Positions 1 to 64,000 of a stretch of 64,000 nucleotides of DNA are shown in pieces. The position numbers were made by a program, and so were the translations under genes. Under the pieces are notes generated by a model. It did not search any database and was not told where the DNA came from. It saw nothing but the letters and a program-made list of their open reading frames with translations. Positions within the stretch are counted from its first letter, which is position 1, and every line of letters starts with the position of its first letter. This stretch comes from a virus (Duplodnaviria > Caudoviricetes): positions 1,859 to 65,858 of the IMG/VR virus record IMGVR_UViG_3300002220_000769. One strand, given 5' to 3'.

Positions 1-5
1 TCTGC

Positions 6-34
6 TTGACATGCAATAGCAAGTCAGGTAGAAT
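6..34 (+). promoter_or_regulatory. sigma70-like promoter for tRNA(CAT)
   Basis: TTGACA(6-11), 17 bp, TAGAAT(29-34); near-duplicate at 157-185. Confidence 0.75.
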
Positions 35-63
35 TCAGTTTCAGTAGTTAGCAGCAAATAGAT

Positions 64-140
64 GCGAGGGTAACTCAATCGGTTAGAGTACAGGTCTCAT
101 AAACCTGAAGTTGTGGGTTCAAGTCCCACCCCTCGCACCA
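64..140 (+). tRNA. tRNA with CAT anticodon (elongator Met or Ile2)
   Basis: GCGAGGG/CCCTCGC acceptor stem, CAGGT-CTCATAA-ACCTG anticodon arm, GTGGG-TTCAAGT-CCCAC T arm, encoded CCA; lacks initiator features. Confidence 0.93.
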
Positions 141-156
141 AGAATAAAATTTCTGC

Positions 157-185
157 TTGACAAGCAATAACTGGTCAGGTAGAAT
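157..185 (+). promoter_or_regulatory. sigma70-like promoter, followed by late-type ATAAATA at 196-202
   Basis: TTGACA(157-162), 17 bp, TAGAAT(180-185). Confidence 0.7.
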
Positions 186-204
186 ACACAAACTGATAAA
201 TAAC

Positions 205-520
205 TCAGTTCTTTAAAAATCAGAAAATAAGTCAAAGATTCAATATTTTTGACTAACAAAAAAGTGAAATCACTTGGTTGGAGAAATTATTGCGCTCTAC
301 AAGACTCAATAGCGAGTCCTCTGTATCGTCATCAAAAATCAAGTGCTTCACAAGTCAAAGGTGAGGCCCGGCTCTACCGAGACTTAATACTCCGGGATTA
401 TCCCACTCACATCGGATGGATCGGAAAAAACTCAAGAGAGTTCATCGTGGGGAGTCTGACAGAAAACCGTGACAGTCAGACAATAACAATTGCAAATGAT
501 AGCGATGTCATTTGTTGAAG
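205..520 (+). ncRNA. structured RNA leader preceding a tRNA 3' half (possible intron 3' portion)
   Basis: many hairpins (231-253, 262-275, 303-318, 454-480; 493-514 with GCGA tetraloop); ends in G immediately before the tRNA half. Confidence 0.4.
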
Positions 521-560
521 AATAATCGGTAGGTTGTAGGTTCAATCCCTACACAGGCTA
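521..560 (+). tRNA. 3' half of a permuted tRNA (Ile2-like body)
   Basis: (A)ATAATCGGT AGGTT GTAGG-TTCAATC-CCTAC ACAGGCT A = anticodon 3' strand, T arm, acceptor 3' strand; no CCA. Confidence 0.8.
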
Positions 561-566
561 TGAGTA

Positions 567-615
567 GTGAAGAACACAGAGTCTAAAGAACACTGTGTTT
601 TACGCGGCAGTTGCT
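567..615 (-). mobile_element. 49-bp miniature IS200/IS605 derivative
   Basis: on minus strand TTTAT|AGCAACTGCCGCGTAAAACACAGTGTTCTTTAGACTCTGTGTTCTTCAC. Confidence 0.8.
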
Positions 616-624
616 ATAAAATCT

Positions 625-660
625 GGCCTGTTAGCTCAATTGGTTAGAGCAACCGACTCA
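625..660 (+). tRNA. 5' half of the same permuted tRNA
   Basis: GGCCTGT TA GCTC AATTGGTTA GAGC A ACCGA CTCA; acceptor pairs with 553-559, ACCGA pairs with TCGGT 526-530. Confidence 0.8.
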
Positions 661-698
661 CACCGAGGGTCGAGTTAAATCGTCCTTCAAACCAACAA

Positions 699-796
699 AG
701 GAAGTTTACAGCAAACTAAAGAATGGTTCGAGTCCATCACGGAAAGATGCAAATCTATCCTTGACTATTCCCATAAGGTAATGGGAAAACTTCCTG
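699..796 (+). ncRNA. long-loop hairpin RNA motif copy 1 (skipping-rope-like)
   Basis: AGGAAGTTTACAGCAA...AAACTTCCTG terminal stem. Confidence 0.5.
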
Positions 797-811
797 AACA
801 GTTTCAAATCA

Positions 812-900
812 GGTGCATTGGTCGAGTGGCTGAAGACAAGAGTTTGCTAAACTCTCCTACGCTTTAAGGCGTAGCGTAGGTTCGAATCCTACATGCACCG
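812..900 (+). tRNA. tRNA-Ser(GCT)
   Basis: GGTGCAT/ATGCACC, AGAGT-TTGCTAA-ACTCT, long variable arm, G discriminator. Confidence 0.93.
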
Positions 901-962
901 CAGAAAATAGTAGTTGACATACAAGTGTTCTGAATGTAGAATACTTGAAAGTTTCAAAAAGT

Positions 963-1047
963 GCCTTCGTGGTGGAACAGGTATACACAGCGCACTCAAA
1001 ATGCGCCGCCGAAAGGCATGTCGGTTCGAATCCGACCGAAGGCACCA
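963..1047 (+). tRNA. tRNA-Leu(CAA)
   Basis: GCCTTCG/CGAAGGC, GCGCA-CTCAAAA-TGCGC, variable arm, ACCA. Confidence 0.95.
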
Positions 1048-1311
1048 ACAGTTCATAAGATTTGTGCAACATACTATCAATTGAGAGAGCCTTACCTAAA
1101 ATCCTAAGTTAGCACCGACAGTAAAGATCTAGTGATCTAGGGTGCATAAGCCAAGAAATCTATGGTAGATTCAGGTGAGGTGTGCAAGTTTGAATCTTGC
1201 TGTTGCACAAAAACATTGGTGAATACGCAGGCTGATGCGCTAGTTCCAGTTGTCGCTTGTCCACACGGAATGTCGGAGATCAGCACCGACCACCATTTTA
1301 ATACAAGATTT

Positions 1312-1468
1312 AGGAAAAGTTCAGCAAAAAATTTACTCATGACTTAGCCGATTCTCAAGTGAAGGTGTTGCTTGGGTGACTCAGATAATTCTGATATTGT
1401 TGATAGAACATCAACTGGATGTGATAAGACCATGCGTCACATTGAGAAAGAGTGGAACCCTTTTCCTG
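1312..1468 (+). ncRNA. long-loop hairpin RNA motif copy 2
   Basis: AGGAAAAGTTCAGCAA...CTTTTCCTG. Confidence 0.45.
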
Positions 1469-1559
1469 TTACATCTTGTCTGTTTTAGTTGTTGACAAGT
1501 AGTTAGAGTGGTTGTAAGATAGAAGCATAAACAGTAAAGATAGTTCTTTAACAAGTTCC

Positions 1560-1636
1560 CTGCTCGTAGCTCAATCGGATAGAGCACCGGCCTTCTAAGC
1601 CGGTGGTTGCAGGTTCAACTCCTGCCGAGCAGGCCA
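1560..1636 (+). tRNA. tRNA-Arg(TCT)
   Basis: CTGCTCG/CGAGCAG, CCGGC-CTTCTAA-GCCGG, GCCA end. Confidence 0.95.
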
Positions 1637-1691
1637 TATTCGGAAATAGTTTGAGACTAAAACTATTTCAAAAAATGAAAATAAAAGTTTT

Positions 1692-1771
1692 AGGATAGGT
1701 TCAGCAAACACATTATACAATGGCGTCAGTATTCAGTCTGACATTAATCAAAACTGGAAAAAACTATCCTG
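1692..1771 (+). ncRNA. long-loop hairpin RNA motif copy 3
   Basis: AGGATAGGTTCAGCAA...AACTATCCTG. Confidence 0.5.
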
Positions 1772-1789
1772 TTAAAGTTGTTTTTAATC

Positions 1790-1873
1790 TCGGCGTCGGT
1801 TAGTGGTCTATACCACCTGTTTTGGGAACAGGAGCAAAAAATTGCGTCATGGGGTAGAATCCTACCGTTTTGA
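1790..1873 (+). pseudogene. degenerate tRNA-Pro(TGG)-like sequence
   Basis: intact CCTGT-TTTGGGA-ACAGG anticodon arm; T arm and acceptor stem poorly paired. Confidence 0.5.
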
Positions 1874-1956
1874 CTAAGTGTATAAACAGTTTAACGTATT
1901 TATTAGCAAATATACTCTTATATTAACGTTTTTTACAAAAAAAGATAAATAAAAGT

Positions 1957-2523
1957 ATGAAACTAAGTGAATACGCAAAATTAAATGGGGTTCATTATCA
2001 AACTGCCTACAGATGGTTTGTTGCTGGCCTGATTCCTTCGGCAAGACAACTCCCAAATGGAACTATACTCGTAGATAAGGTCGACGTCAATAAGCCAACC
2101 GAAAAAGTTGTAACGTATGCTCGTGTTAGTAACGCATCTAGAAGAAAAGAACTTGAATACCAAGTTGCCCGTCTTCATGACTTTTGTGAGGCAAAGGGAC
2201 TAACAGTATCTGCATCGTATAAAGAAATTGCTTCTGGAATGAATGATTCCAGAAAACAACTATGGCAAATGATAGATTCTTGCCCAACGATAATTGTTAT
2301 CGAAAACAAAGACAGATTGACTAGATTTGGGTTTAAATACCTTTCTCACTTGCTTGACAAGCAAGGGACAAAAATAATAGTAATAAATGAATCCGAAACT
2401 GACGAACAAGATTTGATTCGAGATTTGGTGTCTATTATAACATCATTTTGCTGTAGATTGTATGGACTCCGCAGAGGACATAAGAAATCAAAACAGATTA
2501 CACAAGAAATAACTTCAGAGTAA
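1957..2523 (+). CDS. tnpA: IS607 transposase (HTH plus serine recombinase)
   Basis: N-terminal MerR-like HTH; YARVS catalytic motif; EIASG; IENKDRLTRFGF. Confidence 0.95.
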   Translation: MKLSEYAKLNGVHYQTAYRWFVAGLIPSARQLPNGTILVDKVDVNKPTEKVVTYARVSNASRRKELEYQVARLHDFCEAKGLTVSASYKEIASGMNDSRKQLWQMIDSCPTIIVIENKDRLTRFGFKYLSHLLDKQGTKIIVINESETDEQDLIRDLVSIITSFCCRLYGLRRGHKKSKQITQEITSE

Positions 2524-2524
2524 A

Positions 2525-3754
2525 ATGATAAAATCGACTGCTTTTTCTACTAAATTTGCAAATCAAGACAAACGAACTCGTCTTGATGAATTTTTGCATG
2601 ATTATAGAAATGCAGTTGAGTTTTATGTAGATTATTTGTGGGCAAATTTAAACAAGTCATTTGAAATACCAAAGTTTATTTCTACAAAAACCATATTCCC
2701 ATCAAATTCCGATTTATCACAGCGGGCATTAAAATGCGCTTCCACTCAGGCATGCGGAATGGTTCGTGCTGCAACAGAAAAAAGACGCAGGCAGTTGTTT
2801 GTTCTAAAAAAACTAATGCGAGAAGGCGCAAATGTCCGCCAATTGCAACGGAAAATCGATACTACCCCACTGGTCAAACCTTCTGTTCCAAAGCAACTGC
2901 CTGCTGAATTGAATTCTGTGTGTGCTGTTTTTCATACCTCGCAAAATTCCTTTGATAACTGGTTCGTTTTGAGTTCTCTTGGCAAAAAATATGGGAAAAT
3001 TTTGATTCCCGTCAAACAAACCAGGCATTCACGTAAATTGGAAAAATCTGGAACAGAAATGACTTCATTTTTGGTTTCAAGAGAGAGTATAAATTGCCGG
3101 TATGAAATTAAAAAACCAGAAAAACGGATTACTGGACGGGTGTTAGGTGCAGATCAGGGTGTGACTACTTGCCTTTCTTTAAGCGATAGTCAAGTTACAA
3201 GCAAGTGTCCTCATGGACACGACTTGCATAGTATTAGCAGCAAACTTTCCAGATGCAAAAAAGGAAGCAAGGGTTTCCGTAGGGCACAAGCGCATCGAAC
3301 CAATTACATTAACTGGTCTATAAACCAGTTAAATTTAACAGACGTAAAAGAAGTAAAATTAGAAAAGTTGTTTCAAATGCGGAAAGGACAACGAACGAGT
3401 AGATTTCTTTCTCATTTTAGTTATAAACAAATCCACGACAAATTGTCAGACAGATGCGAGTCGTCTGGCATAATCTTCACTGAACAAAGTAATGTTTACA
3501 GAAGTCAGAGATGTTCGGATTGTGGATTTGTTCACAAAGCCAACCGGAAAGGCAAAGAGTTTATTTGCCGTGAATGCGGTGTAGTGCATGACGCGGATAT
3601 AAATTCGGCCCTGAACCATGAAGCAGAACTAGTGGAGTTGCCGTTTGGTTTTCGTCATTTAAAGTTGAATAAAACTGGATTCTTTTGGAATACTCAGGGC
3701 GTATTCGATTTAAATGGACAGGAGATTACAGTCCCTGTCGGTTCAAAGCAATAG
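2525..3754 (+). CDS. tnpB: TnpB RNA-guided endonuclease
   Basis: RuvC motifs LGADQG, VKLEKL, DADINSALN; zinc finger CSDCG..CRECG. Confidence 0.9.
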   Translation: MIKSTAFSTKFANQDKRTRLDEFLHDYRNAVEFYVDYLWANLNKSFEIPKFISTKTIFPSNSDLSQRALKCASTQACGMVRAATEKRRRQLFVLKKLMREGANVRQLQRKIDTTPLVKPSVPKQLPAELNSVCAVFHTSQNSFDNWFVLSSLGKKYGKILIPVKQTRHSRKLEKSGTEMTSFLVSRESINCRYEIKKPEKRITGRVLGADQGVTTCLSLSDSQVTSKCPHGHDLHSISSKLSRCKKGSKGFRRAQAHRTNYINWSINQLNLTDVKEVKLEKLFQMRKGQRTSRFLSHFSYKQIHDKLSDRCESSGIIFTEQSNVYRSQRCSDCGFVHKANRKGKEFICRECGVVHDADINSALNHEAELVELPFGFRHLKLNKTGFFWNTQGVFDLNGQEITVPVGSKQ

Positions 3755-3798
3755 TATATTTGTATATATTATTCGTAACTGTCCAGCACCAAAATTAA

Positions 3799-3873
3799 TC
3801 CGAGATGGGCGCGGGTGTGCCAACAGAGACTGTCAATCTGTTCATCAGGAAGGTTCGATCCCTTCGCTCGGAG
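3799..3873 (+). pseudogene. atypical tRNA-Asp(GTC)-like gene
   Basis: TCCGAG/CTCGGA acceptor, GAAGG-TTCGATC-CCTTC T arm, ACAGA(GA)CTGTCAATCTGT arm with 2 extra nt; no CCA. Confidence 0.55.
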
Positions 3874-3946
3874 TCTATTAACCGTGAATGGTTAGTGAGT
3901 TTTAAAATGTTTTCCGCAAATTTTCTTCACAAAAAAAGTAAGGATT

Positions 3947-4198
3947 GTGCTTCACAGCATTATCACTTTGTGCCCCATCATCCTTAACGGACTGATCATG
4001 TTTAGCACAATTGTTTCCTACGCTGCCTTTGTATTGACTTCTATCTTTATGCTGTTTTTCTTCTATGATGCTACTCGTGATTTGACAGAACAAGAAAAAC
4101 TTCTGATTAAACTTGGTGCAAAGATTACTATTCGTTGGAGTAACTTTTTTGTTGCCCTTGCAATTTGGTTTTCTAGTGGTGTATACTTGTGGGGATGA
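3947..4198 (+). CDS. small membrane protein
   Basis: two hydrophobic segments; true start may be downstream. Confidence 0.55.
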   Translation: MLHSIITLCPIILNGLIMFSTIVSYAAFVLTSIFMLFFFYDATRDLTEQEKLLIKLGAKITIRWSNFFVALAIWFSSGVYLWG

Positions 4199-4201
4199 TG
4201 G

Positions 4202-5119
4202 TTAACAACCAATAGTTTGTTGTAAGTTGCTTTCAGTGTTCAGAACAGAATCTATCCACTCTTTTTTAGAATGGTTGAAATACTCCCTATAACTAATCCT
4301 ATGTATAGGAATTCCGTGTGATTCAAGTATGGTGTTGTCTCTGACAGCATCTGTTTTAACTGTTTGCATGTGCTGTTTCCCATCAAGTTCTATCCCGATG
4401 TGTTGAAGAGGGAAATAGAAATCAATATAGAAGTTCTTGACATATTTGCCATTTTCATCCGTTATTCGGACAGTATAGTTGAATTCGTATTTCACTGACG
4501 GATAGTTTTGCTCTATGTACGTGATGAAAGATTGTTCAAGATACGAAGGATTTTTTCTATTTCTGTATTGATTGCCGAGATGTCTTCCTTCTGAAAATGC
4601 TTTTTTGATAGAATCCGATATTTTCTTTCCAACTTGTTTCCTTGCTTCTTCTATACAGACTTCATCGTCACATACGGTTCTTTTTTTCCAAGTGGTATTA
4701 GGGATTGTGGTTCCGCATATTTTACAGGCACAGGTTTTTATAGTTCTCTTTCCAGAATCTATTTCTTCTTGGATGATTTGATTCACTCTGTCACGAATTT
4801 TCTGTTTTGTTTCTTCCGAATGAGGCTTTTTGTTGGCATTGGAGCGATAAGTTTTCTGACAAGTTTCTGAACAAGTTTTTTCTTGTGGGTAGACAAGTTC
4901 TTTTCCACAAGTTATACATCCAGAAGAATTTTTTGCTTTCCAATTTTCATATTTTTTGGTTTCTGTAACTTTTTTTCTGGATTCTTCTGCTTTCTCGGAT
5001 TGCAAGAACTTTACTGCCGAAGATGACTTTTTGTGATAATCTTCGTTGTGGTGGTTTCTGTGTGATGCTAAAGATCTCTTGGTAGAAAATTCTCGTTGAC
5101 AAATATCGCAAGTGTACAT
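4202..5119 (-). CDS. free-standing homing-type endonuclease (C2H2 finger, NUMOD3-like, C-terminal DUF559/Vsr-like nuclease)
   Basis: CDICQREFSTKRSLASHRNHH; KPHSEETKQKI; SYLEQ..YIDFYF..IGIELDGKQH; ATAAATA upstream on minus strand (5167-5173). Confidence 0.8.
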   Translation of the reverse strand: MYTCDICQREFSTKRSLASHRNHHNEDYHKKSSSAVKFLQSEKAEESRKKVTETKKYENWKAKNSSGCITCGKELVYPQEKTCSETCQKTYRSNANKKPHSEETKQKIRDRVNQIIQEEIDSGKRTIKTCACKICGTTIPNTTWKKRTVCDDEVCIEEARKQVGKKISDSIKKAFSEGRHLGNQYRNRKNPSYLEQSFITYIEQNYPSVKYEFNYTVRITDENGKYVKNFYIDFYFPLQHIGIELDGKQHMQTVKTDAVRDNTILESHGIPIHRISYREYFNHSKKEWIDSVLNTESNLQQTIGC

Positions 5120-5283
5120 TATAATTCCTTTGTAGTTGAGGTTCAAATTTGATGTTCCGCTCCAAGTATTTATCATTTGCTCAGTTATGCAAAAAGTTTT
5201 AAGAAGTGCTTGCATTGTTGGATGTCTTGAGGTATAATGTAGTCACAGTGAAGTTGATGGAGTAGATAAATAAAAGTTTTAAC

Positions 5284-5369
5284 GCGGGTGTGGTCCATTG
5301 GTAGGGCACTGGATTTCCAATCCAGCAGGCGAAAGCCGCATGAGGGTTCAATTCCCTTCACCCGCTCCA
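5284..5369 (+). tRNA. tRNA-Gly(TCC) with an abnormal long variable arm
   Basis: GCGGGTG/CACCCGC, CTGGA-TTTCCAA-TCCAG, 16-nt variable region with GGC-GAAA-GCC hairpin, T73-CCA. Confidence 0.88.
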
Positions 5370-5569
5370 TGTTTCACTATGGTTCGCAGAGCCAAGAATC
5401 TGCTAAGAGAGGGGATAGTTAAGACGCATACCTTAACCCCGCCAAAATACTCTCACTACGATCTGAAGAGGCTAAGATCGACCTTTTCAATTCAGAGTCG
5501 TCATTGTTCAAAAGTCGGTGGCGATTTCATATAGTTTTTGCTGTTGGGGTTGGATTGAAATATATCATC

Positions 5570-5657
5570 GGGAGAGTGGCCGAGTGGCTTAAGGCAGCGG
5601 TCTTGAAAACCGCCGGGGAGAAATCCTCCGTGAGTTCGAATCTCACCTCTCCCGCCA
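5570..5657 (+). tRNA. tRNA-Ser(TGA)
   Basis: GGGAGAG/CTCTCCC, GCGGT-CTTGAAA-ACCGC, variable arm, GCCA. Confidence 0.95.
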
Positions 5658-5698
5658 GCAATCTATGAATAAAGGGCACCACCGAAAAATGCACTAGT

Positions 5699-5800
5699 AG
5701 CGACATAGTTCAACATTTAGAACACTAGTAGAGAAAGCCAGGAAACTGCGTAGCAAGTATCGAATGAGGTTTGTAGGTGAGAATCCTACTGTCGCCACCA
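5699..5800 (+). ncRNA. tRNA-like RNA with expanded anticodon domain
   Basis: AGCGACA/TGTCGCC acceptor, GTTC/GAAC D stem, GTAGG-TGAGAAT-CCTAC T arm, ACCA end; no canonical anticodon arm. Confidence 0.6.
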
Positions 5801-5805
5801 ATAAC

Positions 5806-5889
5806 GCGGGTATGGGGAAATTGGTAAACCCAGCGGACTTAAAATCCGCCGCTCATGGCTTGTCGGTTCGAGTCCGACTACCCGCACCA
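5806..5889 (+). tRNA. tRNA-Leu(TAA)
   Basis: GCGGGTA/TACCCGC, GCGGA-CTTAAAA-TCCGC, ACCA. Confidence 0.95.
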
Positions 5890-5935
5890 CTTTCCAATAT
5901 TTTTGAATTTTTTCAACCAGTGAGAGGAAACATGC

Positions 5936-6073
5936 ATGGCAAAGTTTGATAGTAAGTCCAAGGTGAACAAACTCAAGAAGCGCACTAAGGCCGGTGGTTC
6001 TAAGCCAAAGACCAGTGCAATGAGCAAACACGAAAAGCGCAGTTTCAAGCGTGATCGGGGTCAGGGCGGTTGA
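5936..6073 (+). CDS. 45-aa highly basic protein (not in ORF track)
   Basis: MAKFDSKSKVNKLKKRTKAGGSKPKTSAMSKHEKRSFKRDRGQGG with GAGGA RBS. Confidence 0.75.
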   Translation: MAKFDSKSKVNKLKKRTKAGGSKPKTSAMSKHEKRSFKRDRGQGG

Positions 6074-6115
6074 AAAGTAGTTGAGGTTGGATTGTTTCAA
6101 AGCGAAGACTCCTTG

Positions 6116-6144
6116 GCCCATGATTTCATCATGGGCATTTTTTT
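6116..6144 (+). terminator. intrinsic terminator
   Basis: GCCCATGA-TTTCA-TCATGGGC plus T tract. Confidence 0.8.
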
Positions 6145-6158
6145 GTTAACGGGCAATC

Positions 6159-6812
6159 ATGATTAAATCATTGTTCAATCTTCCAAATAAAGTTACTGTT
6201 GCTCTTAGTGGTGGAGTGGACAGTGTAGCGATCACGGATTTTTTGAGTAAACATCGTGACGTAGAATGTGCCTTCTTTCACCATGGCACAGAAAATAGTG
6301 AACGAGCACTTGAGTTTGTTACCAAATTCTGCAGCAACAGAAATATTAAACTTCTAACAAAACACATTCATACCGACAAAAGCAAGGACCAAAGCAAGGA
6401 AGAATATTGGCGCGTAGAGCGTTACAAATTCCTTGAAAGCATCCCATCTATTGTTATCACAGCGCATAACTTAGATGATTGTGTTGAAACTTATTTGTTT
6501 GGTGCAATCCACGGAACACCAAAGACGATCCCATCAGTTCGTAACAATATTGTTCGTCCATTTCTTACTACAAAAAAGTCTGAGTTTATCAGTTGGTGCA
6601 CAAGAAAAGAGATTGCATGGTGTGAAGACACAAGCAACATGGACACCGAGTATATGAGAAATTATATTCGACATAATATTGTTCCTCATGCCCTGCATGT
6701 GAACCCAGGACTGCACAAAGTAGTAAAAAAGATTGTAGAAAACAAACAACCACAGTATCAGGCAGAATACGGGGATCTACTTGGCAAATTGTTGTTGACA
6801 GAATCGTCGTGA
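6159..6812 (+). CDS. tilS: tRNA(Ile)-lysidine synthetase-like PP-loop ATPase
   Basis: VALSGGVDS PP-loop; RxxRY; TAHNLDDCVETYL; RPFL; EDTSN..RNYIRH. Confidence 0.88.
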   Translation: MIKSLFNLPNKVTVALSGGVDSVAITDFLSKHRDVECAFFHHGTENSERALEFVTKFCSNRNIKLLTKHIHTDKSKDQSKEEYWRVERYKFLESIPSIVITAHNLDDCVETYLFGAIHGTPKTIPSVRNNIVRPFLTTKKSEFISWCTRKEIAWCEDTSNMDTEYMRNYIRHNIVPHALHVNPGLHKVVKKIVENKQPQYQAEYGDLLGKLLLTESS

Positions 6813-7138
6813 CAAGTCACAATCTGCAACAACATCTGGAGAAAACAATGCCTACTGTTGGCGAACTTGCGAAAAAATTTGAAGTAGATTGGATCTTTGA
6901 TGAAAAGAACTTGGTTCTTTCTCCAAAGATGAATGCATTTATTGAGGCAATTATTTCTGAGTGCGTCACGCTCACTACTAAGGAATGTATCGGTATCATT
7001 CTTCAGGAAAAAGATACCATCGCTGAAATACGAGTATTCAACTCACATGATGAATTTTGGAATCGTGCCAGAATCCAACAATGCCAGCATCTTGCAGACC
7101 TGATTGCAAAAAACTATAAAGGTGAATCAACTGTTTAA
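6809..7138 (+). CDS. hypothetical protein
   Basis: overlaps tilS stop. Confidence 0.55.
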   Translation: MTSHNLQQHLEKTMPTVGELAKKFEVDWIFDEKNLVLSPKMNAFIEAIISECVTLTTKECIGIILQEKDTIAEIRVFNSHDEFWNRARIQQCQHLADLIAKNYKGESTV

Positions 7139-7343
7139 ATTGAAATGGAAATTTGCAAATGACCATGAATGGGAAAAAGAGTTTGAAACTCAAGAAGAAG
7201 CACTCGAAAAATTTCGGTTCTATGGACTTGACAAGCATCCAAGTTGCGTTTACACTGCGATTGTAGATTCAGACGGAACAGTAGTGAAAAGTCTGATCGC
7301 TCCCGCTCTCAAACAAACAAATGGATACTGGTATCATGTTTGA
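7104..7343 (+). CDS. hypothetical protein
   Basis: ORF continuing the operon; exact start uncertain. Confidence 0.5.
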   Translation: MQKTIKVNQLFKLKWKFANDHEWEKEFETQEEALEKFRFYGLDKHPSCVYTAIVDSDGTVVKSLIAPALKQTNGYWYHV

Positions 7344-7566
7344 ATTTGATACAAAAATTGGTGGAATTCCCGCAACAGTCCGCGTAATCACTGCCGACAC
7401 AGATGATGGATTTGAATATGAACTTTTTGACCCAGATGGAAACAAAGACGAAGAGTTGCACAGCATGATGGATAGTGAGGATGAATACAAGTTCGTATGG
7501 TTGCCATATCTTGCCGCCGTTGGCGGCTATAACGATGAAATTCGAATTTTTCAGAATTCAGATTAA
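7336..7566 (+). CDS. acidic hypothetical protein
   Basis: start overlaps previous stop; followed by palindromic terminator 7589-7610. Confidence 0.55.
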   Translation: MFEFDTKIGGIPATVRVITADTDDGFEYELFDPDGNKDEELHSMMDSEDEYKFVWLPYLAAVGGYNDEIRIFQNSD

Positions 7567-7627
7567 CTGCAGTCCGCCGCTAAATACAGGAGAGCACATG
7601 TGCTCTCCTTTTTTGTGGGCTAAAATA

Positions 7628-8083
7628 ATGAAACTGTTTGAAGTTTTGATGCACGAAAATGATGAAGAACATTCCGATGCACTAAATAAAACTGGATTTT
7701 GGGGGAAGCAAGGTGCTGGGTGTATTTTCAAAGCAGCAAGCACAGGAAGATATTTGATTGCACATCGTAGCAATTATGTCCAAGAGCCAGGAACATGGGG
7801 GACATGGGGCGGAGCAATTGATTCCAATGAAACGCCCGAACAGGCAGCGACGAGAGAAGTCCGTGAAGAAGCGGGGTATCATGGGCAACTAAAGTTGAAA
7901 CATTTATGGACGTTTAAGCATCCAAGTGGATTTCAATATCACAATTATCTTGCAATTGTTGAAGATGAATTTGTCCCAGATCTTGATTGGGAAACCCAAG
8001 GATATGCATGGGTCAAATCTGGAGAATGGCCGACTCCATTACATCCTGGACTTGAATCCCTCCTAAAAAATGCGAGATTATAG
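7628..8083 (+). CDS. Nudix hydrolase with capsid-targeting-like leader
   Basis: GGAIDSNETPEQAATREVREEAG Nudix box; starts MKLFEVLMHE. Confidence 0.9.
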   Translation: MKLFEVLMHENDEEHSDALNKTGFWGKQGAGCIFKAASTGRYLIAHRSNYVQEPGTWGTWGGAIDSNETPEQAATREVREEAGYHGQLKLKHLWTFKHPSGFQYHNYLAIVEDEFVPDLDWETQGYAWVKSGEWPTPLHPGLESLLKNARL

Positions 8084-8084
8084 A

Positions 8085-9299
8085 ATGCGATTGACAGACA
8101 TTTTCGTTGAATCAAGAAGAAATCCAGCAGTAAATCCAAAAGTCACTGCATATCAGCGGCTGGTAATGCGCAATGAGAAAGACCCAAAAAATACCTTTGT
8201 TAGTATGACTTCGGTTGACAAACTTGGGATCAACCCACGATCCGAGTATAATACTCCAATCGGAGTATATTCCTACCCAGCACAATTTGTTTTGGATACA
8301 GCAAAAATTTCAATGCGTGATCTACCTTTTGCTGGCGAAAGTCCATATGTTAATATATTCACCGCTTCTGGAAACATTTTAGTATTAACAGATATGACTG
8401 AAATTGATTACAATAGTTACTGCGAAAAAATAAGAAAGATTTTGGTGAGTGAATATGTTGCCAATAACTTCTCAGAAACAGCAGAAGAATCTGCGCGAGC
8501 AGCGAATATACAAATGAACAAAATAATGTCTGATGCGCCATACGAATCTAACGTAAGTCGGTTATATGGCGGAAGACTCTGGTATGTCACATATAGAGTC
8601 TCTAAAGAGATAGCCGCGTTAAGAGGCACAAAAAGTGTGCCTTCTATATGGAACAAAACTTTCAGATCAATTGGAATTCATGGTTGTGTGGATTATGGTG
8701 CAGGAATAATACATGAAAATGAGCCGACACAAGCCGTGTTTTTTTCAACTGAGGGAATTCGCGATGTTGAGAGAGTGTTAAACAAATGGGACGAACTCAG
8801 CCAGATCGAATCAATTGATAGAAGAATAAATTCAACTATAACCAGTAGTATTATCGCTTATCTGTCGTCAAATCCTACCTCAATAACACAGTTCATCAAG
8901 GAATATATCAACAGATTTTCACTGAACTTCGCAAAAGACTCTATCATCCAAAAAGAAATAATAAAGAAAATACATGAAAGAATTTCTAAATTAAACTTAG
9001 AATGGGAGTGGTCTGCAGAACATATGTTGGTCGATTATTATATGCACCAGACAAATGAGCAGAAAATTTGGGATATCGTGACGAGAGTGAAATCGCTCAC
9101 AAATGCGCAAAAATACGAAGCAATTATAGAATGGATGATGTCTGGCGTACAACCAAAAACTGGATACATAATCAATCAGTTCAACAGTTCAGACTTCATT
9201 GCCTACTTGAAAAATTTGGCAGAAAAAAATCCTGCAGACAAAAAGACTTGGTACAAAATAAACAAGATTCTTGGGTCGAGTGAACCCACGTTACAATGA
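8085..9299 (+). CDS. hypothetical protein with capsid-targeting-like leader
   Basis: starts MRLTDIFVES; 404 aa. Confidence 0.7.
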   Translation: MRLTDIFVESRRNPAVNPKVTAYQRLVMRNEKDPKNTFVSMTSVDKLGINPRSEYNTPIGVYSYPAQFVLDTAKISMRDLPFAGESPYVNIFTASGNILVLTDMTEIDYNSYCEKIRKILVSEYVANNFSETAEESARAANIQMNKIMSDAPYESNVSRLYGGRLWYVTYRVSKEIAALRGTKSVPSIWNKTFRSIGIHGCVDYGAGIIHENEPTQAVFFSTEGIRDVERVLNKWDELSQIESIDRRINSTITSSIIAYLSSNPTSITQFIKEYINRFSLNFAKDSIIQKEIIKKIHERISKLNLEWEWSAEHMLVDYYMHQTNEQKIWDIVTRVKSLTNAQKYEAIIEWMMSGVQPKTGYIINQFNSSDFIAYLKNLAEKNPADKKTWYKINKILGSSEPTLQ

Positions 9300-9315
9300 G
9301 ACTGGCAATTAAAAG

Positions 9316-9343
9316 CAAAAAGCCGGGATATCCCGGCTTTTTG
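9316..9343. terminator. bidirectional terminator
   Basis: perfect palindrome CAAAAAGCCGGGATATCCCGGCTTTTTG between convergent genes. Confidence 0.85.
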
Positions 9344-9463
9344 TTAATTGATGTTTCCTTTTTCCAACCATTCTTTGACTTCTGGCGGTGGATCAAAAAC
9401 CCCATCAGAAAATGTATAGAAATCTTCGATTTCATACGGGGAATCTTCAAATTCAGAATTCAT
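9344..9463 (-). CDS. 39-aa acidic peptide
   Basis: MNSEFEDSPYEIEDFYTFSDGVFDPPPEVKEWLEKGNIN with GGAG RBS. Confidence 0.4.
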   Translation of the reverse strand: MNSEFEDSPYEIEDFYTFSDGVFDPPPEVKEWLEKGNIN

Positions 9464-9556
9464 CGTGCACTCCTTCATCTAAAGTTATAGCATAGTCACA
9501 GTCCTCTTAAATAGTCACTATCACCAGTGTAGACAAATTTAACAGAGAAGTCAACT

Positions 9557-10006
9557 CTACTTCCAGTTAGGATTTGCTTCTTGATGTGTGCCAACATGAA
9601 GAAACTTGAGAATAGATTTTCCAGTTTTTTCGTCTCGTTCTATCCTAAATAATGTTATTATTTTTTTGCCAACCAAATGAGCACTGAACGCTCCGACGAA
9701 CACCGGATCTCTTTTAATAGGGTGAACATTTAAATCTGGCGGATATGTATCAATGGCAGGTTGTTGTGGAGCAGAAAGGATGAATTCCTCTAAACGAGAC
9801 AACGCATGCACGACCTTTGGATTGTTGGCATGTTTCTTCAGTCCTTTCTTAAACGCATTTGAATATTCAACTCTCCAGCTTTCTGTTTGCAGTGGGTTGC
9901 CATCTAATGCAGATTCAACCAGCGTGAAGGTGAATAACTCTTTTTCTGAGTATTCTTCGAGGATATACGAATAATCTGGTTCTGGTCTAAATTCTTCAAA
10001 TCTCAT
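9557..10006 (-). CDS. RelE/YafQ-like ribosome-dependent RNase fold protein
   Basis: WRVEYSNAFKKGLKK..HPIK..SAHL..LFRI..LHVGTHQE; acidic leader with ILEE and LVES. Confidence 0.7.
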   Translation of the reverse strand: MRFEEFRPEPDYSYILEEYSEKELFTFTLVESALDGNPLQTESWRVEYSNAFKKGLKKHANNPKVVHALSRLEEFILSAPQQPAIDTYPPDLNVHPIKRDPVFVGAFSAHLVGKKIITLFRIERDEKTGKSILKFLHVGTHQEANPNWK

Positions 10007-10015
10007 TTATTTTTC

Positions 10016-11899
10016 TCACTTTTTTGGCAATCTCTTAACTAGTACAACTCGGTGATGCTCAGTCACTGGTTTTAATTCCAACCTCCCACTATACATATTC
10101 AATGCCCATGCATGATCTTGTTCAGCGTTCAGATTGGAAGTCCAATAGAATTCAGTTCTCAAGTTTTGATTCTTTTTGGTTTGGGAATATATTCCCTTTA
10201 ACTCTGATACGGTAGGCAATGACCAGACGGCATCAGTCAAACTCTCGGCATATTTCCAGTCTTCTGTTGAACGAGTTGGTTCATCAACAACCAAGTAGTA
10301 TTTTCCAATATCAACCCTATTTATATCGTAGTCCTTTGACTTTAAATAGTTCTTTAAAACAGTTGTCGGAATAGCACCACTGTTATACAAAGAAAAGACT
10401 TTTATAGTATCATCCTGCACGTTTCTTGCCAACAATTTGTATAATTTCTTTGCGTATTCTTCACGATATTTTTCTGGATCACATGCTATATCAAGTGCAA
10501 CTGCAAATCTATACACTGTGTTGATTATTTCTTCTGCGGATTGGTTGTTTAGCCAATCATTGCCTGGACCACGGAATTCAACGCGGTTGTATTCTATGTT
10601 TACAGAGAAATGCTTTTCAGTCAGAATAAATTCAAGATTCTTTTTTGTATTATCAAAAATTCCTTGTTTTATATCAGAAAAAACTTTTGATATTTGGTTC
10701 GGAGAAATCGTTTTAACTTGCCCCTCCAATTTACTAAACACACCCTTTGTGTAAGTATTGTTTATTCTTTTGAATTTTTCCAATACTAATCTGTCTCCCA
10801 TGAAAAGGATGAGTTTAATTACGTCAAGATTTTCCATTGAATAATTTGGGACAGATATACTCATATGAAGTCCAGTTCTTTTATCTGTTCTGTAATCATT
10901 ATCTTGTGCATGTTCATAGAACTTCAAGAAGTCCTCAATTGATTGTTCTAAAAATGGTGGAGGAGTTGGACTTATTATTTCAACACCTTGATAACCATCG
11001 ATAAGTGATAAAGAAACGTCTGATTCAACCCTATACCAATTTCCTTGTGGTACACCATGATATGAAGAAGAACCTTTTGCCTCTTTTCCAAATATGCCAC
11101 CAACTTCGTCTGCCATTAACTGATAAAAAATATCTTCTGATTCAAGGTCTTTATACCGTGTCCATCTTAAATCTGGATATTTTTCTAGCATGTCACTCAA
11201 TTTTTTAATCCCGAGTTCTTCTTCTAAAAAATCAGATTGAAAATCATCGTAGTTATCATCTCTATAACTATCTTGATATGCATCTTTGGCATCATTGGGA
11301 AAACTGCTATATTCTTCTCCCTTTTCTAACAAATATTCACAGTACAATCTTGTTATATAATCTATGTCTGATTCTAATTCTTGGTATTTCTTGGCATATT
11401 TCTTATCTTGTAATCTACCAGTGCCTGCATCTACTATTTTTAATATAGTTTCAGTGCTATAGTAATTGTTTGGTATAAGTTTACTTGTAAGAGCGAATTC
11501 TATTATTTCAGACTGTGAGTGCTCTTCATTAACTAGTTTTTCAATGAATTCTAATTGTTTTTCATTGGTCCATTCTTCCCACATCTTTTTGTCAAACCAT
11601 TCTTTATAACCATCTATTATTTCTGCAATGATTTCATCAACGGTTTCAGAGTCGTTATAATCGCGATCATCATAAAAATCTTGTATATCAGATATATATC
11701 GTATCCTTCCGTCATAACTCATATCTGGAATTTGATCGCCATAATCGTAGTAATCGTCAACAGATTTTTCTGGAACATAAACTTCAAATTCAAAGCCAAC
11801 TCTTGCACCAGTTTGTGCTGCCATCTTTTTTAAATTTGTTGGACTCATTGACACTTCAAACAAGTCGTCTGAATTGCGTGATACATCGGATATTTTCAT
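10016..11899 (-). CDS. putative amidoligase (COOH-NH2 ligase type 2) fused to a C-terminal DUF1566/Lcl-like domain
   Basis: VGFEFE; ESDVSL; VEIISP; RTGLHMSIS; VEFRGPG; C-terminal LPTVSEL..YWTS..AWALNMYSG..VVLVK. Confidence 0.75.
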   Translation of the reverse strand: MKISDVSRNSDDLFEVSMSPTNLKKMAAQTGARVGFEFEVYVPEKSVDDYYDYGDQIPDMSYDGRIRYISDIQDFYDDRDYNDSETVDEIIAEIIDGYKEWFDKKMWEEWTNEKQLEFIEKLVNEEHSQSEIIEFALTSKLIPNNYYSTETILKIVDAGTGRLQDKKYAKKYQELESDIDYITRLYCEYLLEKGEEYSSFPNDAKDAYQDSYRDDNYDDFQSDFLEEELGIKKLSDMLEKYPDLRWTRYKDLESEDIFYQLMADEVGGIFGKEAKGSSSYHGVPQGNWYRVESDVSLSLIDGYQGVEIISPTPPPFLEQSIEDFLKFYEHAQDNDYRTDKRTGLHMSISVPNYSMENLDVIKLILFMGDRLVLEKFKRINNTYTKGVFSKLEGQVKTISPNQISKVFSDIKQGIFDNTKKNLEFILTEKHFSVNIEYNRVEFRGPGNDWLNNQSAEEIINTVYRFAVALDIACDPEKYREEYAKKLYKLLARNVQDDTIKVFSLYNSGAIPTTVLKNYLKSKDYDINRVDIGKYYLVVDEPTRSTEDWKYAESLTDAVWSLPTVSELKGIYSQTKKNQNLRTEFYWTSNLNAEQDHAWALNMYSGRLELKPVTEHHRVVLVKRLPKK

Positions 11900-11919
11900 A
11901 GTAGATTCTCTGTTTATGT

Positions 11920-13686
11920 TTACTTATCCCTGTCGTAGATTTCATTAGACAATTGTATAATTGTCATCCGTTGTCTTGCAGTTAAGTGTTCGTCCAACCA
12001 ATCATCTATCAAATCAGCAAAGTTAGTTCTTGCAACTTCTACATTCGGTATTGGTCTTTTAACCATGTCTTTTTGTTTTTTGAGAACATTTTTATACGAA
12101 ACGATTGAATTTGGTTCCATCGTGTCTTTGTTTTTGTTGAAAAACTCGACCATGGCTTCAAATGCCGCGAAATTATACGTCATCGCTTCTTTGAATCCAC
12201 TTGAATAATTTGGATCTTGCGTCAATCCCCTGATTTCTCTAGCCAAATCTACCATATATTTCAATGCATTTTTATCTTTGTTTGTAGCATACCCAACGAA
12301 TGCATCAATCATTGTCATTGTTATCTTTGATGATAGCAATTTCGTCAATTTTGTTGCATACTCTTTTTTATATAGTTCTGGTCGGGAAGCAATATACATT
12401 GCATATGCATAACGCAAAACTGTGTCTTGAAGCATCTGTATGTTTGCAGAATCAAAGTATCCTTCGTTGCCTGCTGCACGCAATTCAAAATATGATTGTT
12501 TTGTATTAATTGCAAAGTATTTCCCAGCACCACTGTCCGCTATATATTTTGTTACACTCTGTGTTAAACCAGACTTGATTTTTCCAAAAAGTATCTTGAC
12601 TAAATTTGGAGTAATTTCAGTTGCCTGTTTTTTTAACCACCCATAAGAACTTGACGTATAACTGTTTAGTTCACGTCCAAATTGTTCTAAGATATACTGG
12701 TCGCCCAAGAATAGCACCAATTTCATATAATCAACATTCTCCATATTTGGAATAGAAACTGAAATATGAAATCCAGTAGTTTCATTTGAATACGCATCTT
12801 CTGATCTTGCCCATGCAAAAAATTCTTTCATTGCCGCTATTCCATCTGCAAGTGGCATTGGTGGAGAAACAATTTCCACTGGAACTTCTGCGTCAAAATG
12901 GTTTGATACAGAAATACTTGAATCCGGCTCAATATACCAACTATCAATTTGTTTCCTTTGCACTTTATAATCCGAAGATATAACACTGAATCCCAATTCA
13001 TCTCTCATTTTGTCGGCAATATTATCCGCGACATGATCCACATATTCTCCAGATTTTATGGAGTGAAATGGCCACTCAAGACCATAAGTTTCATAAAATT
13101 CTTTTAGATCATAGATGCTTTCTTCTATGACGAATTCGTGCCACAGTTCTTCTTCATCCCAATATTGATTGATGAAATCTGTAGAATTTATATAATTTTC
13201 AGTTTCTTCATCGTATTCTTCGCGAAATGGTCGTAAATAATCTTCGTATTCATCGGTTTTATCGTTAATATGATCATTTGCAGTGTCTTCGTCTATTCCA
13301 TCACGAACCATTTGCTTAAATATTACACTGTGATAATCTGTTTCATCCCAATTGTAATCCCGATCACTCCGATATTCATCGGCATACTCATATCGGATTT
13401 CTTGTTCTTTTTTTGCAGAGAATTTTTCCCAGAGGTTTTCGGTGTCTTTTATTGCACGTACAAATGCATAACTATCATCTGCGTCTTCTGCCCACCCTTC
13501 CAGAAAATTAATTCCGTAAATTTTTTCGTTTCGTGAATAGTCAGGTTCTCGCATATCTTCTTCATCGGCGGGGAATATCATTTCCGCTTCAAACCCAAAC
13601 AAAAAGTCTGTTGATTCTGCCGAATTTAAAAATTTATTAAAAACGCTGGAAGTCATCTTGACTTCATATAATTCTTTTGCTTTCAT
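11920..13686 (-). CDS. putative amidoligase
   Basis: FGFEAE; EPDSSI; VEIVSPP; TTGFHISVS; FELRAAG. Confidence 0.75.
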   Translation of the reverse strand: MKAKELYEVKMTSSVFNKFLNSAESTDFLFGFEAEMIFPADEEDMREPDYSRNEKIYGINFLEGWAEDADDSYAFVRAIKDTENLWEKFSAKKEQEIRYEYADEYRSDRDYNWDETDYHSVIFKQMVRDGIDEDTANDHINDKTDEYEDYLRPFREEYDEETENYINSTDFINQYWDEEELWHEFVIEESIYDLKEFYETYGLEWPFHSIKSGEYVDHVADNIADKMRDELGFSVISSDYKVQRKQIDSWYIEPDSSISVSNHFDAEVPVEIVSPPMPLADGIAAMKEFFAWARSEDAYSNETTGFHISVSIPNMENVDYMKLVLFLGDQYILEQFGRELNSYTSSSYGWLKKQATEITPNLVKILFGKIKSGLTQSVTKYIADSGAGKYFAINTKQSYFELRAAGNEGYFDSANIQMLQDTVLRYAYAMYIASRPELYKKEYATKLTKLLSSKITMTMIDAFVGYATNKDKNALKYMVDLAREIRGLTQDPNYSSGFKEAMTYNFAAFEAMVEFFNKNKDTMEPNSIVSYKNVLKKQKDMVKRPIPNVEVARTNFADLIDDWLDEHLTARQRMTIIQLSNEIYDRDK

Positions 13687-14345
13687 CTACCTCTATTCCT
13701 GTACAATTCTGCAACATCTTTTGTATAACCAATGTCAATAACAACTGGCACGCCTTGGTAGAACCCCCAATTTTTGTGGTTATTGAAATCTACAAGTTCA
13801 ACGTCAAACTGCTCTAGTTCTGCCAACTTTTCTGCATAATCTATGAAAATTTCTTCTTTTTCTGTATCAGCAAGATTTTTTAAAATTTGCTGTTGAATTG
13901 AATAGCCATTTCTTTTTCTGTATGAACTTGCATATTGCACCAATTCATGTAGGTAGTTGCACCCAAAATAATTGCACAATTCTTTTTCATTTTTTGGAAC
14001 TCTTGCCAATTCTGTTTGAATCCAAACTGGCAAATCACCGGCTTTGTCATAATCTATCAATGGAATTGCGATTCCCAATTGTTTAACATAACCATCATTT
14101 AAAATTGATATTTCTGCAAGATTTTGCTGTTCTCCACGACTATTTTTTGCCACTTTAAAAACTGTTGGTCTTCCGTTTTCTTCTATTTTCACTGCAACTC
14201 TACTTGATCCGGCTCCCAATCTGGTGGATTTGCTAAGTGCATAAGCTAACCGACTTTTAAATGTCGTTCCTTTTTGCTTTTTCATTTGTTCCACATCCCA
14301 ATCGGGTGGCAACGGTGCTTCAGATACAAAATCTACGATTTTCAT
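13683..14345 (-). CDS. protein kinase-like
   Basis: LGAGSSR glycine loop; VFKVAK; D..N..NWG; VVIDIG; leader MKIVDFVSEA. Confidence 0.75.
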   Translation of the reverse strand: MKIVDFVSEAPLPPDWDVEQMKKQKGTTFKSRLAYALSKSTRLGAGSSRVAVKIEENGRPTVFKVAKNSRGEQQNLAEISILNDGYVKQLGIAIPLIDYDKAGDLPVWIQTELARVPKNEKELCNYFGCNYLHELVQYASSYRKRNGYSIQQQILKNLADTEKEEIFIDYAEKLAELEQFDVELVDFNNHKNWGFYQGVPVVIDIGYTKDVAELYRNRGR

Positions 14346-14429
14346 TTTAAACGTTTCCTATTGTTGGTGCGTATGGATTTTTTGGCAAATCATACCCGGT
14401 GTCTTCTGGAAATACGGGGTATTCGTTCA

Positions 14430-14921
14430 TCACGTTGACCTCATTTTTTGTATAATCTTCTTCGGTTCCAGTGGACCAGACATTCTTTCTCCACCATCAA
14501 AGTAGCGAATTTCTACAGGAAGTGAATCCCACCCTAATTCTGCTGCAGCCATAATTCTGTGATTCCCTTCATTCACCCATGCAGAACCATCCCACGCGAC
14601 CATCACAAATGGTGCATATTCTTTTCCATTTACTAATGGCAATTTTCCAGTATCTTGCATTATCTTTTTTATTGCTGCCAAATCTGCATGACGAACGTTT
14701 TCTTGTTCACCCCGCATTCCTTTTAGTCTTTTTAAGCTACTGACGGGAACTTTTGGCAGACCGCCCACAAAATTCCCGGTCCATTTGCCCATATACGGAA
14801 CTCCAAATTCATTTTTTCCTTTTTTAATGGCATAGGAAACAGCATCTTCCAACCATTCTTCATTTGGAATATCACTTGACAGTGTCACCGAAGATTCAAC
14901 TACAATTTCTTTAATTTTCAT
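14430..14921 (-). CDS. ParB/Srx-like domain protein
   Basis: PFVMV..VNEGNHRIMAAAELGWDSLPV; leader MKIKEIVVES. Confidence 0.7.
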   Translation of the reverse strand: MKIKEIVVESSVTLSSDIPNEEWLEDAVSYAIKKGKNEFGVPYMGKWTGNFVGGLPKVPVSSLKRLKGMRGEQENVRHADLAAIKKIMQDTGKLPLVNGKEYAPFVMVAWDGSAWVNEGNHRIMAAAELGWDSLPVEIRYFDGGERMSGPLEPKKIIQKMRST

Positions 14922-15856
14922 TTTTTCACCACTGTTGGCATGCTTCCAACTGATTTACCCCAATCTTCTACAAATTGTTGAGGAAGTTCTGTTGAACCGT
15001 AATGAACTATTATTGAACTGTTATCTGGAAGAATTTCTAAAATATTAATTATTTTGTTTGCACCACGAAATGTCACTGGTTGCTCTGTTCGTAATGTATG
15101 ACTAAATTTACCACTATCTTTGTATGCAGATTCACGGTAGTATCGGGTCAACTTATCAACCCAATGCTGCAAATTCTGTTCTGACTCTGATGTAGTGAGA
15201 ATCTTTTCTGGTTTGTTATCAACATGTTTAAATAGTTCGTCTTTTAAGTCTTTTGTTCCACCCCATGATGATAGTCTCCCTCTTCCTGCGACTGTATATG
15301 CAATATATCGATCAAGCAATGCAATGCAAGTATTTTCAAGCAGTGAATCTGGCATAGGAACTTTTGGTGAATTTTCTGTCGATCTTTCATGAAAAGAAGT
15401 TTTGAATGCATCAAAAAACTTATTTCGTATTTTCTGATCATCATACAATCCATGTGCGTATATATGTACAGCCTCCGCATATATCCCACCAAACAATTCA
15501 CGAACAGCAGATTGATATGCATTTTTTAGATTCCACATTATTGAATCTTCGTCTGCGAATGAACTTGATTCTGCTATCTGAGCGACAACTATTAAACTGT
15601 TTCCATCAAATTTTCTGGTTGCATTGCGAGAAGAACTCTTTGCAGTCAATAAGTTGCTTGTCCAATATGAACCTCCGATACTTGCTCTTGAAAAACTGTC
15701 AATGTTAGCATCAGGGTCATCTGCCCACACTTTTTCTTTAGAAGAAGGCAACATACCATTCTTCAATATTGAGCGAAGAAATTTTGTGCTGGTCCCATGA
15801 TACATTATTATCGGTTTTCGGAACTTTGCTTCTTGAATTATTTCATTTACTTTCAT
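14918..15856 (-). CDS. ADP-ribosyltransferase-fold (KptA-like) protein
   Basis: MYHGTSTKFLRSILKNGML; YWTS; leader MKVNEIIQEA. Confidence 0.6.
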   Translation of the reverse strand: MKVNEIIQEAKFRKPIIMYHGTSTKFLRSILKNGMLPSSKEKVWADDPDANIDSFSRASIGGSYWTSNLLTAKSSSRNATRKFDGNSLIVVAQIAESSSFADEDSIMWNLKNAYQSAVRELFGGIYAEAVHIYAHGLYDDQKIRNKFFDAFKTSFHERSTENSPKVPMPDSLLENTCIALLDRYIAYTVAGRGRLSSWGGTKDLKDELFKHVDNKPEKILTTSESEQNLQHWVDKLTRYYRESAYKDSGKFSHTLRTEQPVTFRGANKIINILEILPDNSSIIVHYGSTELPQQFVEDWGKSVGSMPTVVKK

Positions 15857-15882
15857 TTTTTGGCATCCTTTTCAGTATTTAT

Positions 15883-15930
15883 GTAACTGCCGCGTAAAAC
15901 ACAGTGTTTTTTAGGCGATGCGACCTTCAC
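15883..15930 (+). mobile_element. 48-bp miniature IS200/IS605 derivative
   Basis: TTTAT|GTAACTGCCGCGTAAAACACAGTG...CTTCAC. Confidence 0.75.
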
Positions 15931-16004
15931 ATCAGTTTCGGTTGTTGACATTGTCTGCAAGGTCCGTGATTATGATGCACCGACCAACGATCACTGGTGA
16001 CACT

Positions 16005-16328
16005 ATGATTAAAAATAGAAATCACGTAATAATTCTTCTAGTTGCTTTGTTGGCTCTCAACTGGTTTGATGCTTGGGCAACCAGTATTTCTTTGCAGAAC
16101 GGGGCAGAAGAAGTAAATCCCATAACATTGCACTTCATCGAACAATGGGGAATCATCTCTATTGTGTCAATCAAAACTGCTCTCATTTTGCCATTGTTTC
16201 ATCGCAAATGTGTTGACGCGATCGTGCAGAGCACAATTTGTAGCACTGCTGTCTTTTCGGTCACCATTGTTTACTGGATTCTTGCCGGTTGGCACATCAT
16301 TGTTTTTCATATGCTTGGATTTTTTTGA
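16005..16328 (+). CDS. membrane protein (DUF5658-like)
   Basis: D..AT...GAEEVNP motif between hydrophobic helices. Confidence 0.6.
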   Translation: MIKNRNHVIILLVALLALNWFDAWATSISLQNGAEEVNPITLHFIEQWGIISIVSIKTALILPLFHRKCVDAIVQSTICSTAVFSVTIVYWILAGWHIIVFHMLGFF

Positions 16329-16416
16329 TAACCACAAATTATTAACTGTTGTTGTTGACACTGCCAATTTTAGTGCTAAAATCACTTCACCTTCACCGAG
16401 CAAAGGAACTGCCACC

Positions 16417-17100
16417 ATGAACCAAGAATTTGATAACATGCTCAATTTTGATCCAATTGACTTTGCAGAAAAACTCACCGGAAACTCCTACAAAGACGAC
16501 AATGACACCGCAAATCTCGCGTTGGGTATTGCCATTCAACACAATGCGCAAAAAAGTGAGATGCTTGCTGCTGCAGGAGACAGCACGTTTTCAAACGAAA
16601 TCGGACAATACATCCGTATCATTGAAGACATTGGGTTTGAGTGTGTGGCATCCATTCCTTTTGTCGGCAAAAGCCCATGGGAAGATGAACGCAAAGAAAC
16701 CTTGTATTTGTATGCACACCGCGATCTCGGCATTTTGCTGAAGTTTGATACGTTCAATGGCGATCATGTGAATAGTGGCAACTTCTATTACTGCTGGAAA
16801 CCAAATGATTGTGAAAACCATAAGTGGATGCAGATGACTTCAAGCGGAACTCTGCGAGAAGACGAAAATGGAGAAAAATATTGGGTTGGATATCACGATT
16901 GCCGTGAAGCAATTCGGTATCATATCAATCAATTGAAGAAGGCCGGGACTTTCATTCAAAAATGGCCGAAAAACAACAAGGCATGGTTGTGGCTCTTGAA
17001 TTACATGGACACTAAAAATCCAGATTACAACTATAAAGAAATCAATCAATCAAGGGTCAAGTTGATGCCTGAGTGGGTCCAAGAAATGATCAATCGCTGA
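16417..17100 (+). CDS. hypothetical early protein
   Basis: TTGACA promoter ~16356 and AAGGA RBS. Confidence 0.75.
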   Translation: MNQEFDNMLNFDPIDFAEKLTGNSYKDDNDTANLALGIAIQHNAQKSEMLAAAGDSTFSNEIGQYIRIIEDIGFECVASIPFVGKSPWEDERKETLYLYAHRDLGILLKFDTFNGDHVNSGNFYYCWKPNDCENHKWMQMTSSGTLREDENGEKYWVGYHDCREAIRYHINQLKKAGTFIQKWPKNNKAWLWLLNYMDTKNPDYNYKEINQSRVKLMPEWVQEMINR

Positions 17101-17112
17101 TTGGTGAAGAAA

Positions 17113-17460
17113 ATGAAACTTAATATCGACTTCGACTTTGATCTTGGTTCTGCAAAAGAACAACTTGAAGGACAATTGAAAAAGAAAGCATTTGAAACTG
17201 CGAAAAATGCTGCACGAAATTTGTTTGCAAACCATCATGAACGAAATCAACCATGGATGGTGAAAGATGCCGATACAGGGATTTTGTATGATGATTTTAT
17301 GGGCATGCTCACTGATGCCGCGTTCAATGAGAAATGGAAAACCTACGCCCAAGATTACATCCAACAAAATTTCCAAAAATATCTTGACAATGCACTTGAA
17401 GTTGCTATGGAACATCAAGCAAGGAAGATCGCATTTAATTCTAAAATTGAAAAAATCTAA
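17113..17460 (+). CDS. hypothetical protein
   Basis: follows 17100 stop. Confidence 0.65.
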   Translation: MKLNIDFDFDLGSAKEQLEGQLKKKAFETAKNAARNLFANHHERNQPWMVKDADTGILYDDFMGMLTDAAFNEKWKTYAQDYIQQNFQKYLDNALEVAMEHQARKIAFNSKIEKI

Positions 17461-17531
17461 AAAAGTAGTTTACAGACAAGAACGATTGAGTTAAGATTTC
17501 TTCACCTTCACCGAACAAAGGAATTTGCAAA

Positions 17532-18329
17532 ATGTCTGCTCAAGCCACTGCTCGCGAAAAGATTCTTCAAAAAATCCTTAAACTTCGCGCACGTGCTGAA
17601 GACGATGCTTCTTCTGAAACTGAAATGAATGTTGCTTTCTCCATGGCAGCAAAACTCATGGATGCGTATGGAGTCGAAGAAGCAGAACTTGCTCTCGCAG
17701 AATCCGAAGGTCGAATTACTTTGGATGTGATCAATAAAGTCATTGATACCAGTGCGCTCAAAGGAAAACAGCGTCATAAGGTGATTTTGACTCTTACCAG
17801 TGTGGCAGAATTCACTTCCACGAAGGTTGTATATTCTCCACAAACTGGTGATATCACTTTCACTGGACATCGCCCTGATGTCGAACTTGCGAATTATTTG
17901 GTCGCAATCATTCGCGAAGCGATGGACCGTGAATATGAATCTTATCGCAAAGCAAACATTGCGGTCGGGTATGGTGCCAAATCTTCTTTCCAGATTTCTA
18001 TGGCAAACCGTATTTCCAATCGTCTTTTCACGATGGCGATGGAAGCAAAACAACAGCGTGAGGAAAACAAAAAGCAGGCAGAAGAAGTAAAACAAATTGA
18101 GCATGCTGGTGTTTCCAATCGCACGGCATTGGTAGTTTGCGCGATTGCAGAACAAAAACGCAAAGAAGTTGATGCGATGTTTGCTAAAACTCATACCTCC
18201 CTGCGCAAATCTACTGGATTCAGTTATGGTCGAAACACAAGTGCGCATAGTGCTGGAGATGCGGCAGGAAAACGCATTCACCTCGGTCATTCTTTGTCTA
18301 ACTCAAACAAATCTGCACTTTCTGCTTAA
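17532..18329 (+). CDS. DUF2786-domain protein
   Basis: KILQKILKLRARAE..SETE...A...AAKLMDAYG; terminator 18345-18368. Confidence 0.75.
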   Translation: MSAQATAREKILQKILKLRARAEDDASSETEMNVAFSMAAKLMDAYGVEEAELALAESEGRITLDVINKVIDTSALKGKQRHKVILTLTSVAEFTSTKVVYSPQTGDITFTGHRPDVELANYLVAIIREAMDREYESYRKANIAVGYGAKSSFQISMANRISNRLFTMAMEAKQQREENKKQAEEVKQIEHAGVSNRTALVVCAIAEQKRKEVDAMFAKTHTSLRKSTGFSYGRNTSAHSAGDAAGKRIHLGHSLSNSNKSALSA

Positions 18330-18429
18330 CTAATCTAAAAGAAGCCAAGGGGGAAACCCCTTGGTTTTGTCGTTGACAAGTCAAAAAAGTTTTGATACTG
18401 TTCGATTTCGTCTATTGACTACTGAAATC

Positions 18430-18885
18430 ATGCTCAAAGAACTGAATCTTGAAAATTGGAACAAACCCGCATGGTGCGTTCCTTCTGCAATTTCCATGAT
18501 TACTGGCATTTCTGTTGCTAAAATGCATGAACTTGCTGCTAAAATGCAAGGGAAAGAAACAGAAAAAGTCAAGGGTGTATTCATGGAAGAAGCAGTTTTG
18601 TTGCTTCGTAATCAGGGATACAAAGCAATTCCCATCAAATTGTCTGACCGTTATCAAACTGCTCCTACAATTGAAACTTTTCTCGAAAAAAGAACTCCGT
18701 ATGAATTTTGCATGCCCATTATGTTCGCAACTGTTAATCACATGATGTGCGCGCATTTTGGGTTTGCTGGTGATAATTGGACAAAAAAGCCAGTTCCAAT
18801 TAATCAATTCCCTTCAACAAAACGCCGAGTAGTAGCAGCATGGGTTATCACCGAAGACAGGACAACAAAGAATGAAACCTCTTAA
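18430..18885 (+). CDS. hypothetical protein (possible cysteine-peptidase-like fold)
   Basis: WCVPSAISMITG..HMMC. Confidence 0.55.
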   Translation: MLKELNLENWNKPAWCVPSAISMITGISVAKMHELAAKMQGKETEKVKGVFMEEAVLLLRNQGYKAIPIKLSDRYQTAPTIETFLEKRTPYEFCMPIMFATVNHMMCAHFGFAGDNWTKKPVPINQFPSTKRRVVAAWVITEDRTTKNETS

Positions 18886-19999
18886 GATAGTAGATGAATT
18901 GGGAATCCAAGGATGTTTTATTGCCGGTGGAGCAATTCTTTCCGTAGCAACTAAAACCGAAATTAATGATTATGACATCTACCCAAAATCAGATCTTGCA
19001 TTTGAGTCGCTTGTGATGTCATTGATAGAGGATCAAGTATGCTTTGTTATGAATTTATCTGACAAAGCACTCACTCTAAAATGCAACAACATTAAAAATG
19101 CAAAAGGCGAAAGAGCGATCATCCAGATTATGTTTTCGCCCGATTTTTTCCCTACCACCGAATCAATTTTTGAAAAATTTGATTTTACGGTCTGTATGGC
19201 AGCGTTTGATTGTGATGCAAAAGAATATATCTTCCACAAAGATTTCTATCCAGACGTTGCCAGCAAGACCTTGCGGTTTAATACTGGAACTTTGTATCCA
19301 CTCAACAGTTTGATCAGGACCACCAAATACAAAGAAAAAGGATACTATATTGCAAAACCTGAGTTGCTAAAGATAGCGTTTGCAATTGTTCAGAAAGGTA
19401 TGCCAACTTCATGGGAAGAATTAGAATCTCAAATTGGCGGATCGTATGGAAAACAGATTTCTGTTTCCAGTGATGGGATTGAATTTAATTATGAAAATGT
19501 GATCCAAGTCCTGTCAGAAATGGACTGCTCAGAGTTTGTATTAAAAGACGAATCAGAAGACTGGTCCAGAATTGACCCGGATCTGATAGCATCGGCTTGT
19601 TTGAAAAGAACAATTCCCGTTCTTAAGATGGAAAATGATACGTATGCTCTGATCGGGGACGATGGATATATACGCGATTCTAACTTCGGTTCGGAAATGA
19701 AAATTATTGCAAAATATACTACCCCGATTGATCCAGAATCTTATGTTCGCGCAGTTGTTATTGCAAGGATTACTCCTCAAAGCCACTACAAAATCTATGA
19801 TAAAATCTTGGAGACTGTATCAAGTGGCGCAATTATTGAATCCGATTCCGACACCACATCACGCGTAATGTTGAATTCAAGTGTGTATCACACTACCCCA
19901 TCCACAAAAATTTTGGCAAGAATTAAAGCAAAAGACATTGTCAAAATTGATTATTTTGGAATCCAAGCAAAAAGATGTGAGTTGCTAAATAAATTATGA
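18872..19999 (+). CDS. nucleotidyltransferase-superfamily protein
   Basis: FIAGGA..INDYDIY; FDFTVCMAAFD. Confidence 0.7.
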   Translation: MKPLKIVDELGIQGCFIAGGAILSVATKTEINDYDIYPKSDLAFESLVMSLIEDQVCFVMNLSDKALTLKCNNIKNAKGERAIIQIMFSPDFFPTTESIFEKFDFTVCMAAFDCDAKEYIFHKDFYPDVASKTLRFNTGTLYPLNSLIRTTKYKEKGYYIAKPELLKIAFAIVQKGMPTSWEELESQIGGSYGKQISVSSDGIEFNYENVIQVLSEMDCSEFVLKDESEDWSRIDPDLIASACLKRTIPVLKMENDTYALIGDDGYIRDSNFGSEMKIIAKYTTPIDPESYVRAVVIARITPQSHYKIYDKILETVSSGAIIESDSDTTSRVMLNSSVYHTTPSTKILARIKAKDIVKIDYFGIQAKRCELLNKL

Positions 20000-20026
20000 C
20001 TTTCTGTATAAAACTATAAACAGAAT

Positions 20027-20440
20027 ATGAAAATAAACGAAATCATTCTTTCTGAAATAGAACTGGTTGGAGGCATTGAATTTCCAAAAGATCAAGCGCA
20101 ACAACGACTATCAATTTCTTCGCCGTATGGAAAATTCAACGATGAATTGTATGTATTTTTTCTCGCCAGTGGAGACATAAGAATAATTACATTGGCAGAC
20201 AGCGACGAACAAGTAGCAGCATTGGCAACATTCATTAGCAAAAACAACGATTCTATTTGGCAAGCAAAAAATATCGCAACATATCATCCTCACAAAAATC
20301 AAAAATTGGCAGCGAATCTATATAAGTATGTCAAATCCCAATTCCGAAAATCATTGCAAAGTGATTATGAACAGACTGTGGCGGGCGCAAAACTATGGAC
20401 AAAAGACTTACCATCGGTTGGATTATTCCCAATGATTTAT
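20027..20440 (+). pseudogene. 5' part of a GNAT-like gene interrupted by the IS
   Basis: MKINEIILSE leader; AANLY..LQSDYEQTVAGAKLW; frame continues at 21755. Confidence 0.75.
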
Positions 20441-21754
20441 CTGACTGACGCGTAAAGCACAGTGTTCTTTAGACGCTGTGATATAAGCGGCATTCCAAAA
20501 AAATGTAGATAAATAACTACATGAAACATAAAGCATTTAAATTCCTTCTCTTACCAAATACCCAACAAGAACAGCAATTGATTCAACTTGCTGGTATTTC
20601 TCGTTGGATATGGAATTATATGCTACAAAAGAACAAAGAGCAATACGAAGCAGAAAAAAAGTTTGTTTTTAAGTTCGCAATGAACAACTTGCTTCCTGAA
20701 CTGAAAAAAGAACACCCTTGGTTAAGTCAAATGCCAAGCCAAGCATTACAACAAAAATGCTCTGATTTGGATGCAGCAATACAACGGGTTTACAAACAAG
20801 GATTTGGTTTTCCTAAATTTAAATCGAAGCACGTAGAGCACCACAACACTTTCCGTATCCCCAATCAAAGCAAGTGCATTCGCCCGACAAAAGACAGGGT
20901 TAAATTGCCAAAATTGGGTTGGGTTAAGTGGGTTAAACATAGAAATATAGAAGGGTTGTTGAAATCAGTAACTATTAAAAAAGAAAACAATCGGTGGTGG
21001 TGCGTGTGTCTTTGCGAAATTGAGGAAGTTTCCCCTTCTACTGCATTGATTGACTCCGATATTATCGGTTTGGATTTGGGTATAAAAGATTTTGCTGTTT
21101 GTAGTGATGGTGAAGTTATACCAAGCAACCATTTCTACAGAAAATCAGAACGTAAATTAAAAAGAACACAAAAACAACTGAGTAAAAAGCAAAAAGGAAG
21201 TAACAACTACAACAAAAAGAAGAAAGAATTAAATGCGCAGCACTACCGAGTAAAATGCCAGCGACAAAACTTCACTCATCAAGCAAGTAGTTCGATAGCC
21301 AAGAACTACAAACTGGTTTGTATTGAAGACTTAAATGTCGCTGGTATGAAGCGAAATAGGTCACTTGCAAAATCTATAAGTGATCAAGGATGGCGTCAAT
21401 TCGTTAACCAATTAGAATACAAGATGGATTGGGTGGTTAAAATTGGTCGTTTTGCTCCGAGTTCAAAGACGTGTAGTTGCTGTGGAAATATACAAGATAT
21501 GCCTCTTGAAGAAAGAACGTATTCATGTAGTAATTGCGGGTTAGAAATGAATCGTGATTTAAACGCAGCAATGAATGTTCGCAATTGGGGCATAGAAAAA
21601 ATAATAGGGCAAGGAAGTGTCCAAATATACGCCTGTGGAGATACCTCTGACGGGGATTCTGAGCAATCAGAGTCTAGTTATGTATCGTTGAATCAGGAAA
21701 ATATCCCCTCACTGGAGGGGAAGCGCAGTGTTCTTTAGACGCTGCGTTCTTCAC
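20441..21754 (+). mobile_element. TnpB-only IS200/IS605 (IS1341-type) element, 1314 bp
   Basis: TTTAT target 5' of left end; CACAG..CTGTG left hairpin; GAAG-CGCAG..CTGCG-TTCTTCAC right end; no target duplication. Confidence 0.9.
20521..21738 (+). CDS. tnpB: TnpB RNA-guided endonuclease
   Basis: HTH N-terminus; GLDLGIK, IEDLNV, CSCCG/CSNCG, RDLNAAMN. Confidence 0.95.
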   Translation: MKHKAFKFLLLPNTQQEQQLIQLAGISRWIWNYMLQKNKEQYEAEKKFVFKFAMNNLLPELKKEHPWLSQMPSQALQQKCSDLDAAIQRVYKQGFGFPKFKSKHVEHHNTFRIPNQSKCIRPTKDRVKLPKLGWVKWVKHRNIEGLLKSVTIKKENNRWWCVCLCEIEEVSPSTALIDSDIIGLDLGIKDFAVCSDGEVIPSNHFYRKSERKLKRTQKQLSKKQKGSNNYNKKKKELNAQHYRVKCQRQNFTHQASSSIAKNYKLVCIEDLNVAGMKRNRSLAKSISDQGWRQFVNQLEYKMDWVVKIGRFAPSSKTCSCCGNIQDMPLEERTYSCSNCGLEMNRDLNAAMNVRNWGIEKIIGQGSVQIYACGDTSDGDSEQSESSYVSLNQENIPSLEGKRSVL

Positions 21755-21934
21755 GACCACGAAACAGATAGGATCATTGATCCGGAAAAACAAAAAATCA
21801 ATATGTATCCGGCAATGGATTCAGACTCTATTCATCGGTATTCATGGATAATTGAGAGAAACGATTTCTATTCTGCGCAAAACTTGGTTGAAAATCCATT
21901 ACTATTGCCATTGACTTCAAAATGGAAAAAATAA
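21755..21934 (+). pseudogene. 3' part of the interrupted GNAT-like gene
   Basis: DHETDRIIDP... in frame with ...FPMIY once the IS is removed. Confidence 0.75.
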
Positions 21935-21956
21935 AGCCAGCACGTGCTGGCTTTAT
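21931..21956. terminator. bidirectional terminator
   Basis: perfect palindrome ATAAAGCCAGCACGTGCTGGCTTTAT. Confidence 0.8.
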
Positions 21957-22004
21957 CTGACTGACGCGTAAAACACAGTGTTCTTTAGACGCTGCGTTCT
22001 TCAC
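21957..22004 (+). mobile_element. 48-bp miniature IS200/IS605 derivative
   Basis: TTTAT|CTGACTGACGCGTAAAACACAGTGTTCTTTAGACGCTGCGTTCTTCAC. Confidence 0.88.
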
Positions 22005-22005
22005 T

Positions 22006-22893
22006 TCATCGATGCAAATAATCTTTCCACTTCTGTTTTAAATAATCTGTGTATTCTTTTGCAGTTGATATTTTTAATTTCTTGAAAATGTCAAGCAATT
22101 TTGCCAATGGTGGAGTTATATTCGCTTTCATGTTGTGGATATCTACTTCTAAACTTTTTGGAGTATCACTATATGTGAAAACTTTATACAAAATATCTCT
22201 TGCTTTCTTTGACAACTGATCGTATTCTTTTTTGTGATACAATTCCCGCCATTCTTTAAACCAATCGGTCTGCCGCCATCTTTCTGCGGGAACTTCTCCG
22301 GATAATTTTGGTTTTAGTTCTGAAATTGGAATAGTTTTGCGGGTATCCTGCACTGACCAAGAATTTTTGTCGGTATACACATAGACTGGAATGCCGTATT
22401 TCTTACATTCAATTAGAATTCCCCGCATTTGTCCAGAAACTCTCTCAAAGTCTTTTCCAGTATCAACCAAAAGATGGACAGATTGAATCACATCGGTTGG
22501 ATTTCCCGGAAATTTAATTATTGATTTTTCGGAAAATATCCTGTCTTCTTGTTCCGAAGTTCTTCCACCAATTGTTTTATTTTCTTCAGAAGACCACCAC
22601 ATCCTTTCCCAATAGTCAACTGGTTTTCCTTTGTGTCTTTGATTGAACCAATCGCCATTTAGATTAAGCATTGCACCGAATTTGTATACATTTTGGATTG
22701 CATAGTCTGCACTCGGGGAGCGACTGGTCGACAAATAGAATAAACGACTTTTATCCAATTGTTCCTGAGATGTTCCAGCAGAAGTAGTCAAATTGAATTG
22801 TTTTTGTTTTAAAATCTTGAACGCATTTCTGATACTGGTGAAATGATATATTTTGCTTGACACTGCTTCTGATAAAAACTCATTTATTTTCAT
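22006..22893 (-). CDS. ART-fold-like protein with capsid-targeting-like leader
   Basis: MKINEFLSEA; IYHFTS..ILK; FYLSTSRS; EQEDRI. Confidence 0.55.
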   Translation of the reverse strand: MKINEFLSEAVSSKIYHFTSIRNAFKILKQKQFNLTTSAGTSQEQLDKSRLFYLSTSRSPSADYAIQNVYKFGAMLNLNGDWFNQRHKGKPVDYWERMWWSSEENKTIGGRTSEQEDRIFSEKSIIKFPGNPTDVIQSVHLLVDTGKDFERVSGQMRGILIECKKYGIPVYVYTDKNSWSVQDTRKTIPISELKPKLSGEVPAERWRQTDWFKEWRELYHKKEYDQLSKKARDILYKVFTYSDTPKSLEVDIHNMKANITPPLAKLLDIFKKLKISTAKEYTDYLKQKWKDYLHR

Positions 22894-23477
22894 TTTTCAT
22901 TCTCGTATTTTTGTATTTCACGTCTGGATGGAAATGCACTGTCTAGATTACTCCCAACAATTCTTTTTTTCTTATCTTTCACGACTACTGTTTTTGGGTG
23001 ATTAAAAAGAATCTTGAATACAGATTCTAAATGATCTAATTCCGAACTCGGTGCAAACACATATATTTTTTTAATATACGTTGACACCTTCTCCAAATTT
23101 CCCACGAATGCTTCTTCTGATTCTGAAGTATGCAATCTTGATTTATACTTCAGATCATTGTATGGTTGCAATCTTTTTCCATGATCACGATATAATTTTT
23201 CTTGATCAAGAACAAATACCACTCCGTGCACGTAATTGTCATCTGCATTTGATTTTATCTCTGCAAATCTAGCCGCAACCCCCAAAGATCTGGATAAAGA
23301 TACAATATATTGCCAGTCAGTGTCGGTCTGTCCCTTCAGTGTTATACTCTTTCCCATATCAATTGGTCGAGTCGCATGTATGACATTAGATAATAATATA
23401 TCCTCTGCTTTTTTAAAACTTGTTCCGTGATATAACTCCGCAGAACGAGATTCAGTTAGTATTTCATTTATTTTCAT
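22890..23477 (-). CDS. ART-fold-like protein with capsid-targeting-like leader
   Basis: MKINEILTES; LYHGTS; VSLSRS; ESEE (H-S-E pattern). Confidence 0.6.
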   Translation of the reverse strand: MKINEILTESRSAELYHGTSFKKAEDILLSNVIHATRPIDMGKSITLKGQTDTDWQYIVSLSRSLGVAARFAEIKSNADDNYVHGVVFVLDQEKLYRDHGKRLQPYNDLKYKSRLHTSESEEAFVGNLEKVSTYIKKIYVFAPSSELDHLESVFKILFNHPKTVVVKDKKKRIVGSNLDSAFPSRREIQKYENEK

Positions 23478-23541
23478 ATTAAGATTATGCGTGATTTACT
23501 GTATTTATCGGAATCGATCTGGCATTTCAAATCAGAGTTCC

Positions 23542-23588
23542 GTGAAGAACGCAGCGTCTAAAGAACACTGTGTTTTACTCGGCAATGG
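23542..23588 (-). mobile_element. 47-bp miniature IS200/IS605 derivative
   Basis: GTGAAGAACGCAGCGTCTAAAGAACACTGTGTTTTACTCGGCAATGG|ATAAT. Confidence 0.8.
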
Positions 23589-23738
23589 ATAATAATGTTC
23601 ATCAACTGATGGATTTGGGTATTTCTATTGTCGGCATTGCACAATTGTGATTAAAACCAATTGTTTCTGAAACGTGCGAGTTGACATCGTCCGCCGCTGA
23701 ATGGTAGAATCAACCACCTCACAATTATTGCGAAAATA

Positions 23739-24110
23739 ATGAACAACATAACAGAACCCGAGCGTTCAAAAATTCTCATAGCAGCAACTCTACAAAATAG
23801 TTTGCACAATGGTCTGTTAATCCATGAGTTCTCTGAAAAATTCAGTTTTCATGACGCTATCGAGTTTTGCTCGAACTTTCGCTATTATGGTATTTCTGGA
23901 TGGAGAATTCCTTCTGCAAGAGAATTGATTGATTTGAAATGCGGAAGATCATCCAGAATCGAAGAATACCTTGATGCGGCAACTGAATATTGGTCTTATA
24001 GTCCAAAATCATGGAACAAACTTCCGCATAGTATGAATGAATTGTTTATAAACGAATGCTACCGGGATAGAAATAAACTGCTTATTGTGGTCAATGACAT
24101 TTTGAAATGA
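23739..24110 (+). CDS. DUF1566/Lcl-like domain protein
   Basis: FHDAIEFC..GWRIPSAREL..YWS. Confidence 0.6.
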   Translation: MNNITEPERSKILIAATLQNSLHNGLLIHEFSEKFSFHDAIEFCSNFRYYGISGWRIPSARELIDLKCGRSSRIEEYLDAATEYWSYSPKSWNKLPHSMNELFINECYRDRNKLLIVVNDILK

Positions 24111-24222
24111 AAATTCAATCTAGTTTCTATGCATTTGACAAAAACATTTGGTTCTACCATTACTGTTGGGGTAATCTTCGTTGCGGGATAATTTCATCCA
24201 CATTTTAAGATATCGCATTTAT

Positions 24223-24270
24223 ACAATTGCCGCGTAAAGCACAGTGTTCTTTTGGCGATATTATCCTCAC
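24223..24270 (+). mobile_element. 48-bp diverged miniature IS derivative
   Basis: TTTAT|ACAATTGCCGCGTAAAGCACAGTGTTC...CTCAC. Confidence 0.7.
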
Positions 24271-24395
24271 GCAAAATTAACTGCATTGTGAAGATGATAC
24301 TACATTGGTCGAACCAGATGGAACAAAAAAGTATTGGGTTAATGGAAAAGAATTAACCCAACTTGAAGTTTGGACATTATTCGAGGTCAAATGCA

Positions 24396-24992
24396 ATGAC
24401 TGATAAAACTGAAATAAAAACCGATGCAGACGGAACAAAAGAATGGTATCAAAACGACCAATTACACCGCACAGACGGACCAGCAATTGAATACTACCAT
24501 GGAACAAAAGAATGGTATCAAAACGACCAATTACACCGAACAGACGGACCAGCAATTGAAGGAGCAGATGGATCAAAACATTGGTATCAAAATGACAAAT
24601 TACACCGAACAGACGGACCAGCAATTGAAGGAGCAGGGGGATCAAAACATTGGTATCAAAACGGAAAACGTCACAGAACAGACGGACCAGCAATTGAAGG
24701 AGCAGATGGATCAAAATATTGGTATCAAAACGGAAAACGTCACAGAACAGACGGACCAGCAATTGAAGGAGCAGGGGGATCAAAACATTGGTATCAAAAC
24801 GGATTCAGACATCGCACAGATGGACCAGCAGTTGAATATCTAGACGGCACACAAGTATGGTATCAAAATGACCAATTACACAGAACAGACGGTCCAGCAG
24901 TTGAAGAATCAGATGGAACAAAAGAATATTGGATAAATGGCAATCAACTATCTGATGTCGAAAAGTTCATATTGTTTAAACAAAAACTATGA
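24396..24992 (+). CDS. 23-aa repeat protein (MORN-variant/YwqK-like), 7 repeats
   Basis: WYQNxxxHRTDGPAIE repeated with 69-bp period. Confidence 0.85.
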   Translation: MTDKTEIKTDADGTKEWYQNDQLHRTDGPAIEYYHGTKEWYQNDQLHRTDGPAIEGADGSKHWYQNDKLHRTDGPAIEGAGGSKHWYQNGKRHRTDGPAIEGADGSKYWYQNGKRHRTDGPAIEGAGGSKHWYQNGFRHRTDGPAVEYLDGTQVWYQNDQLHRTDGPAVEESDGTKEYWINGNQLSDVEKFILFKQKL

Positions 24993-25258
24993 AAAAATCA
25001 ATCAAGAAAGGATTGGAACAAGTTACCCTTGCATCAGGAACATTTGTTAGCCAATTAAATGGGAAATTTCATAATCCAGATGGACCAGCAATAATATACC
25101 CAAGTGGGACCAAGACATGGTTTCTATTCGGAAAAAAACACCGAACCGATGGACCAGCAGTTGAGCGTGCAGATGGTTCCAAAGAATATTGGATCAATGG
25201 AAAACAATTGACAGAAATGGAAGCATTTGTTTTGTTTAAGGCTAAATGCAATGACTGA
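24989..25258 (+). CDS. repeat paralog, 2 repeats
   Basis: HNPDGPA, HRTDGPA, YWING. Confidence 0.8.
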   Translation: MKKSIKKGLEQVTLASGTFVSQLNGKFHNPDGPAIIYPSGTKTWFLFGKKHRTDGPAVERADGSKEYWINGKQLTEMEAFVLFKAKCND

Positions 25259-25508
25259 CAAAATTGAAATTAAAACCGAACCAGACGGATCAAAACATTG
25301 GTATCAAAATGGCGAACGACACCGAACAGACGGACCAGCAATTGAATATCCGAATGGATTAAAAGAATATTGGGTTAATGGAAAACGACACCGAACTGAC
25401 GGACCAGCAATTGAATATCCGAATGGATTAAAAGAATATTGGATAAATGGAAAAGAACTAACCCAATTTGAAGCATTTGTATTGTTTAAGATCAAATACA
25501 ATGACTGA
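25251..25508 (+). CDS. repeat paralog, 2 repeats
   Basis: MTDKIEIK start overlapping previous stop. Confidence 0.8.
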   Translation: MTDKIEIKTEPDGSKHWYQNGERHRTDGPAIEYPNGLKEYWVNGKRHRTDGPAIEYPNGLKEYWINGKELTQFEAFVLFKIKYND

Positions 25509-25899
25509 TAAAACTGAAATTAAAATTAATTCTGCTGGAACAAAACGATGGTATCAAAATGACCAATTGCACAGAACAGATGGGCCAGCAGTTGAATACT
25601 CAGATGGAACAAAACATTGGTATCAAAACGGAAAACGGCACAGAACTGACGGACCAGCAATCCAATGGGCAGATGGAACAAAACATTGGTATCAAAACGG
25701 AAAACGGCACAGAACTGACGGACCATCAATTGAACGGGCAGATGGATTAAAAGAATATTGGTATCAAAACGACCAATTACACCGAACAGACGGACCAGCA
25801 ATTGAATGTCCGGATGGATCAAAAGAATATTGGATTAATGGAAAAGAACTAACCCAATTTGAAGCATTTGTATTGTTTAAGATCAAATTGGCGTGCTGA
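25501..25899 (+). CDS. repeat paralog, 4 repeats
   Basis: MTDKTEIK start overlapping previous stop. Confidence 0.8.
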   Translation: MTDKTEIKINSAGTKRWYQNDQLHRTDGPAVEYSDGTKHWYQNGKRHRTDGPAIQWADGTKHWYQNGKRHRTDGPSIERADGLKEYWYQNDQLHRTDGPAIECPDGSKEYWINGKELTQFEAFVLFKIKLAC

Positions 25900-26201
25900 A
25901 TTCATCATACTACTATATGTAGTATGTTTTTAACAATATACTACACTGTGTAGTAGTAAGAAACGGTTATGTGCGGGAAAAAAGTTAAAAGTCAGAATTT
26001 TTGTGTATATTTTAAACTGTATATGCACTGTGAGAGATTATGAAATAATATTCTCCACTTTAGACTAAGATAAGAGAAGTTATAGTCACTTTCTCCCCAC
26101 TTTTCTGTTACATTTCGGCATAAAATTGTTACAATTTCCCACTATTGTTCTGGCACGATTTGGGGTATAGTTCAGAAAATTTCAAAACGATTGAGGCGAT
26201 T

Positions 26202-26606
26202 ATGATGAAAACGATTATCGACATTGTTCAGAACAATGACATGACTTCTGAAGAATTTACCGAAAAATTGAAGTATTACTCAAAACATTTGGATACTATT
26301 GCAATTATTACGGCACTGGCTGGGTCATTGCTGGCATCGTTTAAAATGAACGATAACCCAATTGTGAAGGGAATTATTCTGGCAGGATTGGACGAAATTC
26401 TGACAAACCAAATCAATAGCAATCAAAACAATAATAAACAAAATAACACTAAGGGAAAAGTGAAGGAACATTGTTCCGACGATTCAGACGATGAGGAATA
26501 TTGGGATTCTGATTCCAATACAAATAAACCGTTTAATTGTTCAGGATATGCACTGGAACGGTTGCCAATCAAAAAGTTTAAACTGCCAGTCAAACGTAGG
26601 GGTTGA
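26202..26606 (+). CDS. hypothetical protein
   Basis: GAGG RBS before ATG. Confidence 0.55.
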   Translation: MMKTIIDIVQNNDMTSEEFTEKLKYYSKHLDTIAIITALAGSLLASFKMNDNPIVKGIILAGLDEILTNQINSNQNNNKQNNTKGKVKEHCSDDSDDEEYWDSDSNTNKPFNCSGYALERLPIKKFKLPVKRRG

Positions 26607-26674
26607 CATTCCAGAACTATTCCACTACAGTTCCCACACTTTCCGACATTCTTCCTATTATAGGGAAAACAATC

Positions 26675-27130
26675 ATGAGCAAATTCAATATTGGTGACAA
26701 TGTAAAAGTTAATAACACACTTTATACTGGCATTGTTCAGAAAATCGTCATTGAACAAAACAAAGAGCGGTATTTGTTGGACGATAATTTCTATTACAAT
26801 CCCGACTACCTTGAATTGTGTGAGGATAATACCAAAACGTTGTCCATTGGCGATAAAGTCAATGTCATTGGCACGAAATATGTTGGAACTGTTGTAGACA
26901 ATGAAGGTGGAAAGTGTGTAGTGCACTTTGATAATATTGGAACAGATTTTAGTTATTCTGCCGATGTTCTTGAATTGTGTGATAATGACATTGAAAACAA
27001 CTCCAACACAATTCCCACCGTTGAATCAACCAATACCAAAATCACAGTGGGGAAAATGAAAGAACTTCTCGACAAAATGGACAATTCAATTGAATTGTCA
27101 TTTGATAATTTGAGCATTCATTTTGGTTAA
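26675..27130 (+). CDS. hypothetical protein with two SH3/KOW-like repeats
   Basis: IGDNVKV and IGDKVNV repeats, each ending LELC. Confidence 0.6.
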   Translation: MSKFNIGDNVKVNNTLYTGIVQKIVIEQNKERYLLDDNFYYNPDYLELCEDNTKTLSIGDKVNVIGTKYVGTVVDNEGGKCVVHFDNIGTDFSYSADVLELCDNDIENNSNTIPTVESTNTKITVGKMKELLDKMDNSIELSFDNLSIHFG

Positions 27131-27221
27131 TTCACTCTGACACTGTAAGAAAACACAGTGTTGACATTTCACAATCTTCTCTATACAGTATAGTCACAGT
27201 TCAACCAGTGGAGTAATAATC

Positions 27222-27416
27222 GTGGCAAATAAAAATCCCCTTCTGAAAAAGTATGAAGTCCGTTATCAGACTGCATACAAAACTCCCAATTGTAGTCCAA
27301 ACTTTACCATCATTGTGGAAGCAGTTGGTGGTGGTGGTATGGCATGTGAACAAGTGTATGGTATGTTTGGTGGACGTGACAATTGCAAGATTCATGGATG
27401 GAAACAAATCAACTAA
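27222..27416 (+). CDS. small early protein
   Basis: own TTGACA promoter, GGAG RBS, terminator 27440-27462. Confidence 0.7.
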   Translation: MANKNPLLKKYEVRYQTAYKTPNCSPNFTIIVEAVGGGGMACEQVYGMFGGRDNCKIHGWKQIN

Positions 27417-28171
27417 CTGTTTAATATAGTTCAATACAATGGGGATCATGTTGGTCCCCATTTTACATCTAAAGGAAAAGTAATGGACAACAAAGCACTC
27501 AATTGTATTGAAGCACTAATTGAAAAGAATAATTCAATGAGCACTATTAATAGTCTGTTGTATCAATTATTTGACATTGTTCAATTTGATTCAAGAAGAT
27601 TCTGAATTAACAGATGAGGACATATGCATTAAAGATGATGGACTAATTTATATTACCTATGAAAACAAAACTTGGCCAATTGATGAATACTTTAGCAATC
27701 GTGTATTACATTCATCGCGAATGAGCAAATATGAAATCTAAATTTTGAAAGTGATAATTACCAATAACAAATCCAATAACATTTTATAGTTGTTCTAGCG
27801 AAAACCAAGCTAGAGATTATCAACTATGAACATTTGGATACGTTAAACCTCGGAGGAATTAACCCGAGTACAGACGTGGAGAAGAAGTAAGACATGCCAG
27901 TATGGATGCATTTTTCTGTGAAGCGTTTAGATTATTCTGTTTATAGTTTTATACAGAAAGTCATAATTATAATAGGGGAGTGATCCACGGTTACGAATCG
28001 TGTCTGGCAGTAGCAGAAAAATGGTTTGGGAAAAAATCAAAAGTATATAAATCACTAAAGAAAGATTTTGAGAAAATGATTAAATCAGATTACGATATTG
28101 ATGTTTAACAGTGGTTGACACTGTGTAAGCAATAGTTCAATATTCAGACTCACCACTAAGGGAGCAAGACT

Positions 28172-28492
28172 ATGAATAAGCATCAATGCTATGTGGCAAA
28201 AAATCGCAATGGTCTTTACTATTTCCATACAGATGCGTGTGGCAATGCATTGGGAACAACGGTCTTTTCGTCGGCGGTGGTGTTTGATTTTAAGCTTGAC
28301 TCAAACAGTGCATTGGAAACAATGCAATATCTTGCTAACCAGGTTAAATCAGCAAAATGGACTTTTCATCCGGTAACAATTGGCGAGGCAGTGGACTTGG
28401 CGATGATTGTTGACGAAAACCTGATGGAAATTCGGTCTGCCGTGCTTGATCGCTTGAGTCCGATTGAGAAAAAAGCACTTGGGCTTGCATAA
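28172..28492 (+). CDS. hypothetical early protein
   Basis: promoter 28116-28144, GGAG RBS, terminator ~28510. Confidence 0.7.
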   Translation: MNKHQCYVAKNRNGLYYFHTDACGNALGTTVFSSAVVFDFKLDSNSALETMQYLANQVKSAKWTFHPVTIGEAVDLAMIVDENLMEIRSAVLDRLSPIEKKALGLA

Positions 28493-28593
28493 AAAAGTTT
28501 GATAGAAAATGGGGGCGATTGCTCCCATTTTTTGTTGACACGGTTCAGATTGTTGGTAAAATGTGCCTCAAGGTAATCAACAAGGGGAACAAA

Positions 28594-28860
28594 ATGGAAA
28601 CCAAATATATCAATTTCTTTCCGGGTGATATGCGTCATGAGCGCGAAATTTTCTTGACGGATTCGCCTTCGTATGGTCTGTTTGATGATCTTGGTGGATT
28701 TGTGGATTCTATTGCCAATCATATGACATCGAGTATTGCATTGGATGGCATTAAGGATGCGCTGGAAGATGGTGAAGTTCTTAAAATGATTTATGAAGAA
28801 TACACAATTGATGAAATTGAATTGCAAGAAATTGTCGAAGAATTGCACTCTGCCATTTAA
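28594..28860 (+). CDS. acidic hypothetical early protein
   Basis: AGGGG RBS and own promoter. Confidence 0.65.
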   Translation: METKYINFFPGDMRHEREIFLTDSPSYGLFDDLGGFVDSIANHMTSSIALDGIKDALEDGEVLKMIYEEYTIDEIELQEIVEELHSAI

Positions 28861-28878
28861 CTATTAAGGTATACAATC

Positions 28879-29292
28879 ATGCTTGCCATTCATACAAAAG
28901 TCCTGCCTGCCACTTTGCACCATGGAACTCGCATTAAAGTTATGTGTGAGGGATTCAGCTCTGTTACGGTGACTTATGATGGATTTGGTGAAAGTGCTCA
29001 TAAAAATGCCGTCAGTGAATTTATTAAACGGCATAAATTGAATTGGTCCGTTGAAGATATGGGAATTGGACAATTGCCTGATGGAACTTGGGCTTTTGTT
29101 GATGTTGAAGCAGATCGCAAAAAGTGTGCTCAGATGGAGGAACGTTTGCGCGAATTGTTGCAATATATCGTCACTGGTGATCATTACGAAACCAAAAATC
29201 CTTATCGTCGTGAGCCAGTTGTGAAAGCATTGCAAACTCTGTCCAATTGGCATGGTGGCGAATGGATTGATCAATTGAAAGCAAAGGAATAA
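28879..29292 (+). CDS. hypothetical early protein
   Basis: IHTKVLPATLHHGTRIK motif. Confidence 0.7.
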   Translation: MLAIHTKVLPATLHHGTRIKVMCEGFSSVTVTYDGFGESAHKNAVSEFIKRHKLNWSVEDMGIGQLPDGTWAFVDVEADRKKCAQMEERLRELLQYIVTGDHYETKNPYRREPVVKALQTLSNWHGGEWIDQLKAKE

Positions 29293-29530
29293 AATCATGC
29301 GTGACGAGAACAAATACCATCTTAATACGGTGGACAAAATGAAACAAATGCAGCATGAAATTGATGCTGCATGGGAAAAAGCAGAAGCATCGGCAAAAGA
29401 GAAAAATATCAGTGCATTGCGTCAGTCGATGGAAGATCTGGAATTGTTGCTTAAGCATTTTAAATAATTCCAAATTTCTCTAGGGAGAAAATTGATAGTT
29501 TTCTCCCTGTTATTTCATGGACAAATCAAA

Positions 29531-29731
29531 ATGAGCAATCTTCGCCAATACGAAACTGATCAAACCGACAATCTGCAAAAGTTGGTTGATCAAATGAACA
29601 ATTTGCATAGTTCAATGGGCGGGCGCGATAGTCGACCTGAACGATTGGCATTGGGACTTTGTATGAAAATTCTTTGTAGGGAAATTGCTCGTTCTAAAAA
29701 AGAATGGTCAGAAAATGCGAACATTGAATAA
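29531..29731 (+). CDS. hypothetical protein
   Basis: short ORF. Confidence 0.5.
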   Translation: MSNLRQYETDQTDNLQKLVDQMNNLHSSMGGRDSRPERLALGLCMKILCREIARSKKEWSENANIE

Positions 29732-30100
29732 AATCGTTTAAAGTTTTTTTTCTGCTTTGATCGTCGGTTATCGTGTAGTGATCGTGTAGTGATCATGCTG
29801 CGATATGTAGTTAAAAAATGGGTGATTTTTAAATTGCATGTTTTTGACACTTGGTAAGGGGTAGGTATTACCCTGAAATAATAAGTGTTCAAAAACATGC
29901 ATTATTTTTTATAAAAACCCAGTAACGGCGCGGGTTTCAGGCGATTTTCATGTTTTAAAATTGTTTTAAAATCGTGGTCAATTTTTGGAGGATAGTCTTA
30001 AACTATTTTCCATGGTGAGATCAATAGCGAATAACGTGTTGACCGTGGTCAGATTGTTGGTAAAATGCTCCCACTTGATCAACAAACAGAGGAAACCAAA

Positions 30101-30484
30101 ATGAACGAGATTGTGCAATGTGCAAATACCAAAACCATTTTCAAACCTTTGACTGAAAATGATTTTGACAAAATCGATGGTACTTGTAGGCAGGCAACAC
30201 TCAATATCCCATATCGCATATTGGTGGATGTTTTTGGTGAACCTTTGTGTGGCGATGGTGGCAAGACTGATGCAGAATGGATCATCGAATTTGCGGATGG
30301 AACTGTTGCAACAATCTATAATTATAAAAATGGAATTGCATATTGTGGGGATAGTGGAATTCCTACTGAGCAAATTACAGATTGGAGCATTGGTGGACAT
30401 TGTTCGTCCGTTGTCAATCTGATTGAATCCGCGCTGGTGGAAACGATGGATTCGCGTCACCGTCGTTTGTTGGAACAATTGTAA
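30101..30484 (+). CDS. hypothetical early protein
   Basis: GAGGA RBS; KTDAEWIIEF..ATIYNYK..WSIGG motif. Confidence 0.75.
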   Translation: MNEIVQCANTKTIFKPLTENDFDKIDGTCRQATLNIPYRILVDVFGEPLCGDGGKTDAEWIIEFADGTVATIYNYKNGIAYCGDSGIPTEQITDWSIGGHCSSVVNLIESALVETMDSRHRRLLEQL

Positions 30485-30563
30485 CAGTTAAAACAGGGGT
30501 GTTGACACTTGGTCGGCACTCTGTATAATCCGTTTTGTCTTTTAACTGTTTTGGAAAACAATC

Positions 30564-30833
30564 ATGAACAATTTTGTCTTTGGTCTGGAAGCGATGAAAA
30601 ACGCGACGGGAACGCAAGGTGCGCTGGACTTTGCTCATAAGCAGATGGAAGAAATGTTCGCGCTGCTTCCAAAAGCAAAACAAAAACAGTTTAAGGAACA
30701 GTTTAATGGTGCTGTTGGCGATCGCGTCACGGTTACGGTAAAAAATTGTTTGACTGGCAAGCCTGTGCAAATCCGATGGGATGAAGTGGGTGGACCGTGT
30801 GATCCTTCCACCGAACGCTATCATTCTATGTAA
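30564..30833 (+). CDS. hypothetical early protein
   Basis: TTGACA/TATAAT promoter; PCDPSTERYHSM. Confidence 0.7.
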   Translation: MNNFVFGLEAMKNATGTQGALDFAHKQMEEMFALLPKAKQKQFKEQFNGAVGDRVTVTVKNCLTGKPVQIRWDEVGGPCDPSTERYHSM

Positions 30834-30935
30834 TCGGTTGTAGGGTTTGTGATAGCGAAGTTTGTGGTTGACTTGTTTCACAAACCCTTTACAATTGGAA
30901 CCGTTGTAACAACAAACCTACCTCGGAGAAAAATC
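30831..30935 (+). repeat. 105-bp promoter/RBS module, copy 1 (copy 2 at 31509-31613)
   Basis: near-identical direct repeat containing TTGACT..TACAAT and GGAG. Confidence 0.85.
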
Positions 30936-31511
30936 GTGGGTCTTGATATGTATTTGAATGCGAAGCGGTTTCTTTGGTCCTATCAGGATGACACACCTGA
31001 TAGTAAGATCAAAGGAACGATCTCGGAATTGTTTCCTGAACTGGCAAAAATCAGGAACAGCATGGGCGGAAACCCCATTAAAGAGGTAGTAATCGAAGCA
31101 GGGTATTGGCGAAAAGTCAACCATGTTCACAAATGGTTTGTGGACAAAGTGCAGGAAGGCAATGATGACTGTGGCTATTATTATGTCAGTCGCGAACAAT
31201 TGAGCGAACTGAAGTCGGTTTGTATGCAATTGCTTTCAAAGAAATGGCAAGAATTGGAAGCAATTGAAAACAAATCTGATGCCGAATCAGGGTGGCAATT
31301 GATTTTGCCTGGGGAATTGGTAGTGGTGAATGATGCCAAATCTGCCGATCAATTGGCATCGGAATTGCTTCCGCGTCAAAGTGGGTTTTTCTTTGGAGGA
31401 ACCGACTATGATCAGTATTATTGGGAAGGACTGATTTATACCGTCGAGATTGTTGATCGTTGTCTCGAATTGCCGAATGAATGGGAGTTCCAGTACCATA
31501 GTTCTTGGTAA
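30936..31511 (+). CDS. conserved phage early protein (MGLDMYL type)
   Basis: GTG start after GGAG; YWRKVNHVHKWFV. Confidence 0.75.
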   Translation: MGLDMYLNAKRFLWSYQDDTPDSKIKGTISELFPELAKIRNSMGGNPIKEVVIEAGYWRKVNHVHKWFVDKVQEGNDDCGYYYVSREQLSELKSVCMQLLSKKWQELEAIENKSDAESGWQLILPGELVVVNDAKSADQLASELLPRQSGFFFGGTDYDQYYWEGLIYTVEIVDRCLELPNEWEFQYHSSW

Positions 31512-31613
31512 TCGGTGGTGGGGTTTGTGATAGCAAAGTTTGTTGTTGACTTGTTTCACAAACCCTTTACAATGGGAACCGTTGCAAGAACAAATCTACC
31601 TCGGAGAAAAATC

Positions 31614-32027
31614 ATGGCATACGTTTCGCAAGAGAAAAAGCAATCCCTGGCTCCTGCTATTAAGGCGATTCTCAAAAAGCATAGTCTCAAGGGTTCTCTG
31701 AGCGTGCGCCATCATAGTGCGCTGGTGTTGACTGTGAAGTCTGGTAAAATCGACTTCATTTCGAATTACAATGCAATTCAAAGCAAAAAGATTCGCCCCG
31801 ATCATTTGCCCTTTCATCCGGCGTCTGACAATCTCGACGTAAACCCCTACTGGTATCATGAGCATTTTGATGGAAAGGCACTGGAATTTTTGAAAGAAGT
31901 CATTCCGGCGATGAAAGGACCGGAATACTTCGATCATTCGGATATTCAGTCGGATTATTTCCATTGCAGTCATTACTTTGATGTGCAGATTGGAAAATGG
32001 GATAAACCCTATATTCTGGAAAAGTAA
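31614..32027 (+). CDS. conserved phage early protein
   Basis: MAYVSQEKK; VNPYWYHEHF; SDYFH. Confidence 0.8.
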   Translation: MAYVSQEKKQSLAPAIKAILKKHSLKGSLSVRHHSALVLTVKSGKIDFISNYNAIQSKKIRPDHLPFHPASDNLDVNPYWYHEHFDGKALEFLKEVIPAMKGPEYFDHSDIQSDYFHCSHYFDVQIGKWDKPYILEK

Positions 32028-32361
32028 TTTAAACAATGGGGGACTTCGGTCCCCTTTTGCATTTATATAATTATGGAAAAAGAAAAGAATCCCCGTTATG
32101 TTTTGCAAGGCAAAATATTTTGGCATGAATATGTAAAACTGAATCGTGGAGAAAATTGTTTATCTGAAAAGGGTTTAATAAAATTGTCTGCGAAGAATGG
32201 TGTACCTGTTGATAGTCTCCGATGGTTGATAAACCTGCACTTGACTCCGTGATAGTCTGAGTCTATTAGTAATCAGGTTTGCAATAGAAACAAAACCGTT
32301 GACGTAGAAAGAGGATTGTTTATAATTCACTCACTGATTAGCAAAACCGAAGGGGAATAAA

Positions 32362-32718
32362 ATGTGGTGGTCTGCTATTAAGGCGATTCTGAAAAAGCAT
32401 GGTCTCAAGGGTTCTCTGATCGTGCGGCCTCATAGTGCGATGGTGTTGTCCGTGAAGTCTGGTAAAATCGACTTCATTTCGAATTACAATGCAATTCAAA
32501 GCAAAAAGATTCACCCCGATCATCTTCCGTTTCATCCGGCGACTGACAATCTCGACGTAAACCCCTACTGGTATCATGAACACTTCGATGGAAAGGCACT
32601 GGAATTTTTGAAAGAAGTCATTCCGCCCTTTAAAGGACCGGAATACTTCGATCATTCCAGTCCTTACTTTGATGTGCAGATTGGAACATGTGATAAACCC
32701 TATATTCTGGAAAAGTAA
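32362..32718 (+). CDS. chimeric duplicate of the 31614 gene
   Basis: near-identical body, N-terminus replaced by MWWS, internal deletion near the C-terminus. Confidence 0.8.
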   Translation: MWWSAIKAILKKHGLKGSLIVRPHSAMVLSVKSGKIDFISNYNAIQSKKIHPDHLPFHPATDNLDVNPYWYHEHFDGKALEFLKEVIPPFKGPEYFDHSSPYFDVQIGTCDKPYILEK

Positions 32719-32872
32719 TTTAAACAATAGGGGACTTCGGTCCCCATTGTTTCGCCTGTCCAATAGTCTGTGCCTATTGATAGTGGCATTTCCAATAGAA
32801 ACAAAACGGTTGACGTAGAAAGTGATCGGTTTATAATTCACTCACTACCAAACAAAACGAAGGGGAAATATC

Positions 32873-33370
32873 ATGGGATGGACTTTTGTCGAAAAGCGTT
32901 TCAATTCTGCAAAAGAGTTCGCGGAAGAATGCATCCTGAAAGATGGTGATTTTGTGAAGCATCGCATGGTAGGCAATCATTTGTGGACCGTGTATGAAAA
33001 TCCTGAAGTTGGCAAAAAATTCGTTTTGCTTTTCTTGATTGAAAAGGACCGTGGATCGTACGGATACAAAGAAATTTCGGAAAGTATGCATCCTTACTAT
33101 TATGATTGCCCACTGAGCATCATTCGGGCAGCAGGGGAAACCGACAATGAAAGCGCGAAAGAATGGCGTGCATTGGTAGTGCAATATCATGCCGAAAAGA
33201 AAATCAAGGTTTCGGATAAATTCAAACCGGGAATGAAAATTAAATACGGGGAGAAAACATATCAATTGACCGCGAACCTTGGTCGTCTGGGATGGTCAAT
33301 TGTGCGCGAGGATGGGGAACATTTTCGCATGCCGAATGTTCGCATGAAACAATGCGAGATTGTCGAATAA
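32873..33370 (+). CDS. DUF6927-like early protein
   Basis: MGW..YKEISESMHPYYYDCP. Confidence 0.7.
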   Translation: MGWTFVEKRFNSAKEFAEECILKDGDFVKHRMVGNHLWTVYENPEVGKKFVLLFLIEKDRGSYGYKEISESMHPYYYDCPLSIIRAAGETDNESAKEWRALVVQYHAEKKIKVSDKFKPGMKIKYGEKTYQLTANLGRLGWSIVREDGEHFRMPNVRMKQCEIVE

Positions 33371-33527
33371 GGTTTAATACACGTGGGGACTTCGGTCCCC
33401 ATTGTTTCGTGTGGACGATAGTAGAAACCTATCGGTAGTGGCATTTCCAATAGAAACAAAACCGTTGACGTGGAAAGTGATCGGGTTATAATTCGCTCAC
33501 TGACAAACAAAACGAAGGGGAAACAAA

Positions 33528-33743
33528 ATGTGGAACGATACCAGCCTGAACGCGACGGAAGAATCCGTTTATAATGCCCCGATGCTGTTCTCCGATGAGG
33601 CGTATTGGGAACTGTTCAAAGCGGTGCAGAATGCAATGGAACCCGGTAATGAAACCGTCGCGACTGTGCATGCCATTGGTCAGGCGTATCTGAACGCTGT
33701 GCGCGAACACGTTCAACGAGAATTCAATCAGAAAGGAAAATAA
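33528..33743 (+). CDS. hypothetical early protein
   Basis: follows cassette promoter. Confidence 0.75.
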   Translation: MWNDTSLNATEESVYNAPMLFSDEAYWELFKAVQNAMEPGNETVATVHAIGQAYLNAVREHVQREFNQKGK

Positions 33744-33744
33744 A

Positions 33745-34026
33745 ATGAAAGTCACTATTAATGGCAATAGCATGATTGTCGACCGAGAAGGAAAAAAGTA
33801 CAAAACCGAGACTGCATGGTGGTATGCTCTCAAAAAACATTTGAATGAAAGCGGAGAAGATCTTATTAAAAAGATCATGGCAAAAGATGGCCATCTGGTT
33901 GGCGACGAGCATCGCCCGTACTATCTCAGGGATAAAAAAGCAAAATACTGCTACTATGATCCGCAGTATGGCGTCCGTTTTATCCACATCCCGGATAAGG
34001 TGGAGCTGAATATTCAACGGGCATAA
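33745..34026 (+). CDS. hypothetical early protein
   Basis: coupled to previous ORF; terminator follows. Confidence 0.7.
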   Translation: MKVTINGNSMIVDREGKKYKTETAWWYALKKHLNESGEDLIKKIMAKDGHLVGDEHRPYYLRDKKAKYCYYDPQYGVRFIHIPDKVELNIQRA

Positions 34027-34177
34027 TACACGTGGGGACTTCGGTCCCCATTGTTTCGCCTGTCCAATAGTCTGTGCCTATTGGTAGTCTGGTTCGCAAT
34101 AGAAACAAAACGGTTGACGTGGAAAGTGATCGGGTTATAATTCACTCACTGATTAGCAAAACCGAAGGGGAAACAAA

Positions 34178-34474
34178 ATGTGGTGGTCTGATAGCATGGG
34201 GAAAATTGAACTGAATGTCGATATCGATCTCGCAAAAACCTGCGCCCATCCAGGTGACTGCGAGTCGGATGTTAGGATTCTGATGCAAAATCCTGCGATT
34301 AAGGATCAATTGGATAAAATTGATCCTTATACATTGCGCAATACCCTGTCGGAATATGGCGCATGGGATGCTGCGGAATTGCAGGATCATGATATGAATT
34401 TGTCCCGTGTGCTTTGGATTGCATGCAATGATCTGGTGGAAGAATACGAAAAAGAACAGTTCACCGAGCAATAG
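34178..34474 (+). CDS. hypothetical early protein
   Basis: follows cassette promoter; starts MWWS. Confidence 0.75.
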   Translation: MWWSDSMGKIELNVDIDLAKTCAHPGDCESDVRILMQNPAIKDQLDKIDPYTLRNTLSEYGAWDAAELQDHDMNLSRVLWIACNDLVEEYEKEQFTEQ

Positions 34475-34680
34475 TTTAAAACAATCAAAGGCACGGTTCG
34501 CAATAGAAATGAAAAGGTTGACACAGTAGCAGAACGGTTTAGAATGCGAACCGTAGCAGGAACAAACGAAACACGGCAGCAAACGATTCGCAAAAAGTGG
34601 TTGACAAGGTTTTAGATCACTTTATAATGCGAACTGTAGCAGGAACAAACTAAACCCACTTTCCTTTAAGGAGAAATACC

Positions 34681-35091
34681 ATGACCGCCAAGTACAACGA
34701 AAACATCGCCGCCATGATCGCCGCCTTTGCCAAGTCCGCCAAGATCAGCAAGGCGAAAGCCGAACAATTCGCGCTTGACATCATTGCTGAAGTCAAGCCC
34801 CAAGGTGGTGGTCGCCCTGCTGGCGCTGAAACTCTCGCCCTGCGCGAGAAGTTCATGGCATATGTTGCTGAGGTGAATACCTTCACCTCGAAGCAGGTTT
34901 CCGAAGTGCTGGACTGCGAGCCGGTTGAAGTAAATAACTGTATCGCATACTTCAACCGCGATGATGCCGACATTTTCATCCAAGTCGGCACCATTGTTGA
35001 GGCTGGCAAGCGTGGTCGTCGCCCGATTGTGTGGGCGATGCGTGAAAATTATAAGCCCGAAGAGGCACAAACTGAAACCGAAGCCGAATAA
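34681..35091 (+). CDS. probable DNA-binding (winged-HTH-like) early protein
   Basis: tandem promoters, AAGGAG RBS, strong codon bias; FTSKQVSEVL..GRRPIVW. Confidence 0.65.
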   Translation: MTAKYNENIAAMIAAFAKSAKISKAKAEQFALDIIAEVKPQGGGRPAGAETLALREKFMAYVAEVNTFTSKQVSEVLDCEPVEVNNCIAYFNRDDADIFIQVGTIVEAGKRGRRPIVWAMRENYKPEEAQTETEAE

Positions 35092-35106
35092 TCGGCGCAA
35101 GGTTAG

Positions 35107-35247
35107 AAAAGAATCCCCGAGCAATCGGGGATTTTTTTCGTCTACCTTACCCTATGTAATCGCTACAGGACCGCTCAGAATGCCCCAGTATCGATTTTCA
35201 GATTATTGCCTACCCTACCCTATATGCCTGTCTCGAAACCCGCTCTA
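35107..35247 (+). repeat. ~141-bp terminator-linked repeat (copy at 37307-37447; hairpin alone at 37790-37816)
   Basis: ATCCCCGAGCAATCGGGGAT hairpin plus GGACCGCTCAGAATG plus CCTACCCTACCCTA. Confidence 0.85.
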
Positions 35248-35383
35248 AACCCCTGTAAACCAGTTTAAACCCCCATAGTTCGGAACTATTAGAAAGTGAG
35301 GGAACGATAAAAACAAAATGGTTGACGTGGTAAGTGGGGAGTTTATAATTGCCACACTTTCAACGAAACGAGGAATCCGGATC

Positions 35384-35929
35384 ATGACTGCCGAAACCAT
35401 CGCTCGCCCTGCCACCAAAAAACAATTGTGGGCGCTGTTCTGCATCACGAAAAAAGATTATCGTGATAGTGGTCTAACCATTGACCAAGCGTCGGAATTG
35501 ATCGCTGAACTCAATGGCAAAAAAGGATCGACCGAAAACCCCGAAGTCAAAAAAGATGATTGGCAAGAACTTTGGGATAAGGCGTATGCTGCTGGCATTG
35601 CTGCCGCTGAAGCCACGGACCAGGTCCCCATGGTGGTGGCCCAGCATGCTAATCCACTGGATGATGCAAGTCCTGTCTTGCGGCAGTATTTTGTTCCGCA
35701 AGGTGCATGCGGTTTTGCATGGATCATCATTCGCCCAGGCAATAGCAAGTTCGCGAACTGGATTAAGAAAAATAACTTTGGTCGCCCCGATTCTTATTAT
35801 GGCGGTGTCAACATTTGGATCGGAGAACATTCCCAATCGCACCAGAAAAAATACGCGCATGCATGCGCCATGGCAAAGGTTTTTAATGATGCCGGTATTA
35901 AGTCCATCCCGTACGAGCGACTCGATTAA
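35384..35929 (+). CDS. conserved phage early protein
   Basis: GACGFAW..GGVNIW..AMAKVF..GI motif. Confidence 0.8.
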   Translation: MTAETIARPATKKQLWALFCITKKDYRDSGLTIDQASELIAELNGKKGSTENPEVKKDDWQELWDKAYAAGIAAAEATDQVPMVVAQHANPLDDASPVLRQYFVPQGACGFAWIIIRPGNSKFANWIKKNNFGRPDSYYGGVNIWIGEHSQSHQKKYAHACAMAKVFNDAGIKSIPYERLD

Positions 35930-35967
35930 TTGAAAGTAAATGGGGGAGAATTCTCCCCCATAAAACC

Positions 35968-36186
35968 ATGATCAATAAAAAACAAATACAAAATAAAATT
36001 AGGGCAATGCCCGATAACGGCGAACTTATGCTGTCTGATTTTGAATGGGAGGGGTTCACTTTCAAAAAGTATTCCCCCACCTATTGGCGAGTTTTTTACG
36101 ATGGTGACTTTGCAGGATGGCTACGCGAATTGCATAAACCGTGCACCAAGGTCAGTCTCCTCGCCCTTTTCTTCGGAATGCTGTAA
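35968..36186 (+). CDS. hypothetical protein
   Basis: short ORF. Confidence 0.5.
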   Translation: MINKKQIQNKIRAMPDNGELMLSDFEWEGFTFKKYSPTYWRVFYDGDFAGWLRELHKPCTKVSLLALFFGML

Positions 36187-36263
36187 GAAAAAACAGTGTT
36201 GACACGGCAGGGGATTTGTATGAAAATCCTCCTACCGTAACAAACCAACAAAGGAGCAAGATC

Positions 36264-36455
36264 ATGATTCACATCGATGTCAAAGGCGGTTCTTGGATGC
36301 GCTTATTTCGCACGCGGTGCGATGACATGGGAAATTGGATGCGCATTGACCTCAATGAGAAATGGGAAATGACGCCCTTTGGTCGGGTGTATCGGTATTG
36401 CATCGTCGACGATCACGGCAATGCCGTGTCACGCTCGTGCGAAAGCATGTGCTAA
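36264..36455 (+). CDS. hypothetical early protein
   Basis: promoter module shared with 36520; GGAG RBS. Confidence 0.7.
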   Translation: MIHIDVKGGSWMRLFRTRCDDMGNWMRIDLNEKWEMTPFGRVYRYCIVDDHGNAVSRSCESMC

Positions 36456-36519
36456 ATGGTTGACACATGGGGGGATTTGTATGAAAATCCTCCTACCGTA
36501 ACCCAACTGGAGCAAGATC

Positions 36520-37293
36520 ATGAGTCAAGTCGTTATCGCAATCAAAGCTGCTTTTGAACAATACCGTGCAGAATCCGCCGCCCGTCGTGCGCGGATCGAG
36601 GCAGCATGGAAAGCGGAAAATGATGATCTTGCCCCCACCATCGACCGCAATGGTCGCATGCATGCGCCGTGCGATGGGTATTGCATTCCAGGGGATGTGG
36701 ACTACCGTGGGGATTATGATGATCACATTTTTGGCGCAGGCGAATACCTGCCCGTTCCCCTTACCGATGAGGATGATTATTTCGGCGGCTACAATATGAA
36801 CCTCTCGCGGTTTGACTATCGCAAGAAGGTGCGCGCCACCCTGTCCGACATTGAGTCGGTTATGCTGATCGCAAAAGACTACGGTATCGAAGTCAAGCAC
36901 GGCAAATCGTGGTCTGACAATGGCACCATGATGGCATACGCATATGTCACTGGTATCCGAAAAATGGTCGATGTTACCGTTGCAGCACTGGAAAAGGTTA
37001 AACCCGCCCCTATTCCTGATCCAGAAGTCTACATCGGCGAAGGTCGCATGACGGTGCGCGGGACCGTTGTGCACACAAAAGCAGAAGATACAATTGCATA
37101 TTATGCATACAATCGTCCGGCCATCACTGTCAAGATGCTGGTCAAAACCCCTGAAGGGGCAAAGCTTTGGGGGACTCTTCCTGCATGCGTGCCGTCCGAC
37201 TACCGTGGCGAGATCGAGTTCACTGCGACTTTTGAGAAAGGCACCAATGGCATGACGTGGTTCAAACGTCCCGCAAAAGTCAATATCTTTTGA
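36520..37293 (+). CDS. hypothetical early protein with possible C-terminal OB-like domain
   Basis: DRNGRMHAPCDGY; VRGTVV..KMLVK..KLWGT. Confidence 0.75.
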   Translation: MSQVVIAIKAAFEQYRAESAARRARIEAAWKAENDDLAPTIDRNGRMHAPCDGYCIPGDVDYRGDYDDHIFGAGEYLPVPLTDEDDYFGGYNMNLSRFDYRKKVRATLSDIESVMLIAKDYGIEVKHGKSWSDNGTMMAYAYVTGIRKMVDVTVAALEKVKPAPIPDPEVYIGEGRMTVRGTVVHTKAEDTIAYYAYNRPAITVKMLVKTPEGAKLWGTLPACVPSDYRGEIEFTATFEKGTNGMTWFKRPAKVNIF

Positions 37294-37559
37294 CACACGG
37301 TTACAAAAAAGAATCCCCGAGCAATCGGGGATTTTTTCGTCTACCTTTCCCTGTGTAATCGCCGCAGGACCGCTCAGAATGATCCAGGATCGGTTTTTGG
37401 ACTATTGCCTACCCTACCCTACCTGTCTACAAACAAACCCGCTCTAATCGCCCCTAAACCGTTCCTGTCGCAAATGCACTATTTTGCTTAGAAAGGTTGA
37501 CAACCAAATCCACACGATGCACAATCCTGACCTGTACATTTTTCATAGGGGGTTCAATC

Positions 37560-37769
37560 ATGACGATCACGATCACCATCATCGATGACATTGACGCCGA
37601 CCTTTTCACGGTCAATCTCTCGGGCGATTACTGGCGCGTTATTGGCGAGCGTATTATTAATCAACCATGGAAAGTCAACTCCGACACCATGGAAGTCATT
37701 GAGTCTCGGCGTGTCATGCGACATCGCGACTTCATAAAGGTAATTAATGAGATTGCATGGCAGGATTAA
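37560..37769 (+). CDS. hypothetical early protein
   Basis: own promoter and terminator. Confidence 0.65.
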   Translation: MTITITIIDDIDADLFTVNLSGDYWRVIGERIINQPWKVNSDTMEVIESRRVMRHRDFIKVINEIAWQD

Positions 37770-38380
37770 TTGCAATTTATTCCACTATAATCCCCGAGCA
37801 ATCGGGGATTTTTTTTGCATGTTGATATGACAATAGCATAATGATGCTGGCATTGTTCCCCTATGCTATCCGCATGAATAGATTGTGTTTATAGCGATGA
37901 CTATAAGCAATGTTTATGATAAGCACAGTTTATATGGTCGCGATCTTCACCATGTTGCACCGTGTCCAATCATTTTTTCTTATGACGAAGGGTGTTGACA
38001 CTACTGGCAAGGTGTGCATCATTGGTATGGTATAGATAACTTTAATGGTGCACGGTGTTGACACTGTAGGCAAGGTGTGCATCATGACGAGCAGTATAAG
38101 CATATGCTTATGATCATAACAGGCATGCACAGTGTGAGCACCGTGTCAAATAATATTTTTAAATAGTATGGCCACGGTTGGGCATAAAATACTTTTATTA
38201 TTAAAAATTTTTATAGGGGGGTCGCGTGTACTATAAAATATTTTTATAATCAGAAACTGTGCTATAATTTTTTCTTATAATGTTACATTCTTTTCTACTC
38301 TCTTGTAAATTTCTGGTACCATACAAAAACAATGGGGGTTTACCAACAAAAGGTTCATTAACGGTGTCACACACCCTTTC

Positions 38381-38532
38381 AAAACTTTTCCATACGGTTG
38401 TAAATAATTTTTCGATTTTTTGGCGCAAAAATTTTTTTCTACCCTACATAGAAAATTCTTATAATAGAAAACTTTTCCATACGGTTGTAAATAATTTTTC
38501 GATTTTTTCCGGACCAAATTTTTTTCTACCCT
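38381..38532 (+). repeat. two 65-bp direct repeats (87-bp period)
   Basis: AAAACTTTTCCATACGGTTGTAAATAATTTTTCGATTTTTT..AAATTTTTTTCTACCCT at 38381 and 38468. Confidence 0.9.
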
Positions 38533-38586
38533 CTATATAAGAATCCCCAATCACAATAAATAGTCTTAACCGTTGAGAAAAGAACA

Positions 38587-39660
38587 ATGAGAATAAGTGA
38601 AATAGAAATTCCCGATACCATAGACGGAAAACCAACACGCAATAGTTTGGGGAAATTGATTCACCCCACCATAGAAGGAATTCGTAATTTCTGGCGTTGG
38701 TTTGGCGATTCAAAAGTGGTAGATTCACAAGGCAGACCACTGGTTGTTTATCATGGGACTCCCAAAAACATCGGAAATCCCGACCCGTCGAAAGCGGTTA
38801 GGTTGTCTGGGTTTTGGATGACGCCGGGCAGAAAGATTGCCAACGCCTACGCAGCCGCTGGTGTTCGCGATGCGATGACATACAGGGAGGGTGCAAACGT
38901 CCTGTCTCTGTATGTGAAAGTCGAGAACCCGAGGGTGTATCATCCACGACGGGAACCCATCTCAAAGGCATGGGGCGAATACACAGAAGGTGGCTTCGAT
39001 GGCTTTTTCGAGTTACAAGGGGGTGGGTTCTACTCAATTTCTGTTCCTGATGCCAAACAAATAAAGTCTGCAACTGGAAATAATGGCAACTTTTCTGTGA
39101 GTAGTAATAAGATAACCGAAATTGGTTTTGCACATGCGCTAGGAGAATTGTCTATTCCACATTCAGAAATCGTTGCAAAGTCAGTTAAAGATGGCACTAT
39201 CTTTGGAAACCCAGTTCGCGTGTTTACAAGTGGAGAAAGCAAGTTATATTTCTTTGAACACGAAAACGAAATTGCTGCGTTGGTGTTGGTGGACGGAAAT
39301 TTTGTTCGTGCAATAAAAAGTTTTAACGGTGAAAAAGGTTTGGTATTTGCATTGGTGAATTACTTGGTTAGTATAAAAAACATAAAATTGAAGATTGACG
39401 CGAGCGAGCCACTTACAGACGAAGGATTTCGTTGGCTGTTAAAAATGGTTTCCGACAATTCTGGAATAAAAGTGCGAGATACTAGTGGTGAGGTGGTTGA
39501 CCCTGCAAAGTTGAGATCGGAATGGACCCAATCAAAAAACACGATGGGAACACAATCTGGACCAACTGGATTCACTATATCCGAATCTAGTGAAGCGTGG
39601 AAAACTAAATTACAAATGAATGAAAAACGTATGATTCCATTTGTTTATTTTAACTGTTGA
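38587..39660 (+). CDS. ART-PolyVal-like domain plus GNAT-like domain
   Basis: WFGDSKVVDSQGRPLVVYHGT; QIKSATGNNGNF; ATAAATA upstream. Confidence 0.7.
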   Translation: MRISEIEIPDTIDGKPTRNSLGKLIHPTIEGIRNFWRWFGDSKVVDSQGRPLVVYHGTPKNIGNPDPSKAVRLSGFWMTPGRKIANAYAAAGVRDAMTYREGANVLSLYVKVENPRVYHPRREPISKAWGEYTEGGFDGFFELQGGGFYSISVPDAKQIKSATGNNGNFSVSSNKITEIGFAHALGELSIPHSEIVAKSVKDGTIFGNPVRVFTSGESKLYFFEHENEIAALVLVDGNFVRAIKSFNGEKGLVFALVNYLVSIKNIKLKIDASEPLTDEGFRWLLKMVSDNSGIKVRDTSGEVVDPAKLRSEWTQSKNTMGTQSGPTGFTISESSEAWKTKLQMNEKRMIPFVYFNC

Positions 39661-39670
39661 GAAAAGAACA

Positions 39671-40348
39671 ATGCGAATAAATGAAATAGAAATTCCCGAT
39701 ACCATAGACGGAAAACCGACCCGCAATAATTTGGGTCAATTGATACATCCAACTGTGGAAGGTATGAAAAACTTTTGGCGTTGGTTTGGTGATTCGAAAG
39801 TGGTGGATTCAAAGGGCAGACCATTGGTAATGTACCATGGAACTTACCCAACAAAAATGCAATCTGGAAAAATGTTAGGCGATTTTGATGCATTCAATAG
39901 AAAAGCATCTACAGAAATTGTCAAAAGAATGCCGTCGTATGATCAAGTCGGGCTTTGGTTTTCAAGTAAACCGGGTAATCCTGGCGCAGAAGGTTACGGC
40001 AATTTCATATACCCAGTTTACTTAAGAGCAATTGATTACAAACGAACTACGTTCGATGCAATGGTGAAGACTATGTATCGTCTTGCTGATGGAGAGTCTT
40101 CTGGAAAAGATTTTTCTTCTGCAATGGCAAAAGATGTTGATCCGTATCGTGAATTTTTGAGAGACAATGGATACGATTCAGTCCTGATTTTTCACGATTC
40201 TTCCCGAGAAAATTATAGCACAGAATTTAAAGACCAAACGGTTTGGATCGTACTTGAACCAGAACAAGTGAAATCCGCCGTTGGCAATAACGGAAACTTT
40301 TCACCAAATAGTCAGAAAATAACCGAAAAATCTGCGAAGATTACGTGA
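39671..40348 (+). CDS. ART-PolyVal-like protein (paralog)
   Basis: WFGDSKVVDSKGRPLVMYHGT; GLWFSS; QVKSAVGNNGNF. Confidence 0.75.
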   Translation: MRINEIEIPDTIDGKPTRNNLGQLIHPTVEGMKNFWRWFGDSKVVDSKGRPLVMYHGTYPTKMQSGKMLGDFDAFNRKASTEIVKRMPSYDQVGLWFSSKPGNPGAEGYGNFIYPVYLRAIDYKRTTFDAMVKTMYRLADGESSGKDFSSAMAKDVDPYREFLRDNGYDSVLIFHDSSRENYSTEFKDQTVWIVLEPEQVKSAVGNNGNFSPNSQKITEKSAKIT

Positions 40349-40497
40349 CCCACTGTCCAGTGGTATTAACAACAATGTTTTAAATGTTGGGGATTTTTTC
40401 CATTATTTTTGGTATTTTCTTAATGCGGAGAAAAACGTCGCGGGGCTTCGAGATCACTCGTTCGTCACTAAATAAAGGAAACGAACTGGAAATTGCA

Positions 40498-41151
40498 ATG
40501 AAAATAACAGAAATAACCAGACCATCTTCACAAAAAGAAGCAGACCGGATTCTACGACACGCTGGATATCACAGACTTGGATATGGAAGTTTTGGTGCTG
40601 TATATCAAAAGACTCCAAATCAAGTAGTCAAATTATTCACCAGTGATGACGTTGCATATCTTGCGTTTATTAAGATGGCAAAACAATCAGGAAATCCACA
40701 TTTCCCTCGTTTCTTTGGAAATCCATTGAGAATAACAGACAGTTATTACGCCGTGAAGCAAGAAATGCTTGAAGAAAATGATTTCATGACGGTTGGGTTT
40801 ATATCCTCATACATTACTGCATTGGCAGATGAATATGAGCCTAATCGCGAATTAAAGCAAAAAATAGAAGCATTTGATGAAGAATACCCAAGGTTTAAAG
40901 AAGCATGCGAATTAATTGCTCGAATGGTAAAACAAGACCAAAACATCGTCATTGATATACATAATGCCAATGTGATGTTCCGTGGAGTCACCCTAGTCTT
41001 CACCGACCCTGTTGCCACAAAATCTGCACTCACTATAGAAAAGATAAAACAACTACCAGACATACAGAACTGGTCCCAATCTGTTCGTGACAAGGGTGGT
41101 GAGCGGATAGAAGTAACAGACAAGAATGACATAATTAATCGGCATTTTTGA
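40498..41151 (+). CDS. protein kinase-like
   Basis: LGYGSFGAVY; VVKL; DIHNANVMFR; FTDP. Confidence 0.85.
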   Translation: MKITEITRPSSQKEADRILRHAGYHRLGYGSFGAVYQKTPNQVVKLFTSDDVAYLAFIKMAKQSGNPHFPRFFGNPLRITDSYYAVKQEMLEENDFMTVGFISSYITALADEYEPNRELKQKIEAFDEEYPRFKEACELIARMVKQDQNIVIDIHNANVMFRGVTLVFTDPVATKSALTIEKIKQLPDIQNWSQSVRDKGGERIEVTDKNDIINRHF

Positions 41152-41155
41152 GATC

Positions 41156-42115
41156 ATGAAAATAAAAGAAATAGTAATAGAAGATGTTTTCCATGGTAGT
41201 CCACATCGTTTTGATCCAGATCCAGAAAATCCATATGGAAAATTTTCTGTTGATAGAATCGGGACTGGGGAGGGAAACCAAGCGTATGGGTATGGGTTGT
41301 ATTTTGCATCAAGCAAAGAAGTTGCTCTATGGTATAAAGAAAAACTGTCTGACGCTCATTGGAAGTATGGAACCCGAAAAATAAGAACAGTCAGATCACT
41401 GAATGATTATGTAGCGCATTTCATGCGAAGTGGTGATAACAGTAACGAGCCATCTGCTGGATTTATACTCAACTTCGTCAAAAATACAAGAAAAGTAACA
41501 AACTCCCACAAAAATTCAGCATTGCGCTTTATTGATTCCACAATCGACAAAATAGAAGCCCGAAAAGAGTCTTATACCGTGAGTGGGGCATTGCGCGATA
41601 AGTTCATAGCACAAGACGATCAACTTATTTCTCATTACAAAACATTCAGAGATTTTGTTGCAAAAGAAATTGATCCAAAGAAGTTCAAATGGACTGGTGG
41701 ATATCTTTACCACGTCGATATTCCGGAAGATAACGAATACTTGCGTTGGGAAGTAAAGTTGATGAATAATCCACAACACATCCAAGACTTGCTTGCAAAC
41801 AACGAACACTTACTGAGATACGTGGAAGAACTTGAAAACAAAAGAAAAGAAATGAATGCTCGTTATCCAGATAGATTGGCACATCCCGTAATTGGAAAAA
41901 TTGCAAACACAGAAAAAACTGTGCATGATTTACACGGTAAAGACATCTACGAAACACTTTCAAAAAATTTGGGTGGTGACAAAAAAGCGAGCGATTATCT
42001 AAGATCAATCGGAGTAATGGGAATAAAATACATGGGCGACAAGTCATACAACTACGTTGTGTTCGATGATTCCAGAATAAGCATAAAAAAGGTAGAAGAG
42101 AATGAAACTGAATGA
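41156..42115 (+). CDS. polyvalent-protein-associated ART-like domain protein
   Basis: FHGSPH..IGTGEGNQAYGYGLYFA; YVVFDD. Confidence 0.65.
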   Translation: MKIKEIVIEDVFHGSPHRFDPDPENPYGKFSVDRIGTGEGNQAYGYGLYFASSKEVALWYKEKLSDAHWKYGTRKIRTVRSLNDYVAHFMRSGDNSNEPSAGFILNFVKNTRKVTNSHKNSALRFIDSTIDKIEARKESYTVSGALRDKFIAQDDQLISHYKTFRDFVAKEIDPKKFKWTGGYLYHVDIPEDNEYLRWEVKLMNNPQHIQDLLANNEHLLRYVEELENKRKEMNARYPDRLAHPVIGKIANTEKTVHDLHGKDIYETLSKNLGGDKKASDYLRSIGVMGIKYMGDKSYNYVVFDDSRISIKKVEENETE

Positions 42116-43235
42116 CCTTTACCCACTCACAGAAGCAACAAGCACCAATGTCAAGATTCTCCGAGAATTGACCAGAATGATTTTGAATAAAGTTCCAAGA
42201 TCACTGGAAAGAATTTCTCCAAATGAAGAACCTTATTCATTCTACGGTTCAGAGTTGGATTTGTCAAAACTGAAAGAAGACCATGTTGATCTTCTTGCCT
42301 TTTTCTTGCATTTCGAAAAAACAAAAATTATTTTCAATACATATTCAACATACAAAGATTATTTGGGAGTTTATGACTCAGACAAGAACGAGATGGAAAT
42401 TGCTGTAGACAACATTTATCGGAATAATGGATTTTATGACAACTTTGTGTTGGACAAAAAATCTACAAATGAGGGTGGAATTGTTGTCACCATCTATCAT
42501 GAACTGCGACATATAATGCAGCATAAAGACTACTCTAAATATTTTTCATCTGAGTCTGCACGACAAAGACCATATTCAGAACGAGAAATTGAAATAGACG
42601 CAGTATGGAACTCTTTGGTCGCTGCTTGGCATCCAGAGTTTGATGTCTCAAGCGGGGATAGGAAAAAATCACCGATGCCTTTTGTTAACAAAGTAATGGA
42701 TTCACTATCAAAGATAAAGTCATTATCACCAAAGCAACAAGAACATTATCGCAAGAAAACAATAAAGTTCTATTTCAACCCGCATCCAGACAAACCAGTG
42801 TCTAACTCAAAAGATGAAAGAATAGCGAGTTTGATTTCAACCAAAATAAAGAACGATACGATGAATGGAGTGAATAGCAGTGGTAGCATGGGGTTTGATA
42901 TGCGGACAGTGATGCCAGATTATGACGTAGAAAAATATGGAAGATTTCTATTCCCCGTAGACAAGACCAGAGCAATATTCAAAATGATGGATGGCGAAAA
43001 AACTGAGAACGCACTGATGAATAACATGCTGTATCTTGTTCCAGCATTCTACATCGATGATAAAACTGCAAAGTTGTGGAAATCCCATGTGAATAACATG
43101 CATGGATATAGTATCGCAGATGTTATAAGAAATTTGCATGTTGGACTTCCTAAAGATTTTTTTGATTTGTCTGCAATAAAAAACTTTTTAAGAAAAAAAT
43201 ACGGAGTTCCTGTTTACGGAAAAACCAAAAAATGA
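42102..43235 (+). CDS. zincin-like metallopeptidase
   Basis: YHELRHIMQH (HExxH) with downstream EIDA. Confidence 0.7.
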   Translation: MKLNDLYPLTEATSTNVKILRELTRMILNKVPRSLERISPNEEPYSFYGSELDLSKLKEDHVDLLAFFLHFEKTKIIFNTYSTYKDYLGVYDSDKNEMEIAVDNIYRNNGFYDNFVLDKKSTNEGGIVVTIYHELRHIMQHKDYSKYFSSESARQRPYSEREIEIDAVWNSLVAAWHPEFDVSSGDRKKSPMPFVNKVMDSLSKIKSLSPKQQEHYRKKTIKFYFNPHPDKPVSNSKDERIASLISTKIKNDTMNGVNSSGSMGFDMRTVMPDYDVEKYGRFLFPVDKTRAIFKMMDGEKTENALMNNMLYLVPAFYIDDKTAKLWKSHVNNMHGYSIADVIRNLHVGLPKDFFDLSAIKNFLRKKYGVPVYGKTKK

Positions 43236-45076
43236 AAATAAAAGAAATAATACTCAACTTATTTGAAGCACGGATGAGTCCTGCTGTGTTTGCCAAATTT
43301 GTCAGATCACCATCAGCAAATTCCACTTTCATTGGGGTTGAATTTGAACTATACTTTAAAGGCATACTACAAAACAACCAAACAAAACACTGGGACGACC
43401 GAGTGGTAGATCAGTTGGCAGTCACATTCACAAAAGAGACTGGAATACCTGCCAAACGAGGCGCAAGCAACGAACAGATCGGGGTAGGAAGTACACACTG
43501 GATATTCACCGAAGACGGCAGTGTTACCAGAAAGGGAAATCCAGATGACATGGGCATGGAAATAAAAACTCCAGCAGTGCCACTACCGCAATTCATGAAG
43601 CAATTTAATACATTTATCCAGTGGTTGCGGCACCACAACGCTTACACAAATGAAAGAACTGGTCTGCATTTGAACATGTCTGTTCAAGGAAAAGACATTG
43701 ACTACTTGAAATTGGTGTTGTTTTCTGGCTCAGACAAAGTGAGTGCCGACTTTGAAAGAACAGCGAGCGAGTTTGCAGAATCAAATTTAAAAAAATTAGA
43801 CTTGGAATATGTAAGCAAGCCGTCCATTTATAACAAAATAAAACAGAATCTACTTCAAGCAGCAGCAGCAGAAATCGAAAACAAAAGCCAAGACAAATAC
43901 TTCCAAGTAAATACACACTCAGATTACGTCGAGTTTCGTGCACCTGGTAATGATTGGTTAGGAAGATTTTACCCACTTGTCGAAAATACGATTTACCGCT
44001 ATGTGTACGCCTTATCAATTGCAACCGACCCCGAATCAGAAAAACGAGAATATGCCAAGAAATTGATGAAATTATTTGGAGGAGCAGAAGAATATTCAAA
44101 TGAATTGATGGTTGCGATTAGTGACAAACCAATACTGATTACCAAAATAAAAAACCCAAGCGAAAAAGTCCAACTTGCTGCTGTTCAACAAAATGGACAT
44201 GCCATTAAATATATTGAAAACCCAACGGAGCAAGTCCAAATTGCTGCTGTCACACATTATGGATATGCAATTGAATATATTGAAAACCCAAGCGAACAAG
44301 TCCAACTTGCTGCTGTTCAACAAAATGGACATGCCATTGACTATATTGAAAACCCAACGGAGCAAGTCCAACTTGCTGCTATTAACCAAAATGGTTATGC
44401 CATTAAATATATTGAAAACCCAACGGAGCAAGTCCAACTTGCTGCTGTCACGCAAAATGGCGAGGTAATTCAGCACATAAAAACACCAAGTGAACAAGTC
44501 CAACTTGCTGCTGTTCAAAAATATGCAAATGCAGTCAAATATATTGAAAACCCAAGTGAACAAGTCCAACTTGCTGCTGTTCAAAAATATGGTTATGCAA
44601 TTAAATATATTAAAAACCCAAGCGAACAAGTCCAACTTGCTGCTGTCGAGCAAGATGGCGATGCAATTGAATATATTGAAACACCAAGTGAACAAGTCCA
44701 ACTTGCTGCTGTTCAAAAATATGCAAATGCAGTCAAATATATTGAAAACCCAAGTGAACAAGTCCAACTTGCCGCTGTTCAACAAAATGGACATGCCATT
44801 AGATATATTAAAAACCCAAGCGAACAAGTCCAACTTGCTGCTGTTCAACAAAATGTAAATGCAATCCTACACATTGAAACCCCATCCGAGAAAGTCCAAC
44901 TTGCTGCTGTCACGCAAAATGGCGAGGTAATTCAGCACATAAAAACACCAAGTGAACAAGTCCAACTTGCCGCTGTTAAGCAAAATCCAGGAGTATATAT
45001 ATTGATGAACCGCAGAAAAATGGATATAGCCTCATCAGTGCATGAATACATGAGAAATATTGAGAGTCAGAGATGA
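43232..45076 (+). CDS. putative amidoligase with 13 C-terminal 22-aa repeats
   Basis: IGVEFE; TEDGSV; MEIKTP; RTGLHLNMS; VEFRAPG; PSEQVQLAAVxxxGxAIxYIEN x13. Confidence 0.8.
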   Translation: MKIKEIILNLFEARMSPAVFAKFVRSPSANSTFIGVEFELYFKGILQNNQTKHWDDRVVDQLAVTFTKETGIPAKRGASNEQIGVGSTHWIFTEDGSVTRKGNPDDMGMEIKTPAVPLPQFMKQFNTFIQWLRHHNAYTNERTGLHLNMSVQGKDIDYLKLVLFSGSDKVSADFERTASEFAESNLKKLDLEYVSKPSIYNKIKQNLLQAAAAEIENKSQDKYFQVNTHSDYVEFRAPGNDWLGRFYPLVENTIYRYVYALSIATDPESEKREYAKKLMKLFGGAEEYSNELMVAISDKPILITKIKNPSEKVQLAAVQQNGHAIKYIENPTEQVQIAAVTHYGYAIEYIENPSEQVQLAAVQQNGHAIDYIENPTEQVQLAAINQNGYAIKYIENPTEQVQLAAVTQNGEVIQHIKTPSEQVQLAAVQKYANAVKYIENPSEQVQLAAVQKYGYAIKYIKNPSEQVQLAAVEQDGDAIEYIETPSEQVQLAAVQKYANAVKYIENPSEQVQLAAVQQNGHAIRYIKNPSEQVQLAAVQQNVNAILHIETPSEKVQLAAVTQNGEVIQHIKTPSEQVQLAAVKQNPGVYILMNRRKMDIASSVHEYMRNIESQR

Positions 45077-45669
45077 AAATAACAGAAATAACTAGACCTC
45101 GCTCAATTGCAGATGCAGATCGTATTCTGAAGCAACATGGATACAAAAGACTTGGAGTTGGAAGTTTTGGCGTAGCATATCAAAAACGACCAGATCAAGT
45201 GTTGAAGCTTTTTTCCAGCGCAGACACTGCGTATCTAAAGTTTATACACGTTTCAAAAACTGCAAATAATCCACATTTCCCAAAAATATTTGGCAATCCT
45301 ATCAGGATAAACGAAACTTATTATGGAATCAAAACAGAAATGCTGGAGACAATAGATTTGACAGTTGCATACAATGTTTCGTCTTCCATCCGAAAATATA
45401 TCTTCAACATGCAGCGTGGTAAACAACCAACTCCAGAAACAGATCTATACAAAGAAATTGCCCCGTATGTTAAAAACTATGAGGAATTTGACCGTGCGTG
45501 CAAAATATTGGTAGAGTTGATCAACTCCGACAAAGATATCACACTTGATGTTGCTACAAGAAATATCATGTTTAGAAACGGAACTGTTGTATTCTCTGAT
45601 CCAGTGGCGTCACAAACTGCAATGTCGGCAGATGAACTTCACTTGCCAGAATCAAAACAAGAGCAGTGA
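45073..45669 (+). CDS. protein kinase-like (paralog of 40498)
   Basis: LGVGSFGVAY; DVATRNIMFR; FSDP. Confidence 0.8.
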   Translation: MKITEITRPRSIADADRILKQHGYKRLGVGSFGVAYQKRPDQVLKLFSSADTAYLKFIHVSKTANNPHFPKIFGNPIRINETYYGIKTEMLETIDLTVAYNVSSSIRKYIFNMQRGKQPTPETDLYKEIAPYVKNYEEFDRACKILVELINSDKDITLDVATRNIMFRNGTVVFSDPVASQTAMSADELHLPESKQEQ

Positions 45670-45714
45670 AGAACGCAGCGTCTAAAGAACACTGTGTTTT
45701 ACGCGGCAGTTGAT
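45666..45714 (-). mobile_element. 49-bp miniature IS200/IS605 derivative
   Basis: GTGAAGAACGCAGCGTCTAAAGAACACTGTGTTTTACGCGGCAGTTGAT|ATAAA. Confidence 0.88.
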
Positions 45715-45746
45715 ATAAATACAATCAACATTCCGGAAAATTAAAA

Positions 45747-47093
45747 GTGAAACTAACAGAAGTTGCAGCGGAGTATTCTAATCCGTATTACCCAGAAGAA
45801 GACATTGGTTTATTAACTCTTGGCGAATTCTTATATTCGAGGAATCCACTGGGAAAATCACACACATCTGATGTTTATGATACGACCATTGAGTCACTGA
45901 ACCGATCTTGGCCTACTATGACAAAAGATATATCTTATGTATCAAGGTCTTATGACAAATTGTATCTCACTCAATATGAGAACGGAAGCACAATTATAAG
46001 CACTGAATCTTCTGGAAGAAGCGGATCAAAACTGGATGAACACACAGTTCTTGCTGTTATTATAGATGACACAGCATACTATACAGTCCATTTTTCTAAG
46101 TCATTGCTTCCATTACATTTCACCGATTACAATGGAAATAAACTTGACATTGTTCCGACGAAGTTCGTAAAAGTGAAATATATCACAGAGTATCTTGACC
46201 GAGTGAAATTGGATTCATCAAAAAACATTAAAAACTATCCTTACATAATTCGAAGAATGATGATTGCAGATGAGGCACTTACGATAAGAACTGACTCAAA
46301 AGATTATCCAAAAGATTCTGGACATGCAATTGTTATAACGAATGAACGAAAACAGGTTGTTGCAACAGCAACGGATGAATGGGGAGCAACGTTGCTCCGA
46401 GTAGCAAAAGAATATCGTGGAAAAAATTTGGGAAGAATACTTGGTGACATTTGGTATTCAAAGAATCCTGGTTATACCTCTGGTGGATTTTCCCCACAAG
46501 GGAAACATAATGCAAAAAAGATTTGGTCTGAGCGAGTTAGGACAATGTTGCAAAATGGATGGTATTCTGACTTGGTTAGGAGCAAAAGAATTTCTCCAGA
46601 AAAAGTAAAAACAATTTTGTCTTCACTGTTGCCTAGAGAAAGAACTCCAGTTGCACAACCAAAATCTGCACAAGAACCACTGTTGTATACAGATGGAAGT
46701 TCAGTGTTTGTTTTATATGACAAAAAGTTCTATGAAGATCAAGATGACAAATACATTTATGCTTTTGGTTTAATTCGTGACTTTGGTGGAAAAGTATTCG
46801 CTTATACCTTGGATTACGATTCTGCATACCGCAGATTGGCGACGTATATCTTAATTGAAACTGTTCAACTGCACAGTGATAAATTATATGTTGCAGATAA
46901 ACCAAGTGATCATATAGATTTGTCTGGAATATCAGATGTTGTTGTGGATAACGAGGGGTATGCGACTCTGGAATCACCAAAAGTCAATGTGATGGCACAT
47001 GCTTCTCAAGAAAAAAGATACAGAATTCCTCGTGATAAGCATGGAGAAATTCTACAGGTATTGCTTGAACAAGCACATTCGAAATGGATGTGA
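45747..47093 (+). CDS. hypothetical protein with a GNAT-like segment
   Basis: LRVAKEYRGKNLGRIL; GGFSPQG; leader MKLTEV. Confidence 0.6.
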   Translation: MKLTEVAAEYSNPYYPEEDIGLLTLGEFLYSRNPLGKSHTSDVYDTTIESLNRSWPTMTKDISYVSRSYDKLYLTQYENGSTIISTESSGRSGSKLDEHTVLAVIIDDTAYYTVHFSKSLLPLHFTDYNGNKLDIVPTKFVKVKYITEYLDRVKLDSSKNIKNYPYIIRRMMIADEALTIRTDSKDYPKDSGHAIVITNERKQVVATATDEWGATLLRVAKEYRGKNLGRILGDIWYSKNPGYTSGGFSPQGKHNAKKIWSERVRTMLQNGWYSDLVRSKRISPEKVKTILSSLLPRERTPVAQPKSAQEPLLYTDGSSVFVLYDKKFYEDQDDKYIYAFGLIRDFGGKVFAYTLDYDSAYRRLATYILIETVQLHSDKLYVADKPSDHIDLSGISDVVVDNEGYATLESPKVNVMAHASQEKRYRIPRDKHGEILQVLLEQAHSKWM

Positions 47094-47153
47094 GTCATTA
47101 TGAAGAACGCATGCGTTCTTCATAAATACATTGATTATGACGAATATGAAAAA

Positions 47154-48485
47154 ATGAAATTATATGAAATGTTTGGCCATGTAATAACAGAAGATTACAA
47201 AACTTCGGCTGCAAAGCAGTTGCAATCAAACCAAGAACTACAGCAAGCGTGTGACTTGATCAATGCTGGCGGACAGTTGAGTTGGACACTGACTCCAGCA
47301 AAATTGAATCAAAAACTTGGAAGCGAGGGCGCAATATTTGGTCTGTTTGACGACGATGAAATCATTGGCACAATAGGTTTAAAACATTCCAACATACAAT
47401 CACACAGTGTAGCCGAAGTTGGTTACTTGTATGTAATTCCTGAGCACAGAAACTTTCAAAATTTAATGAAATTGTATAATATAGCGTCAGAATATGCACC
47501 ATCATACGATTTTGTTTATGCAACTACAATCAAGACAAACCAGACCATCAATACTATATTGCAAAGAAATTCAAGAGTTAAGTTCGCATTTTCTGCAAGG
47601 TCTCCATTCAGTAGCAACATTCTAAACTACTGGATTTCAAAGAACTCGAGATTGGATTCAGATGAGGCAATTGAAATACTTAAAAGCGAATTTGGTGGAA
47701 GTAGGTTGACGGAATCATCTGTGAATGAATTTAAAATAGTTCTATCTCGCGTCGAATTGGCACCAAAAAATTTTCAAACATCAATTCAACGATTAATAAG
47801 TTCCTCCAAATTTATAGAAACTGGAGATAATGCTGGACCAAATCAAGTATTAGTTATATTTGGTAGGCAAAGTAGTCTGCCAACAAAAAAGAATACTATA
47901 TACGTCGGCAACAATTATTATGACAAAGAACAACAGTATAATATTCTCAAGAATGTCGTTCCCCTGCCATTCACAACTACCAATCCAAACGAACTCAAAG
48001 GAGAATTTGTTGCCAAACAAAAAACTGGACACAAGCAAAAGGGGCAGTTGATTAATCAACTGCCAGATAATCCAGAAGATTATATTTTTCAGAAAAAAAT
48101 AGAGTTAAAATCAGAATACAGAGTGGTAGTTTTCTACATGAATGGCAAGTATCATGTGTCTGGAGTGTACAAAAAGACCGGGCCAAACCTCTCGTTTATT
48201 AGCATAACCTCTGGTCAAATACATGATAAATGCATAGATATAGCAATAGCTGCCTGTGAAAATCTTGGGTATGGAACAAGTGGGGTTGATTTGGCAATAA
48301 CTACATCCGAACTTGGCGAAGGTGTTGGCGGCATAGCATCATCACTTGGAAAACTTGCAGGAAAATTTCAAGGAAAATCTATAAATGGCCAAGTCGTTTT
48401 TTTGGAAGCAAATACACTTCCAAGCATGGCAAATCCAATGTTATTGAACGATTTTCTTAAACACATTAAATTAAAAATGGAATGA
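47154..48485 (+). CDS. GNAT plus ATP-grasp (RimK-like) fusion
   Basis: AEVGYLYVIPEHR; FVAK..G; YIFQKKI..EYRV; GVDL; FLEANTLP; leader MKLYEM..ITED. Confidence 0.7.
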   Translation: MKLYEMFGHVITEDYKTSAAKQLQSNQELQQACDLINAGGQLSWTLTPAKLNQKLGSEGAIFGLFDDDEIIGTIGLKHSNIQSHSVAEVGYLYVIPEHRNFQNLMKLYNIASEYAPSYDFVYATTIKTNQTINTILQRNSRVKFAFSARSPFSSNILNYWISKNSRLDSDEAIEILKSEFGGSRLTESSVNEFKIVLSRVELAPKNFQTSIQRLISSSKFIETGDNAGPNQVLVIFGRQSSLPTKKNTIYVGNNYYDKEQQYNILKNVVPLPFTTTNPNELKGEFVAKQKTGHKQKGQLINQLPDNPEDYIFQKKIELKSEYRVVVFYMNGKYHVSGVYKKTGPNLSFISITSGQIHDKCIDIAIAACENLGYGTSGVDLAITTSELGEGVGGIASSLGKLAGKFQGKSINGQVVFLEANTLPSMANPMLLNDFLKHIKLKME

Positions 48486-48490
48486 TTAAA

Positions 48491-48775
48491 ATGAGACTAA
48501 AAGACATAGCAGAAGTTAAGACAAATTTTCCAGATGCAGATTTTTGGATTCAGAGGAAAGGATCAAAGGAAAACGTTGGAAAACCAACTAAAACATTTTC
48601 ACCAGAAAACATTGGTATCAAAGTTGTGAAAACAGATGTAGTTGACCCAAACTATCTAAAGTACGTTTTTGAATACCTATTCACATCCGGTGCATTTAAA
48701 CCCCTTGCAAAAGGCACACTGAATCTTCAGCATCTGCCGTTAGATGCAATCCGAAATGCCAATATTGGCAACTAA
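48491..48775 (+). CDS. stand-alone type I restriction HsdS TRD-like domain
   Basis: RLKDIAEV..DPNYLKYVF..F..LAKGT..HL pattern. Confidence 0.55.
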   Translation: MRLKDIAEVKTNFPDADFWIQRKGSKENVGKPTKTFSPENIGIKVVKTDVVDPNYLKYVFEYLFTSGAFKPLAKGTLNLQHLPLDAIRNANIGN

Positions 48776-48777
48776 AA

Positions 48778-48825
48778 GTGAAGAACGCAGCGTCTAAATG
48801 ACACTGTGTTTTACGCGTCAGTCAG
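48778..48825 (-). mobile_element. 48-bp miniature IS200/IS605 derivative
   Basis: GTGAAGAACGCAGCGTCTAAATGACACTGTGTTTTACGCGTCAGTCAG|ATAAA; terminator follows. Confidence 0.88.
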
Positions 48826-48850
48826 ATAAAAACCCCCTTTCGGGGGTTTT

Positions 48851-49597
48851 TCATTTGCGATATTTTGCCAACAGATAATTTTTTACCCAACCACTACGAA
48901 CTATATCTTCCAGACCAAAATCAACGAACGCAGTGCCATCTGTTCTACGAAGAATGGGAAGAATACCATAAAATCCAGAACGTGACCCAAGGTCATTTTG
49001 ATTTTCGTCACCTGTAATAAGCATCTTAGAGTTTTCACCAAGTCTGGTCAAAACTGTTTCTGCTTCAATAAAAGTGTTGTCTTGGCATTCTTCGAATATA
49101 ACGATTGAATCGTTAAAACTTATTCCACGCAAGTATGATGTTGGCATAAACTCAACCAGACCAATTTCTTCCATATTTTGGAATGACTTTTTGTATGACA
49201 AAAGTTCGTCAAAAATGTATCGGTACGGTTCTTTGAAAGGGCTTACTTTGTCTTCTATTTCACCAGGAAGACTTCCCAATGACCTACATTCGACCGTCGA
49301 TTTGACTATAACAATTTTTTTGTATGGTGTGCTTGGGTCAAGAACTTCTTTCAGTGCTAAGTAACAAGCCAAGAAACTCTTTCCGGTTCCAGCGTATCCA
49401 AGCAATCCCAACACCGTGGTTTCTGGATCTTCCCAAAGATTAAATGCAGCGCGTTGATTTTCAGTCATCGGACTTATGTGATTCAAGTCATGCAATGAAA
49501 ACTTCTTCTTGATGTCTGGCATAAATTTTTTCTCAACATCAAGCGAAATTAACTGAAAATCCTTTGTGTTTCTTTTTGCTGCTTTTTGGCGTGCCAT
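48851..49597 (-). CDS. phoH: PhoH-family ATPase
   Basis: GYAGTGKSF; YLRGISFN; EECQD; GDENQND. Confidence 0.92.
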   Translation of the reverse strand: MARQKAAKRNTKDFQLISLDVEKKFMPDIKKKFSLHDLNHISPMTENQRAAFNLWEDPETTVLGLLGYAGTGKSFLACYLALKEVLDPSTPYKKIVIVKSTVECRSLGSLPGEIEDKVSPFKEPYRYIFDELLSYKKSFQNMEEIGLVEFMPTSYLRGISFNDSIVIFEECQDNTFIEAETVLTRLGENSKMLITGDENQNDLGSRSGFYGILPILRRTDGTAFVDFGLEDIVRSGWVKNYLLAKYRK

Positions 49598-49969
49598 AAA
49601 TTTTTTTCTCCGTTGATTGGTTTGTTTCCTGCAAGTTTATGCAGAATTGGTGGTGTCACGAAACTTCAACAATTTAATTGTATCCGTTTCGAATCTACAA
49701 AGCAAGAAAAATTTTTTCAATTGAATGCAATTTTTCATGTTTATTCTAGAAGTACTGTGCGAGTCGTAGTTTTTGCAGAAATTATTTGCAAATAGAAGAA
49801 TTTCAAGGATTTTATTGATGGGCTCAATGTGATGCAAAACTGACTCCAAAAATGCATGATTACCACAAGTATTTACCATTTTTTTAGTTTTGTTTGATAC
49901 CAAAAAGTTTTAGTCAATCTGGTTTTTCTGTTTTTTTCCTAAATATCAGTAACTACTTCGGAAATTATC

Positions 49970-50350
49970 ATGAATTTTGACTTCTCAACATCTACAATAC
50001 CAGAACTATTAACAGGCGCAGTTGTTGGATTAATTGGTCTTACCATCGGTTTTAAAAAACTGCTGACTATGTTTGCATCAGAAAAAATTGCAATGGCAAA
50101 AATAGAATCTGAACTTGAAGTTATAAATTTATTACGAGAACAAGTGCATGAACTCACCAAGGCAAACAGAGAATTGAGATCCGAAATAGAACAACTTAGA
50201 AAATTAAATTCATGTCTAATAGAAGAAAATGACAAGATAAAAAGAGAAATACGGTTATTAAGTGAATATGTAAACACAATGCCGTGTTTAGAAAAGGGTT
50301 GCGAGAAAAAGCCTGCCTCACAAGAAAATCAACAAAAACTGCCGCAATAA
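49970..50350 (+). CDS. membrane-anchored coiled-coil protein
   Basis: one TM helix followed by heptads. Confidence 0.6.
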   Translation: MNFDFSTSTIPELLTGAVVGLIGLTIGFKKLLTMFASEKIAMAKIESELEVINLLREQVHELTKANRELRSEIEQLRKLNSCLIEENDKIKREIRLLSEYVNTMPCLEKGCEKKPASQENQQKLPQ

Positions 50351-50376
50351 ATACTGTCATCTAATACGAGAAAAAG

Positions 50377-50910
50377 ATGAAAAATATAGAAGAAATAATC
50401 AACAATACCAAAGAAATAATGGTATCTGACCATTCATTGAGTATTTTGCTCGACTTTGAGCGAGTAATTTCGGAATTTGGCGTATATGCATTCAAAAATT
50501 GGTTTGATGGTGAATTGGTTGAAGGACCAAAAATAGAGAAATACCACGTCACATGCGTTTTTATGTGGGGCAGAGATCATATGCCAGACCCAGACGGCGC
50601 AAAACGTCTATTGAATCACGATTGTGAGATAACCTTCAAAAAAAGCAAATTTGTTTCACCAGTGAAAATTAAAACCCCAGATGATTATCGGGCTGGAACA
50701 AAATTCGCAAGACTCGAAAAAAGACCAGTTTGGCTTGTAAGTATCACTATACCTAAAAAACTAATGGAAAATATTGACTTTTCTATGCTTCCGGTAGAAG
50801 AGGATGCAGAAGTAAATGAGTTTGAGCAAGAAAATATCCAAAATCAAGACATGAATGCAGATTTTGGTGTGGAGAATACAGGCGATGAAGAAGAACAACT
50901 ACAAAAGTAA
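50377..50910 (+). CDS. conserved hypothetical protein
   Basis: LLDFERV..YAFKNW..GELVEGP. Confidence 0.75.
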   Translation: MKNIEEIINNTKEIMVSDHSLSILLDFERVISEFGVYAFKNWFDGELVEGPKIEKYHVTCVFMWGRDHMPDPDGAKRLLNHDCEITFKKSKFVSPVKIKTPDDYRAGTKFARLEKRPVWLVSITIPKKLMENIDFSMLPVEEDAEVNEFEQENIQNQDMNADFGVENTGDEEEQLQK

Positions 50911-51448
50911 TTTATACGAAAACTTGATGCATGGCGATCTTGAGAGAGTGATAACCAAGAAAATCCACATCGATGAATTCAAAAGTAAAATTGGAGATGA
51001 TAAAGACATATGTGTCATTAGTTTCAGGACTGCATCAAAAGAATCGGCGAATGATTTGATGAATTTCATACAAAAATCAACCCCGTCAATAATTGATGTT
51101 GATATGAGTCCAGGTGCGTTAAATGACAAAAAGTACTTAGTATATGTAGAAATACCAAGAAACGAAGATTTGTATAATAATATACTTGAATTGGTGAATG
51201 AAGTGAAAAACCTGTCTGGGTCAGACATAGAAGAGTGGAAATTTAAATTCTTTGTTGAAGACATTTATCATTCTTTGACTATAGATAACCTGCAAAACAC
51301 AGTCCCGAATTCGGACAAAGCATACGAAGATATGATTTATCAGCGAGAATTGAAATCTATTAAAGAAAGTTCTGGAGTAAAAATTTATGGCAATTCTATC
51401 AAAGATAAAGAACTTTTTTCAATCCAGCAGCAAGCAGGAATCAAATAA
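50885..51448 (+). CDS. conserved hypothetical protein
   Basis: IHIDEFKSKIGDDKDICV; start uncertain. Confidence 0.7.
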   Translation: MKKNNYKSNLYENLMHGDLERVITKKIHIDEFKSKIGDDKDICVISFRTASKESANDLMNFIQKSTPSIIDVDMSPGALNDKKYLVYVEIPRNEDLYNNILELVNEVKNLSGSDIEEWKFKFFVEDIYHSLTIDNLQNTVPNSDKAYEDMIYQRELKSIKESSGVKIYGNSIKDKELFSIQQQAGIK

Positions 51449-51488
51449 GACTGCTGAACCAATAATTAACCAACCACTGGAGATTTTC

Positions 51489-52112
51489 ATGATAATAACA
51501 AAGTCACAACTTCAACAGATTTTGCCAACAAATAAAGAAATCGATGAATGGCACCAATTAATCAACGATCTTTGTCCAAAATATGGCATCAACACTCCAA
51601 AGAGATTGTCCGCGTTTTTATCACAATGCGGACATGAGAGTGCAGATTTTAGAGTTCTGGCAGAGAATCTAAACTATTCAGCAGAATCTCTAATGAAAGT
51701 ATTTGCGAAATATTTTAGAGATGTTCCTGCAAGTTCCTATCATCGCAAGCCAGAAAAAATAGCAAACAGAGTCTATTCCAACAGGATGGGTAATGGTTCA
51801 GAACAAAGTGGCGATGGATGGAGATATCGTGGGAGAGGTGCCATTCAGGTCACTGGAAAAAGCAATTACAAAGAATGCAGTCAATACTTATTTAATGACG
51901 AGCGTCTTGTAGACAATCCAGATTATTTGACTACCAAAGAGGGAGCACTACTTTCTGCGCTGTGGTATTGGAACAGCAGAAACCTAAATCGCGAAGCAGA
52001 TGCAGGTGACGTTAGTTCTGCGACCAGAAAGATAAATGGCGGATTTCACGGTCTCGAAGATAGATTGCGCAGATACAATATGGCACTATCAATCTTGTCA
52101 GAAGGAAAGTGA
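51489..52112 (+). CDS. GH19 chitinase-like endolysin
   Basis: FLSQCGHES; ENLNYSA; YRGRGAIQVTG; KINGG..GLEDR. Confidence 0.92.
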   Translation: MIITKSQLQQILPTNKEIDEWHQLINDLCPKYGINTPKRLSAFLSQCGHESADFRVLAENLNYSAESLMKVFAKYFRDVPASSYHRKPEKIANRVYSNRMGNGSEQSGDGWRYRGRGAIQVTGKSNYKECSQYLFNDERLVDNPDYLTTKEGALLSALWYWNSRNLNREADAGDVSSATRKINGGFHGLEDRLRRYNMALSILSEGK

Positions 52113-52564
52113 TTATGTTTGAACTAATAACAGAGTGGATCTCGGAAATGTCTATTGCCATTTCGTCACTCGGATTGGTAGTCTCTTTTTTGATTAAAAA
52201 TTTTGTAAAAACAAAGTTTGGAACGTATTCTGTTTTAATTTACATAGCACTCATTGCAGTTCTGTGTGCTGGTGTGTATTTTAAGGGTCAAGGAGACGAA
52301 AGAACTAAATGGCAATCCGAACTAATAAAAACAAACGAAATTGTTACTGAATTAAACTTAAAAAACACAACTCTAAGTAATCAGAACAAAAAATTGAACG
52401 AAACTATTTCTACCTTGATTAAAGAAAAAGAGCGACTAATTAAAAGCAAAGGAAAAGTTATAATCAAACAAGTAGATCGAAGAATAAGTGATGAAGAAAA
52501 TAGACAGTGTGTTATACCTGACTCTTTTATAGAATATCATAACGAAATAGTGGAGTTAAAATGA
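52109..52564 (+). CDS. Rz-like inner-membrane spanin
   Basis: TM helices then coiled coil; follows endolysin. Confidence 0.65.
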   Translation: MIMFELITEWISEMSIAISSLGLVVSFLIKNFVKTKFGTYSVLIYIALIAVLCAGVYFKGQGDERTKWQSELIKTNEIVTELNLKNTTLSNQNKKLNETISTLIKEKERLIKSKGKVIIKQVDRRISDEENRQCVIPDSFIEYHNEIVELK

Positions 52565-52818
52565 AATATTTGTTAATGATTTTGTTTCCAGCGTTGATGG
52601 TTGGTTGTTCAACAACAAAAGTCGTGTATGTATTTCCAGAACCACCACACGCACTTATGCAACCCGCTGAACAATTGGAACCTTTGCCACCAGAAAACGT
52701 TGACATGAAAACTGTCGCAAGAATAGTCGGGGAAAATTACTTAAAATATCATGTTCTTGCGGAAAAATATAAGGATTGGCAAGAATGGGCGAATTCCCAG
52801 AAAAAACCACCAAATTAA
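52561..52818 (+). CDS. Rz1-like outer-membrane lipoprotein spanin
   Basis: lipobox LMVGC; proline-rich. Confidence 0.75.
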   Translation: MKYLLMILFPALMVGCSTTKVVYVFPEPPHALMQPAEQLEPLPPENVDMKTVARIVGENYLKYHVLAEKYKDWQEWANSQKKPPN

Positions 52819-53180
52819 ACACCAAGTTTCTGACTGAAACTTGGATAGACAAAAGGTGGAGACCAATGATGGGATGGTCTTATTTCGCAACTTGCACGTT
52901 TGATTTTATCATTTTCCCGATATTATGGTCAATGGCGCAAGTCATTTTTTTGTCTGATGTGTTCACACAGTGGGAACCAATAACATTGCAGGGAGGGGGC
53001 TTGTATCACGTTGCAATGGGTGCTATAGTGGGGGTAACATCGTGGCAACGATCAAATGAAAGAATTTCTTGCACAACACAAGAAAATGATATAAACTACT
53101 ACCCAAGTAGTAGAAAAGTTGAAAACTACGAGTACAGAAATCAAGAACCAAGTTCTACTCCAAACTCAAGATTCGAATGA
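52785..53180 (+). CDS. 3TM holin-like protein
   Basis: RWRPMMGWSY..W.PITL..MGAIVG. Confidence 0.7.
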   Translation: MGEFPEKTTKLNTKFLTETWIDKRWRPMMGWSYFATCTFDFIIFPILWSMAQVIFLSDVFTQWEPITLQGGGLYHVAMGAIVGVTSWQRSNERISCTTQENDINYYPSSRKVENYEYRNQEPSSTPNSRFE

Positions 53181-53611
53181 AAATAACAAACACCATTTTA
53201 AAGAAAAAACTTCCAGAAATAGAAAAGAAAAAAATACCACAACTAAAAGAAGTTGCGGAAGAAATGCTTAGGTTCGTGAAAAGTAACAACGCAATCGGTC
53301 TTGCGGCTAATCAAGTTGGGATTCCAAAGAGAATGTTCATCATGTCAATAGAAGGCGAAGATTTTGTTTGTGTCAACCCAATAGTGTTGTCAGAATCTCC
53401 AACAGTATCTTCCCAAGAAGAGGGATGCTTAAGTTTTGACAAAAAAACTTGCGAGGTTGAAAGGCCAGTAGAAATCGTGGTAGAGTACTCAGACATTAAA
53501 GGAGACATTATCCAGAAAACTTTTAATGGAATTCGTGCAAGATGCTTTTTGCACGAATTGGACCATCTTAACGGCATAACCATGTTCAAACGAAAAAGTG
53601 AGGCAAAATGA
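53177..53611 (+). CDS. def: peptide deformylase
   Basis: GLAANQVG; EGCLS; HELDHLNG. Confidence 0.95.
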   Translation: MKITNTILKKKLPEIEKKKIPQLKEVAEEMLRFVKSNNAIGLAANQVGIPKRMFIMSIEGEDFVCVNPIVLSESPTVSSQEEGCLSFDKKTCEVERPVEIVVEYSDIKGDIIQKTFNGIRARCFLHELDHLNGITMFKRKSEAK

Positions 53612-55878
53612 TTTATCAAAACCCAGAAATTGACATTATCGTGGATGATGCGGCAGAGTTAGCGAAAGAACTAAATCATGAGTACGTGACTGTGGAGCAT
53701 CTTGCACTATCATTGGTAAGATTCAAGTCTTTTGCTGATGTAATGAAAAAGACAACAGGAAATTACGATGGTCTTGTTTCAGACTTAGAGCAGTTTCTAA
53801 ACTCAAGGACAGAAATACAGGCAAAATCAGAAAATACACGCCCAAAAAAGACCAGTTCATTAGAGCGAATTTTCAACCGATCAATCACACAAGTTTTATT
53901 TTCTGGTCGTCAACATATACAAACTATCGATGTTTTCATCAGCATTTCCTTTGAAACTGGAAGCCATGCGTCATATTATATTGCAAAAAATGGATTTGAC
54001 CGCGCAGATCTGACTGATATATATAATGACGAGTATAATTACAAGCAAGGTGAAGAATTGGCGCAAAAATCAAAGCAAGATGAGATTCTGGCAGAACATT
54101 GCCAAAATATAAATGAAATGGTAGAATCTGGAAAACTTGATCCGGTGGTTGGACGAGACACTGAAATTGCTCAGATGGTCGAGATTCTTTCAAAACGAAA
54201 CAAGAGCAACGTTCTTCTTGTTGGCGATGCCGGTGTTGGTAAGACCAGTCTGGTGGATGGCCTTGCACAAAAAATCGTTGAAGGAAAAGTTCCAGAATAT
54301 CTGAAAGACTTTTCTGTGTATTCCGTCGACGTTGGTTCGTTACTTGCAGGTACTAAGTATCGTGGAGATTTTGAAGAAAAAATCAAGAAAATAATTGAAT
54401 CCATGTCCGAGAAGGGCAACTGTATCATGTTCATTGATGAAGCACATCAGATGAAAGGGGCAGGTTCTTCAAACGGAAGCAGTGTTGATTTCGCAAACAT
54501 GATTAAACCTGCTTTGGCAAGAGGGAAAGTAAAAGTCATTGCCAGCACCACGTGGGAAGAATACAACCAATCATTTGAAAAAGATCGTGCATTGATGCGT
54601 CGTTTCTATCGTCTTCCAGTAAACGAGCCATCATCCGATGTTACGAAGAAAATTCTCAAGACATTGAAGTCACACTTTGAAAATTTTCACGGTGGTAAAA
54701 TTTCACAAGAAGCAATTGACTCTGCCGTAGATCTATCAATTCGTTATCAAAAAGACAAAAAACTTCCAGATAAGGCAATCGATTTGATCGACAGTGCATG
54801 CGCTGTTGCAAAAATTAGTTCTAAAAAGTGGACTATCAAAAAGACGAATATTATTCGAGAATTGAGTAAGAGCACAGGGGTTCCAGAGGAACACATGCAT
54901 CAAACCGACAGTAAAAAGACGCTTGATTCACTTGAAGTGAATATCAAGAAGAAACTGTTCTCACAAGATGCTGCTGTCGATGCAGTATTGGAAAAAATTT
55001 ATCTATCATATTCTGGACTAAAAAACCCAAATAAGCCACTTGGTTCTTTCCTATTCATTGGTAAGAGTGGGTGTGGAAAAACTGAACTTTGTAAACTGTT
55101 GGCAGAAAATCTTGATATGAAACTCATTCGGTTTGACATGAGTGAATTCCAAGAAAAGCACACAGTCAGCAAACTTGTTGGTAGTCCACCAGGATACGTC
55201 GGGTTCGATGATGCAAATACTTCTGGCGGTTTACTTGTAAATGCAATTGAAAAGAATCCGCATTCAATCATTCTATTTGATGAGATTGAAAAAGCACACC
55301 CAGACGTATCAAACATCCTATTGCAAATGATGGACGAGGGGACTATCACCGGAAGTAAAGGTAATACCGCAGATTGCAGAAATTCGGTAATCATCATGAC
55401 CAGTAACTTGGGCGCAAAGGAATCAGAGCGAAATATTATCGGTTTTGGATCAGAATCCAATTCTGTCGATGGATTCTCATCTGCAGTGAAGGATTTCTTT
55501 AAGCCAGAATTCAGAAACCGCATTGATGCGATTTGTAGGTTCTCAGACCTGTCCAAAAAAGACATGGAAAATATTGTGTATAAGTTCTTGTCGGATATTA
55601 ACAAGCGGATTGAAGACAAAGAAATCCACGTTGAACTTAGCAAAAAGATGCTTGAACACATTGTCGAAGAAAGTTATAAAGAAAAGTTGGGTGCCCGTCC
55701 AATTGAGAGGAATCTAAACAAGATGATCTCTGTTCCTCTAAGTAAAGAGATTCTCTTCAACAAACTACAATCTGGACAATATGTTGCAGACTACATCGAT
55801 GAAAAAGTGTCTTTCATACGAACAGTACAAAATATTGTCGAAGTAGACCAGTTTGGCGTAATTGAAGAAAGGAACTAA
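53608..55878 (+). CDS. clpA: ClpA-like AAA+ chaperone
   Basis: Clp N domain; GDAGVGKT; FIDEAH; GKSGCGKT; FDEIEKAH. Confidence 0.93.
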   Translation: MIYQNPEIDIIVDDAAELAKELNHEYVTVEHLALSLVRFKSFADVMKKTTGNYDGLVSDLEQFLNSRTEIQAKSENTRPKKTSSLERIFNRSITQVLFSGRQHIQTIDVFISISFETGSHASYYIAKNGFDRADLTDIYNDEYNYKQGEELAQKSKQDEILAEHCQNINEMVESGKLDPVVGRDTEIAQMVEILSKRNKSNVLLVGDAGVGKTSLVDGLAQKIVEGKVPEYLKDFSVYSVDVGSLLAGTKYRGDFEEKIKKIIESMSEKGNCIMFIDEAHQMKGAGSSNGSSVDFANMIKPALARGKVKVIASTTWEEYNQSFEKDRALMRRFYRLPVNEPSSDVTKKILKTLKSHFENFHGGKISQEAIDSAVDLSIRYQKDKKLPDKAIDLIDSACAVAKISSKKWTIKKTNIIRELSKSTGVPEEHMHQTDSKKTLDSLEVNIKKKLFSQDAAVDAVLEKIYLSYSGLKNPNKPLGSFLFIGKSGCGKTELCKLLAENLDMKLIRFDMSEFQEKHTVSKLVGSPPGYVGFDDANTSGGLLVNAIEKNPHSIILFDEIEKAHPDVSNILLQMMDEGTITGSKGNTADCRNSVIIMTSNLGAKESERNIIGFGSESNSVDGFSSAVKDFFKPEFRNRIDAICRFSDLSKKDMENIVYKFLSDINKRIEDKEIHVELSKKMLEHIVEESYKEKLGARPIERNLNKMISVPLSKEILFNKLQSGQYVADYIDEKVSFIRTVQNIVEVDQFGVIEERN

Positions 55879-55952
55879 AACCAATGGGCCCTACGGGGTC
55901 CATTTTTCTGTTGAGAATAAATACCTGATACCCCAATGGAGTTAAATGAATA

Positions 55953-56132
55953 ATGGCAAAAATTGTAGAAGAAATGTTCGTAGTGAAAGTTAGTAGATTA
56001 GTGAAAGATTCAAGTGATGTTGAAGGAAACCTTGTAACTGAAGAAGTTGTTTCCACAGTTGAAACACTGGTCGATGAACTGTTGAGTGAAATTCACAATT
56101 CAGATTTCGTTGTTGAAGTGATAAAAGAGTGA
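55953..56132 (+). CDS. 59-aa hypothetical protein
   Basis: MAKIVEEMFVVKVSRLVK; ATAAATA upstream; GGAG RBS. Confidence 0.7.
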   Translation: MAKIVEEMFVVKVSRLVKDSSDVEGNLVTEEVVSTVETLVDELLSEIHNSDFVVEVIKE

Positions 56133-56479
56133 TGAGAACATACAATCTACAGAACTTCGTCACGTATGAGGAATCTTTGGACGGAAAGGTGAATAGTAAT
56201 CATCACATAGGAGTTGGTTACTACCCATCTTATAGCGCGTTGACAACTGTTACTATTTCTGTTAGTGAAAATTTCGTCGGAAATATTTCCATCCAAGGGG
56301 CACTACATAGTTCTCCAACTGAGTTGGATTGGACAACTATAGAAACGTTCAGCAAAGACGATGCAGACGAAAGCAACATTATAACAAAAAATTTATATGG
56401 AAACTTCCCATGGATAAGATCAAGTATACACGACTTTGAGAGTGGATCAGTAAATTACATCAGGATCTCGTATATCTAA
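56129..56479 (+). CDS. hypothetical (probably virion) protein
   Basis: beta-rich; FVGNISIQGAL..PTELDW. Confidence 0.65.
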   Translation: MMRTYNLQNFVTYEESLDGKVNSNHHIGVGYYPSYSALTTVTISVSENFVGNISIQGALHSSPTELDWTTIETFSKDDADESNIITKNLYGNFPWIRSSIHDFESGSVNYIRISYI

Positions 56480-56480
56480 A

Positions 56481-57134
56481 ATGTTCTTATCCGAATTTAA
56501 CGCCAACCAAAAAAGAAACATGCTGGTCGTGTTTTCTGGAAGATTTCAACCATTTCATCGCGGTCACATGGCAGTGTATCAATATTTGACAAATAAATTC
56601 GGATCAGATAACGTGTTTATTGCCACATCAAATAGTCAAAATCTCGAACGAAGTCCATTCTCTTTTGAAGAAAAGAAAAAGTTGATGATGTTTTCTGGTA
56701 TTCCAGAAGAGAAAATCGTAATGACAAGAAATCCGTATAAAGCGGATGAACTCACTAAGAACTACGACGTTTCTTCTACCACACTGGTGTTTGTGGTAAG
56801 CAAAAAGGACATGGAAGAAAACCCACGATTTCATTCCTGGAAAAATGAAGACGGTTCCCCAACTTATCTGCAACCATACGACAAAAACAGAAATAACATG
56901 CTTGGATTCAAAGACCATGCATACATATTCACTTCTCCAACATTCAATTTCACTGTGTTAAACAACACGATCAAGAGTGCATCTGAATTGAGAGACTTGT
57001 TTGTGAATTCAGGGATAAATACTCAAAAATACATAATAAAAGATTTGTATGGAAAATATGACAACTCCATACACAAATTGATGTATGATAAATTGAGAAT
57101 GTTGAAAACCACAGAGGCAACAAGTGAAAAATAA
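56481..57134 (+). CDS. cytidylyltransferase-like (HxGH) nucleotidyltransferase
   Basis: GRFQPFHRGH; SASELR. Confidence 0.85.
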   Translation: MFLSEFNANQKRNMLVVFSGRFQPFHRGHMAVYQYLTNKFGSDNVFIATSNSQNLERSPFSFEEKKKLMMFSGIPEEKIVMTRNPYKADELTKNYDVSSTTLVFVVSKKDMEENPRFHSWKNEDGSPTYLQPYDKNRNNMLGFKDHAYIFTSPTFNFTVLNNTIKSASELRDLFVNSGINTQKYIIKDLYGKYDNSIHKLMYDKLRMLKTTEATSEK

Positions 57135-57855
57135 AAAATTTAAAATTAATGAGTCTATTGGAGAAGATGCTTCTCTCATGGAAGCAGACCACGAAGTACA
57201 AATGGCAAGATCAGAGTGCTATCAATCAGCGGTAAACGCTATAGAAATCCACAAAATGTTGAAGTCTATTTCTGAGAGTACAGGGTTGGACGCTTGGGTA
57301 TCAAAGAAAATTTCTCTTGCCTCAGAATACCTACGCGCTGTCAAAGAGTACTTGGAGTATGAAAACATTAGTGCAGACGATTTTGACCTGGTATCCCCAA
57401 ACTACGATGCATATTTTGAAAGTGCAATGACAAAAGAAAAATCCGACGATTCAGACAAAAGTTCAAATTCTGATCCGCTGGTGAACACAAAAAACCTAAA
57501 GGGTCGTGCAAGAGAGCGATATCATCATATGCGCGCAAAATACCCGCAGGCAAACAACTCAGTGGAAGCACTAATCAACTTCGTAGATGATGAGCAGAGA
57601 AAAGATTATGCATCAATCAAAAGACTCTCATCAGAAAATAGAGAAGAACGACAAGAAATTGACAGACTTGACATGGAAAATGATTACGAGCAAAGCGAAA
57701 TTGACAACATTGAGTCCCAGATAAACACGCTAACTGCACAATTGAACAGTATAAAAAGAAACAGAGGAAAGGTGAATGAAATGACTTCTTCTGGCTCATT
57801 TGCATCTGTTGCAACTCCGTTGTTCAAAAAACCAAAAAAGAGAAACCAAAAATGA
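57124..57855 (+). CDS. probable head-core/internal protein
   Basis: multiple (I/L/V)xE motifs; WVSKKISLASEY; coiled coil. Confidence 0.55.
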   Translation: MKNKKFKINESIGEDASLMEADHEVQMARSECYQSAVNAIEIHKMLKSISESTGLDAWVSKKISLASEYLRAVKEYLEYENISADDFDLVSPNYDAYFESAMTKEKSDDSDKSSNSDPLVNTKNLKGRARERYHHMRAKYPQANNSVEALINFVDDEQRKDYASIKRLSSENREERQEIDRLDMENDYEQSEIDNIESQINTLTAQLNSIKRNRGKVNEMTSSGSFASVATPLFKKPKKRNQK

Positions 57856-58364
57856 GCGAAGATTTAAGTAAAATTCTCCAAAAATTTGATGTTTTGTCAG
57901 AATCCAAAGAAAAAAATGATATCGGCATCATTATGAACGATTCTTTAGAAGAAGAAATAATGTCGGAATGGAACTCGTTTATATCTGAAGAAGATCCTTG
58001 CTGGGATGGATATGGACAAGTTGGCATGAAAAAGAAAGGAAGCAAGCAAGTTCCTAACTGCGTTCCGAAATCAAAGAAAAAACGCAAATTAAAAGAAGTC
58101 GAGTCCAATGTTCCGCAAGCACAGACTGCATATCAGCCAAATCAACAAATAATAAAGCAAACTGCACAACAATTAAATAAGTTGAAGGGTTCTGGTGCAA
58201 ACATAAATGTTCAACAAACTGCGCAAGCACTGGACAAATTGACGCAAGGACAGAAAATTTCTCCATCAGAAAAGCAAAACGTGGATGTTTTGTCAAAAGA
58301 CATACAAGATGCGTTTACTGATCCTATTGCAACAGCAGCAATAATGAAAGCGATGAAACGCTAA
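57852..58364 (+). CDS. probable head-core/internal protein
   Basis: EEDPCWDGY..GMKKKG..VPNCVP motif. Confidence 0.6.
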   Translation: MSEDLSKILQKFDVLSESKEKNDIGIIMNDSLEEEIMSEWNSFISEEDPCWDGYGQVGMKKKGSKQVPNCVPKSKKKRKLKEVESNVPQAQTAYQPNQQIIKQTAQQLNKLKGSGANINVQQTAQALDKLTQGQKISPSEKQNVDVLSKDIQDAFTDPIATAAIMKAMKR

Positions 58365-58369
58365 AAAAT

Positions 58370-58440
58370 TCACCTGGGACCGTTAGGTGATGGCCGGTCA
58401 GTCTGTGACCATGATAAGAGGACTCGCTACCCGTCTTATC
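58370..58440 (+). ncRNA. three-hairpin structured element
   Basis: TCACCT/AGGTGA, GGTCA/TGACC, GATAAGA/TCTTATC stems. Confidence 0.45.
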
Positions 58441-58535
58441 AAAACAACGAAACAATGGACGCGAAAGCGTCTTTTGTTTTTTCAGTTGAGTATCTATCAA
58501 ACCTGTGATACAATACAATTTTAGGAGGAAAATCT

Positions 58536-58793
58536 ATGTCCACAATGTTTACAGGCGAACAAAAAATCAAACTAACACAAATCATCAACGAGGGGATTTC
58601 TGTTCTTGAAGAAGTCGAAGCATTAAATGGGGGCCTCAACGACGCAATCAAGGCAATTGCAGAAGAACTTGAAATAAAGCCTGCAATTCTTAAAAAAGCA
58701 ATCAAACTTGCTCAAAAGAGCAAATTCACTGACGCAAACAAAGATCACGAAACTCTCACTACTATTCTTGAAACTGTTGGAAAGGTTCTATAA
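58536..58793 (+). CDS. small DNA-binding protein (DsbA/GapR-like)
   Basis: coiled coil plus IKAIAEELEIKPAILKKAIK; AGGAGG RBS. Confidence 0.6.
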   Translation: MSTMFTGEQKIKLTQIINEGISVLEEVEALNGGLNDAIKAIAEELEIKPAILKKAIKLAQKSKFTDANKDHETLTTILETVGKVL

Positions 58794-58796
58794 TTT

Positions 58797-61703
58797 ATGT
58801 CTTATGTAGATGCAATTCATGTCCATAACCGCGACCAAGGCAAGATTATGGCCGTGGAAAGAGTTAATGGGAAACGCAAATTTGTTGAATACCCAGCAAA
58901 TTACACCTTTTACTTTAATGACCCAAAAGGACACCACAAGACGCTGTTCGGAACGAACGTAAGCAAATTCTCAACGAACAGTTTCGGGCAGTTTAACAAA
59001 AACTTAAAGATGCATAAGGAAGAGGATTTATGGGAAAGTGACTTGAATCCAATTTTTCAGTGCTTGTCAAAAAACTACGTTGGGATTGAAGCGCCAAAAC
59101 TTCACACTGCATTCTTTGACATCGAGGTTGATTTCGATAGGGAGCGTGGGTATGCTCCTACCACCGACCCATTTAACAAAATCACCGCAATAACAGTTTA
59201 TTTGGATTGGATGGACAAGTTAATAACACTTGTTATTCCCCCAAATGGATGGACAGACGCGCAAATTCAAGCAGCAATTTCCCCATTTTCAGACACGTAC
59301 GTGTTTGATCGGGAGGAAGACATGCTTGAGACATTCATTGATCTGGTGGATGATGCGGATATTCTTAGTGGGTGGAACTCAGAAGGCTATGATATTCCAT
59401 ATACCATCAATCGAATAATAAAGATACTTTCTGTTAGTCACACAACAAAGTTGTGTTTATGGAACGAAAAACCACGCAAAAGAGTTTTTGAACGGTATGG
59501 AACAGAACAATCGACGTATGATTTGGTTGGTCGTGTTCATTTAGACTATATGCAACTGTACATAAAGTACACGTATGAAGAGCGACAAAGTTACAGTCTG
59601 GATTATATCAGTGACTTTGAACTCGGGGAAAAGAAGGTTGAGTACGAAGGAAGTCTTGATCAATTATACAACAAAGATTTTTCTAAGTTTGTTGACTATA
59701 ACAGACAAGACGTAATGCTTCTTGCCAAACTTGACAAGAAACTGAAATACATTGATCTTGCAAACCTGATTGCACATGAAAATACAGTTCTACTACAAAC
59801 AACAATGGGGTCTGTGGCAGTAATTGAGCAAGGTGTAATAAATGATGCGCACTCAAAAGGGTTGGTCGTTCCAAACAGAAAACGGCATGATTCTGCCGAG
59901 ACAAAGGCCGCTGGGGCATGGGTTGCAAACCCGAAAAAAGGAATCCACGCATGGATCGGTTCCGTTGATATCAACTCACTATATCCGTCAACTATACGTG
60001 CGCTAAACATGTCTCCAGAAACAATATTGGGACAAATCACACCGAAATATACCGACGATTTCCTTGAAGATAGGATAGCAAGAAGTAAGAAAAAAATGAC
60101 GTTTGCTGCTGCGTGGGAAGGTCTTTTTTCAACTAAGGAATACGAACTTGTTATGAAAAAAGACATGCAGACTCCACTGGAAGTTGTTTGGGAACACGGT
60201 GAAGTTAATGTTATGACTGGAGCGGATATCTACCGTTTGGTGTTCAATGATGAATCAGATATGGTTTTATCTGCAAACGGAACGATTTTCATAAAGTCAA
60301 AAGTTGGAATTATTCCACAAATGCTGGAGACTTGGTATGCAGACCGAAAACGTCTTCAAGGAATAATGAAGAAATTTATCAATATTGATATTGGTATTGA
60401 CCTAATAGAAAAATTCGGTGATATTCCAGATCATAATGTAAATTTCACAGAAGTTGGGACCGGAAGGCTAAAGTATCTTGATATAAAAACAATTGATAAA
60501 ATAATCGAATCAGGTTCTTTGGAAGAACTGATAAAATTTGTCGAAGACAGTGATCTTTGTATCATAGATGGAAAATTAAAACCAAATAACAAAAAAGACA
60601 TTGAAGAGGCAATTGAATATTGGGATAAACGGCAGCATGTAAAGAAAATTCTTCTTAACTCTGCATATGGGTCTCTGCTTAATATCGGTTGCCGATTCTT
60701 TGATAAGCGAATTGGTCAATCAACAACTCTAAGCGGCAGAAGTATAACGAAGTCAATGGCAGAAACTGTCAATGAATGTATATGTGGTGTTCGCGATCAT
60801 GAGGGCGAAGCAGTTGTGTATGGGGACACCGACTCGAACTACTTCTCAGCATGGCCGATAATCAAGAATGACGTAGAGTCTGGAAAATTGACATGGAACA
60901 AAGAGTCCGCGATACAGTTATACGATGAGATGGCAGTTCAAATCAACGAGTTTTTCCCAGGATTTATGAGACGAGCATTCAACTGTGATGAAAATCGTGG
61001 AAAAATTATTCGTGCTGGTCGTGAAATTGTTGCATCTCGTGGTCTGTTCATTAAGAAAAAACGGTATGCTGTCATGTACTATGACAAGGAAGGAAAACGC
61101 AAAGACACGAATGGAAAAGAAGGCGAAATCAAGGCAATGGGACTTGACTTGAAACGTGCTGACACACCAAAAATTGTCCAAGTGTTTTTGATGGAAATCC
61201 TGTCTGATCTACTACACAATGAACCAAAAACAACAATCGACCAAAAAATTAAAGAATTCAAGCATCTTTTCATAAACTTGCCACCTTGGGAAAAAGGTAC
61301 ACCAAAGCGTGTCAATAATCTCACTGAATACGGCAAAAAGGTCAATAAAACCAATAGTGCAGGGAACAAGATAATGATTCCAGGACACGTGATGGGCGCG
61401 TTGAACTGGAATAATCTGCTTGATATACACTCAGATAAGAGTAGCATGCGAATCGTTGACGGAATGAAAATCGTTGTGTGCAAGTTGAAACAGAATCCTA
61501 TTGGATATGACTGCGTTGCTTACCCAATTGATCAGAAAAAAATCCCAGATTGGTTCAAGGAACTGCCATTTGACGATGAAGCAATGGAAGAGGCAGTTGT
61601 AGATCAAAAGATAAAGAATCTTTTGGGAGTTCTTAACTGGAACATTGTGGAAATGACTAATACCAAAAACAATTTCAGTGATTTATTTGCACAAGAAGAT
61701 TAA
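58797..61703 (+). CDS. family B DNA polymerase
   Basis: FDIE exonuclease; DINSLYPS; KILLNSAYG; YGDTDS; KKRY. Confidence 0.97.
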   Translation: MSYVDAIHVHNRDQGKIMAVERVNGKRKFVEYPANYTFYFNDPKGHHKTLFGTNVSKFSTNSFGQFNKNLKMHKEEDLWESDLNPIFQCLSKNYVGIEAPKLHTAFFDIEVDFDRERGYAPTTDPFNKITAITVYLDWMDKLITLVIPPNGWTDAQIQAAISPFSDTYVFDREEDMLETFIDLVDDADILSGWNSEGYDIPYTINRIIKILSVSHTTKLCLWNEKPRKRVFERYGTEQSTYDLVGRVHLDYMQLYIKYTYEERQSYSLDYISDFELGEKKVEYEGSLDQLYNKDFSKFVDYNRQDVMLLAKLDKKLKYIDLANLIAHENTVLLQTTMGSVAVIEQGVINDAHSKGLVVPNRKRHDSAETKAAGAWVANPKKGIHAWIGSVDINSLYPSTIRALNMSPETILGQITPKYTDDFLEDRIARSKKKMTFAAAWEGLFSTKEYELVMKKDMQTPLEVVWEHGEVNVMTGADIYRLVFNDESDMVLSANGTIFIKSKVGIIPQMLETWYADRKRLQGIMKKFINIDIGIDLIEKFGDIPDHNVNFTEVGTGRLKYLDIKTIDKIIESGSLEELIKFVEDSDLCIIDGKLKPNNKKDIEEAIEYWDKRQHVKKILLNSAYGSLLNIGCRFFDKRIGQSTTLSGRSITKSMAETVNECICGVRDHEGEAVVYGDTDSNYFSAWPIIKNDVESGKLTWNKESAIQLYDEMAVQINEFFPGFMRRAFNCDENRGKIIRAGREIVASRGLFIKKKRYAVMYYDKEGKRKDTNGKEGEIKAMGLDLKRADTPKIVQVFLMEILSDLLHNEPKTTIDQKIKEFKHLFINLPPWEKGTPKRVNNLTEYGKKVNKTNSAGNKIMIPGHVMGALNWNNLLDIHSDKSSMRIVDGMKIVVCKLKQNPIGYDCVAYPIDQKKIPDWFKELPFDDEAMEEAVVDQKIKNLLGVLNWNIVEMTNTKNNFSDLFAQED

Positions 61704-61780
61704 AATACTTGACTTCACTGTTTGAATACGTTAAAATGTTCAAACAGTGACATTTTTAATAACCAACCACTTATATAACC

Positions 61781-62503
61781 ATGAAAGACCAACTAAAAGA
61801 TATAATCAAATACACACACGACTTAGGATGCTTTAGCATGGCTAAGATCACAGCAGAACCAGAAGAAACATCCGTGTTTGCTATTGCAGATGATAAGTCT
61901 GTTGTAATGAATTCAACATTCCATAACACAGTAGATGGAGTGGACGGAACAATTGGAATCCCAAGTCTTTCCAAACTCAAGGTTCTTCTTAATATTCAAG
62001 AATATGCGGAAGATGCTGTTCTGAAAATCAACAAACAAAACGATAACCCATCTTCTCTTACTCTTAAAAATAAGAGCGGGGACTTTGAAAATGAATATCG
62101 TTTTATGTCTAAAGAAGTAATTGAACAAAACCTAAAGACTCTTAAATTCAAGGGCGCAAATTGGAAACTTGAATTTAAGCCATCTACGGATTCAATCCGT
62201 AGGTTCAAATATCAATCACAAGCAAACTCTGAAGAAAACAGTTTCTTCGTTTCAATGAACGGTAAAGACTTAGTTTTCAACTTTGGTAGCGGATCAGCCC
62301 ATACTGGTAAGTTTGTATTTGAACACAATGCAAAAGGAACACTTGGGACAAATACTGCATGGCCTGTTAAACAAGTTCTCAATATTTTGGATTTACCCGG
62401 TGACAAAATCATGAAAATCTCGGAGGTAGCATGTGAAATATCAGTGAATTCTGGACTGGCAATTTACACATACATTCTTCCTGCACTGAGTAAACAAATT
62501 TAA
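61781..62503 (+). CDS. probable sliding clamp (gp45-like)
   Basis: 240 aa, adjacent to polymerase, two-domain alpha/beta pattern. Confidence 0.55.
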   Translation: MKDQLKDIIKYTHDLGCFSMAKITAEPEETSVFAIADDKSVVMNSTFHNTVDGVDGTIGIPSLSKLKVLLNIQEYAEDAVLKINKQNDNPSSLTLKNKSGDFENEYRFMSKEVIEQNLKTLKFKGANWKLEFKPSTDSIRRFKYQSQANSEENSFFVSMNGKDLVFNFGSGSAHTGKFVFEHNAKGTLGTNTAWPVKQVLNILDLPGDKIMKISEVACEISVNSGLAIYTYILPALSKQI

Positions 62504-62528
62504 TTTAACCACAACCACGGAGCAATAA

Positions 62529-62753
62529 ATGTCCAAAGTAAAATTTAAGCCAAATGCTGAAGTAGCAAAAATCTTTGATGATCTAGAACAGTATCGCGAT
62601 TTTTGTGTTGATTATGGGCATGTTTTTGATGAAAAGAACTTGTATGATAACAAAGTGTTTTCATATCAACAATTTCAAAAGTTCAAGTCGAACAAAAAAG
62701 TCAAGAATATTTGGGAAGAAGAAATCCAACGAATGAAAACAAAGGTTCGTTGA
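62529..62753 (+). CDS. hypothetical protein
   Basis: GGAG RBS; terminator 62762-62788. Confidence 0.7.
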   Translation: MSKVKFKPNAEVAKIFDDLEQYRDFCVDYGHVFDEKNLYDNKVFSYQQFQKFKSNKKVKNIWEEEIQRMKTKVR

Positions 62754-62787
62754 TTAAAATGAAATACGCGGAAATCCGCGTATTTTT

Positions 62788-63216
62788 TTGAGGACAATAA
62801 ACGTGGCAATAAAAAATAACTCAAATAAGTCATTAGATGACTATGGCATGATTCTCAGTGAAGATATAATGCGTAGAATATATAAAGACGGTTTGAACAC
62901 ACTCTATACAAACGATCCGGTCTATGCAACGTCTATAAGTTCATCTGCAATCACTACGTCGTCCTTAACTGATGCGATGAATTCTGTTAACGATGTTTAT
63001 ATATCCAAGAATAAAGTTGAGCAAATAACAGACAGGTTACTTGCAATTGAAAAGAAGTTGGATATTGTTTTCCGAGACAAATCATACGAAGAAGAGTTCC
63101 CATATATACGTGACTTATTTGAAAAATACGAAGCAGAATCTAAAAAACTTTTTGATCGCTATACAAGAGAAGTTGAAAAAGCAAAGACTTTCAAAGCAAT
63201 GAAAGAGAAGAAATGA
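62788..63216 (+). CDS. hypothetical coiled-coil protein
   Basis: ORF; start uncertain. Confidence 0.6.
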   Translation: MRTINVAIKNNSNKSLDDYGMILSEDIMRRIYKDGLNTLYTNDPVYATSISSSAITTSSLTDAMNSVNDVYISKNKVEQITDRLLAIEKKLDIVFRDKSYEEEFPYIRDLFEKYEAESKKLFDRYTREVEKAKTFKAMKEKK

Positions 63217-63611
63217 CCGAATTCAAAACACTACTTGAGGCACTTGAAGATGGGACTGCTCCTTGGGATCAAATCGAATTTAGAACAAAAGACTACTGGG
63301 TTTTCAAGGATGGATTCCCAGTCACGGAAGGACATTTGTTATTTGTGCCAACCAACACGAAATGGGAAAACCTCAAAACCTGCTTCGAAGCAGCATACAA
63401 ATGGGGCTACAGAGGAATCGATGATGAAAAATGGGATGCATTCAACGTAGGTCAAAATGTTGGAAAAGAAGCAGGCCAAACTGTGATGTATCCACATATC
63501 CACCTAATCCCAAGAAGAAAAAATGATTGCGATGATCCCACTGGCGGAGTTAGAAATTGCATTTCAGGGAAAGGAAATTACAAAAAATTTCAAAAAGTTG
63601 TTGACAATTAG
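63213..63611 (+). CDS. HIT-family hydrolase
   Basis: FPVTEGHLLFVP; GQTVMYPHIHLIPR. Confidence 0.9.
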   Translation: MTEFKTLLEALEDGTAPWDQIEFRTKDYWVFKDGFPVTEGHLLFVPTNTKWENLKTCFEAAYKWGYRGIDDEKWDAFNVGQNVGKEAGQTVMYPHIHLIPRRKNDCDDPTGGVRNCISGKGNYKKFQKVVDN

Positions 63612-63629
63612 AAAATAATGTAGTATGAT
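63601..63629 (+). promoter_or_regulatory. sigma70-like promoter
   Basis: TTGACA, 17 bp, TATGAT. Confidence 0.7.
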
Positions 63630-64000
63630 TCACAAATCAAGTGAATTCTTTTCTGTCTTTGAGATTCACAATTATTCATAGAATTTAATTGGAGATTGAT
63701 TAAATTCTCATCAAAACAGAGAGAGGAAGAGCCAACCTCTTTAAAAAATGCCCATAAAATTTCTGGCTTTGTCTGGTCAGTGTACGCTGACCCCTCTTGA
63801 ATCAGCCGAGGTAAGGCTCGTTGCCGATGGATCTGAGGTGCCTGTAGTGGATGTTATAAGACATATCCACTGCCGAGTAAGAGATGCGTTAGTTCTCTGA
63901 ATGATCGAGGCTCTGTGAAAAAGATACAACCTCAACTTGCGTGATTGCAACCATAGTGTGATGCGCGGGTTCCGTCGATTGGCAAATGGCGAGTAGGGTG

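Follow-up and report, generated by a model that had tools for sequence, protein, structure and literature searches.

Within the tRNA island of a large freshwater phage we identified a real, conserved and circularly permuted tRNA gene, in which the 3′ half of the tRNA precedes the 5′ half. The gene derives from one of the tRNA-Ile2(CAU) type and is not associated with a ribozyme. The most likely reading of the locus, which we hold tentatively, is a conserved tRNA-shaped RNA with a YrlA-like topology. The DNA analysed (the window, 64,000 nucleotides with a GC content of 38.5%) corresponds to bases 1859-65858 of an IMG/VR record of 65.9 kb. This record is rated 18% complete, so it is a fragment of a very large phage. 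Coordinates are those of the + strand of the window, on which the permuted gene, the features mapped around it and the tilS gene all lie.

Organisation of the permuted tRNA gene

The first 6 kb of the window form a tRNA island in which ARAGORN recognised genes for Met(CAU), Ser(GCU), Leu(CAA), Arg(UCU), Gly, Ser and Leu tRNAs, with Cys and Lys tRNAs sitting just upstream. An intact tRNA(CAU) lies at 64-140. The island is hypervariable and carries many mobile elements. It also contains a degenerate tRNA-like remnant at 1789-1873 and a tRNA-like RNA with CCA at 5699-5800. Consensus sigma-70-type promoters were located at 6-34, 157-185, 914-942 and 1492-1520. The second of these, P2 (TTGACA, 17 nt, TAGAAT; 11/12 consensus matches), heads the unit that spans the permuted tRNA and ends with tRNA-Ser(GCU) at 812-901. 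P2 is kept in all three of the diverged relatives described below, and near-identical promoters precede the neighbouring tRNAs.

The 3′ half (521-560) comprises loop bases, the 3′ strand of the anticodon stem (526-530), the variable loop, the T arm (536-552), the 3′ strand of the acceptor stem (553-559) and the discriminator A560. The 5′ half (625-660) comprises the acceptor 5′ strand (625-631), the D arm (634-650), the 5′ strand of the anticodon stem (652-656) and C657, U658, C659 and A660, and is followed by three more invariant bases, CAC, that extend the feature to 663. The first-pass annotation had placed a 3′ half at 521/523-560 ahead of a 5′ half at 625-660, and these coordinates are correct. 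It had also proposed that the joined halves form a complete cloverleaf, which ARAGORN recovered from the re-ordered halves with the loop CUCAUAA. Joining 659 to 522 or 660 to 523 gives a tRNA(CAU), and joining 658 to 521 gives the anticodon AAU; ARAGORN can also take CUCACAC as the entire loop. In the joined form every stem pairs (acceptor 7 pairs including G1.U72, D 4, anticodon 5, T 5), the universal tRNA bases are intact and all seven anticodon-loop bases of the CAU tRNA are retained across the two halves. Belonging to the Ile2 type, the anticodon arm (CGACUCAUAAUCG) matches an intact tRNA(CAU) of a related contig (G005) and tRNAs of T4-like phages. No other tRNA in the sequence available has an anticodon arm like that of Ile2. 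CCA is not encoded in the 3′ half; nearly all intact tRNA genes read in the island encode it, the exception being tRNA-Ser(GCU).

The two halves are separated by a linker (561-624) that closes the acceptor stem in the lowest-energy folds, where A560-U624, G562-C623 and A563-U622 extend the helix. In the relatives the linker is only 14 nt long; its UGA and AUCU are kept and the middle varies. The window lineage alone carries a 55-nt repeat at 567-621, which is therefore a later insertion, and which sits in the loop and leaves the closing pairs unharmed. About ten copies of this repeat occur in the contig, including copies at both ends of a TnpB element near 20441-21754. The earlier description of a short spacer and a mini-IS between the halves is correct, the relatives having the 14-nt linker and the window the additional 55-nt repeat.

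Scanning for permuted genes with ARAGORN in intron mode on doubled 260-nt windows returned this locus only in the 64-kb window, and no second permuted tRNA in the window or in related jumbo-phage loci. The same scan over about 1.45 Mb of other loci, Pseudomonas and Aeromonas phages included, gave only single-offset chimeras of adjacent tRNAs, all of them from the tRNA clusters of Pseudomonas and Aeromonas phages. No viral contig showed the permuted order in pattern scans, which among metagenome contigs matched an ordinary tRNA pair only; other exact-pattern searches were likewise without a match. A complete tRNA made from the 5′ half and a T-arm look-alike at 723-737 was considered and rejected, as its acceptor strands are unpaired.

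Conservation of the swapped order

The swapped order is seen in five assemblies of three lineages. A protein of 107 aa whose gene lies upstream led to an independent ENA assembly of 143.6 kb (L149; ERZ27315067 k141_1713062), which matches at 100% identity from 822 bases ahead of the window as far as position 4914. Diverged copies were found through a 52-aa ORF inside the island and members of the TilS cluster. These are L160 (ENA, a SPAdes assembly) and L162, which has an identical twin, L178 (both Logan, from two runs). Homologs that keep the swapped order thus exist, as the first-pass annotation had suspected. Most relatives found by way of TilS or of the 107-aa gene have no tRNAs nearby, and the estimates of conservation rest on two independent diverged lineages.

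Compared with L160 and L162, the 3′ half shows 0/41 and the 5′ half 0/36 changes, or 0/77 overall, and five intact tRNAs differ at 2/402 bases. Third codon positions of tilS differ by 8.3%, a rate at which 77 bases would escape any change with a probability of about 0.001. The leader diverges by 6-8%, and the bases that adjoin the halves change far faster: 13/45 (29%) differ before the 3′ half and 14/36 (39%) after the 5′ half. The invariant block starts at G520 and ends at C663, position 664 being C or U. On this comparison of sequences the halves are under constraint. No base pair of the module covaries across the lineages compared.

In a fourth lineage (L161, ENA) the block is missing from about 525 to 685 and a 6-bp hairpin, GUGAAG-AAUAC-CUUCAC, stands there instead; the two arms of this hairpin are the counterparts of window positions 515-520 and 686-691. 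In the relative G005 an intact Ile2-like tRNA(CAU) lies just before tRNA-Ser(GCU), the same place that the permuted gene occupies in the window.

The invariant block is framed by two hairpins. The first (492-515) ends in a 4-nt loop, lies six bases 5′ of the block and occurs in all four lineages, with the loops GCGA, GAAA, GAAU and GUGC and one stem pair that is U.G, U-A or C-G. It is followed by the 5′ junction strand (516-525), in which the alignments show 516-519 to be hypervariable and G520 and AAUAA (521-525) invariant. The second hairpin (665-688) lies one base 3′ of the block; its stem, GAGGG/CCYUC, is kept and its loop has been replaced from one lineage to another. Further downstream is a small RNA (699-796) with the closing stem AGGAAGU/ACUUCCU, then UUA and CAGCAA, which carries the T-arm look-alike at 723-737 as part of its cargo. 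It shows 2/98 changes against the relatives and has two further copies in the island, at 1312-1468 and 1692-1771 (family D11).

A proposed tRNA look-alike with the topology of YrlA

In each of the three lineages the module takes the form of a permuted cloverleaf in its lowest-energy fold: the T arm, the D arm and a 7-pair acceptor helix capped by the linker meet at a junction, which is closed by a 5-bp anticodon stem. The tRNA-like module of the bacterial and phage Y RNAs termed YrlA has this topology, and it is on this ground that we think a look-alike role the most likely. In YrlA the T and D arms flank a closed acceptor-like stem, and one YrlA, whose acceptor stem has 7 bp, is cut by RNase P and receives CCA in vivo (Chen et al. 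2014, PMC4201824). The locus resembles YrlA in this arrangement of arms, in the exit of the RNA ends at the position of the anticodon stem, and in retaining the bases of the tRNA tertiary contacts. With the YrlA of Mycobacterium smegmatis, which is cut by RNase P, it also shares a 7-bp acceptor stem.

Positions 23-88 of the 114 in the YrlA model (RF02553) align to the compact L160 copy with 32.7 bits (E 1.3e-5), far short of the 69 bits of the gathering score, and the window copy with its insertion gave no Rfam match to YrlA. The L160 alignment is confined to the region in which a match would be expected of any permuted tRNA, and tandem-tRNA junctions gave 21 bits. The Ro60-binding ends of the model (positions 1-22 and 89-114) are unaligned on the L160 copy. 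Unlike YrlA, the locus falls under the family threshold and has neither a Ro60-binding stem nor, as judged by eye in 192-520 and 661-698, the GNCGAA motif, and no rsr gene lies nearby. It differs further in its body, a near-perfect tRNA-Ile2 with all loop bases retained, and in an open end flanked by hairpins, not by a long terminal helix. No TROVE or DUF2828 gene is present in the 66-kb record, a fragment at 18% completeness, and a 10-kb stretch past the window in the ENA contig showed no ligase and no Ro60-like gene; a DUF2828 protein is encoded beside the tRNA island of G005.

We propose that transcription would start at P2 and yield a transcript shared with the structured leader, the CAGCAA small RNA and tRNA-Ser. 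Within it the 3′ half, linker and 5′ half are predicted to fold into a tRNA-shaped body with intact T and D arms and a 5-bp anticodon stem, with the linker closing and lengthening its 7-bp acceptor stem. The anticodon end would stay open, the invariant single strands (G)AAUAA and CUCACAC each reaching a conserved hairpin. Such an RNA could pass for a tRNA and serve a tRNA-binding protein, possibly a Ro60-like one, as its partner or decoy. Its acceptor loop may be opened by RNase P and the CCA-adding enzyme, as for the M. smegmatis YrlA.

The closed acceptor end favours the look-alike: the discriminator pairs with U624, two more conserved pairs follow, the insertion lies in the closing loop and CCA is unencoded. 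The other tRNA look-alikes of the island, namely the three CAGCAA RNAs and the tRNA-like RNA at 5699-5800, argue in the same direction, as do the alignment of the YrlA core to the L160 copy and the DUF2828 protein encoded beside the island of G005. Against it, all seven anticodon-loop bases of the CAU tRNA are kept, and a mere look-alike would not need them. The presence of TilS, the frequent use of AUA described below and the status of the locus as the sole Ile2-like anticodon arm also speak against it. Nor is the module wrapped by the handle of stem and CAGCAA, and no Ro60-binding stem was found. A 7-bp closing stem followed by three bases and CNGCAA nowhere encloses 521-663, whereas an RNA with the complete handle begins 38 bases further on, at 699.

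A possible gene whose halves are joined

The main rival, possible although we consider it rather unlikely, is that the locus is a true permuted tRNA-Ile2 gene whose halves are joined by proteins. Protein endonucleases would cut both junction strands beside the anticodon stem, an RNA ligase (host RtcB or another enzyme) would join A660 to U523, and the linker would be removed by RNase P, 3′ trimming and CCA addition. TilS would then convert C34 to lysidine, giving a tRNA that reads AUA. Protein-mediated joining to CAU had been put forward earlier as the fallback to self-splicing, and we likewise regard it as possible.

The joined cloverleaf with its CUCAUAA loop is flawless, and the halves are conserved on a par with working tRNAs. 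A phage TilS (lysidine synthase), consisting of the PP-loop domain only, is encoded at 6159-6812, 5.5 kb from the permuted tRNA (PF01171, E 3.9e-35; TIGR02432, 129 bits against a cut-off of 93.6). AUA accounts for 35% of Ile codons, or 25.8 per 1000. The intact Ile2-like tRNA(CAU) of G005, at the equivalent place before tRNA-Ser(GCU), is in keeping with joining too, and variable flanks and a variable linker would suit enzymes that measure from the tRNA body.

Against joining, neither a bulge-helix-bulge motif nor a conserved leader-trailer helix is present in the window, L160 or L162. Searches for RtcB, PF09414 and PF09511 (Rnl-type) found none in the 66-kb record (18% complete) or in five related contigs (49-86% complete); RtcB and ligases of the Rnl1 and Rnl2 types were thus not found, the absence of Rnl1 being uninformative because control genomes with it were silent as well. 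The unencoded CCA and the paired discriminator also count against it, and the intact tRNA(CAU) at 64-140 could be the substrate of TilS instead. We know of no permuted-tRNA joining pathway in bacteria or their viruses. An ORF at 14918-15856 was examined as a candidate RNA 2′-phosphotransferase and rejected, since the HGT motif of the NAD lobe is its sole match and the catalytic N lobe is absent.

To our knowledge, permuted tRNA genes occur only in a few algae and one archaeon. There the precursors contain a bulge-helix-bulge motif and are processed by a splicing endonuclease and a ligase through a circular RNA intermediate. Soma et al. 2007 reportedly described such genes in Cyanidioschyzon merolae, some green algae and Thermofilum pendens. 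The phage locus is like them in its upstream 3′ half, its short linker (14 nt in the relatives), the split in the anticodon loop and the unencoded CCA. It differs in that no bulge-helix-bulge motif or enzyme gene was found here, and in that the host is a bacterium.

Origin of the break and the possibility of a scar

Aeromonas phage P19 (OM339718) carries a homologous Ile2-type tRNA (91% over the 5′ half) interrupted at C34|A35, the same anticodon break, by a free-standing HNH endonuclease gene. In P19 the halves stand in normal order around the 504-nt endonuclease gene and the T loop is abnormal, which sets it apart from the window locus. The gene is intact in the sister phages AS-zj and CC2, so the interruption in P19 looks recent. 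Mobile endonuclease genes evidently hit such tRNAs at C34|A35, which makes this a plausible origin of the break in our locus.

The arrangement could then be an inert rearrangement scar, left when a tandem-duplicated tRNA-Ile2 gene was hit in the anticodon by a mobile element and lost its outer halves, so that the inner halves persist without function. We judge this improbable. The breakpoints in the window are compatible with the P19 site, the hypervariable island is full of mobile elements, L161 has no block and a degenerate tRNA-like remnant survives at 1789-1873, all of which would fit a scar. It would, however, have to account for 0/77 changes at a neutral divergence of about 8%, for conservation bounded by the tRNA-derived block with hypervariable bases adjoining it, and for a linker insertion that left the closing pairs in place. 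The flanks, moreover, showed no homology to the P19 endonuclease or any protein family. A decayed endonuclease gene in the flanks was considered separately and rejected, there being no similarity to the P19 HNH protein, the transposases of the window, PHROGs or any protein family.

The flanks are not intron halves

Group I introns interrupt the anticodon loops of bacterial tRNAs, such as tRNA-Ile(CAU) of Azoarcus, and engineered permuted intron-exon constructs exist. The first-pass annotation had read the locus as a possible natural system of this kind, its flanks being the halves of an intron whose back-splicing would circularise the exons. This now appears very improbable, and the headline claim finds no support. 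Group I and group II introns gave no Rfam match in 1-5000, nor in 186-520 or 655-811 when each of these flanks was searched on its own to allow for truncated matches; RF00028 gave none at E up to 10. Known ribozymes likewise gave no Rfam match on the window, the separate flanks or the Pseudomonas phage loci, and inspection by eye found no hammerhead or HDV-like core beside the halves.

The pairings on which that reading was built exist in the window and are neither above chance nor conserved. The P1-like helix (654-658/668-672), in which U658 and G668 of the window can form a pair, does not survive in L160 and L162, which read GGG--AAG. For the P2 split across the flanks and its alternative, the fraction of shuffles folding at least as well was 0.49-0.97, and the energy of the flank-to-flank duplex is no better than that of dinucleotide shuffles. 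Helix 515-520/686-691 has 6/6 pairs in the window, 5/6 in L162 and 1/6 in L160. As for the proposed P9 and omega-G, G520 does precede the 3′ half in all three lineages, with 515-519 varying, which is a weak criterion alone; the accompanying hairpin (492-515), however, also occurs in L161, where the halves are missing. The 5′ strand of the candidate P7 (378-385/452-458) falls within a separate module of ordinary tRNA operon leaders.

This module, motif A (354-398), is a hairpin, GGUGAG[GCCCGG]CUC-U-ACC, whose loop can pair with CCGGG at 392-396 as a candidate pseudoknot. Leaders of tRNA operons in D3-like Pseudomonas phages contain an element that shares 89% identity with it. Its stem variants GAG/CUC, GGG/CCC and GGA/UCC covary, and the motif is present in L161 despite the missing tRNA halves. 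The leader is thus built of modules that occur without the halves, and the gap between the 5′ half and the next RNA gene (699-796) is just 38 bases. Together with the missing Rfam matches and the lost pairings, these observations indicate that the flanks are not intron halves.

The rates of change point the same way. A catalytic core would be conserved, and the flanks are the fastest-changing parts of the locus, at 29% and 39% against 8.3% for third codon positions. In favour of the group I reading, in addition to G520 and the U658-G668 pair noted above, the region is strongly structured overall (z -6). With the group I tRNA introns the locus has in common its tRNA type, its anticodon-loop position and a G just ahead of the 3′ exon. 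It differs from them in having no catalytic core, no conserved P1 and hypervariable flanks. For CAU, furthermore, its 5′ half would have to end in a U, which it does not, and group I rules would give the anticodon AAU.

That the arrangement is an artefact of assembly at the 55-nt element, a multi-copy repeat within the linker, has a negligible probability, since lineages without the repeat share the order of the halves and five assemblies from different pipelines are concordant, with L149 identical to the window and L160, L162 and L178 in the same order; the arrangement is genuine.

Discussion

We describe a near-perfect tRNA-Ile2 body that is kept in swapped order under clear constraint, in a phage that encodes the matching lysidine enzyme. 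Y RNAs with the shape of a tRNA are known, and their function is poorly understood. The three lineages that hold the block, together with the one that is without it, constitute natural controls. Were the halves to be joined, this would be the first permuted tRNA maturation pathway of the bacterial world, and the locus may reveal a new cut-and-join route to tRNA in bacteria. Should it instead prove to be the tRNA look-alike that we tentatively favour, it may show phages turning tRNA genes into look-alike RNAs.

Open ends of the permuted tRNA

Where the permuted tRNA is open, the sequence adjoining each end (window 476-520 and 664-698) differs by 29-39% between lineages. These flanks diverge at 3-4 times the rate of third codon positions, and both hairpin stems within them are kept despite this divergence. 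Immediately 3' of the anticodon stem lies an invariant block of exactly seven bases, CUCACAC (window 657-663). ARAGORN interprets this block as an entire Val(CAC) loop, in which A35 and C36, together with the discriminator A73, are the bases used by the E. coli valyl-tRNA synthetase.

A split tRNA was observed in Aeromonas phage P19 (OM339718; L010 1509-2100), where an unannotated Ile2-type tRNA gene is interrupted between C34 and A35. The interrupting sequence is a free-standing HNH endonuclease gene of 167 aa, the stop codon of which overlaps the anticodon loop of the tRNA, and no intron structure was visible at this locus. The same tRNA is intact in the sister phages AS-zj and CC2, and an extra 3' tRNA fragment is present in Aszh-1.

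RNA modules shared with D3-like Pseudomonas phages

A 45-nt candidate pseudoknot module at window 354-398 occurs both in the jumbo phage, which is AT-rich, and in D3-like Pseudomonas phages and prophages (L009 1501-1545; L011-L043; L152-L157), which are GC-rich, with 89% identity between the two. The module always occupies the leaders of tRNA operons; in the D3-like loci it has ninG-like genes on one side and lysis genes on the other. Covariation is seen in its stem (GAG/CUC, GGG/CCC and GGA/UCC), and the module is absent from Rfam. We also observed a second RNA module, at window 1218-1300, that recurs in D3-like loci, L011 and L014 among them; in this module GUGAAUnCGCAGGCUGAUGCGC ... CGGAGAUCAGCACCGnCCAC surround a variable insert. 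In some Pseudomonas loci (L020, L037 and L038) the position of this insert is occupied by an apparent minimal hammerhead (CUGAUGAG-stem-CGAAAC), for which Rfam gave no call.

Other tRNA-like elements and a protein with a Tpt1/KptA-like motif

In L161, a related lineage that does not carry the permuted block, the tRNA at 355-427 combines the tRNA-Lys(UUU) body found in the island with a swapped anticodon arm, the loop of which is CGAUUAA (G33, anticodon AUU). Within the window, a tRNA-like RNA at 5699-5800 combines acceptor, D and T arms, and a terminal ACCA, with a remodelled anticodon domain, and a degenerate tRNA-Pro-like element at 1789-1873 is followed by terminator-like hairpins.

The 312-aa protein encoded at 14918-15856 (minus strand) starts with a YHGT motif similar to the NAD-binding lobe of RNA 2'-phosphotransferase (Tpt1/KptA). 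It is without the catalytic N-terminal lobe of that enzyme, and is probably another ADP-ribosyltransferase-fold protein.

Mobile elements and repeats

An IS607-type element at window 1900-3970, with a serine recombinase (1957-2523) and TnpB (2525-3754), is present in the window and the independent assembly L149 and is not found in L160 and L162, the diverged lineages that keep the swapped order. At the corresponding place, strains L150, L130 and L044 are without the whole tRNA island.

A family of 55-nt repeats (GTGAAGAACGCAGCGTCTAAAGAACACTGTGTTTTACGCGGCAG..ATAAA) has copies in both orientations, at window 567-621, 15885-15914, 20444-20480, 21726-21754, 21960-22005, 23542-23584, 24228-24252, 45665-45719 and 48777-48822 and at L004 1123-1167. 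Two copies flank a TnpB element near 20441-21754 at its ends; some copies lie ahead of genes and some ahead of terminators. The repeat could represent either a small mobile element or a cassette with a regulatory role.

What the first reader, a model, noticed from the sequence alone, without database searches (positions are those of the whole stretch)
567..48825. Family of seven 47-49 bp single-hairpin IS derivatives with their TnpB parent in the same window
SEEN: copies at 567-615(-), 15883-15930, 21957-22004, 23542-23588(-), 24223-24270, 45666-45714(-) and 48778-48825(-). All start after TTTAT (ATTAT once) and end in TCAC, exactly like the 1314-bp element at 20441-21754. The parent's two end hairpins share 19 identical bp (CAGTGTTCTTTAGACGCTG). 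The best-preserved minis are left-end 5' part plus right-end 3' part joined in that shared core (CACAG...CTGCG). KNOWN: IS200/IS605 ends are cut by a HUH TnpA guided by a tetranucleotide 5' of each hairpin (IS608: AAAG-TTAC, GAAT-TCAA); here GAAG-TCAC fits the parent right end; PATEs are known non-autonomous derivatives. INFERENCE: recombination between the hairpins deletes tnpB and leaves a scar immune to TnpB cutting. The minis lack the GAAG guide, so they may be immobile scars of at least 8 invasions. Alternatively they are the smallest mobile, REP-like unit of this family.
Basis: partly seen in the sequence, partly recalled or inferred. Interest (0 to 1): 0.8.

Follow-up and report, generated by a model that had tools for sequence, protein, structure and literature searches.

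The report
One-hairpin mini-transposon remnants in jumbo phage
A large bacteriophage carries one intact 'jumping gene' encoding the RNA-guided nuclease TnpB, plus eight 48-base leftovers that fuse that element's left and right ends through their shared hairpin. This form is much smaller than the usual gene-less derivatives of this transposon family, and whether it can still move is not settled.

Summary
The window is 64 kb of a 65.9-kb jumbo-phage contig (about 18% of the genome). It holds one tnpB-only IS200/IS605-type element (20441-21754) and seven 47-49 bp copies. An eighth copy lies 690 bp upstream of the window. Each copy follows TTTAT (ATTAT once) and ends in TCAC.

The two best copies match an in-silico fusion of the parent's left end, the 19-nt hairpin core and the right-end tail at 47 of 48 bases. 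The parent's ends are fixed to the base: it splits a 197-aa gene, and an uninterrupted allele that is 100% identical at protein level exists in another metagenome.

TnpB relatives at 42-55% identity keep GGAAG-hairpin-NNN-TTCAC at their right ends. This supports the GAAG/TCAC guide-to-cleavage-site reading. The minis lack that guide.

Origin by deletion between the two end hairpins is well supported. Whether each copy is an in-situ scar (my best guess, about 50%) or a REP-like unit moved in trans (about 30%) could not be decided.

This scan has noted gene-less IS200/IS605 minis in other phages, but those were two-ended and 200-350 bp long. I rate this a new variant of a known kind, of moderate interest.

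The parts
20441..21754 (+). Full-length tnpB-only IS200/IS605-type element (1314 bp). The left end starts right after TTTAT; the right end finishes in TCAC.
   Evidence: Sequence. In-silico excision restores a 197-aa ORF. An intact 197-aa allele, P0135, is 100% identical to both halves, and P0121 is 88%/83% identical.
20521..21738 (+). tnpB gene (405 aa). Its stop codon TAG lies in the loop of the right-end hairpin.
   Evidence: Pfam HTH_OrfB_IS605, OrfB_IS605 and Cas12f1-like_TNB. E 2.8e-60 to ISDra2 TnpB structures; the GLDLG, IEDLN and RDLNAA motifs are present.
20441..20495 (+). Left end. It comprises a 17-nt 5' arm (CTGACTGACGCGTAAAG), an inner hairpin CACAGTGT-TCTTTAG-ACGCTGTG, and a 3' arm that pairs imperfectly with the 5' arm.
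   Evidence: DNA fold -11.1 kcal/mol, z -3.2. The 3' arm resembles the reverse complement of the 5' arm.
21703..21754 (+). Right end. It comprises the CCCCTC..GAGGGG hairpin, GAAG (guide-like), the hairpin CGCAGTGT-TCTTTAG-ACGCTGCG, and the tail TTCTTCAC.
   Evidence: DNA fold -14.7 kcal/mol, z -4.1. GGAAG-hairpin-NNN-TTCAC is conserved in relatives L049, L051 and L052.
567..615 (-). Mini, subtype B, 49 nt, 41/48 to the chimera. Its 3' stem is CTGTG, which restores the A-T pair. It sits in the linker between the two halves of a permuted tRNA.
15883..15930 (+). Mini, subtype B, 48 nt, decayed (39/48), in a divergent intergenic region.
21957..22004 (+). Mini, subtype A, 48 nt, 47/48 to the parent chimera. 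It lies right after a bidirectional terminator and 1 nt from the stop codon of the convergent gene 22006-22893.
23542..23588 (-). Mini, subtype B, 47 nt, after ATTAT. The core and tail are intact (42/48).
24223..24270 (+). Mini, subtype B, 48 nt, the most decayed copy (35/48). It keeps AAAG 5' of the hairpin.
45666..45714 (-). Mini, subtype B, 49 nt (44/48). Its GTGA end supplies the TGA stop of gene 45073-45669. Removing it gives CAA TAA, so the protein is unchanged.
48778..48825 (-). Mini, subtype A, 48 nt (45/48, with two loop changes). It follows the terminator of gene 48851-49597 and lies 2 nt from the stop of gene 48482-48775.
20027..20440 (+). N-terminal 138 codons of the gene interrupted by the parent element. 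The remaining 59 codons are at 21755-21934.

Best explanation
The window is part of a jumbo bacteriophage genome. It was colonised by a tnpB-only IS200/IS605-family element that inserts, without duplication, 3' of TTTAT.

One full-length copy (20441-21754) is a recent and still polymorphic insertion inside a 197-aa gene. The eight 47-49 bp copies are internal-deletion derivatives. The two end hairpins of the element are direct repeats sharing 19 identical bases. Recombination or polymerase template-switching between them removes the left end's 3' arm, tnpB, the guide-RNA scaffold and the right-end guide GAAG. What remains is the left 5' arm, one hybrid hairpin and the right tail ...TCAC.

The derivative has only the left-type tetranucleotide (AAAA or AAAG) 5' of its hairpin. 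By the IS608 rules a Y1 transposase should not be able to pair and cut its TCAC end. Most copies are therefore probably immobile remnants formed where a full-length copy had landed, either long after insertion or at the moment the single-stranded insert was first replicated. They persist because they sit at harmless positions and cannot be excised.

Shown: the anatomy, the chimeric structure, the exact ends, the empty allele of the parent site, the target word, the neutral positions, and conservation of GGAAG...TTCAC in relatives.

Inferred: the deletion mechanism, the immobility, and one invasion per copy.
For: - Chimeric structure: two copies are 47/48 identical to the parent's left arm + core + right tail. 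The 19-nt core is shared exactly by both ends.
- Ends fixed to the base: excision restores a 197-aa ORF. P0135, from another metagenome, is 100% identical across the junction at residues 138|139. The interrupted form P0133 also exists elsewhere.
- The site was empty before insertion. The uninterrupted allele shows no 16-codon insert, so the IS did not land in a pre-existing mini.
- TnpB looks active. Ten variants at 94-100% identity occur on different contigs, so a pool of full-length parents exists.
- The geometry resembles IS608. Here the cleavage sites lie 17 nt 5' and 8 nt 3' of the hairpin foot. In IS608 they lie 19 and 10 nt away, with guides 5' of each hairpin, and removing the right guide abolishes the synaptic complex (PMC3201880).
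- GGAAG-hairpin-NNN-TTCAC is conserved in relatives at 42-55% identity while the stems differ. The minis have TAAAA or TAAAG there instead.
- The copies range from 47/48 to 35/48 identity, as expected for remnants that accumulate over time.
- In relatives whose left and right hairpins are not long identical repeats, no minis were seen in the available fragments.
- All copies are at neutral sites. One exchanges TAA for TGA without changing the protein.
Against: - The contig holds eight minis and one full-length copy; counting two other phage contigs the ratio is about twelve to one. The scar reading needs many separate invasions of a 1.3-kb element, each followed by deletion. Some sites (a tRNA linker, a stop codon next to the following gene) are places where a 1.3-kb insert might be harmful.
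- Five copies have a different left arm (nnAAyTGCCGCG), for which no full-length parent was found.
- All three subtype-A minis have A where the parent has G, just 5' of the hairpin.
- Near-identical cores occur in two phage contigs that share no other nucleotide similarity and show no close full-length copy. This shows horizontal spread of the family.
- No Y1 transposase is present in the 66 kb, so mobilisation of even the full-length copy is unexplained.
- No presence/absence data exist for any mini site.
Confidence: 0.5

Rival explanations
1. The minis are a non-autonomous, REP-like mobile unit. One or a few deletion events created the one-hairpin element, and a Y1 (HUH) transposase encoded elsewhere in the phage or in its host then moved it as a unit to new TTTAT sites.
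For: - High copy ratio, and two identical copies 22 kb apart.
- The subtype-A minis share A17 against the parent's G17.
- Copies with identical cores occur in otherwise unrelated phage contigs that lack a close full-length copy.
- In G002 one copy has compensatory stem changes (CAGTGT/ACGCTG becomes CATCGT/ACGATG), and mini 567 restores the A-T pair. Both suggest selection on the hairpin.
- There is a precedent: TnpA-REP cuts on either side of a single REP hairpin using one 5' tetranucleotide (PMC8266576).
Against: - The two cleavage words differ (TTAT against TCAC) and only one guide-like tetranucleotide is present. By the IS608 pairing pattern it fits TTAT but not TCAC.
- Removing the right guide abolishes synapsis in IS608.
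- The hybrid hairpin is weak.
- No Y1 transposase is present in the contig.
- The compensatory changes could equally have arisen in full-length parents.
Confidence: 0.3
2. The 48-bp unit is a phage sequence kept for a function of its own (a terminator, promoter part, protein-binding site or RNA-processing signal), and its likeness to the IS ends is secondary.
For: - All copies are intergenic or at gene ends, several beside terminators or stop codons.
- The core is better kept than expected in some copies. Copies 23542 and 45666 differ by 3 bases, all in the first 12 nt.
Against: - Orientation relative to flanking genes is mixed.
- The consensus scans do not flag the copies as terminators, and there is only one chance-level promoter match.
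- Two copies are clearly decaying (35 and 39 of 48).
- The fixed TTTAT...TCAC boundaries equal those of a proven insertion.
- An empty allele of the parent site shows that the IS does not need a pre-existing copy.
- Placement next to terminators follows from the T-rich target word.
Confidence: 0.07
3. The minis are minimal stand-alone guide-RNA genes. The retained right-end hairpin plus the adjacent flank would act as a short guide for TnpB made by the full-length copy.
For: Known gene-less IS200/IS605 derivatives often encode guide RNAs used in trans (PMC10055086). The minis keep the last 29 nt of the right end, directly next to a flank.
Against: - Only about 29 nt of the scaffold remain, and the rest of the region upstream of the right end is deleted.
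- No TTTAT-flanked match to any of the nine 3' flanks was found in the contig or the related contigs; the only hit was one chance match with 4 mismatches.
- No promoter is associated with the copies.
Confidence: 0.05

Closest known systems
IS608 / ISDra2-type IS200/IS605 elements, tnpB-only (IS1341-like) subgroup
   Same: No inverted repeats and no target duplication. Insertion is 3' of a fixed short word. Both ends have subterminal hairpins, with cleavage sites 17 nt 5' and 8 nt 3' of the hairpins (IS608: 19 and 10). A tetranucleotide lies 5' of each hairpin that fits the cleavage word. TnpB is homologous to ISDra2 TnpB.
   Different: No Y1 transposase gene lies in the element or in the 66 kb available. 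The host is a jumbo phage. The two end hairpins share 19 identical bases, which makes the element prone to deleting its interior.
PATEs and PATE-like minimal IS200/IS605 elements (Haloquadratum; Geobacillus ISGst; Halanaerobium 271-nt example)
   Same: They are gene-less derivatives of IS200/IS605 elements that keep the end sequences and the target word.
   Different: Described PATE-like elements keep both ends with their two hairpins, are roughly 100-350 bp long, and often carry the guide-RNA scaffold. The copies here are 47-49 bp with one hybrid hairpin, no right-end guide and no scaffold.
REP sequences and their TnpA-REP (RAYT) nucleases
   Same: They are short single-hairpin repeats with a conserved tetranucleotide 5' of the hairpin, related to IS200/IS605 ends, intergenic and multi-copy.
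   Different: There is no GTAG motif, no tnpA-REP gene nearby, and no paired (BIME) arrangement. The copy number is modest. The two flanking cleavage words differ from each other. A clear full-length TnpB parent is present.
Degenerate remains of homing endonuclease genes in T4-like phages
   Same: The proposed life cycle is the same: a nuclease-bearing selfish element invades a phage locus, then degenerates, leaving an allele its own nuclease no longer recognises.
   Different: This is a transposon with an RNA-guided nuclease. The decay product is a defined recombination product rather than random erosion. Homing by this TnpB is inferred, not shown.

Membership tests
IS200/IS605 family (parent element 20441-21754) | No terminal inverted repeats and no target-site duplication; precise insertion 3' of a specific tetra- or pentanucleotide | tested here: met
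   Removing 20441-21754 restores a 197-aa ORF with no extra bases. The uninterrupted allele P0135 is 100% identical across the junction. TTTAT or ATTAT precedes the parent and all eight minis.
IS200/IS605 family (parent element 20441-21754) | Subterminal imperfect hairpins at both ends, with cleavage sites at a distance and guide tetranucleotides 5' of the hairpins | tested here: met
   Left end folds at -11.1 kcal/mol (z -3.2) and right end at -14.7 (z -4.1). Distances are 17 and 8 nt, against 19 and 10 in IS608. GGAAG...TTCAC is conserved in relatives. Actual cleavage was not tested.
IS200/IS605 family (parent element 20441-21754) | Y1 HUH transposase TnpA, in the element or available in trans | tested here: not met
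   A six-frame search of the 65.9-kb contig with PF01797 found nothing at E<=1. About 82% of the phage genome and the host are not available, so a copy acting in trans is not excluded.
IS200/IS605 family (parent element 20441-21754) | TnpB with HTH, RuvC-like and zinc-ribbon domains | tested here: met
   Pfam PF12323, PF01385 and PF07282 are all above cut-off. The alignment to TnpB structures shows the GLDLG, IEDLN and RDLNAA motifs.
PATE (palindrome-associated transposable element) | A short gene-less element that keeps both the left and right palindromic ends of its IS | tested here: not met
   Only one hairpin is present. It is a hybrid of the left 5' stem arm and the right 3' stem arm. The left end's 3' arm and the right-end guide are absent.
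PATE (palindrome-associated transposable element) | Mobilisable in trans by the family's transposase | not testable with these tools
REP / REPtron | Conserved GTAG 5' of the hairpin and an associated tnpA-REP gene, often in paired BIME arrangement | tested here: not met
   The tetranucleotide is AAAA or AAAG. There is no Y1 gene in the contig. The copies are solitary and 0.6-22 kb apart.
MITE (classical) | Terminal inverted repeats and target-site duplication | tested here: not met
   The ends (CTGACTG... and ...TTCTTCAC) are not inverted repeats. The flanks are TTTAT on one side and unrelated sequence on the other.

The most novel reading that the evidence does not exclude
The 48-bp one-hairpin unit is itself a transposable element, which would make it one of the smallest known. 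It would have been created from a TnpB insertion sequence by recombination between its end hairpins and be moved by a Y1 transposase that uses a single hairpin. This would be a living example of how REP-like repeats can be born from IS200/IS605 elements, and it would be spreading among jumbo phages.
Probability: 0.3. Interest if true: 0.8.

Novelty: new variant of a known kind. Interest (0 to 1): 0.5.

Why it matters
Gene-less derivatives of IS200/IS605 elements are known, but they keep both ends. Here the parent, its empty site and a graded series of 48-bp hybrids of left end and right end sit in one phage contig. This shows a simple route, recombination between two near-identical end hairpins, by which a TnpB element can collapse into a single-hairpin repeat.

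If the copies are scars, they record repeated invasions of a jumbo phage by an RNA-guided selfish element, and they mark alleles that the element's nuclease can no longer target. That would be a natural analogue of drive-resistant alleles.

If they move, they bear on the long-standing question of how REP-type repeats arose from IS200/IS605 ends. They would also define a minimal substrate for single-strand transposition.

Either way, the conserved GGAAG-hairpin-TTCAC right end and the TTTAT target give testable predictions for this TnpB clade: its target-adjacent motif, its guide start and its transposase recognition rules.

Tried and rejected
Megablast of 24 kb against GenBank phages gave no match. 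IMG/VR relatives found through flanking proteins were only 47% identical and rearranged, or absent.

2. Wider census of the family.
- The exact 19-nt core was found only in two other IMG/VR contigs.
- It gave one chance hit in 596 Gb of genomes and none in the metagenome collection.
- Degenerate patterns gave almost only chance hits.

3. A tnpB cargo landing in a pre-existing repeat. This is rejected for the parent site, because the uninterrupted allele has no 16-codon insert.

4. The distant tnpB at the end of contig G002 as a parent. Rejected: 38% identity and an unrelated left end.

5. Minis as terminators or promoters. They are not flagged by the consensus scans.

6. Mini flanks as TnpB guides. 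No TTTAT-flanked targets were found.

7. Uneven substitution along the minis as a sign of constraint. The counts, made by hand from the aligned sequences taking mini 45666 as reference, are about 0.17 against 0.11 differences per site for the first 12 nt against the rest. That is too small a difference to use.

8. The parent's AAAG (against AAAA in the minis) as a disabling guide mismatch. I weakened this idea because the 55%-identical relatives also carry AAAG at the same place.

9. Detecting an empty allele of mini 15883 through alternative protein starts. None of the four start variants tried for the adjacent ORF is in the collection.

10. Rfam found only the tRNAs.

Full report
**What the DNA is.** The window is bases 1859-65858 of a single 65,858-base virus record, which CheckV rates as 18% complete. 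That implies a genome of roughly 365 kb. Its family-B DNA polymerase is 42-44% identical to those of jumbo myoviruses (Atu_ph07, PBECO4 and relatives). It carries seven tRNA genes and a ClpB-like ATPase, and it has intrinsic terminators of the bacterial type. It is therefore a fragment of an uncultured jumbo bacteriophage. GenBank phages contain no close relative.

**The observation.**
- The 21-nt core with up to 3 mismatches occurs 8 times, against 0.00 expected.
- An eighth mini lies just upstream of the window (contig 1123-1170, minus strand). It is identical to 21957-22004.
- Every copy ends in TCAC. Seven of the eight minis, and the parent, follow TTTAT; the mini at 23542-23588 follows ATTAT. 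The background frequency of TTTAT is 0.0022 per position.
- The left and right ends of the 1314-bp element share exactly CAGTGTTCTTTAGACGCTG.
- The left stem is CACAG/CTGTG, the right stem is CGCAG/CTGCG, and the minis have CACAG/CTGCG.
- An in-silico chimera (parent bases 1-38 plus the last 10) matches the copies at 47, 47, 45, 44, 42, 41, 39 and 35 of 48 positions.

**The parent.**
- ORF 20521-21738 encodes a 405-aa TnpB with all three Pfam domains.
- It has a strong match to ISDra2 TnpB structures and the three RuvC motifs.
- Its stop codon lies in the loop of the right-end hairpin.
- Removing 20441-21754 fuses 138 and 59 codons into a 197-aa ORF that stops just before a terminator.
- A 197-aa protein from another metagenome (P0135) is 100% identical to both halves. 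Four further intact variants are 88-90% identical to the N-terminal half. The truncated 142-aa form (P0133) also occurs on a 143.6-kb contig.
- The insertion is therefore exact, free of duplication, recent and polymorphic. The site held no mini before the element arrived.
- TnpB variants of 94-96% identity occur on eight other contigs, plus one at 85%. Full-length copies are thus common in this phage population.

**Anatomy compared with the IS608 model.** In IS608 the transposase binds a hairpin at each end. It cuts 19 nt 5' of the left hairpin (after TTAC) and 10 nt 3' of the right hairpin (after TCAA). Each cleavage word is recognised by four bases 5' of the hairpin foot. Removing the right guide abolishes the synaptic complex (PMC3201880).

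Here the distances are 17 and 8 nt. GAAG precedes the right hairpin and AAAG the left one.

TnpB relatives of 42-55% identity in other jumbo-phage contigs have right ends of the form GGAAG-hairpin-NNN-TTCAC. Their stems are quite different and internally complementary. This conservation of the two short words around a changing hairpin is independent support for the guide-to-cleavage-site reading.

The left end is a longer imperfect hairpin whose outer arms (ACGCG...GCGGC) pair as well. The 55% relative has the same layout.

**What the minis keep and lack.** They keep the left 5' arm with its tetranucleotide (AAAA in seven, AAAG in one), the core, and the right tail CGTTCTTCAC. They lack the left 3' arm, tnpB, nearly all of the region that would encode the guide-RNA scaffold, and GGAAG.

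The hybrid stem has an A.C mismatch, and the copies fold no better than shuffled sequence.

Two left-arm subtypes exist:
- Subtype A (CTGACTGACGCG) is identical to the parent's arm and has three copies.
- Subtype B (nnAAyTGCCGCG) has five copies and no full-length parent in hand.

**Where they sit.** All copies are intergenic or at the very ends of genes, in both orientations. Mini 45666 exchanges the stop TAA for TGA and CAA for CAG, so the protein is unchanged. Minis 21957 and 48778 follow terminator T-runs that supply TTTAT. Mini 567 lies in the linker between the two halves of a permuted tRNA. None is flagged as a terminator, and promoter matches are at chance level.

**The family elsewhere.** The exact core occurs in only two other IMG/VR contigs: G001 (13 kb, one copy) and G002 (57 kb, three copies). 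These share no other nucleotide similarity with the window.
- One G002 copy is a subtype-B-like mini with the TTTAT...TCAC layout.
- Two G002 copies have GTGAAGAAC... as the 5' arm, giving a long palindrome with the right tail.
- One of those two shows compensatory stem changes.
- No close full-length copy lies in those fragments.
- Prokaryote genomes gave one chance hit, and the metagenome collection gave none with the exact core.

**Interpretation.** Origin of the unit by deletion between the two 19-bp direct repeats is very likely (about 0.9). The product is exactly what such an event yields, and the alternative of a cargo inserting into a repeat is excluded at the parent site.

How the copies came to be at eight sites is not resolved. 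In favour of in-situ remnants:
- The right guide is missing.
- Loss of that guide in IS608 abolishes synapsis.
- The copies span a range of ages.
- A pool of full-length copies exists.
- An unexcisable neutral scar would be expected to accumulate in a genome that cannot afford 1.3-kb passengers.

A variant of this reading has the polymerase switching template between the two synapsed hairpins when the single-stranded insert is first copied. That would avoid the need for the full-length element ever to be established at each site.

In favour of mobility:
- The copy ratio is high.
- Two copies are identical.
- The subtype-A minis share A17.
- The family spreads to unrelated phage contigs.
- There are hints of selection on the stem.
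- TnpA-REP sets a precedent by cutting on both sides of one hairpin (PMC8266576).

I put in-situ scars at about 0.5, trans-mobilised units at about 0.3, and other functions at about 0.1-0.15 together.

**Novelty.** PATE-like gene-less derivatives are described in the literature (PMC3119063, PMC7290912, PMC10055086). Earlier notes of this scan list several in phages, all two-ended and 200-350 bp long (not checked here). I found no description of a 48-bp hybrid of left and right ends with one hairpin. My literature search was limited to open-access full text.

**Limits.** The contigs that would give empty, full or mini alleles could therefore not be read.

Noticed in passing
window 521-660: The 3' half of a tRNA (about 521-560: anticodon-stem 3' strand, T-arm, acceptor 3' strand) lies upstream of its 5' half (about 625-660: acceptor, D-arm, anticodon stem). 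The linker between them is TGAGTA + mini 567-615 + ATAAAATCT. This is a permuted tRNA gene with the mini inside its linker.
   Followed up: partly
window 1957-3754: A second, different TnpB element of IS607 type: a serine recombinase (188 aa, Resolvase domain) directly followed by a 409-aa TnpB-like protein (Cas12f1-like TNB domain; PHROG 'transposase').
   Followed up: partly
L049:60-140 and 1760-1830; L051:7200-7290; L052:7110-7190: TnpB relatives (42-55% identity) in other jumbo-phage contigs share the right-end layout GGAAG-hairpin-NNN-TTCAC with quite different hairpin stems. In L049 the left and right hairpins are 19/21 identical with a compensatory G..C / C..G swap. No mini derivatives were seen in those records.
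   Followed up: partly
window 64-5889: A cluster of seven tRNA genes (Met, Ser x2, Leu x2, Arg, Gly). The tRNA-Gly(UCC) is 86 nt long, which is unusually long for a glycine tRNA.
   Followed up: no
window 24396-25899: A run of small ORFs built from a repeat of about 69 nt (23 aa). It gives many staggered self-like matches to a similar repeat region in contig G003.
   Followed up: no
window 28000-38500: A stretch with higher G+C (0.40-0.44) and many short ORFs on both strands, unlike the long same-strand genes elsewhere. Earlier notes of the scan describe cassette-like modules here.
   Followed up: no
L006/L008/L021/L030 (marine metagenome and virus contigs): A recurring sequence ...GAGGTTCTTTAGACGATGCGTCTTGTTATCCTCAC followed by an A-run. 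It shares the loop and the ...CCTCAC end with the decayed mini 24223. It may be a right end of a distantly related element or a coincidence.
   Followed up: no
window 21929-21958: A bidirectional terminator (AAAGCCAGCACGTGCTGGCTTT) whose T-run supplies the TTTAT target of mini 21957. The mini lies only 202 bp downstream of the parent's right end, on the same strand.
   Followed up: partly

Follow-up and report, generated by a model that had tools for sequence, protein, structure and literature searches.

The window analyzed here is a 64,000-nucleotide stretch of an uncultured phage (Caudoviricetes; positions 1,859 to 65,858 of the IMG/VR record IMGVR_UViG_3300002220_000769). Between positions 7,628 and 48,775, it carries a series of genes whose products share a short N-terminal leader. 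All 21 N-termini listed in an initial annotation, made from the sequence alone, were found at their positions, the gene at 45747 starting with GTG and not ATG. From these leaders we wrote the search pattern M-[KR]-[ILVFAT]-x-[ED]-[ILVFM] and applied it to the six-frame translation of the whole window. The pattern matches 22 times, and 20 of these matches head open frames of 94–627 codons; the other two fall on a 20-codon frame at 12785 on the minus strand and on an internal methionine at 62411. Two hundred block shuffles gave a mean of 1.97 matches (sd 1.5, maximum 6), and 0.005 on frames of at least 90 codons. On internal methionines of the window ORFs, the motif was found in 2 of 301 cases.

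Sixteen of the 21 leaders close with a hydrophobic-x-Glu at residues 8–15, corresponding to the rule of the T4 prohead protease, with the caveat for the leader boundary that this is a common tripeptide. Five leaders (9557, 38587, 39671, 40498, and 45073) show the first half of the motif only and lack the closing Glu. Similarity among the proteins ends after 8–15 residues. As initially annotated, the leader is attached to unrelated catalytic domains, and we count at least eight unrelated fold or domain families behind it. None of the ~65 remaining window genes has the motif; late structural, lysis, and replication genes are among them. A similar start was observed on the unrelated gene at 1957, which encodes an IS607-type transposase.

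Genes Bearing the Leader

Six or seven leader proteins have an ADP-ribosyltransferase (ART) fold. On the minus strand, the first gene of one operon (14918..15856) encodes a 312-aa ART-fold enzyme with a helical insert. Two ART-like proteins of 295 and 195 aa are encoded on the same strand at 22006..22893 and 22890..23477, the latter being the first gene of its operon. Their signatures, His-x-Thr-Ser and Tyr-His-Gly-Thr-Ser, respectively, lie right behind the leader, which is kept in the ortholog of 22006 in the relative G001. The plus-strand operon starting at 38587 opens with two paralogous ART-PolyVal proteins with half-motif leaders, one of 357 aa (38587..39660; Pfam PF18760, E = 2e-16) and one of 225 aa that matches PF18760 over its full length (39671..40348; E = 3e-15). 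A further plus-strand protein of 319 aa (41156..42115) is a probable ART, as its ESM Atlas feature neighbors are ART-PolyVal clusters (0.88–0.90), which we take as a lead only.

Three leader proteins are amidoligases. An 8-residue leader precedes the 588-aa protein encoded at 11920..13686 on the minus strand (Pfam Amidoligase_2, E = 1e-9), whose alignment to the virion protein gp196 of phage Atu_ph07 begins at residue 1. Its 627-aa neighbor on the same strand (10016..11899) combines a 15-residue leader, an amidoligase-like domain, and an Lcl_C-like tail (below the Pfam cut-off), and is homologous to the amidoligase paralogs and to gp196. The third, of 614 aa, is encoded on the plus strand (43232..45076) and consists of a 12-residue leader, an amidoligase-like domain, and DUF4116 repeats (E = 4e-22) matching Atu_ph07 gp394. 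Two paralogous kinase-like proteins with half-motif leaders are encoded on the plus strand: one of 217 aa at 40498..41151 (phrog_15752, protein kinase, E = 1e-12), whose ortholog in the relative G002 has the same start residue and the same leader type, and one of 198 aa at 45073..45669 (phrog_15752 and phrog_3809).

Other activities are represented by single members. The plus-strand gene at 7628..8083, preceded by a terminator-like hairpin, encodes a Nudix hydrolase of 151 aa (Pfam NUDIX, E = 3e-15) whose leader ends at Glu10. At 42102..43235 on the same strand, an 11-residue leader precedes a zincin-like metallopeptidase of 377 aa (DUF6782 and DUF3920, both below cut-off); two G001 orthologs have 8-residue leaders and the same Thr-Glu/Ala-Thr boundary. 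A 13-residue leader, a GNAT acetyltransferase (Pfam Acetyltransf_1), and a further domain make up the 443-aa product of 47154..48485 (plus strand). On the minus strand, the protein encoded at 9557..10006 has a half-motif leader, an acidic extension of ~30–40 aa, and a RelE/YafQ-like fold, residues 30–147 matching the structures of YafQ/RelE clusters in the ESM Atlas (a lead only), and the 163-aa protein encoded at 14430..14921 is possibly ParB-like, given weak PHROG matches (E = 0.003–0.009). PDB sequence searches with 9557, 14430, and 41156 returned no match, so that the labels RelE-like, ParB-like, and seventh ART rest on weaker leads.

The initial count of about 21 enzymes was somewhat generous: a recognizable catalytic domain is present in about 15–16 of the leader proteins, and none was recognized in those at 8085, 13683, 45747, and 48491. 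The 404-aa product of 8085..9299 (plus strand) has no Pfam or PHROG match; its G001 ortholog has a leader of another length, likewise ended by Glu just before a conserved Arg-rich stretch. Function is also unassigned for the 220-aa protein encoded at 13683..14345 on the minus strand (phrog_4301; leader ending at Glu9), for the 142-aa protein encoded at 20027..20455 on the plus strand (phrog_3307; leader ending at Glu10), and for the conserved 448-aa protein encoded at 45747..47093 on the plus strand (phrog_29287, E = 8e-110), which is 38% identical over its full length to Atu_ph07 gp377. The weakest member is the 94-aa product of 48491..48775 (plus strand), with a leader-like start. As its G001 ortholog aligns from residue 1 and lacks the closing Glu, this N-terminus may belong to the fold, and the protein may be a false member of the set. 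Conversely, a virion structural protein encoded at 50377..50910 on the plus strand (phrog_12928, E = 4e-31) has a leader-like start, with hydrophobic and acidic residues at a T4-like spacing, and is a possible extra member.

Promoters, Base Composition, and Phage Affiliation

The motif ATAAATA occurs 15 times in the window versus ~36 expected from composition. Five copies lie upstream of leader-gene starts, at 26 nt (15856, minus strand), 31 nt (23477, minus strand, and 38587), and 32 nt (45747 and 47154), and one lies 30 nt upstream of the virion structural gene 50377. The position of the copy before 47154 supports a start there and not at 47100. On sequence grounds, the ATAAATA of the leader operons is probably a late-type promoter element like that of T4. 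The block 23500..38550, which contains early-type genes, offers a contrast: it has ~22 strong sigma-70-like promoters, all on the plus strand, and no ATAAATA, and the six-frame scan found no leader pattern between 23477 and 38587. The leader is thus absent from the early region, as had been claimed, and the motif is not as frequent in early or replication genes as among the leader genes.

The leader class is kept in G002 at 54.5% GC, and in phage RaK2 (31.7% GC), taken as a composition control and not as a replicate, leader density is 1.2 per 100 kb versus 31 per 100 kb here. By these comparisons, the leader is not a base-composition effect. As RaK2 has almost none, the leader class is not general to all Rak2-like phages.

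The DNA polymerase is 42–44% identical to those of phages Phosso, Atu_ph07, and PBECO4, which places this phage, as judged from sequence, in the T4 superfamily. No S77 protease (PF03420) and no prohead protease, scaffold, or capsid gene were found on the contig, but these searches say little, since the contig is only ~18% of the genome. The link to the protease therefore rests on relatives: G001, G002, G004, Atu_ph07, SCTP-2, and RAS14 all encode a T4 gp21-type S77 prohead protease, and the same class of leader occurs among these relatives.

Leader Boundary and Virion Association

The AlphaFold model of the 14918 protein has a pLDDT of 85.6, with residues 1–10 forming a low-confidence helix (pLDDT 52). 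In the VIA exhaustive alignment of this model, the top matches belong to the ART superfamily (KptA, Z = 8.3; TreX, 7.0; PARP16, 6.9), and these alignments begin at residues 7–17. The fold was seen only by the exhaustive aligner and with a modest Z score (8.3); Foldseek returned no row at E ≤ 0.001. According to the model, the leader lies outside the folded domain.

Long metagenome contigs encoding homologues were taken from IMG/VR. Among 23 homologues of the 14918 protein (30–45% identity), leader length varies from 4 to 16 residues, and the leader ends with Glu directly before the conserved block in 22 of the 23; Ile or Leu occupies P3 in 21 of these 22. The boundary is likewise kept in orthologs of 8085, 10016, 22006, and 42102. 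Such a fixed hydrophobic-x-Glu boundary combined with a drifting leader length is, at the sequence level, typical of a removed propeptide.

Among cultured relatives whose virion proteome has been published, Atu_ph07 is the closest. The strict pattern, derived from the window and specified beforehand, matches seven Atu_ph07 proteins, of which six are virion proteins, compared with a base rate of 131/714 proteins (18%). Widening it with Tyr/Trp at position 3 and Gln at position 5 gave 21 virion proteins among 22 matches; this version was chosen after G001 and gp196 had been seen, was not tuned on the virion list, and is a less clean test than the strict one. Three of the leader-bearing virion proteins, gp196, gp377 (6 peptides), and gp394 (18 peptides), are homologous to window proteins, and gp381 is ART-like. 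The leader-bearing gp360 was not detected in the virion proteome. The tandem ~29-kDa paralogs gp055–gp063 carry the leader and no enzymatic domain, and could be structural. The Atu_ph07 particles were purified by PEG only, and RecA-like, SSB, and ribonucleotide reductase proteins are on the virion list; some entries may therefore be abundant late contaminants. The virion paper makes no mention of cleavage or of an N-terminal motif. Taken together, the motif, the homologues, the promoter type, the protease of the relatives, and the virion data from Atu_ph07 make packaging of the leader proteins a well-supported prediction for this uncultured phage.

Proposed Cargo Delivery and Comparison with Known Systems

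We propose, with a probability of roughly 0.7, that this part of a T4-superfamily jumbo phage genome serves as a cargo island, in which the leader is a T4-type capsid-targeting sequence that is cleaved and the enzymes are ejected into the host. About 20 proteins, mostly enzymes and probably expressed late, carry an amphipathic N-terminal leader of 8–15 residues, ordered as Met, Lys/Arg, hydrophobic, any residue, acidic, hydrophobic, and then hydrophobic-x-Glu. During prohead assembly, this leader would dock the protein onto the scaffolding core, and a gp21-type S77 prohead protease would cut it off after the Glu, leaving free enzyme in the head. At the next infection, the enzyme would exit together with the DNA and act on the host ahead of all phage gene expression; cargo of 60–70 kDa would, like T4 Alt, need to unfold to traverse the tail. 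What we observe is the motif, its confinement to these genes, the conservation of a fixed boundary, and, in a cultured relative, a strong association with the virion proteome; from this we infer core binding, cleavage, ejection, and host targets.

The leader might instead be a mere virion-incorporation tag, on proteins that are not released as effectors but stay uncleaved or act in or on the particle, as core, decoration, whisker, or DNA- or capsid-modifying proteins. The Atu_ph07 proteome indeed gives presence in the particle and not location or processing, the gp055–gp063 paralogs could be structural, five window members have no closing Glu, and a cut-site Asp in T4 permits targeting without processing (PMC9026906). 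We nevertheless consider this unlikely: the cargo belongs mostly to host-modifying families (ART-PolyVal, Nudix, kinase, RelE-like), which make poor sense as structural parts; the boundary follows the removed-propeptide pattern; and T4 Alt, itself an ART, has its propeptide removed by gp21 and is ejected (PMC9026906, PMC5512222).

Explanations unrelated to the capsid, such as a codon bias linked to translation initiation or to late genes, or a tag for another enzyme or sorting route, were already disfavored and retain a slim chance. A second-residue Lys and A-rich early codons do favor initiation in AT-rich genomes, and the transposase gene at 1957 has a similar start. However, the remaining window genes, late ones included, lack the motif, and the leader is kept at 54.5% GC, is nearly absent from AT-rich RaK2, and predicts virion membership in Atu_ph07. 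As for a tag recognized by another enzyme, the contig carries no radical-SAM gene. Chance similarity, or a single ancestral N-terminal domain among paralogs, is the least probable. Descent would account for common N-termini within the pairs 38587/39671 and 40498/45073 and among the three amidoligases, but not for a leader borne by at least eight unrelated fold families with similarity stopping after 8–15 residues; this explanation was refuted by the 22 pattern matches versus ~2 in shuffles, 20 of them at gene starts. In its testable parts, the interpretation of the initial annotation, that these are tagged proteins probably packaged and injected, is supported.

In T4, the capsid-targeting sequence is found on IPI, IPII, IPIII, and the Alt propeptide and is removed by gp21 (Mullaney and Black 1996; PMC9026906, PMC3012670, PMC8442874). 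Residues 4 and 7 serve targeting, and residues 8 and 10 processing (PMC8442874, PMC9026906). The leader described here follows this layout with an offset of one residue: its conserved hydrophobic positions match T4 residues 4 and 7, and the hydrophobic-x-Glu at its end matches residues 8 and 10. Both are Met-Lys N-terminal leaders of ~10 residues on mutually unrelated proteins, with late-type promoters (probable here), in T4-superfamily phages (here with relatives encoding an S77 protease), and both cargoes include ADP-ribosyltransferase (in T4, Alt). The T4 set comprises about four proteins, most of them small, basic, and without enzymatic activity, whereas the window has ~20 in 41 kb, mostly enzymes of 150–630 residues; its leader, known here from sequence alone, is one residue shorter and 8–15 residues long. 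The principle is that of the T4 capsid-targeting sequence, and the scale and the polyvalent-type enzyme cargo are new. As this principle has been known since the 1990s, the advance is one of scope and not of kind. A literature search found no description of the leader in Rak2-like or Atu_ph07-like phages, which is not proof of absence.

The internal-protein loci of T-even phages are polymorphic and contain diverse ORFs in which only the capsid-targeting sequence is conserved (Repoila et al. 1994, cited in PMC3012670). They similarly hold swappable, unrelated cargo genes with the leader alone in common, and are read as counter-defence. However, in these close relatives of T4 a single locus encodes small anti-restriction proteins, whereas the window encodes a large enzyme arsenal in the distant jumbo clade around Atu_ph07. 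In phiKZ-like giant phages (201phi2-1 and SPN3US), a protease distantly related to gp21 cleaves many head-internal ejection or inner-body proteins behind a Glu, and these are then ejected into the host cell (PMC5694885, PMC10052503). These phages belong to a different lineage, and their proteins have long propeptides and a small-residue-x-Glu motif, with no short shared targeting leader defined.

Should the tag truly address proteins to the capsid, the injected effectors of uncultured giant phages would be readable from sequence alone; in this phage, ~20 proteins would be candidates for the first activities in host takeover and counter-defence. More than 20 "hypothetical" virion proteins of Atu_ph07 would be reinterpreted, and the leader could serve as a short portable tag to load foreign proteins into phage heads of large capacity. 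This would join two ideas so far treated separately, the T4 capsid-targeting sequence and the polyvalent effectors predicted by comparative genomics.

Polyvalent proteins of phages and conjugative elements (Iyer, Burroughs, Anand, de Souza, Aravind 2017, PMC5512222) share much of the repertoire found here: ART-PolyVal (PF18760, twice above cut-off), zincin-like peptidase (below cut-off), Nudix, GNAT, and kinase (by PHROG), with ParB-like and RelE-like candidates; the amidoligase domain is also typical of them. Both sets are predicted to be delivered with DNA, but the packaging route usually proposed for polyvalent proteins is a MuF or portal fusion and not a T4-type leader. As most window proteins have one catalytic domain, they fall outside the definition of at least two disparate effector domains per polypeptide. 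The only combinations, in 10016, 43232, and 47154, each join a catalytic and an accessory domain. In G002, two of the window modules, ART-like and Nudix, are fused behind one leader in a protein of 766 residues, which fits the idea of an unfused polyvalent arsenal in the window. The joint before the ART module keeps Ile-x-Glu, and the Nudix protein at 7628 is 51% identical to the C-terminal module. In other phages, the ART-PolyVal domain, as in 39671, lies inside giant polyvalent proteins. We tentatively suggest, at slightly less than even odds, a plug-and-play cargo system in the T4-like jumbo clade related to Atu_ph07, built from the leader and hydrophobic-x-Glu joints, in which modules are either encoded singly with their own leader or joined in series after a single leader and separated by the prohead protease, as would apply to the G002 protein. 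The leader would then be a sequence-only rule for listing the injected proteome of uncultured giant phages (here ~20 enzymes, a third of them ADP-ribosyltransferases), and a single delivery strategy would extend from T4 internal proteins at one extreme to polyvalent proteins at the other.

A shared leader that behaves as a module

The initial annotation had ascribed T4-like capsid-targeting leaders to some 21 enzymes, and all 21 N-termini were found where it had placed them. The strict pattern derived from these leaders (Met, Lys/Arg, hydrophobic, any residue, Asp/Glu, hydrophobic) has 22 matches in the six-frame translation of the window, 20 of which start open frames of 94–627 codons; the member at 45747, which has a GTG start, is counted in addition to these 20. 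Block shuffles gave a mean of 1.97 matches and a maximum of 6, with essentially none on long frames, and 2 of 301 internal methionines fit the pattern. The shared leader is thus real and far beyond chance. Sixteen leaders are closed by hydrophobic-x-Glu at residues 8–15, and in five (both ART-PolyVal paralogs, both kinase-like paralogs, and the RelE-like protein) the motif stops after its first half. Beyond the leader end, the tagged proteins share no further similarity, true paralogs excepted. A PHROG "virion structural protein" at 50377–50910, beyond the range first considered, also has a leader-like N-terminus with T4 spacing and is possibly a 22nd tagged protein.

Among 23 database homologues of the protein encoded at 14918 (30–45% identity), the N-terminal extension measures between 4 and 16 residues. 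It closes with Glu in 22 of them, with Ile/Leu three residues before in 21, and an invariant basic block follows immediately. Two near-complete relatives, G001 (317.7 kb, 31% GC) and G002 (347.5 kb, 54.5% GC), each have 17–23 leader-type N-termini grouped in islands. In their orthologs of 8085, 10016/11920/43232, 22006, 40498, and 42102, the boundary is kept while the leader length drifts. Across these alignments, the leader behaves like a module whose end is fixed. Its origin in codon composition is argued against by its persistence at 54.5% GC in G002 and its near absence from phage RaK2 (NC_019526.1) at 31.7% GC, where the density is 1.2 per 100 kb versus 31 per 100 kb in the window. RaK2 encodes a protease of the S77 family (T4 gp21 type) and has an AT content like that of G001, yet has almost no such leaders; the leader class is therefore clade-specific, and RaK2 may rely on another tag or have no tag at all.

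Tagged enzymes and their fusion in other phages

The domains behind the leader are diverse. Pfam identifies a Nudix domain (7628), an amidoligase (11920, with 10016 and 43232 as its relatives), ART-PolyVal (38587 and 39671), GNAT (47154), DUF4116 repeats (43232) and, below threshold, a zincin-like family (42102). PHROGs adds two kinase-like proteins (40498 and 45073), a weak ParB-like match (14430), and a conserved family (45747). Residues 30–147 of 9557 match YafQ/RelE models, and the feature neighbors of 41156 are ART-PolyVal. No function could be assigned to 8085, 13683, 45747, or 48491.

The structure of 14918, modeled from the protein and its 23 homologues, is confident (pLDDT 85.6), and its best structural neighbors are ADP-ribosyltransferases: KptA (Z 8.3), TreX (7.0), PARP16 (6.9), and pertussis toxin S1 (6.7). 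These alignments all begin at residues 7–17, past the leader; residues 1–10 form a low-confidence helix. The same ART-like signature, His-Gly/x-Thr-Ser, lies right behind the leader in 22006 and 22890. Separately, the top Foldseek row for the 14918–15856 model, a weak one, is chain 9k3a_B of the cyanophage A4 pre-ejectosome (VIA Z 5.0 over 148 residues), a hint from modeling that ART-like modules may likewise form part of an ejection complex whose structure has been solved.

Most window proteins carry a single catalytic domain and so fall outside the definition of polyvalent proteins. The proposal that they represent an unfused form of such an arsenal gains support from two fusions. In G002 (IMGVR_UViG_3300020202_000061; L087:9665–11965), a 766-residue protein with one leader joins an ART-like module (38% identical to 14918) to a Nudix module (51% identical to 7628), and in Dolichospermum phage Dfl-JY45 an ART-PolyVal domain lies within a 2,387-residue protein. 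The joint before the ART module of the G002 protein retains Ile-x-Glu exactly at the end position of the 14918 leader, which makes this protein a candidate protease-cut polyprotein and suggests that the prohead protease may also separate fused modules.

Genomic setting and expression signals

The window takes up 64,000 bases of a 65,858-base IMG/VR virus record that CheckV estimates to be ~18% complete. Its family-B DNA polymerase (58797–61703) shares 42–44% identity with its counterparts in Sinorhizobium phage Phosso, Agrobacterium phage Atu_ph07, and the PBECO4 group; the window is therefore a piece of the genome, roughly 350 kb in size, of a jumbo phage in the T4 superfamily. Besides seven tRNA genes and two IS elements, the contig encodes PhoH, a lysozyme, a ClpA-like ATPase, and two proteins that PHROGs class as "virion structural"; genes for capsid, portal, or protease were not found on this ~18% of the genome. 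A peptide deformylase, the ClpA-like two-AAA ATPase, and PhoH adjoin the cargo island (53177–55878 and 48851–49597), all without leader.

The T4 late promoter core, ATAAATA, is underrepresented in the window (15 copies versus ~36 expected). Five copies precede the starts of operon-heading leader genes by 26–32 nt, and a sixth precedes the virion structural gene 50377 by 30 nt. This consistent spacing bears out the internal start codons that the initial annotation had chosen at 47154 and 40498. TAAATA is likewise enriched upstream of leader ORFs in G001 (8/19 versus 70/407) and in Atu_ph07 (8/21 versus 69/785). A variant of the late-promoter-like word, GATAAATAA, occurs at 196, 1945, 5266, and 20509; directly after its copies lie a permuted tRNA-like gene, an IS607-type tnpA, a tRNA-Gly, and a tnpB gene.

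Early genes had been said to lack the leader, and the pattern has no match between 23477 and 38587. Neither ATAAATA nor leader was found in the early block (23.5–38.5 kb), which has ~22 strong, near-consensus sigma-70-like promoters, all on the + strand. Over 23500–38550, GC rises to 0.42–0.48, GC-rich tetraloop terminators are repeated between small ORFs, and both strands hold long open frames; the region resembles a densely packed array of early-gene cassettes. Three small ORFs, paralogs that are almost the same at their N-termini, lie in tandem at 24363–25899, just upstream of the early block.

Virion proteome and comparison with T4

Atu_ph07 is the closest cultured relative with a published virion proteome: 131 of its 714 proteins were identified in particles (Attai et al. 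2018; PMC6102473, Table S5), which were PEG-purified only, the list including some obvious nonstructural proteins. The strict pattern matches seven annotated Atu_ph07 N-termini. All except gp360 are in the virion list (gp043, gp046, gp199, gp548, gp561, and gp672), with a binomial probability of ~2e-4 for six of seven at the 18% base rate. Widening the pattern by variants seen in G001 and gp196 (Tyr/Trp at position 3, Gln at position 5) retrieves 22 annotated proteins, 21 of them in the list, including ART-like gp381 and the tandem paralogs gp055–gp063, which are not independent observations. These ~29-kDa paralogs (NC_042013.1, 43318–50592) all bear the leader, with Trp at 3 and Gln at 5, and all are listed; Attai et al. 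(2018) mention neither their paralogy nor their shared N-terminus and report no motif or N-terminal data. Three homologues of window proteins are also virion proteins: amidoligase gp196 (14 peptides), gp377, the ortholog of 45747 (6 peptides), and gp394 with DUF4116 repeats (18 peptides).

In T4 IPIII, the capsid-targeting sequence spans ten residues (PMC8442874). Mutants assign targeting to residues 4 and 7 and processing to residues 8 and 10; when position 10 is Asp, cleavage is blocked and targeting persists (PMC9026906). In the commonest window leader, hydrophobic residues 3 and 6 and hydrophobic-x-Glu at 7–9 fall exactly on the T4 positions with a one-residue shift. Peptidase_S77 genes were found in G001, G002, G004 (a further relative), Atu_ph07 (protease gp204), SCTP-2, and RAS14. 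The T4-type capsid-targeting reading draws support from the layout of the motif, its conserved boundary, promoters of late type, the protease in relatives, and the published virion proteome. We estimate the probability that the leader-bearing proteins are packaged at about 0.8; by analogy with T4, the leader is probably cleaved, and injection of the proteins is slightly favored.

We found no prior description of this leader for Atu_ph07-like phages in the literature searched. T-even phages have diverse internal proteins with the capsid-targeting sequence as their sole common part (PMC3012670, citing Repoila 1994), and T4 Alt is an ADP-ribosyltransferase whose propeptide is cut by gp21 (PMC9026906, PMC5512222). 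With the principle already known, the novelty lies in the scale, the enzyme-rich cargo, and the clade.
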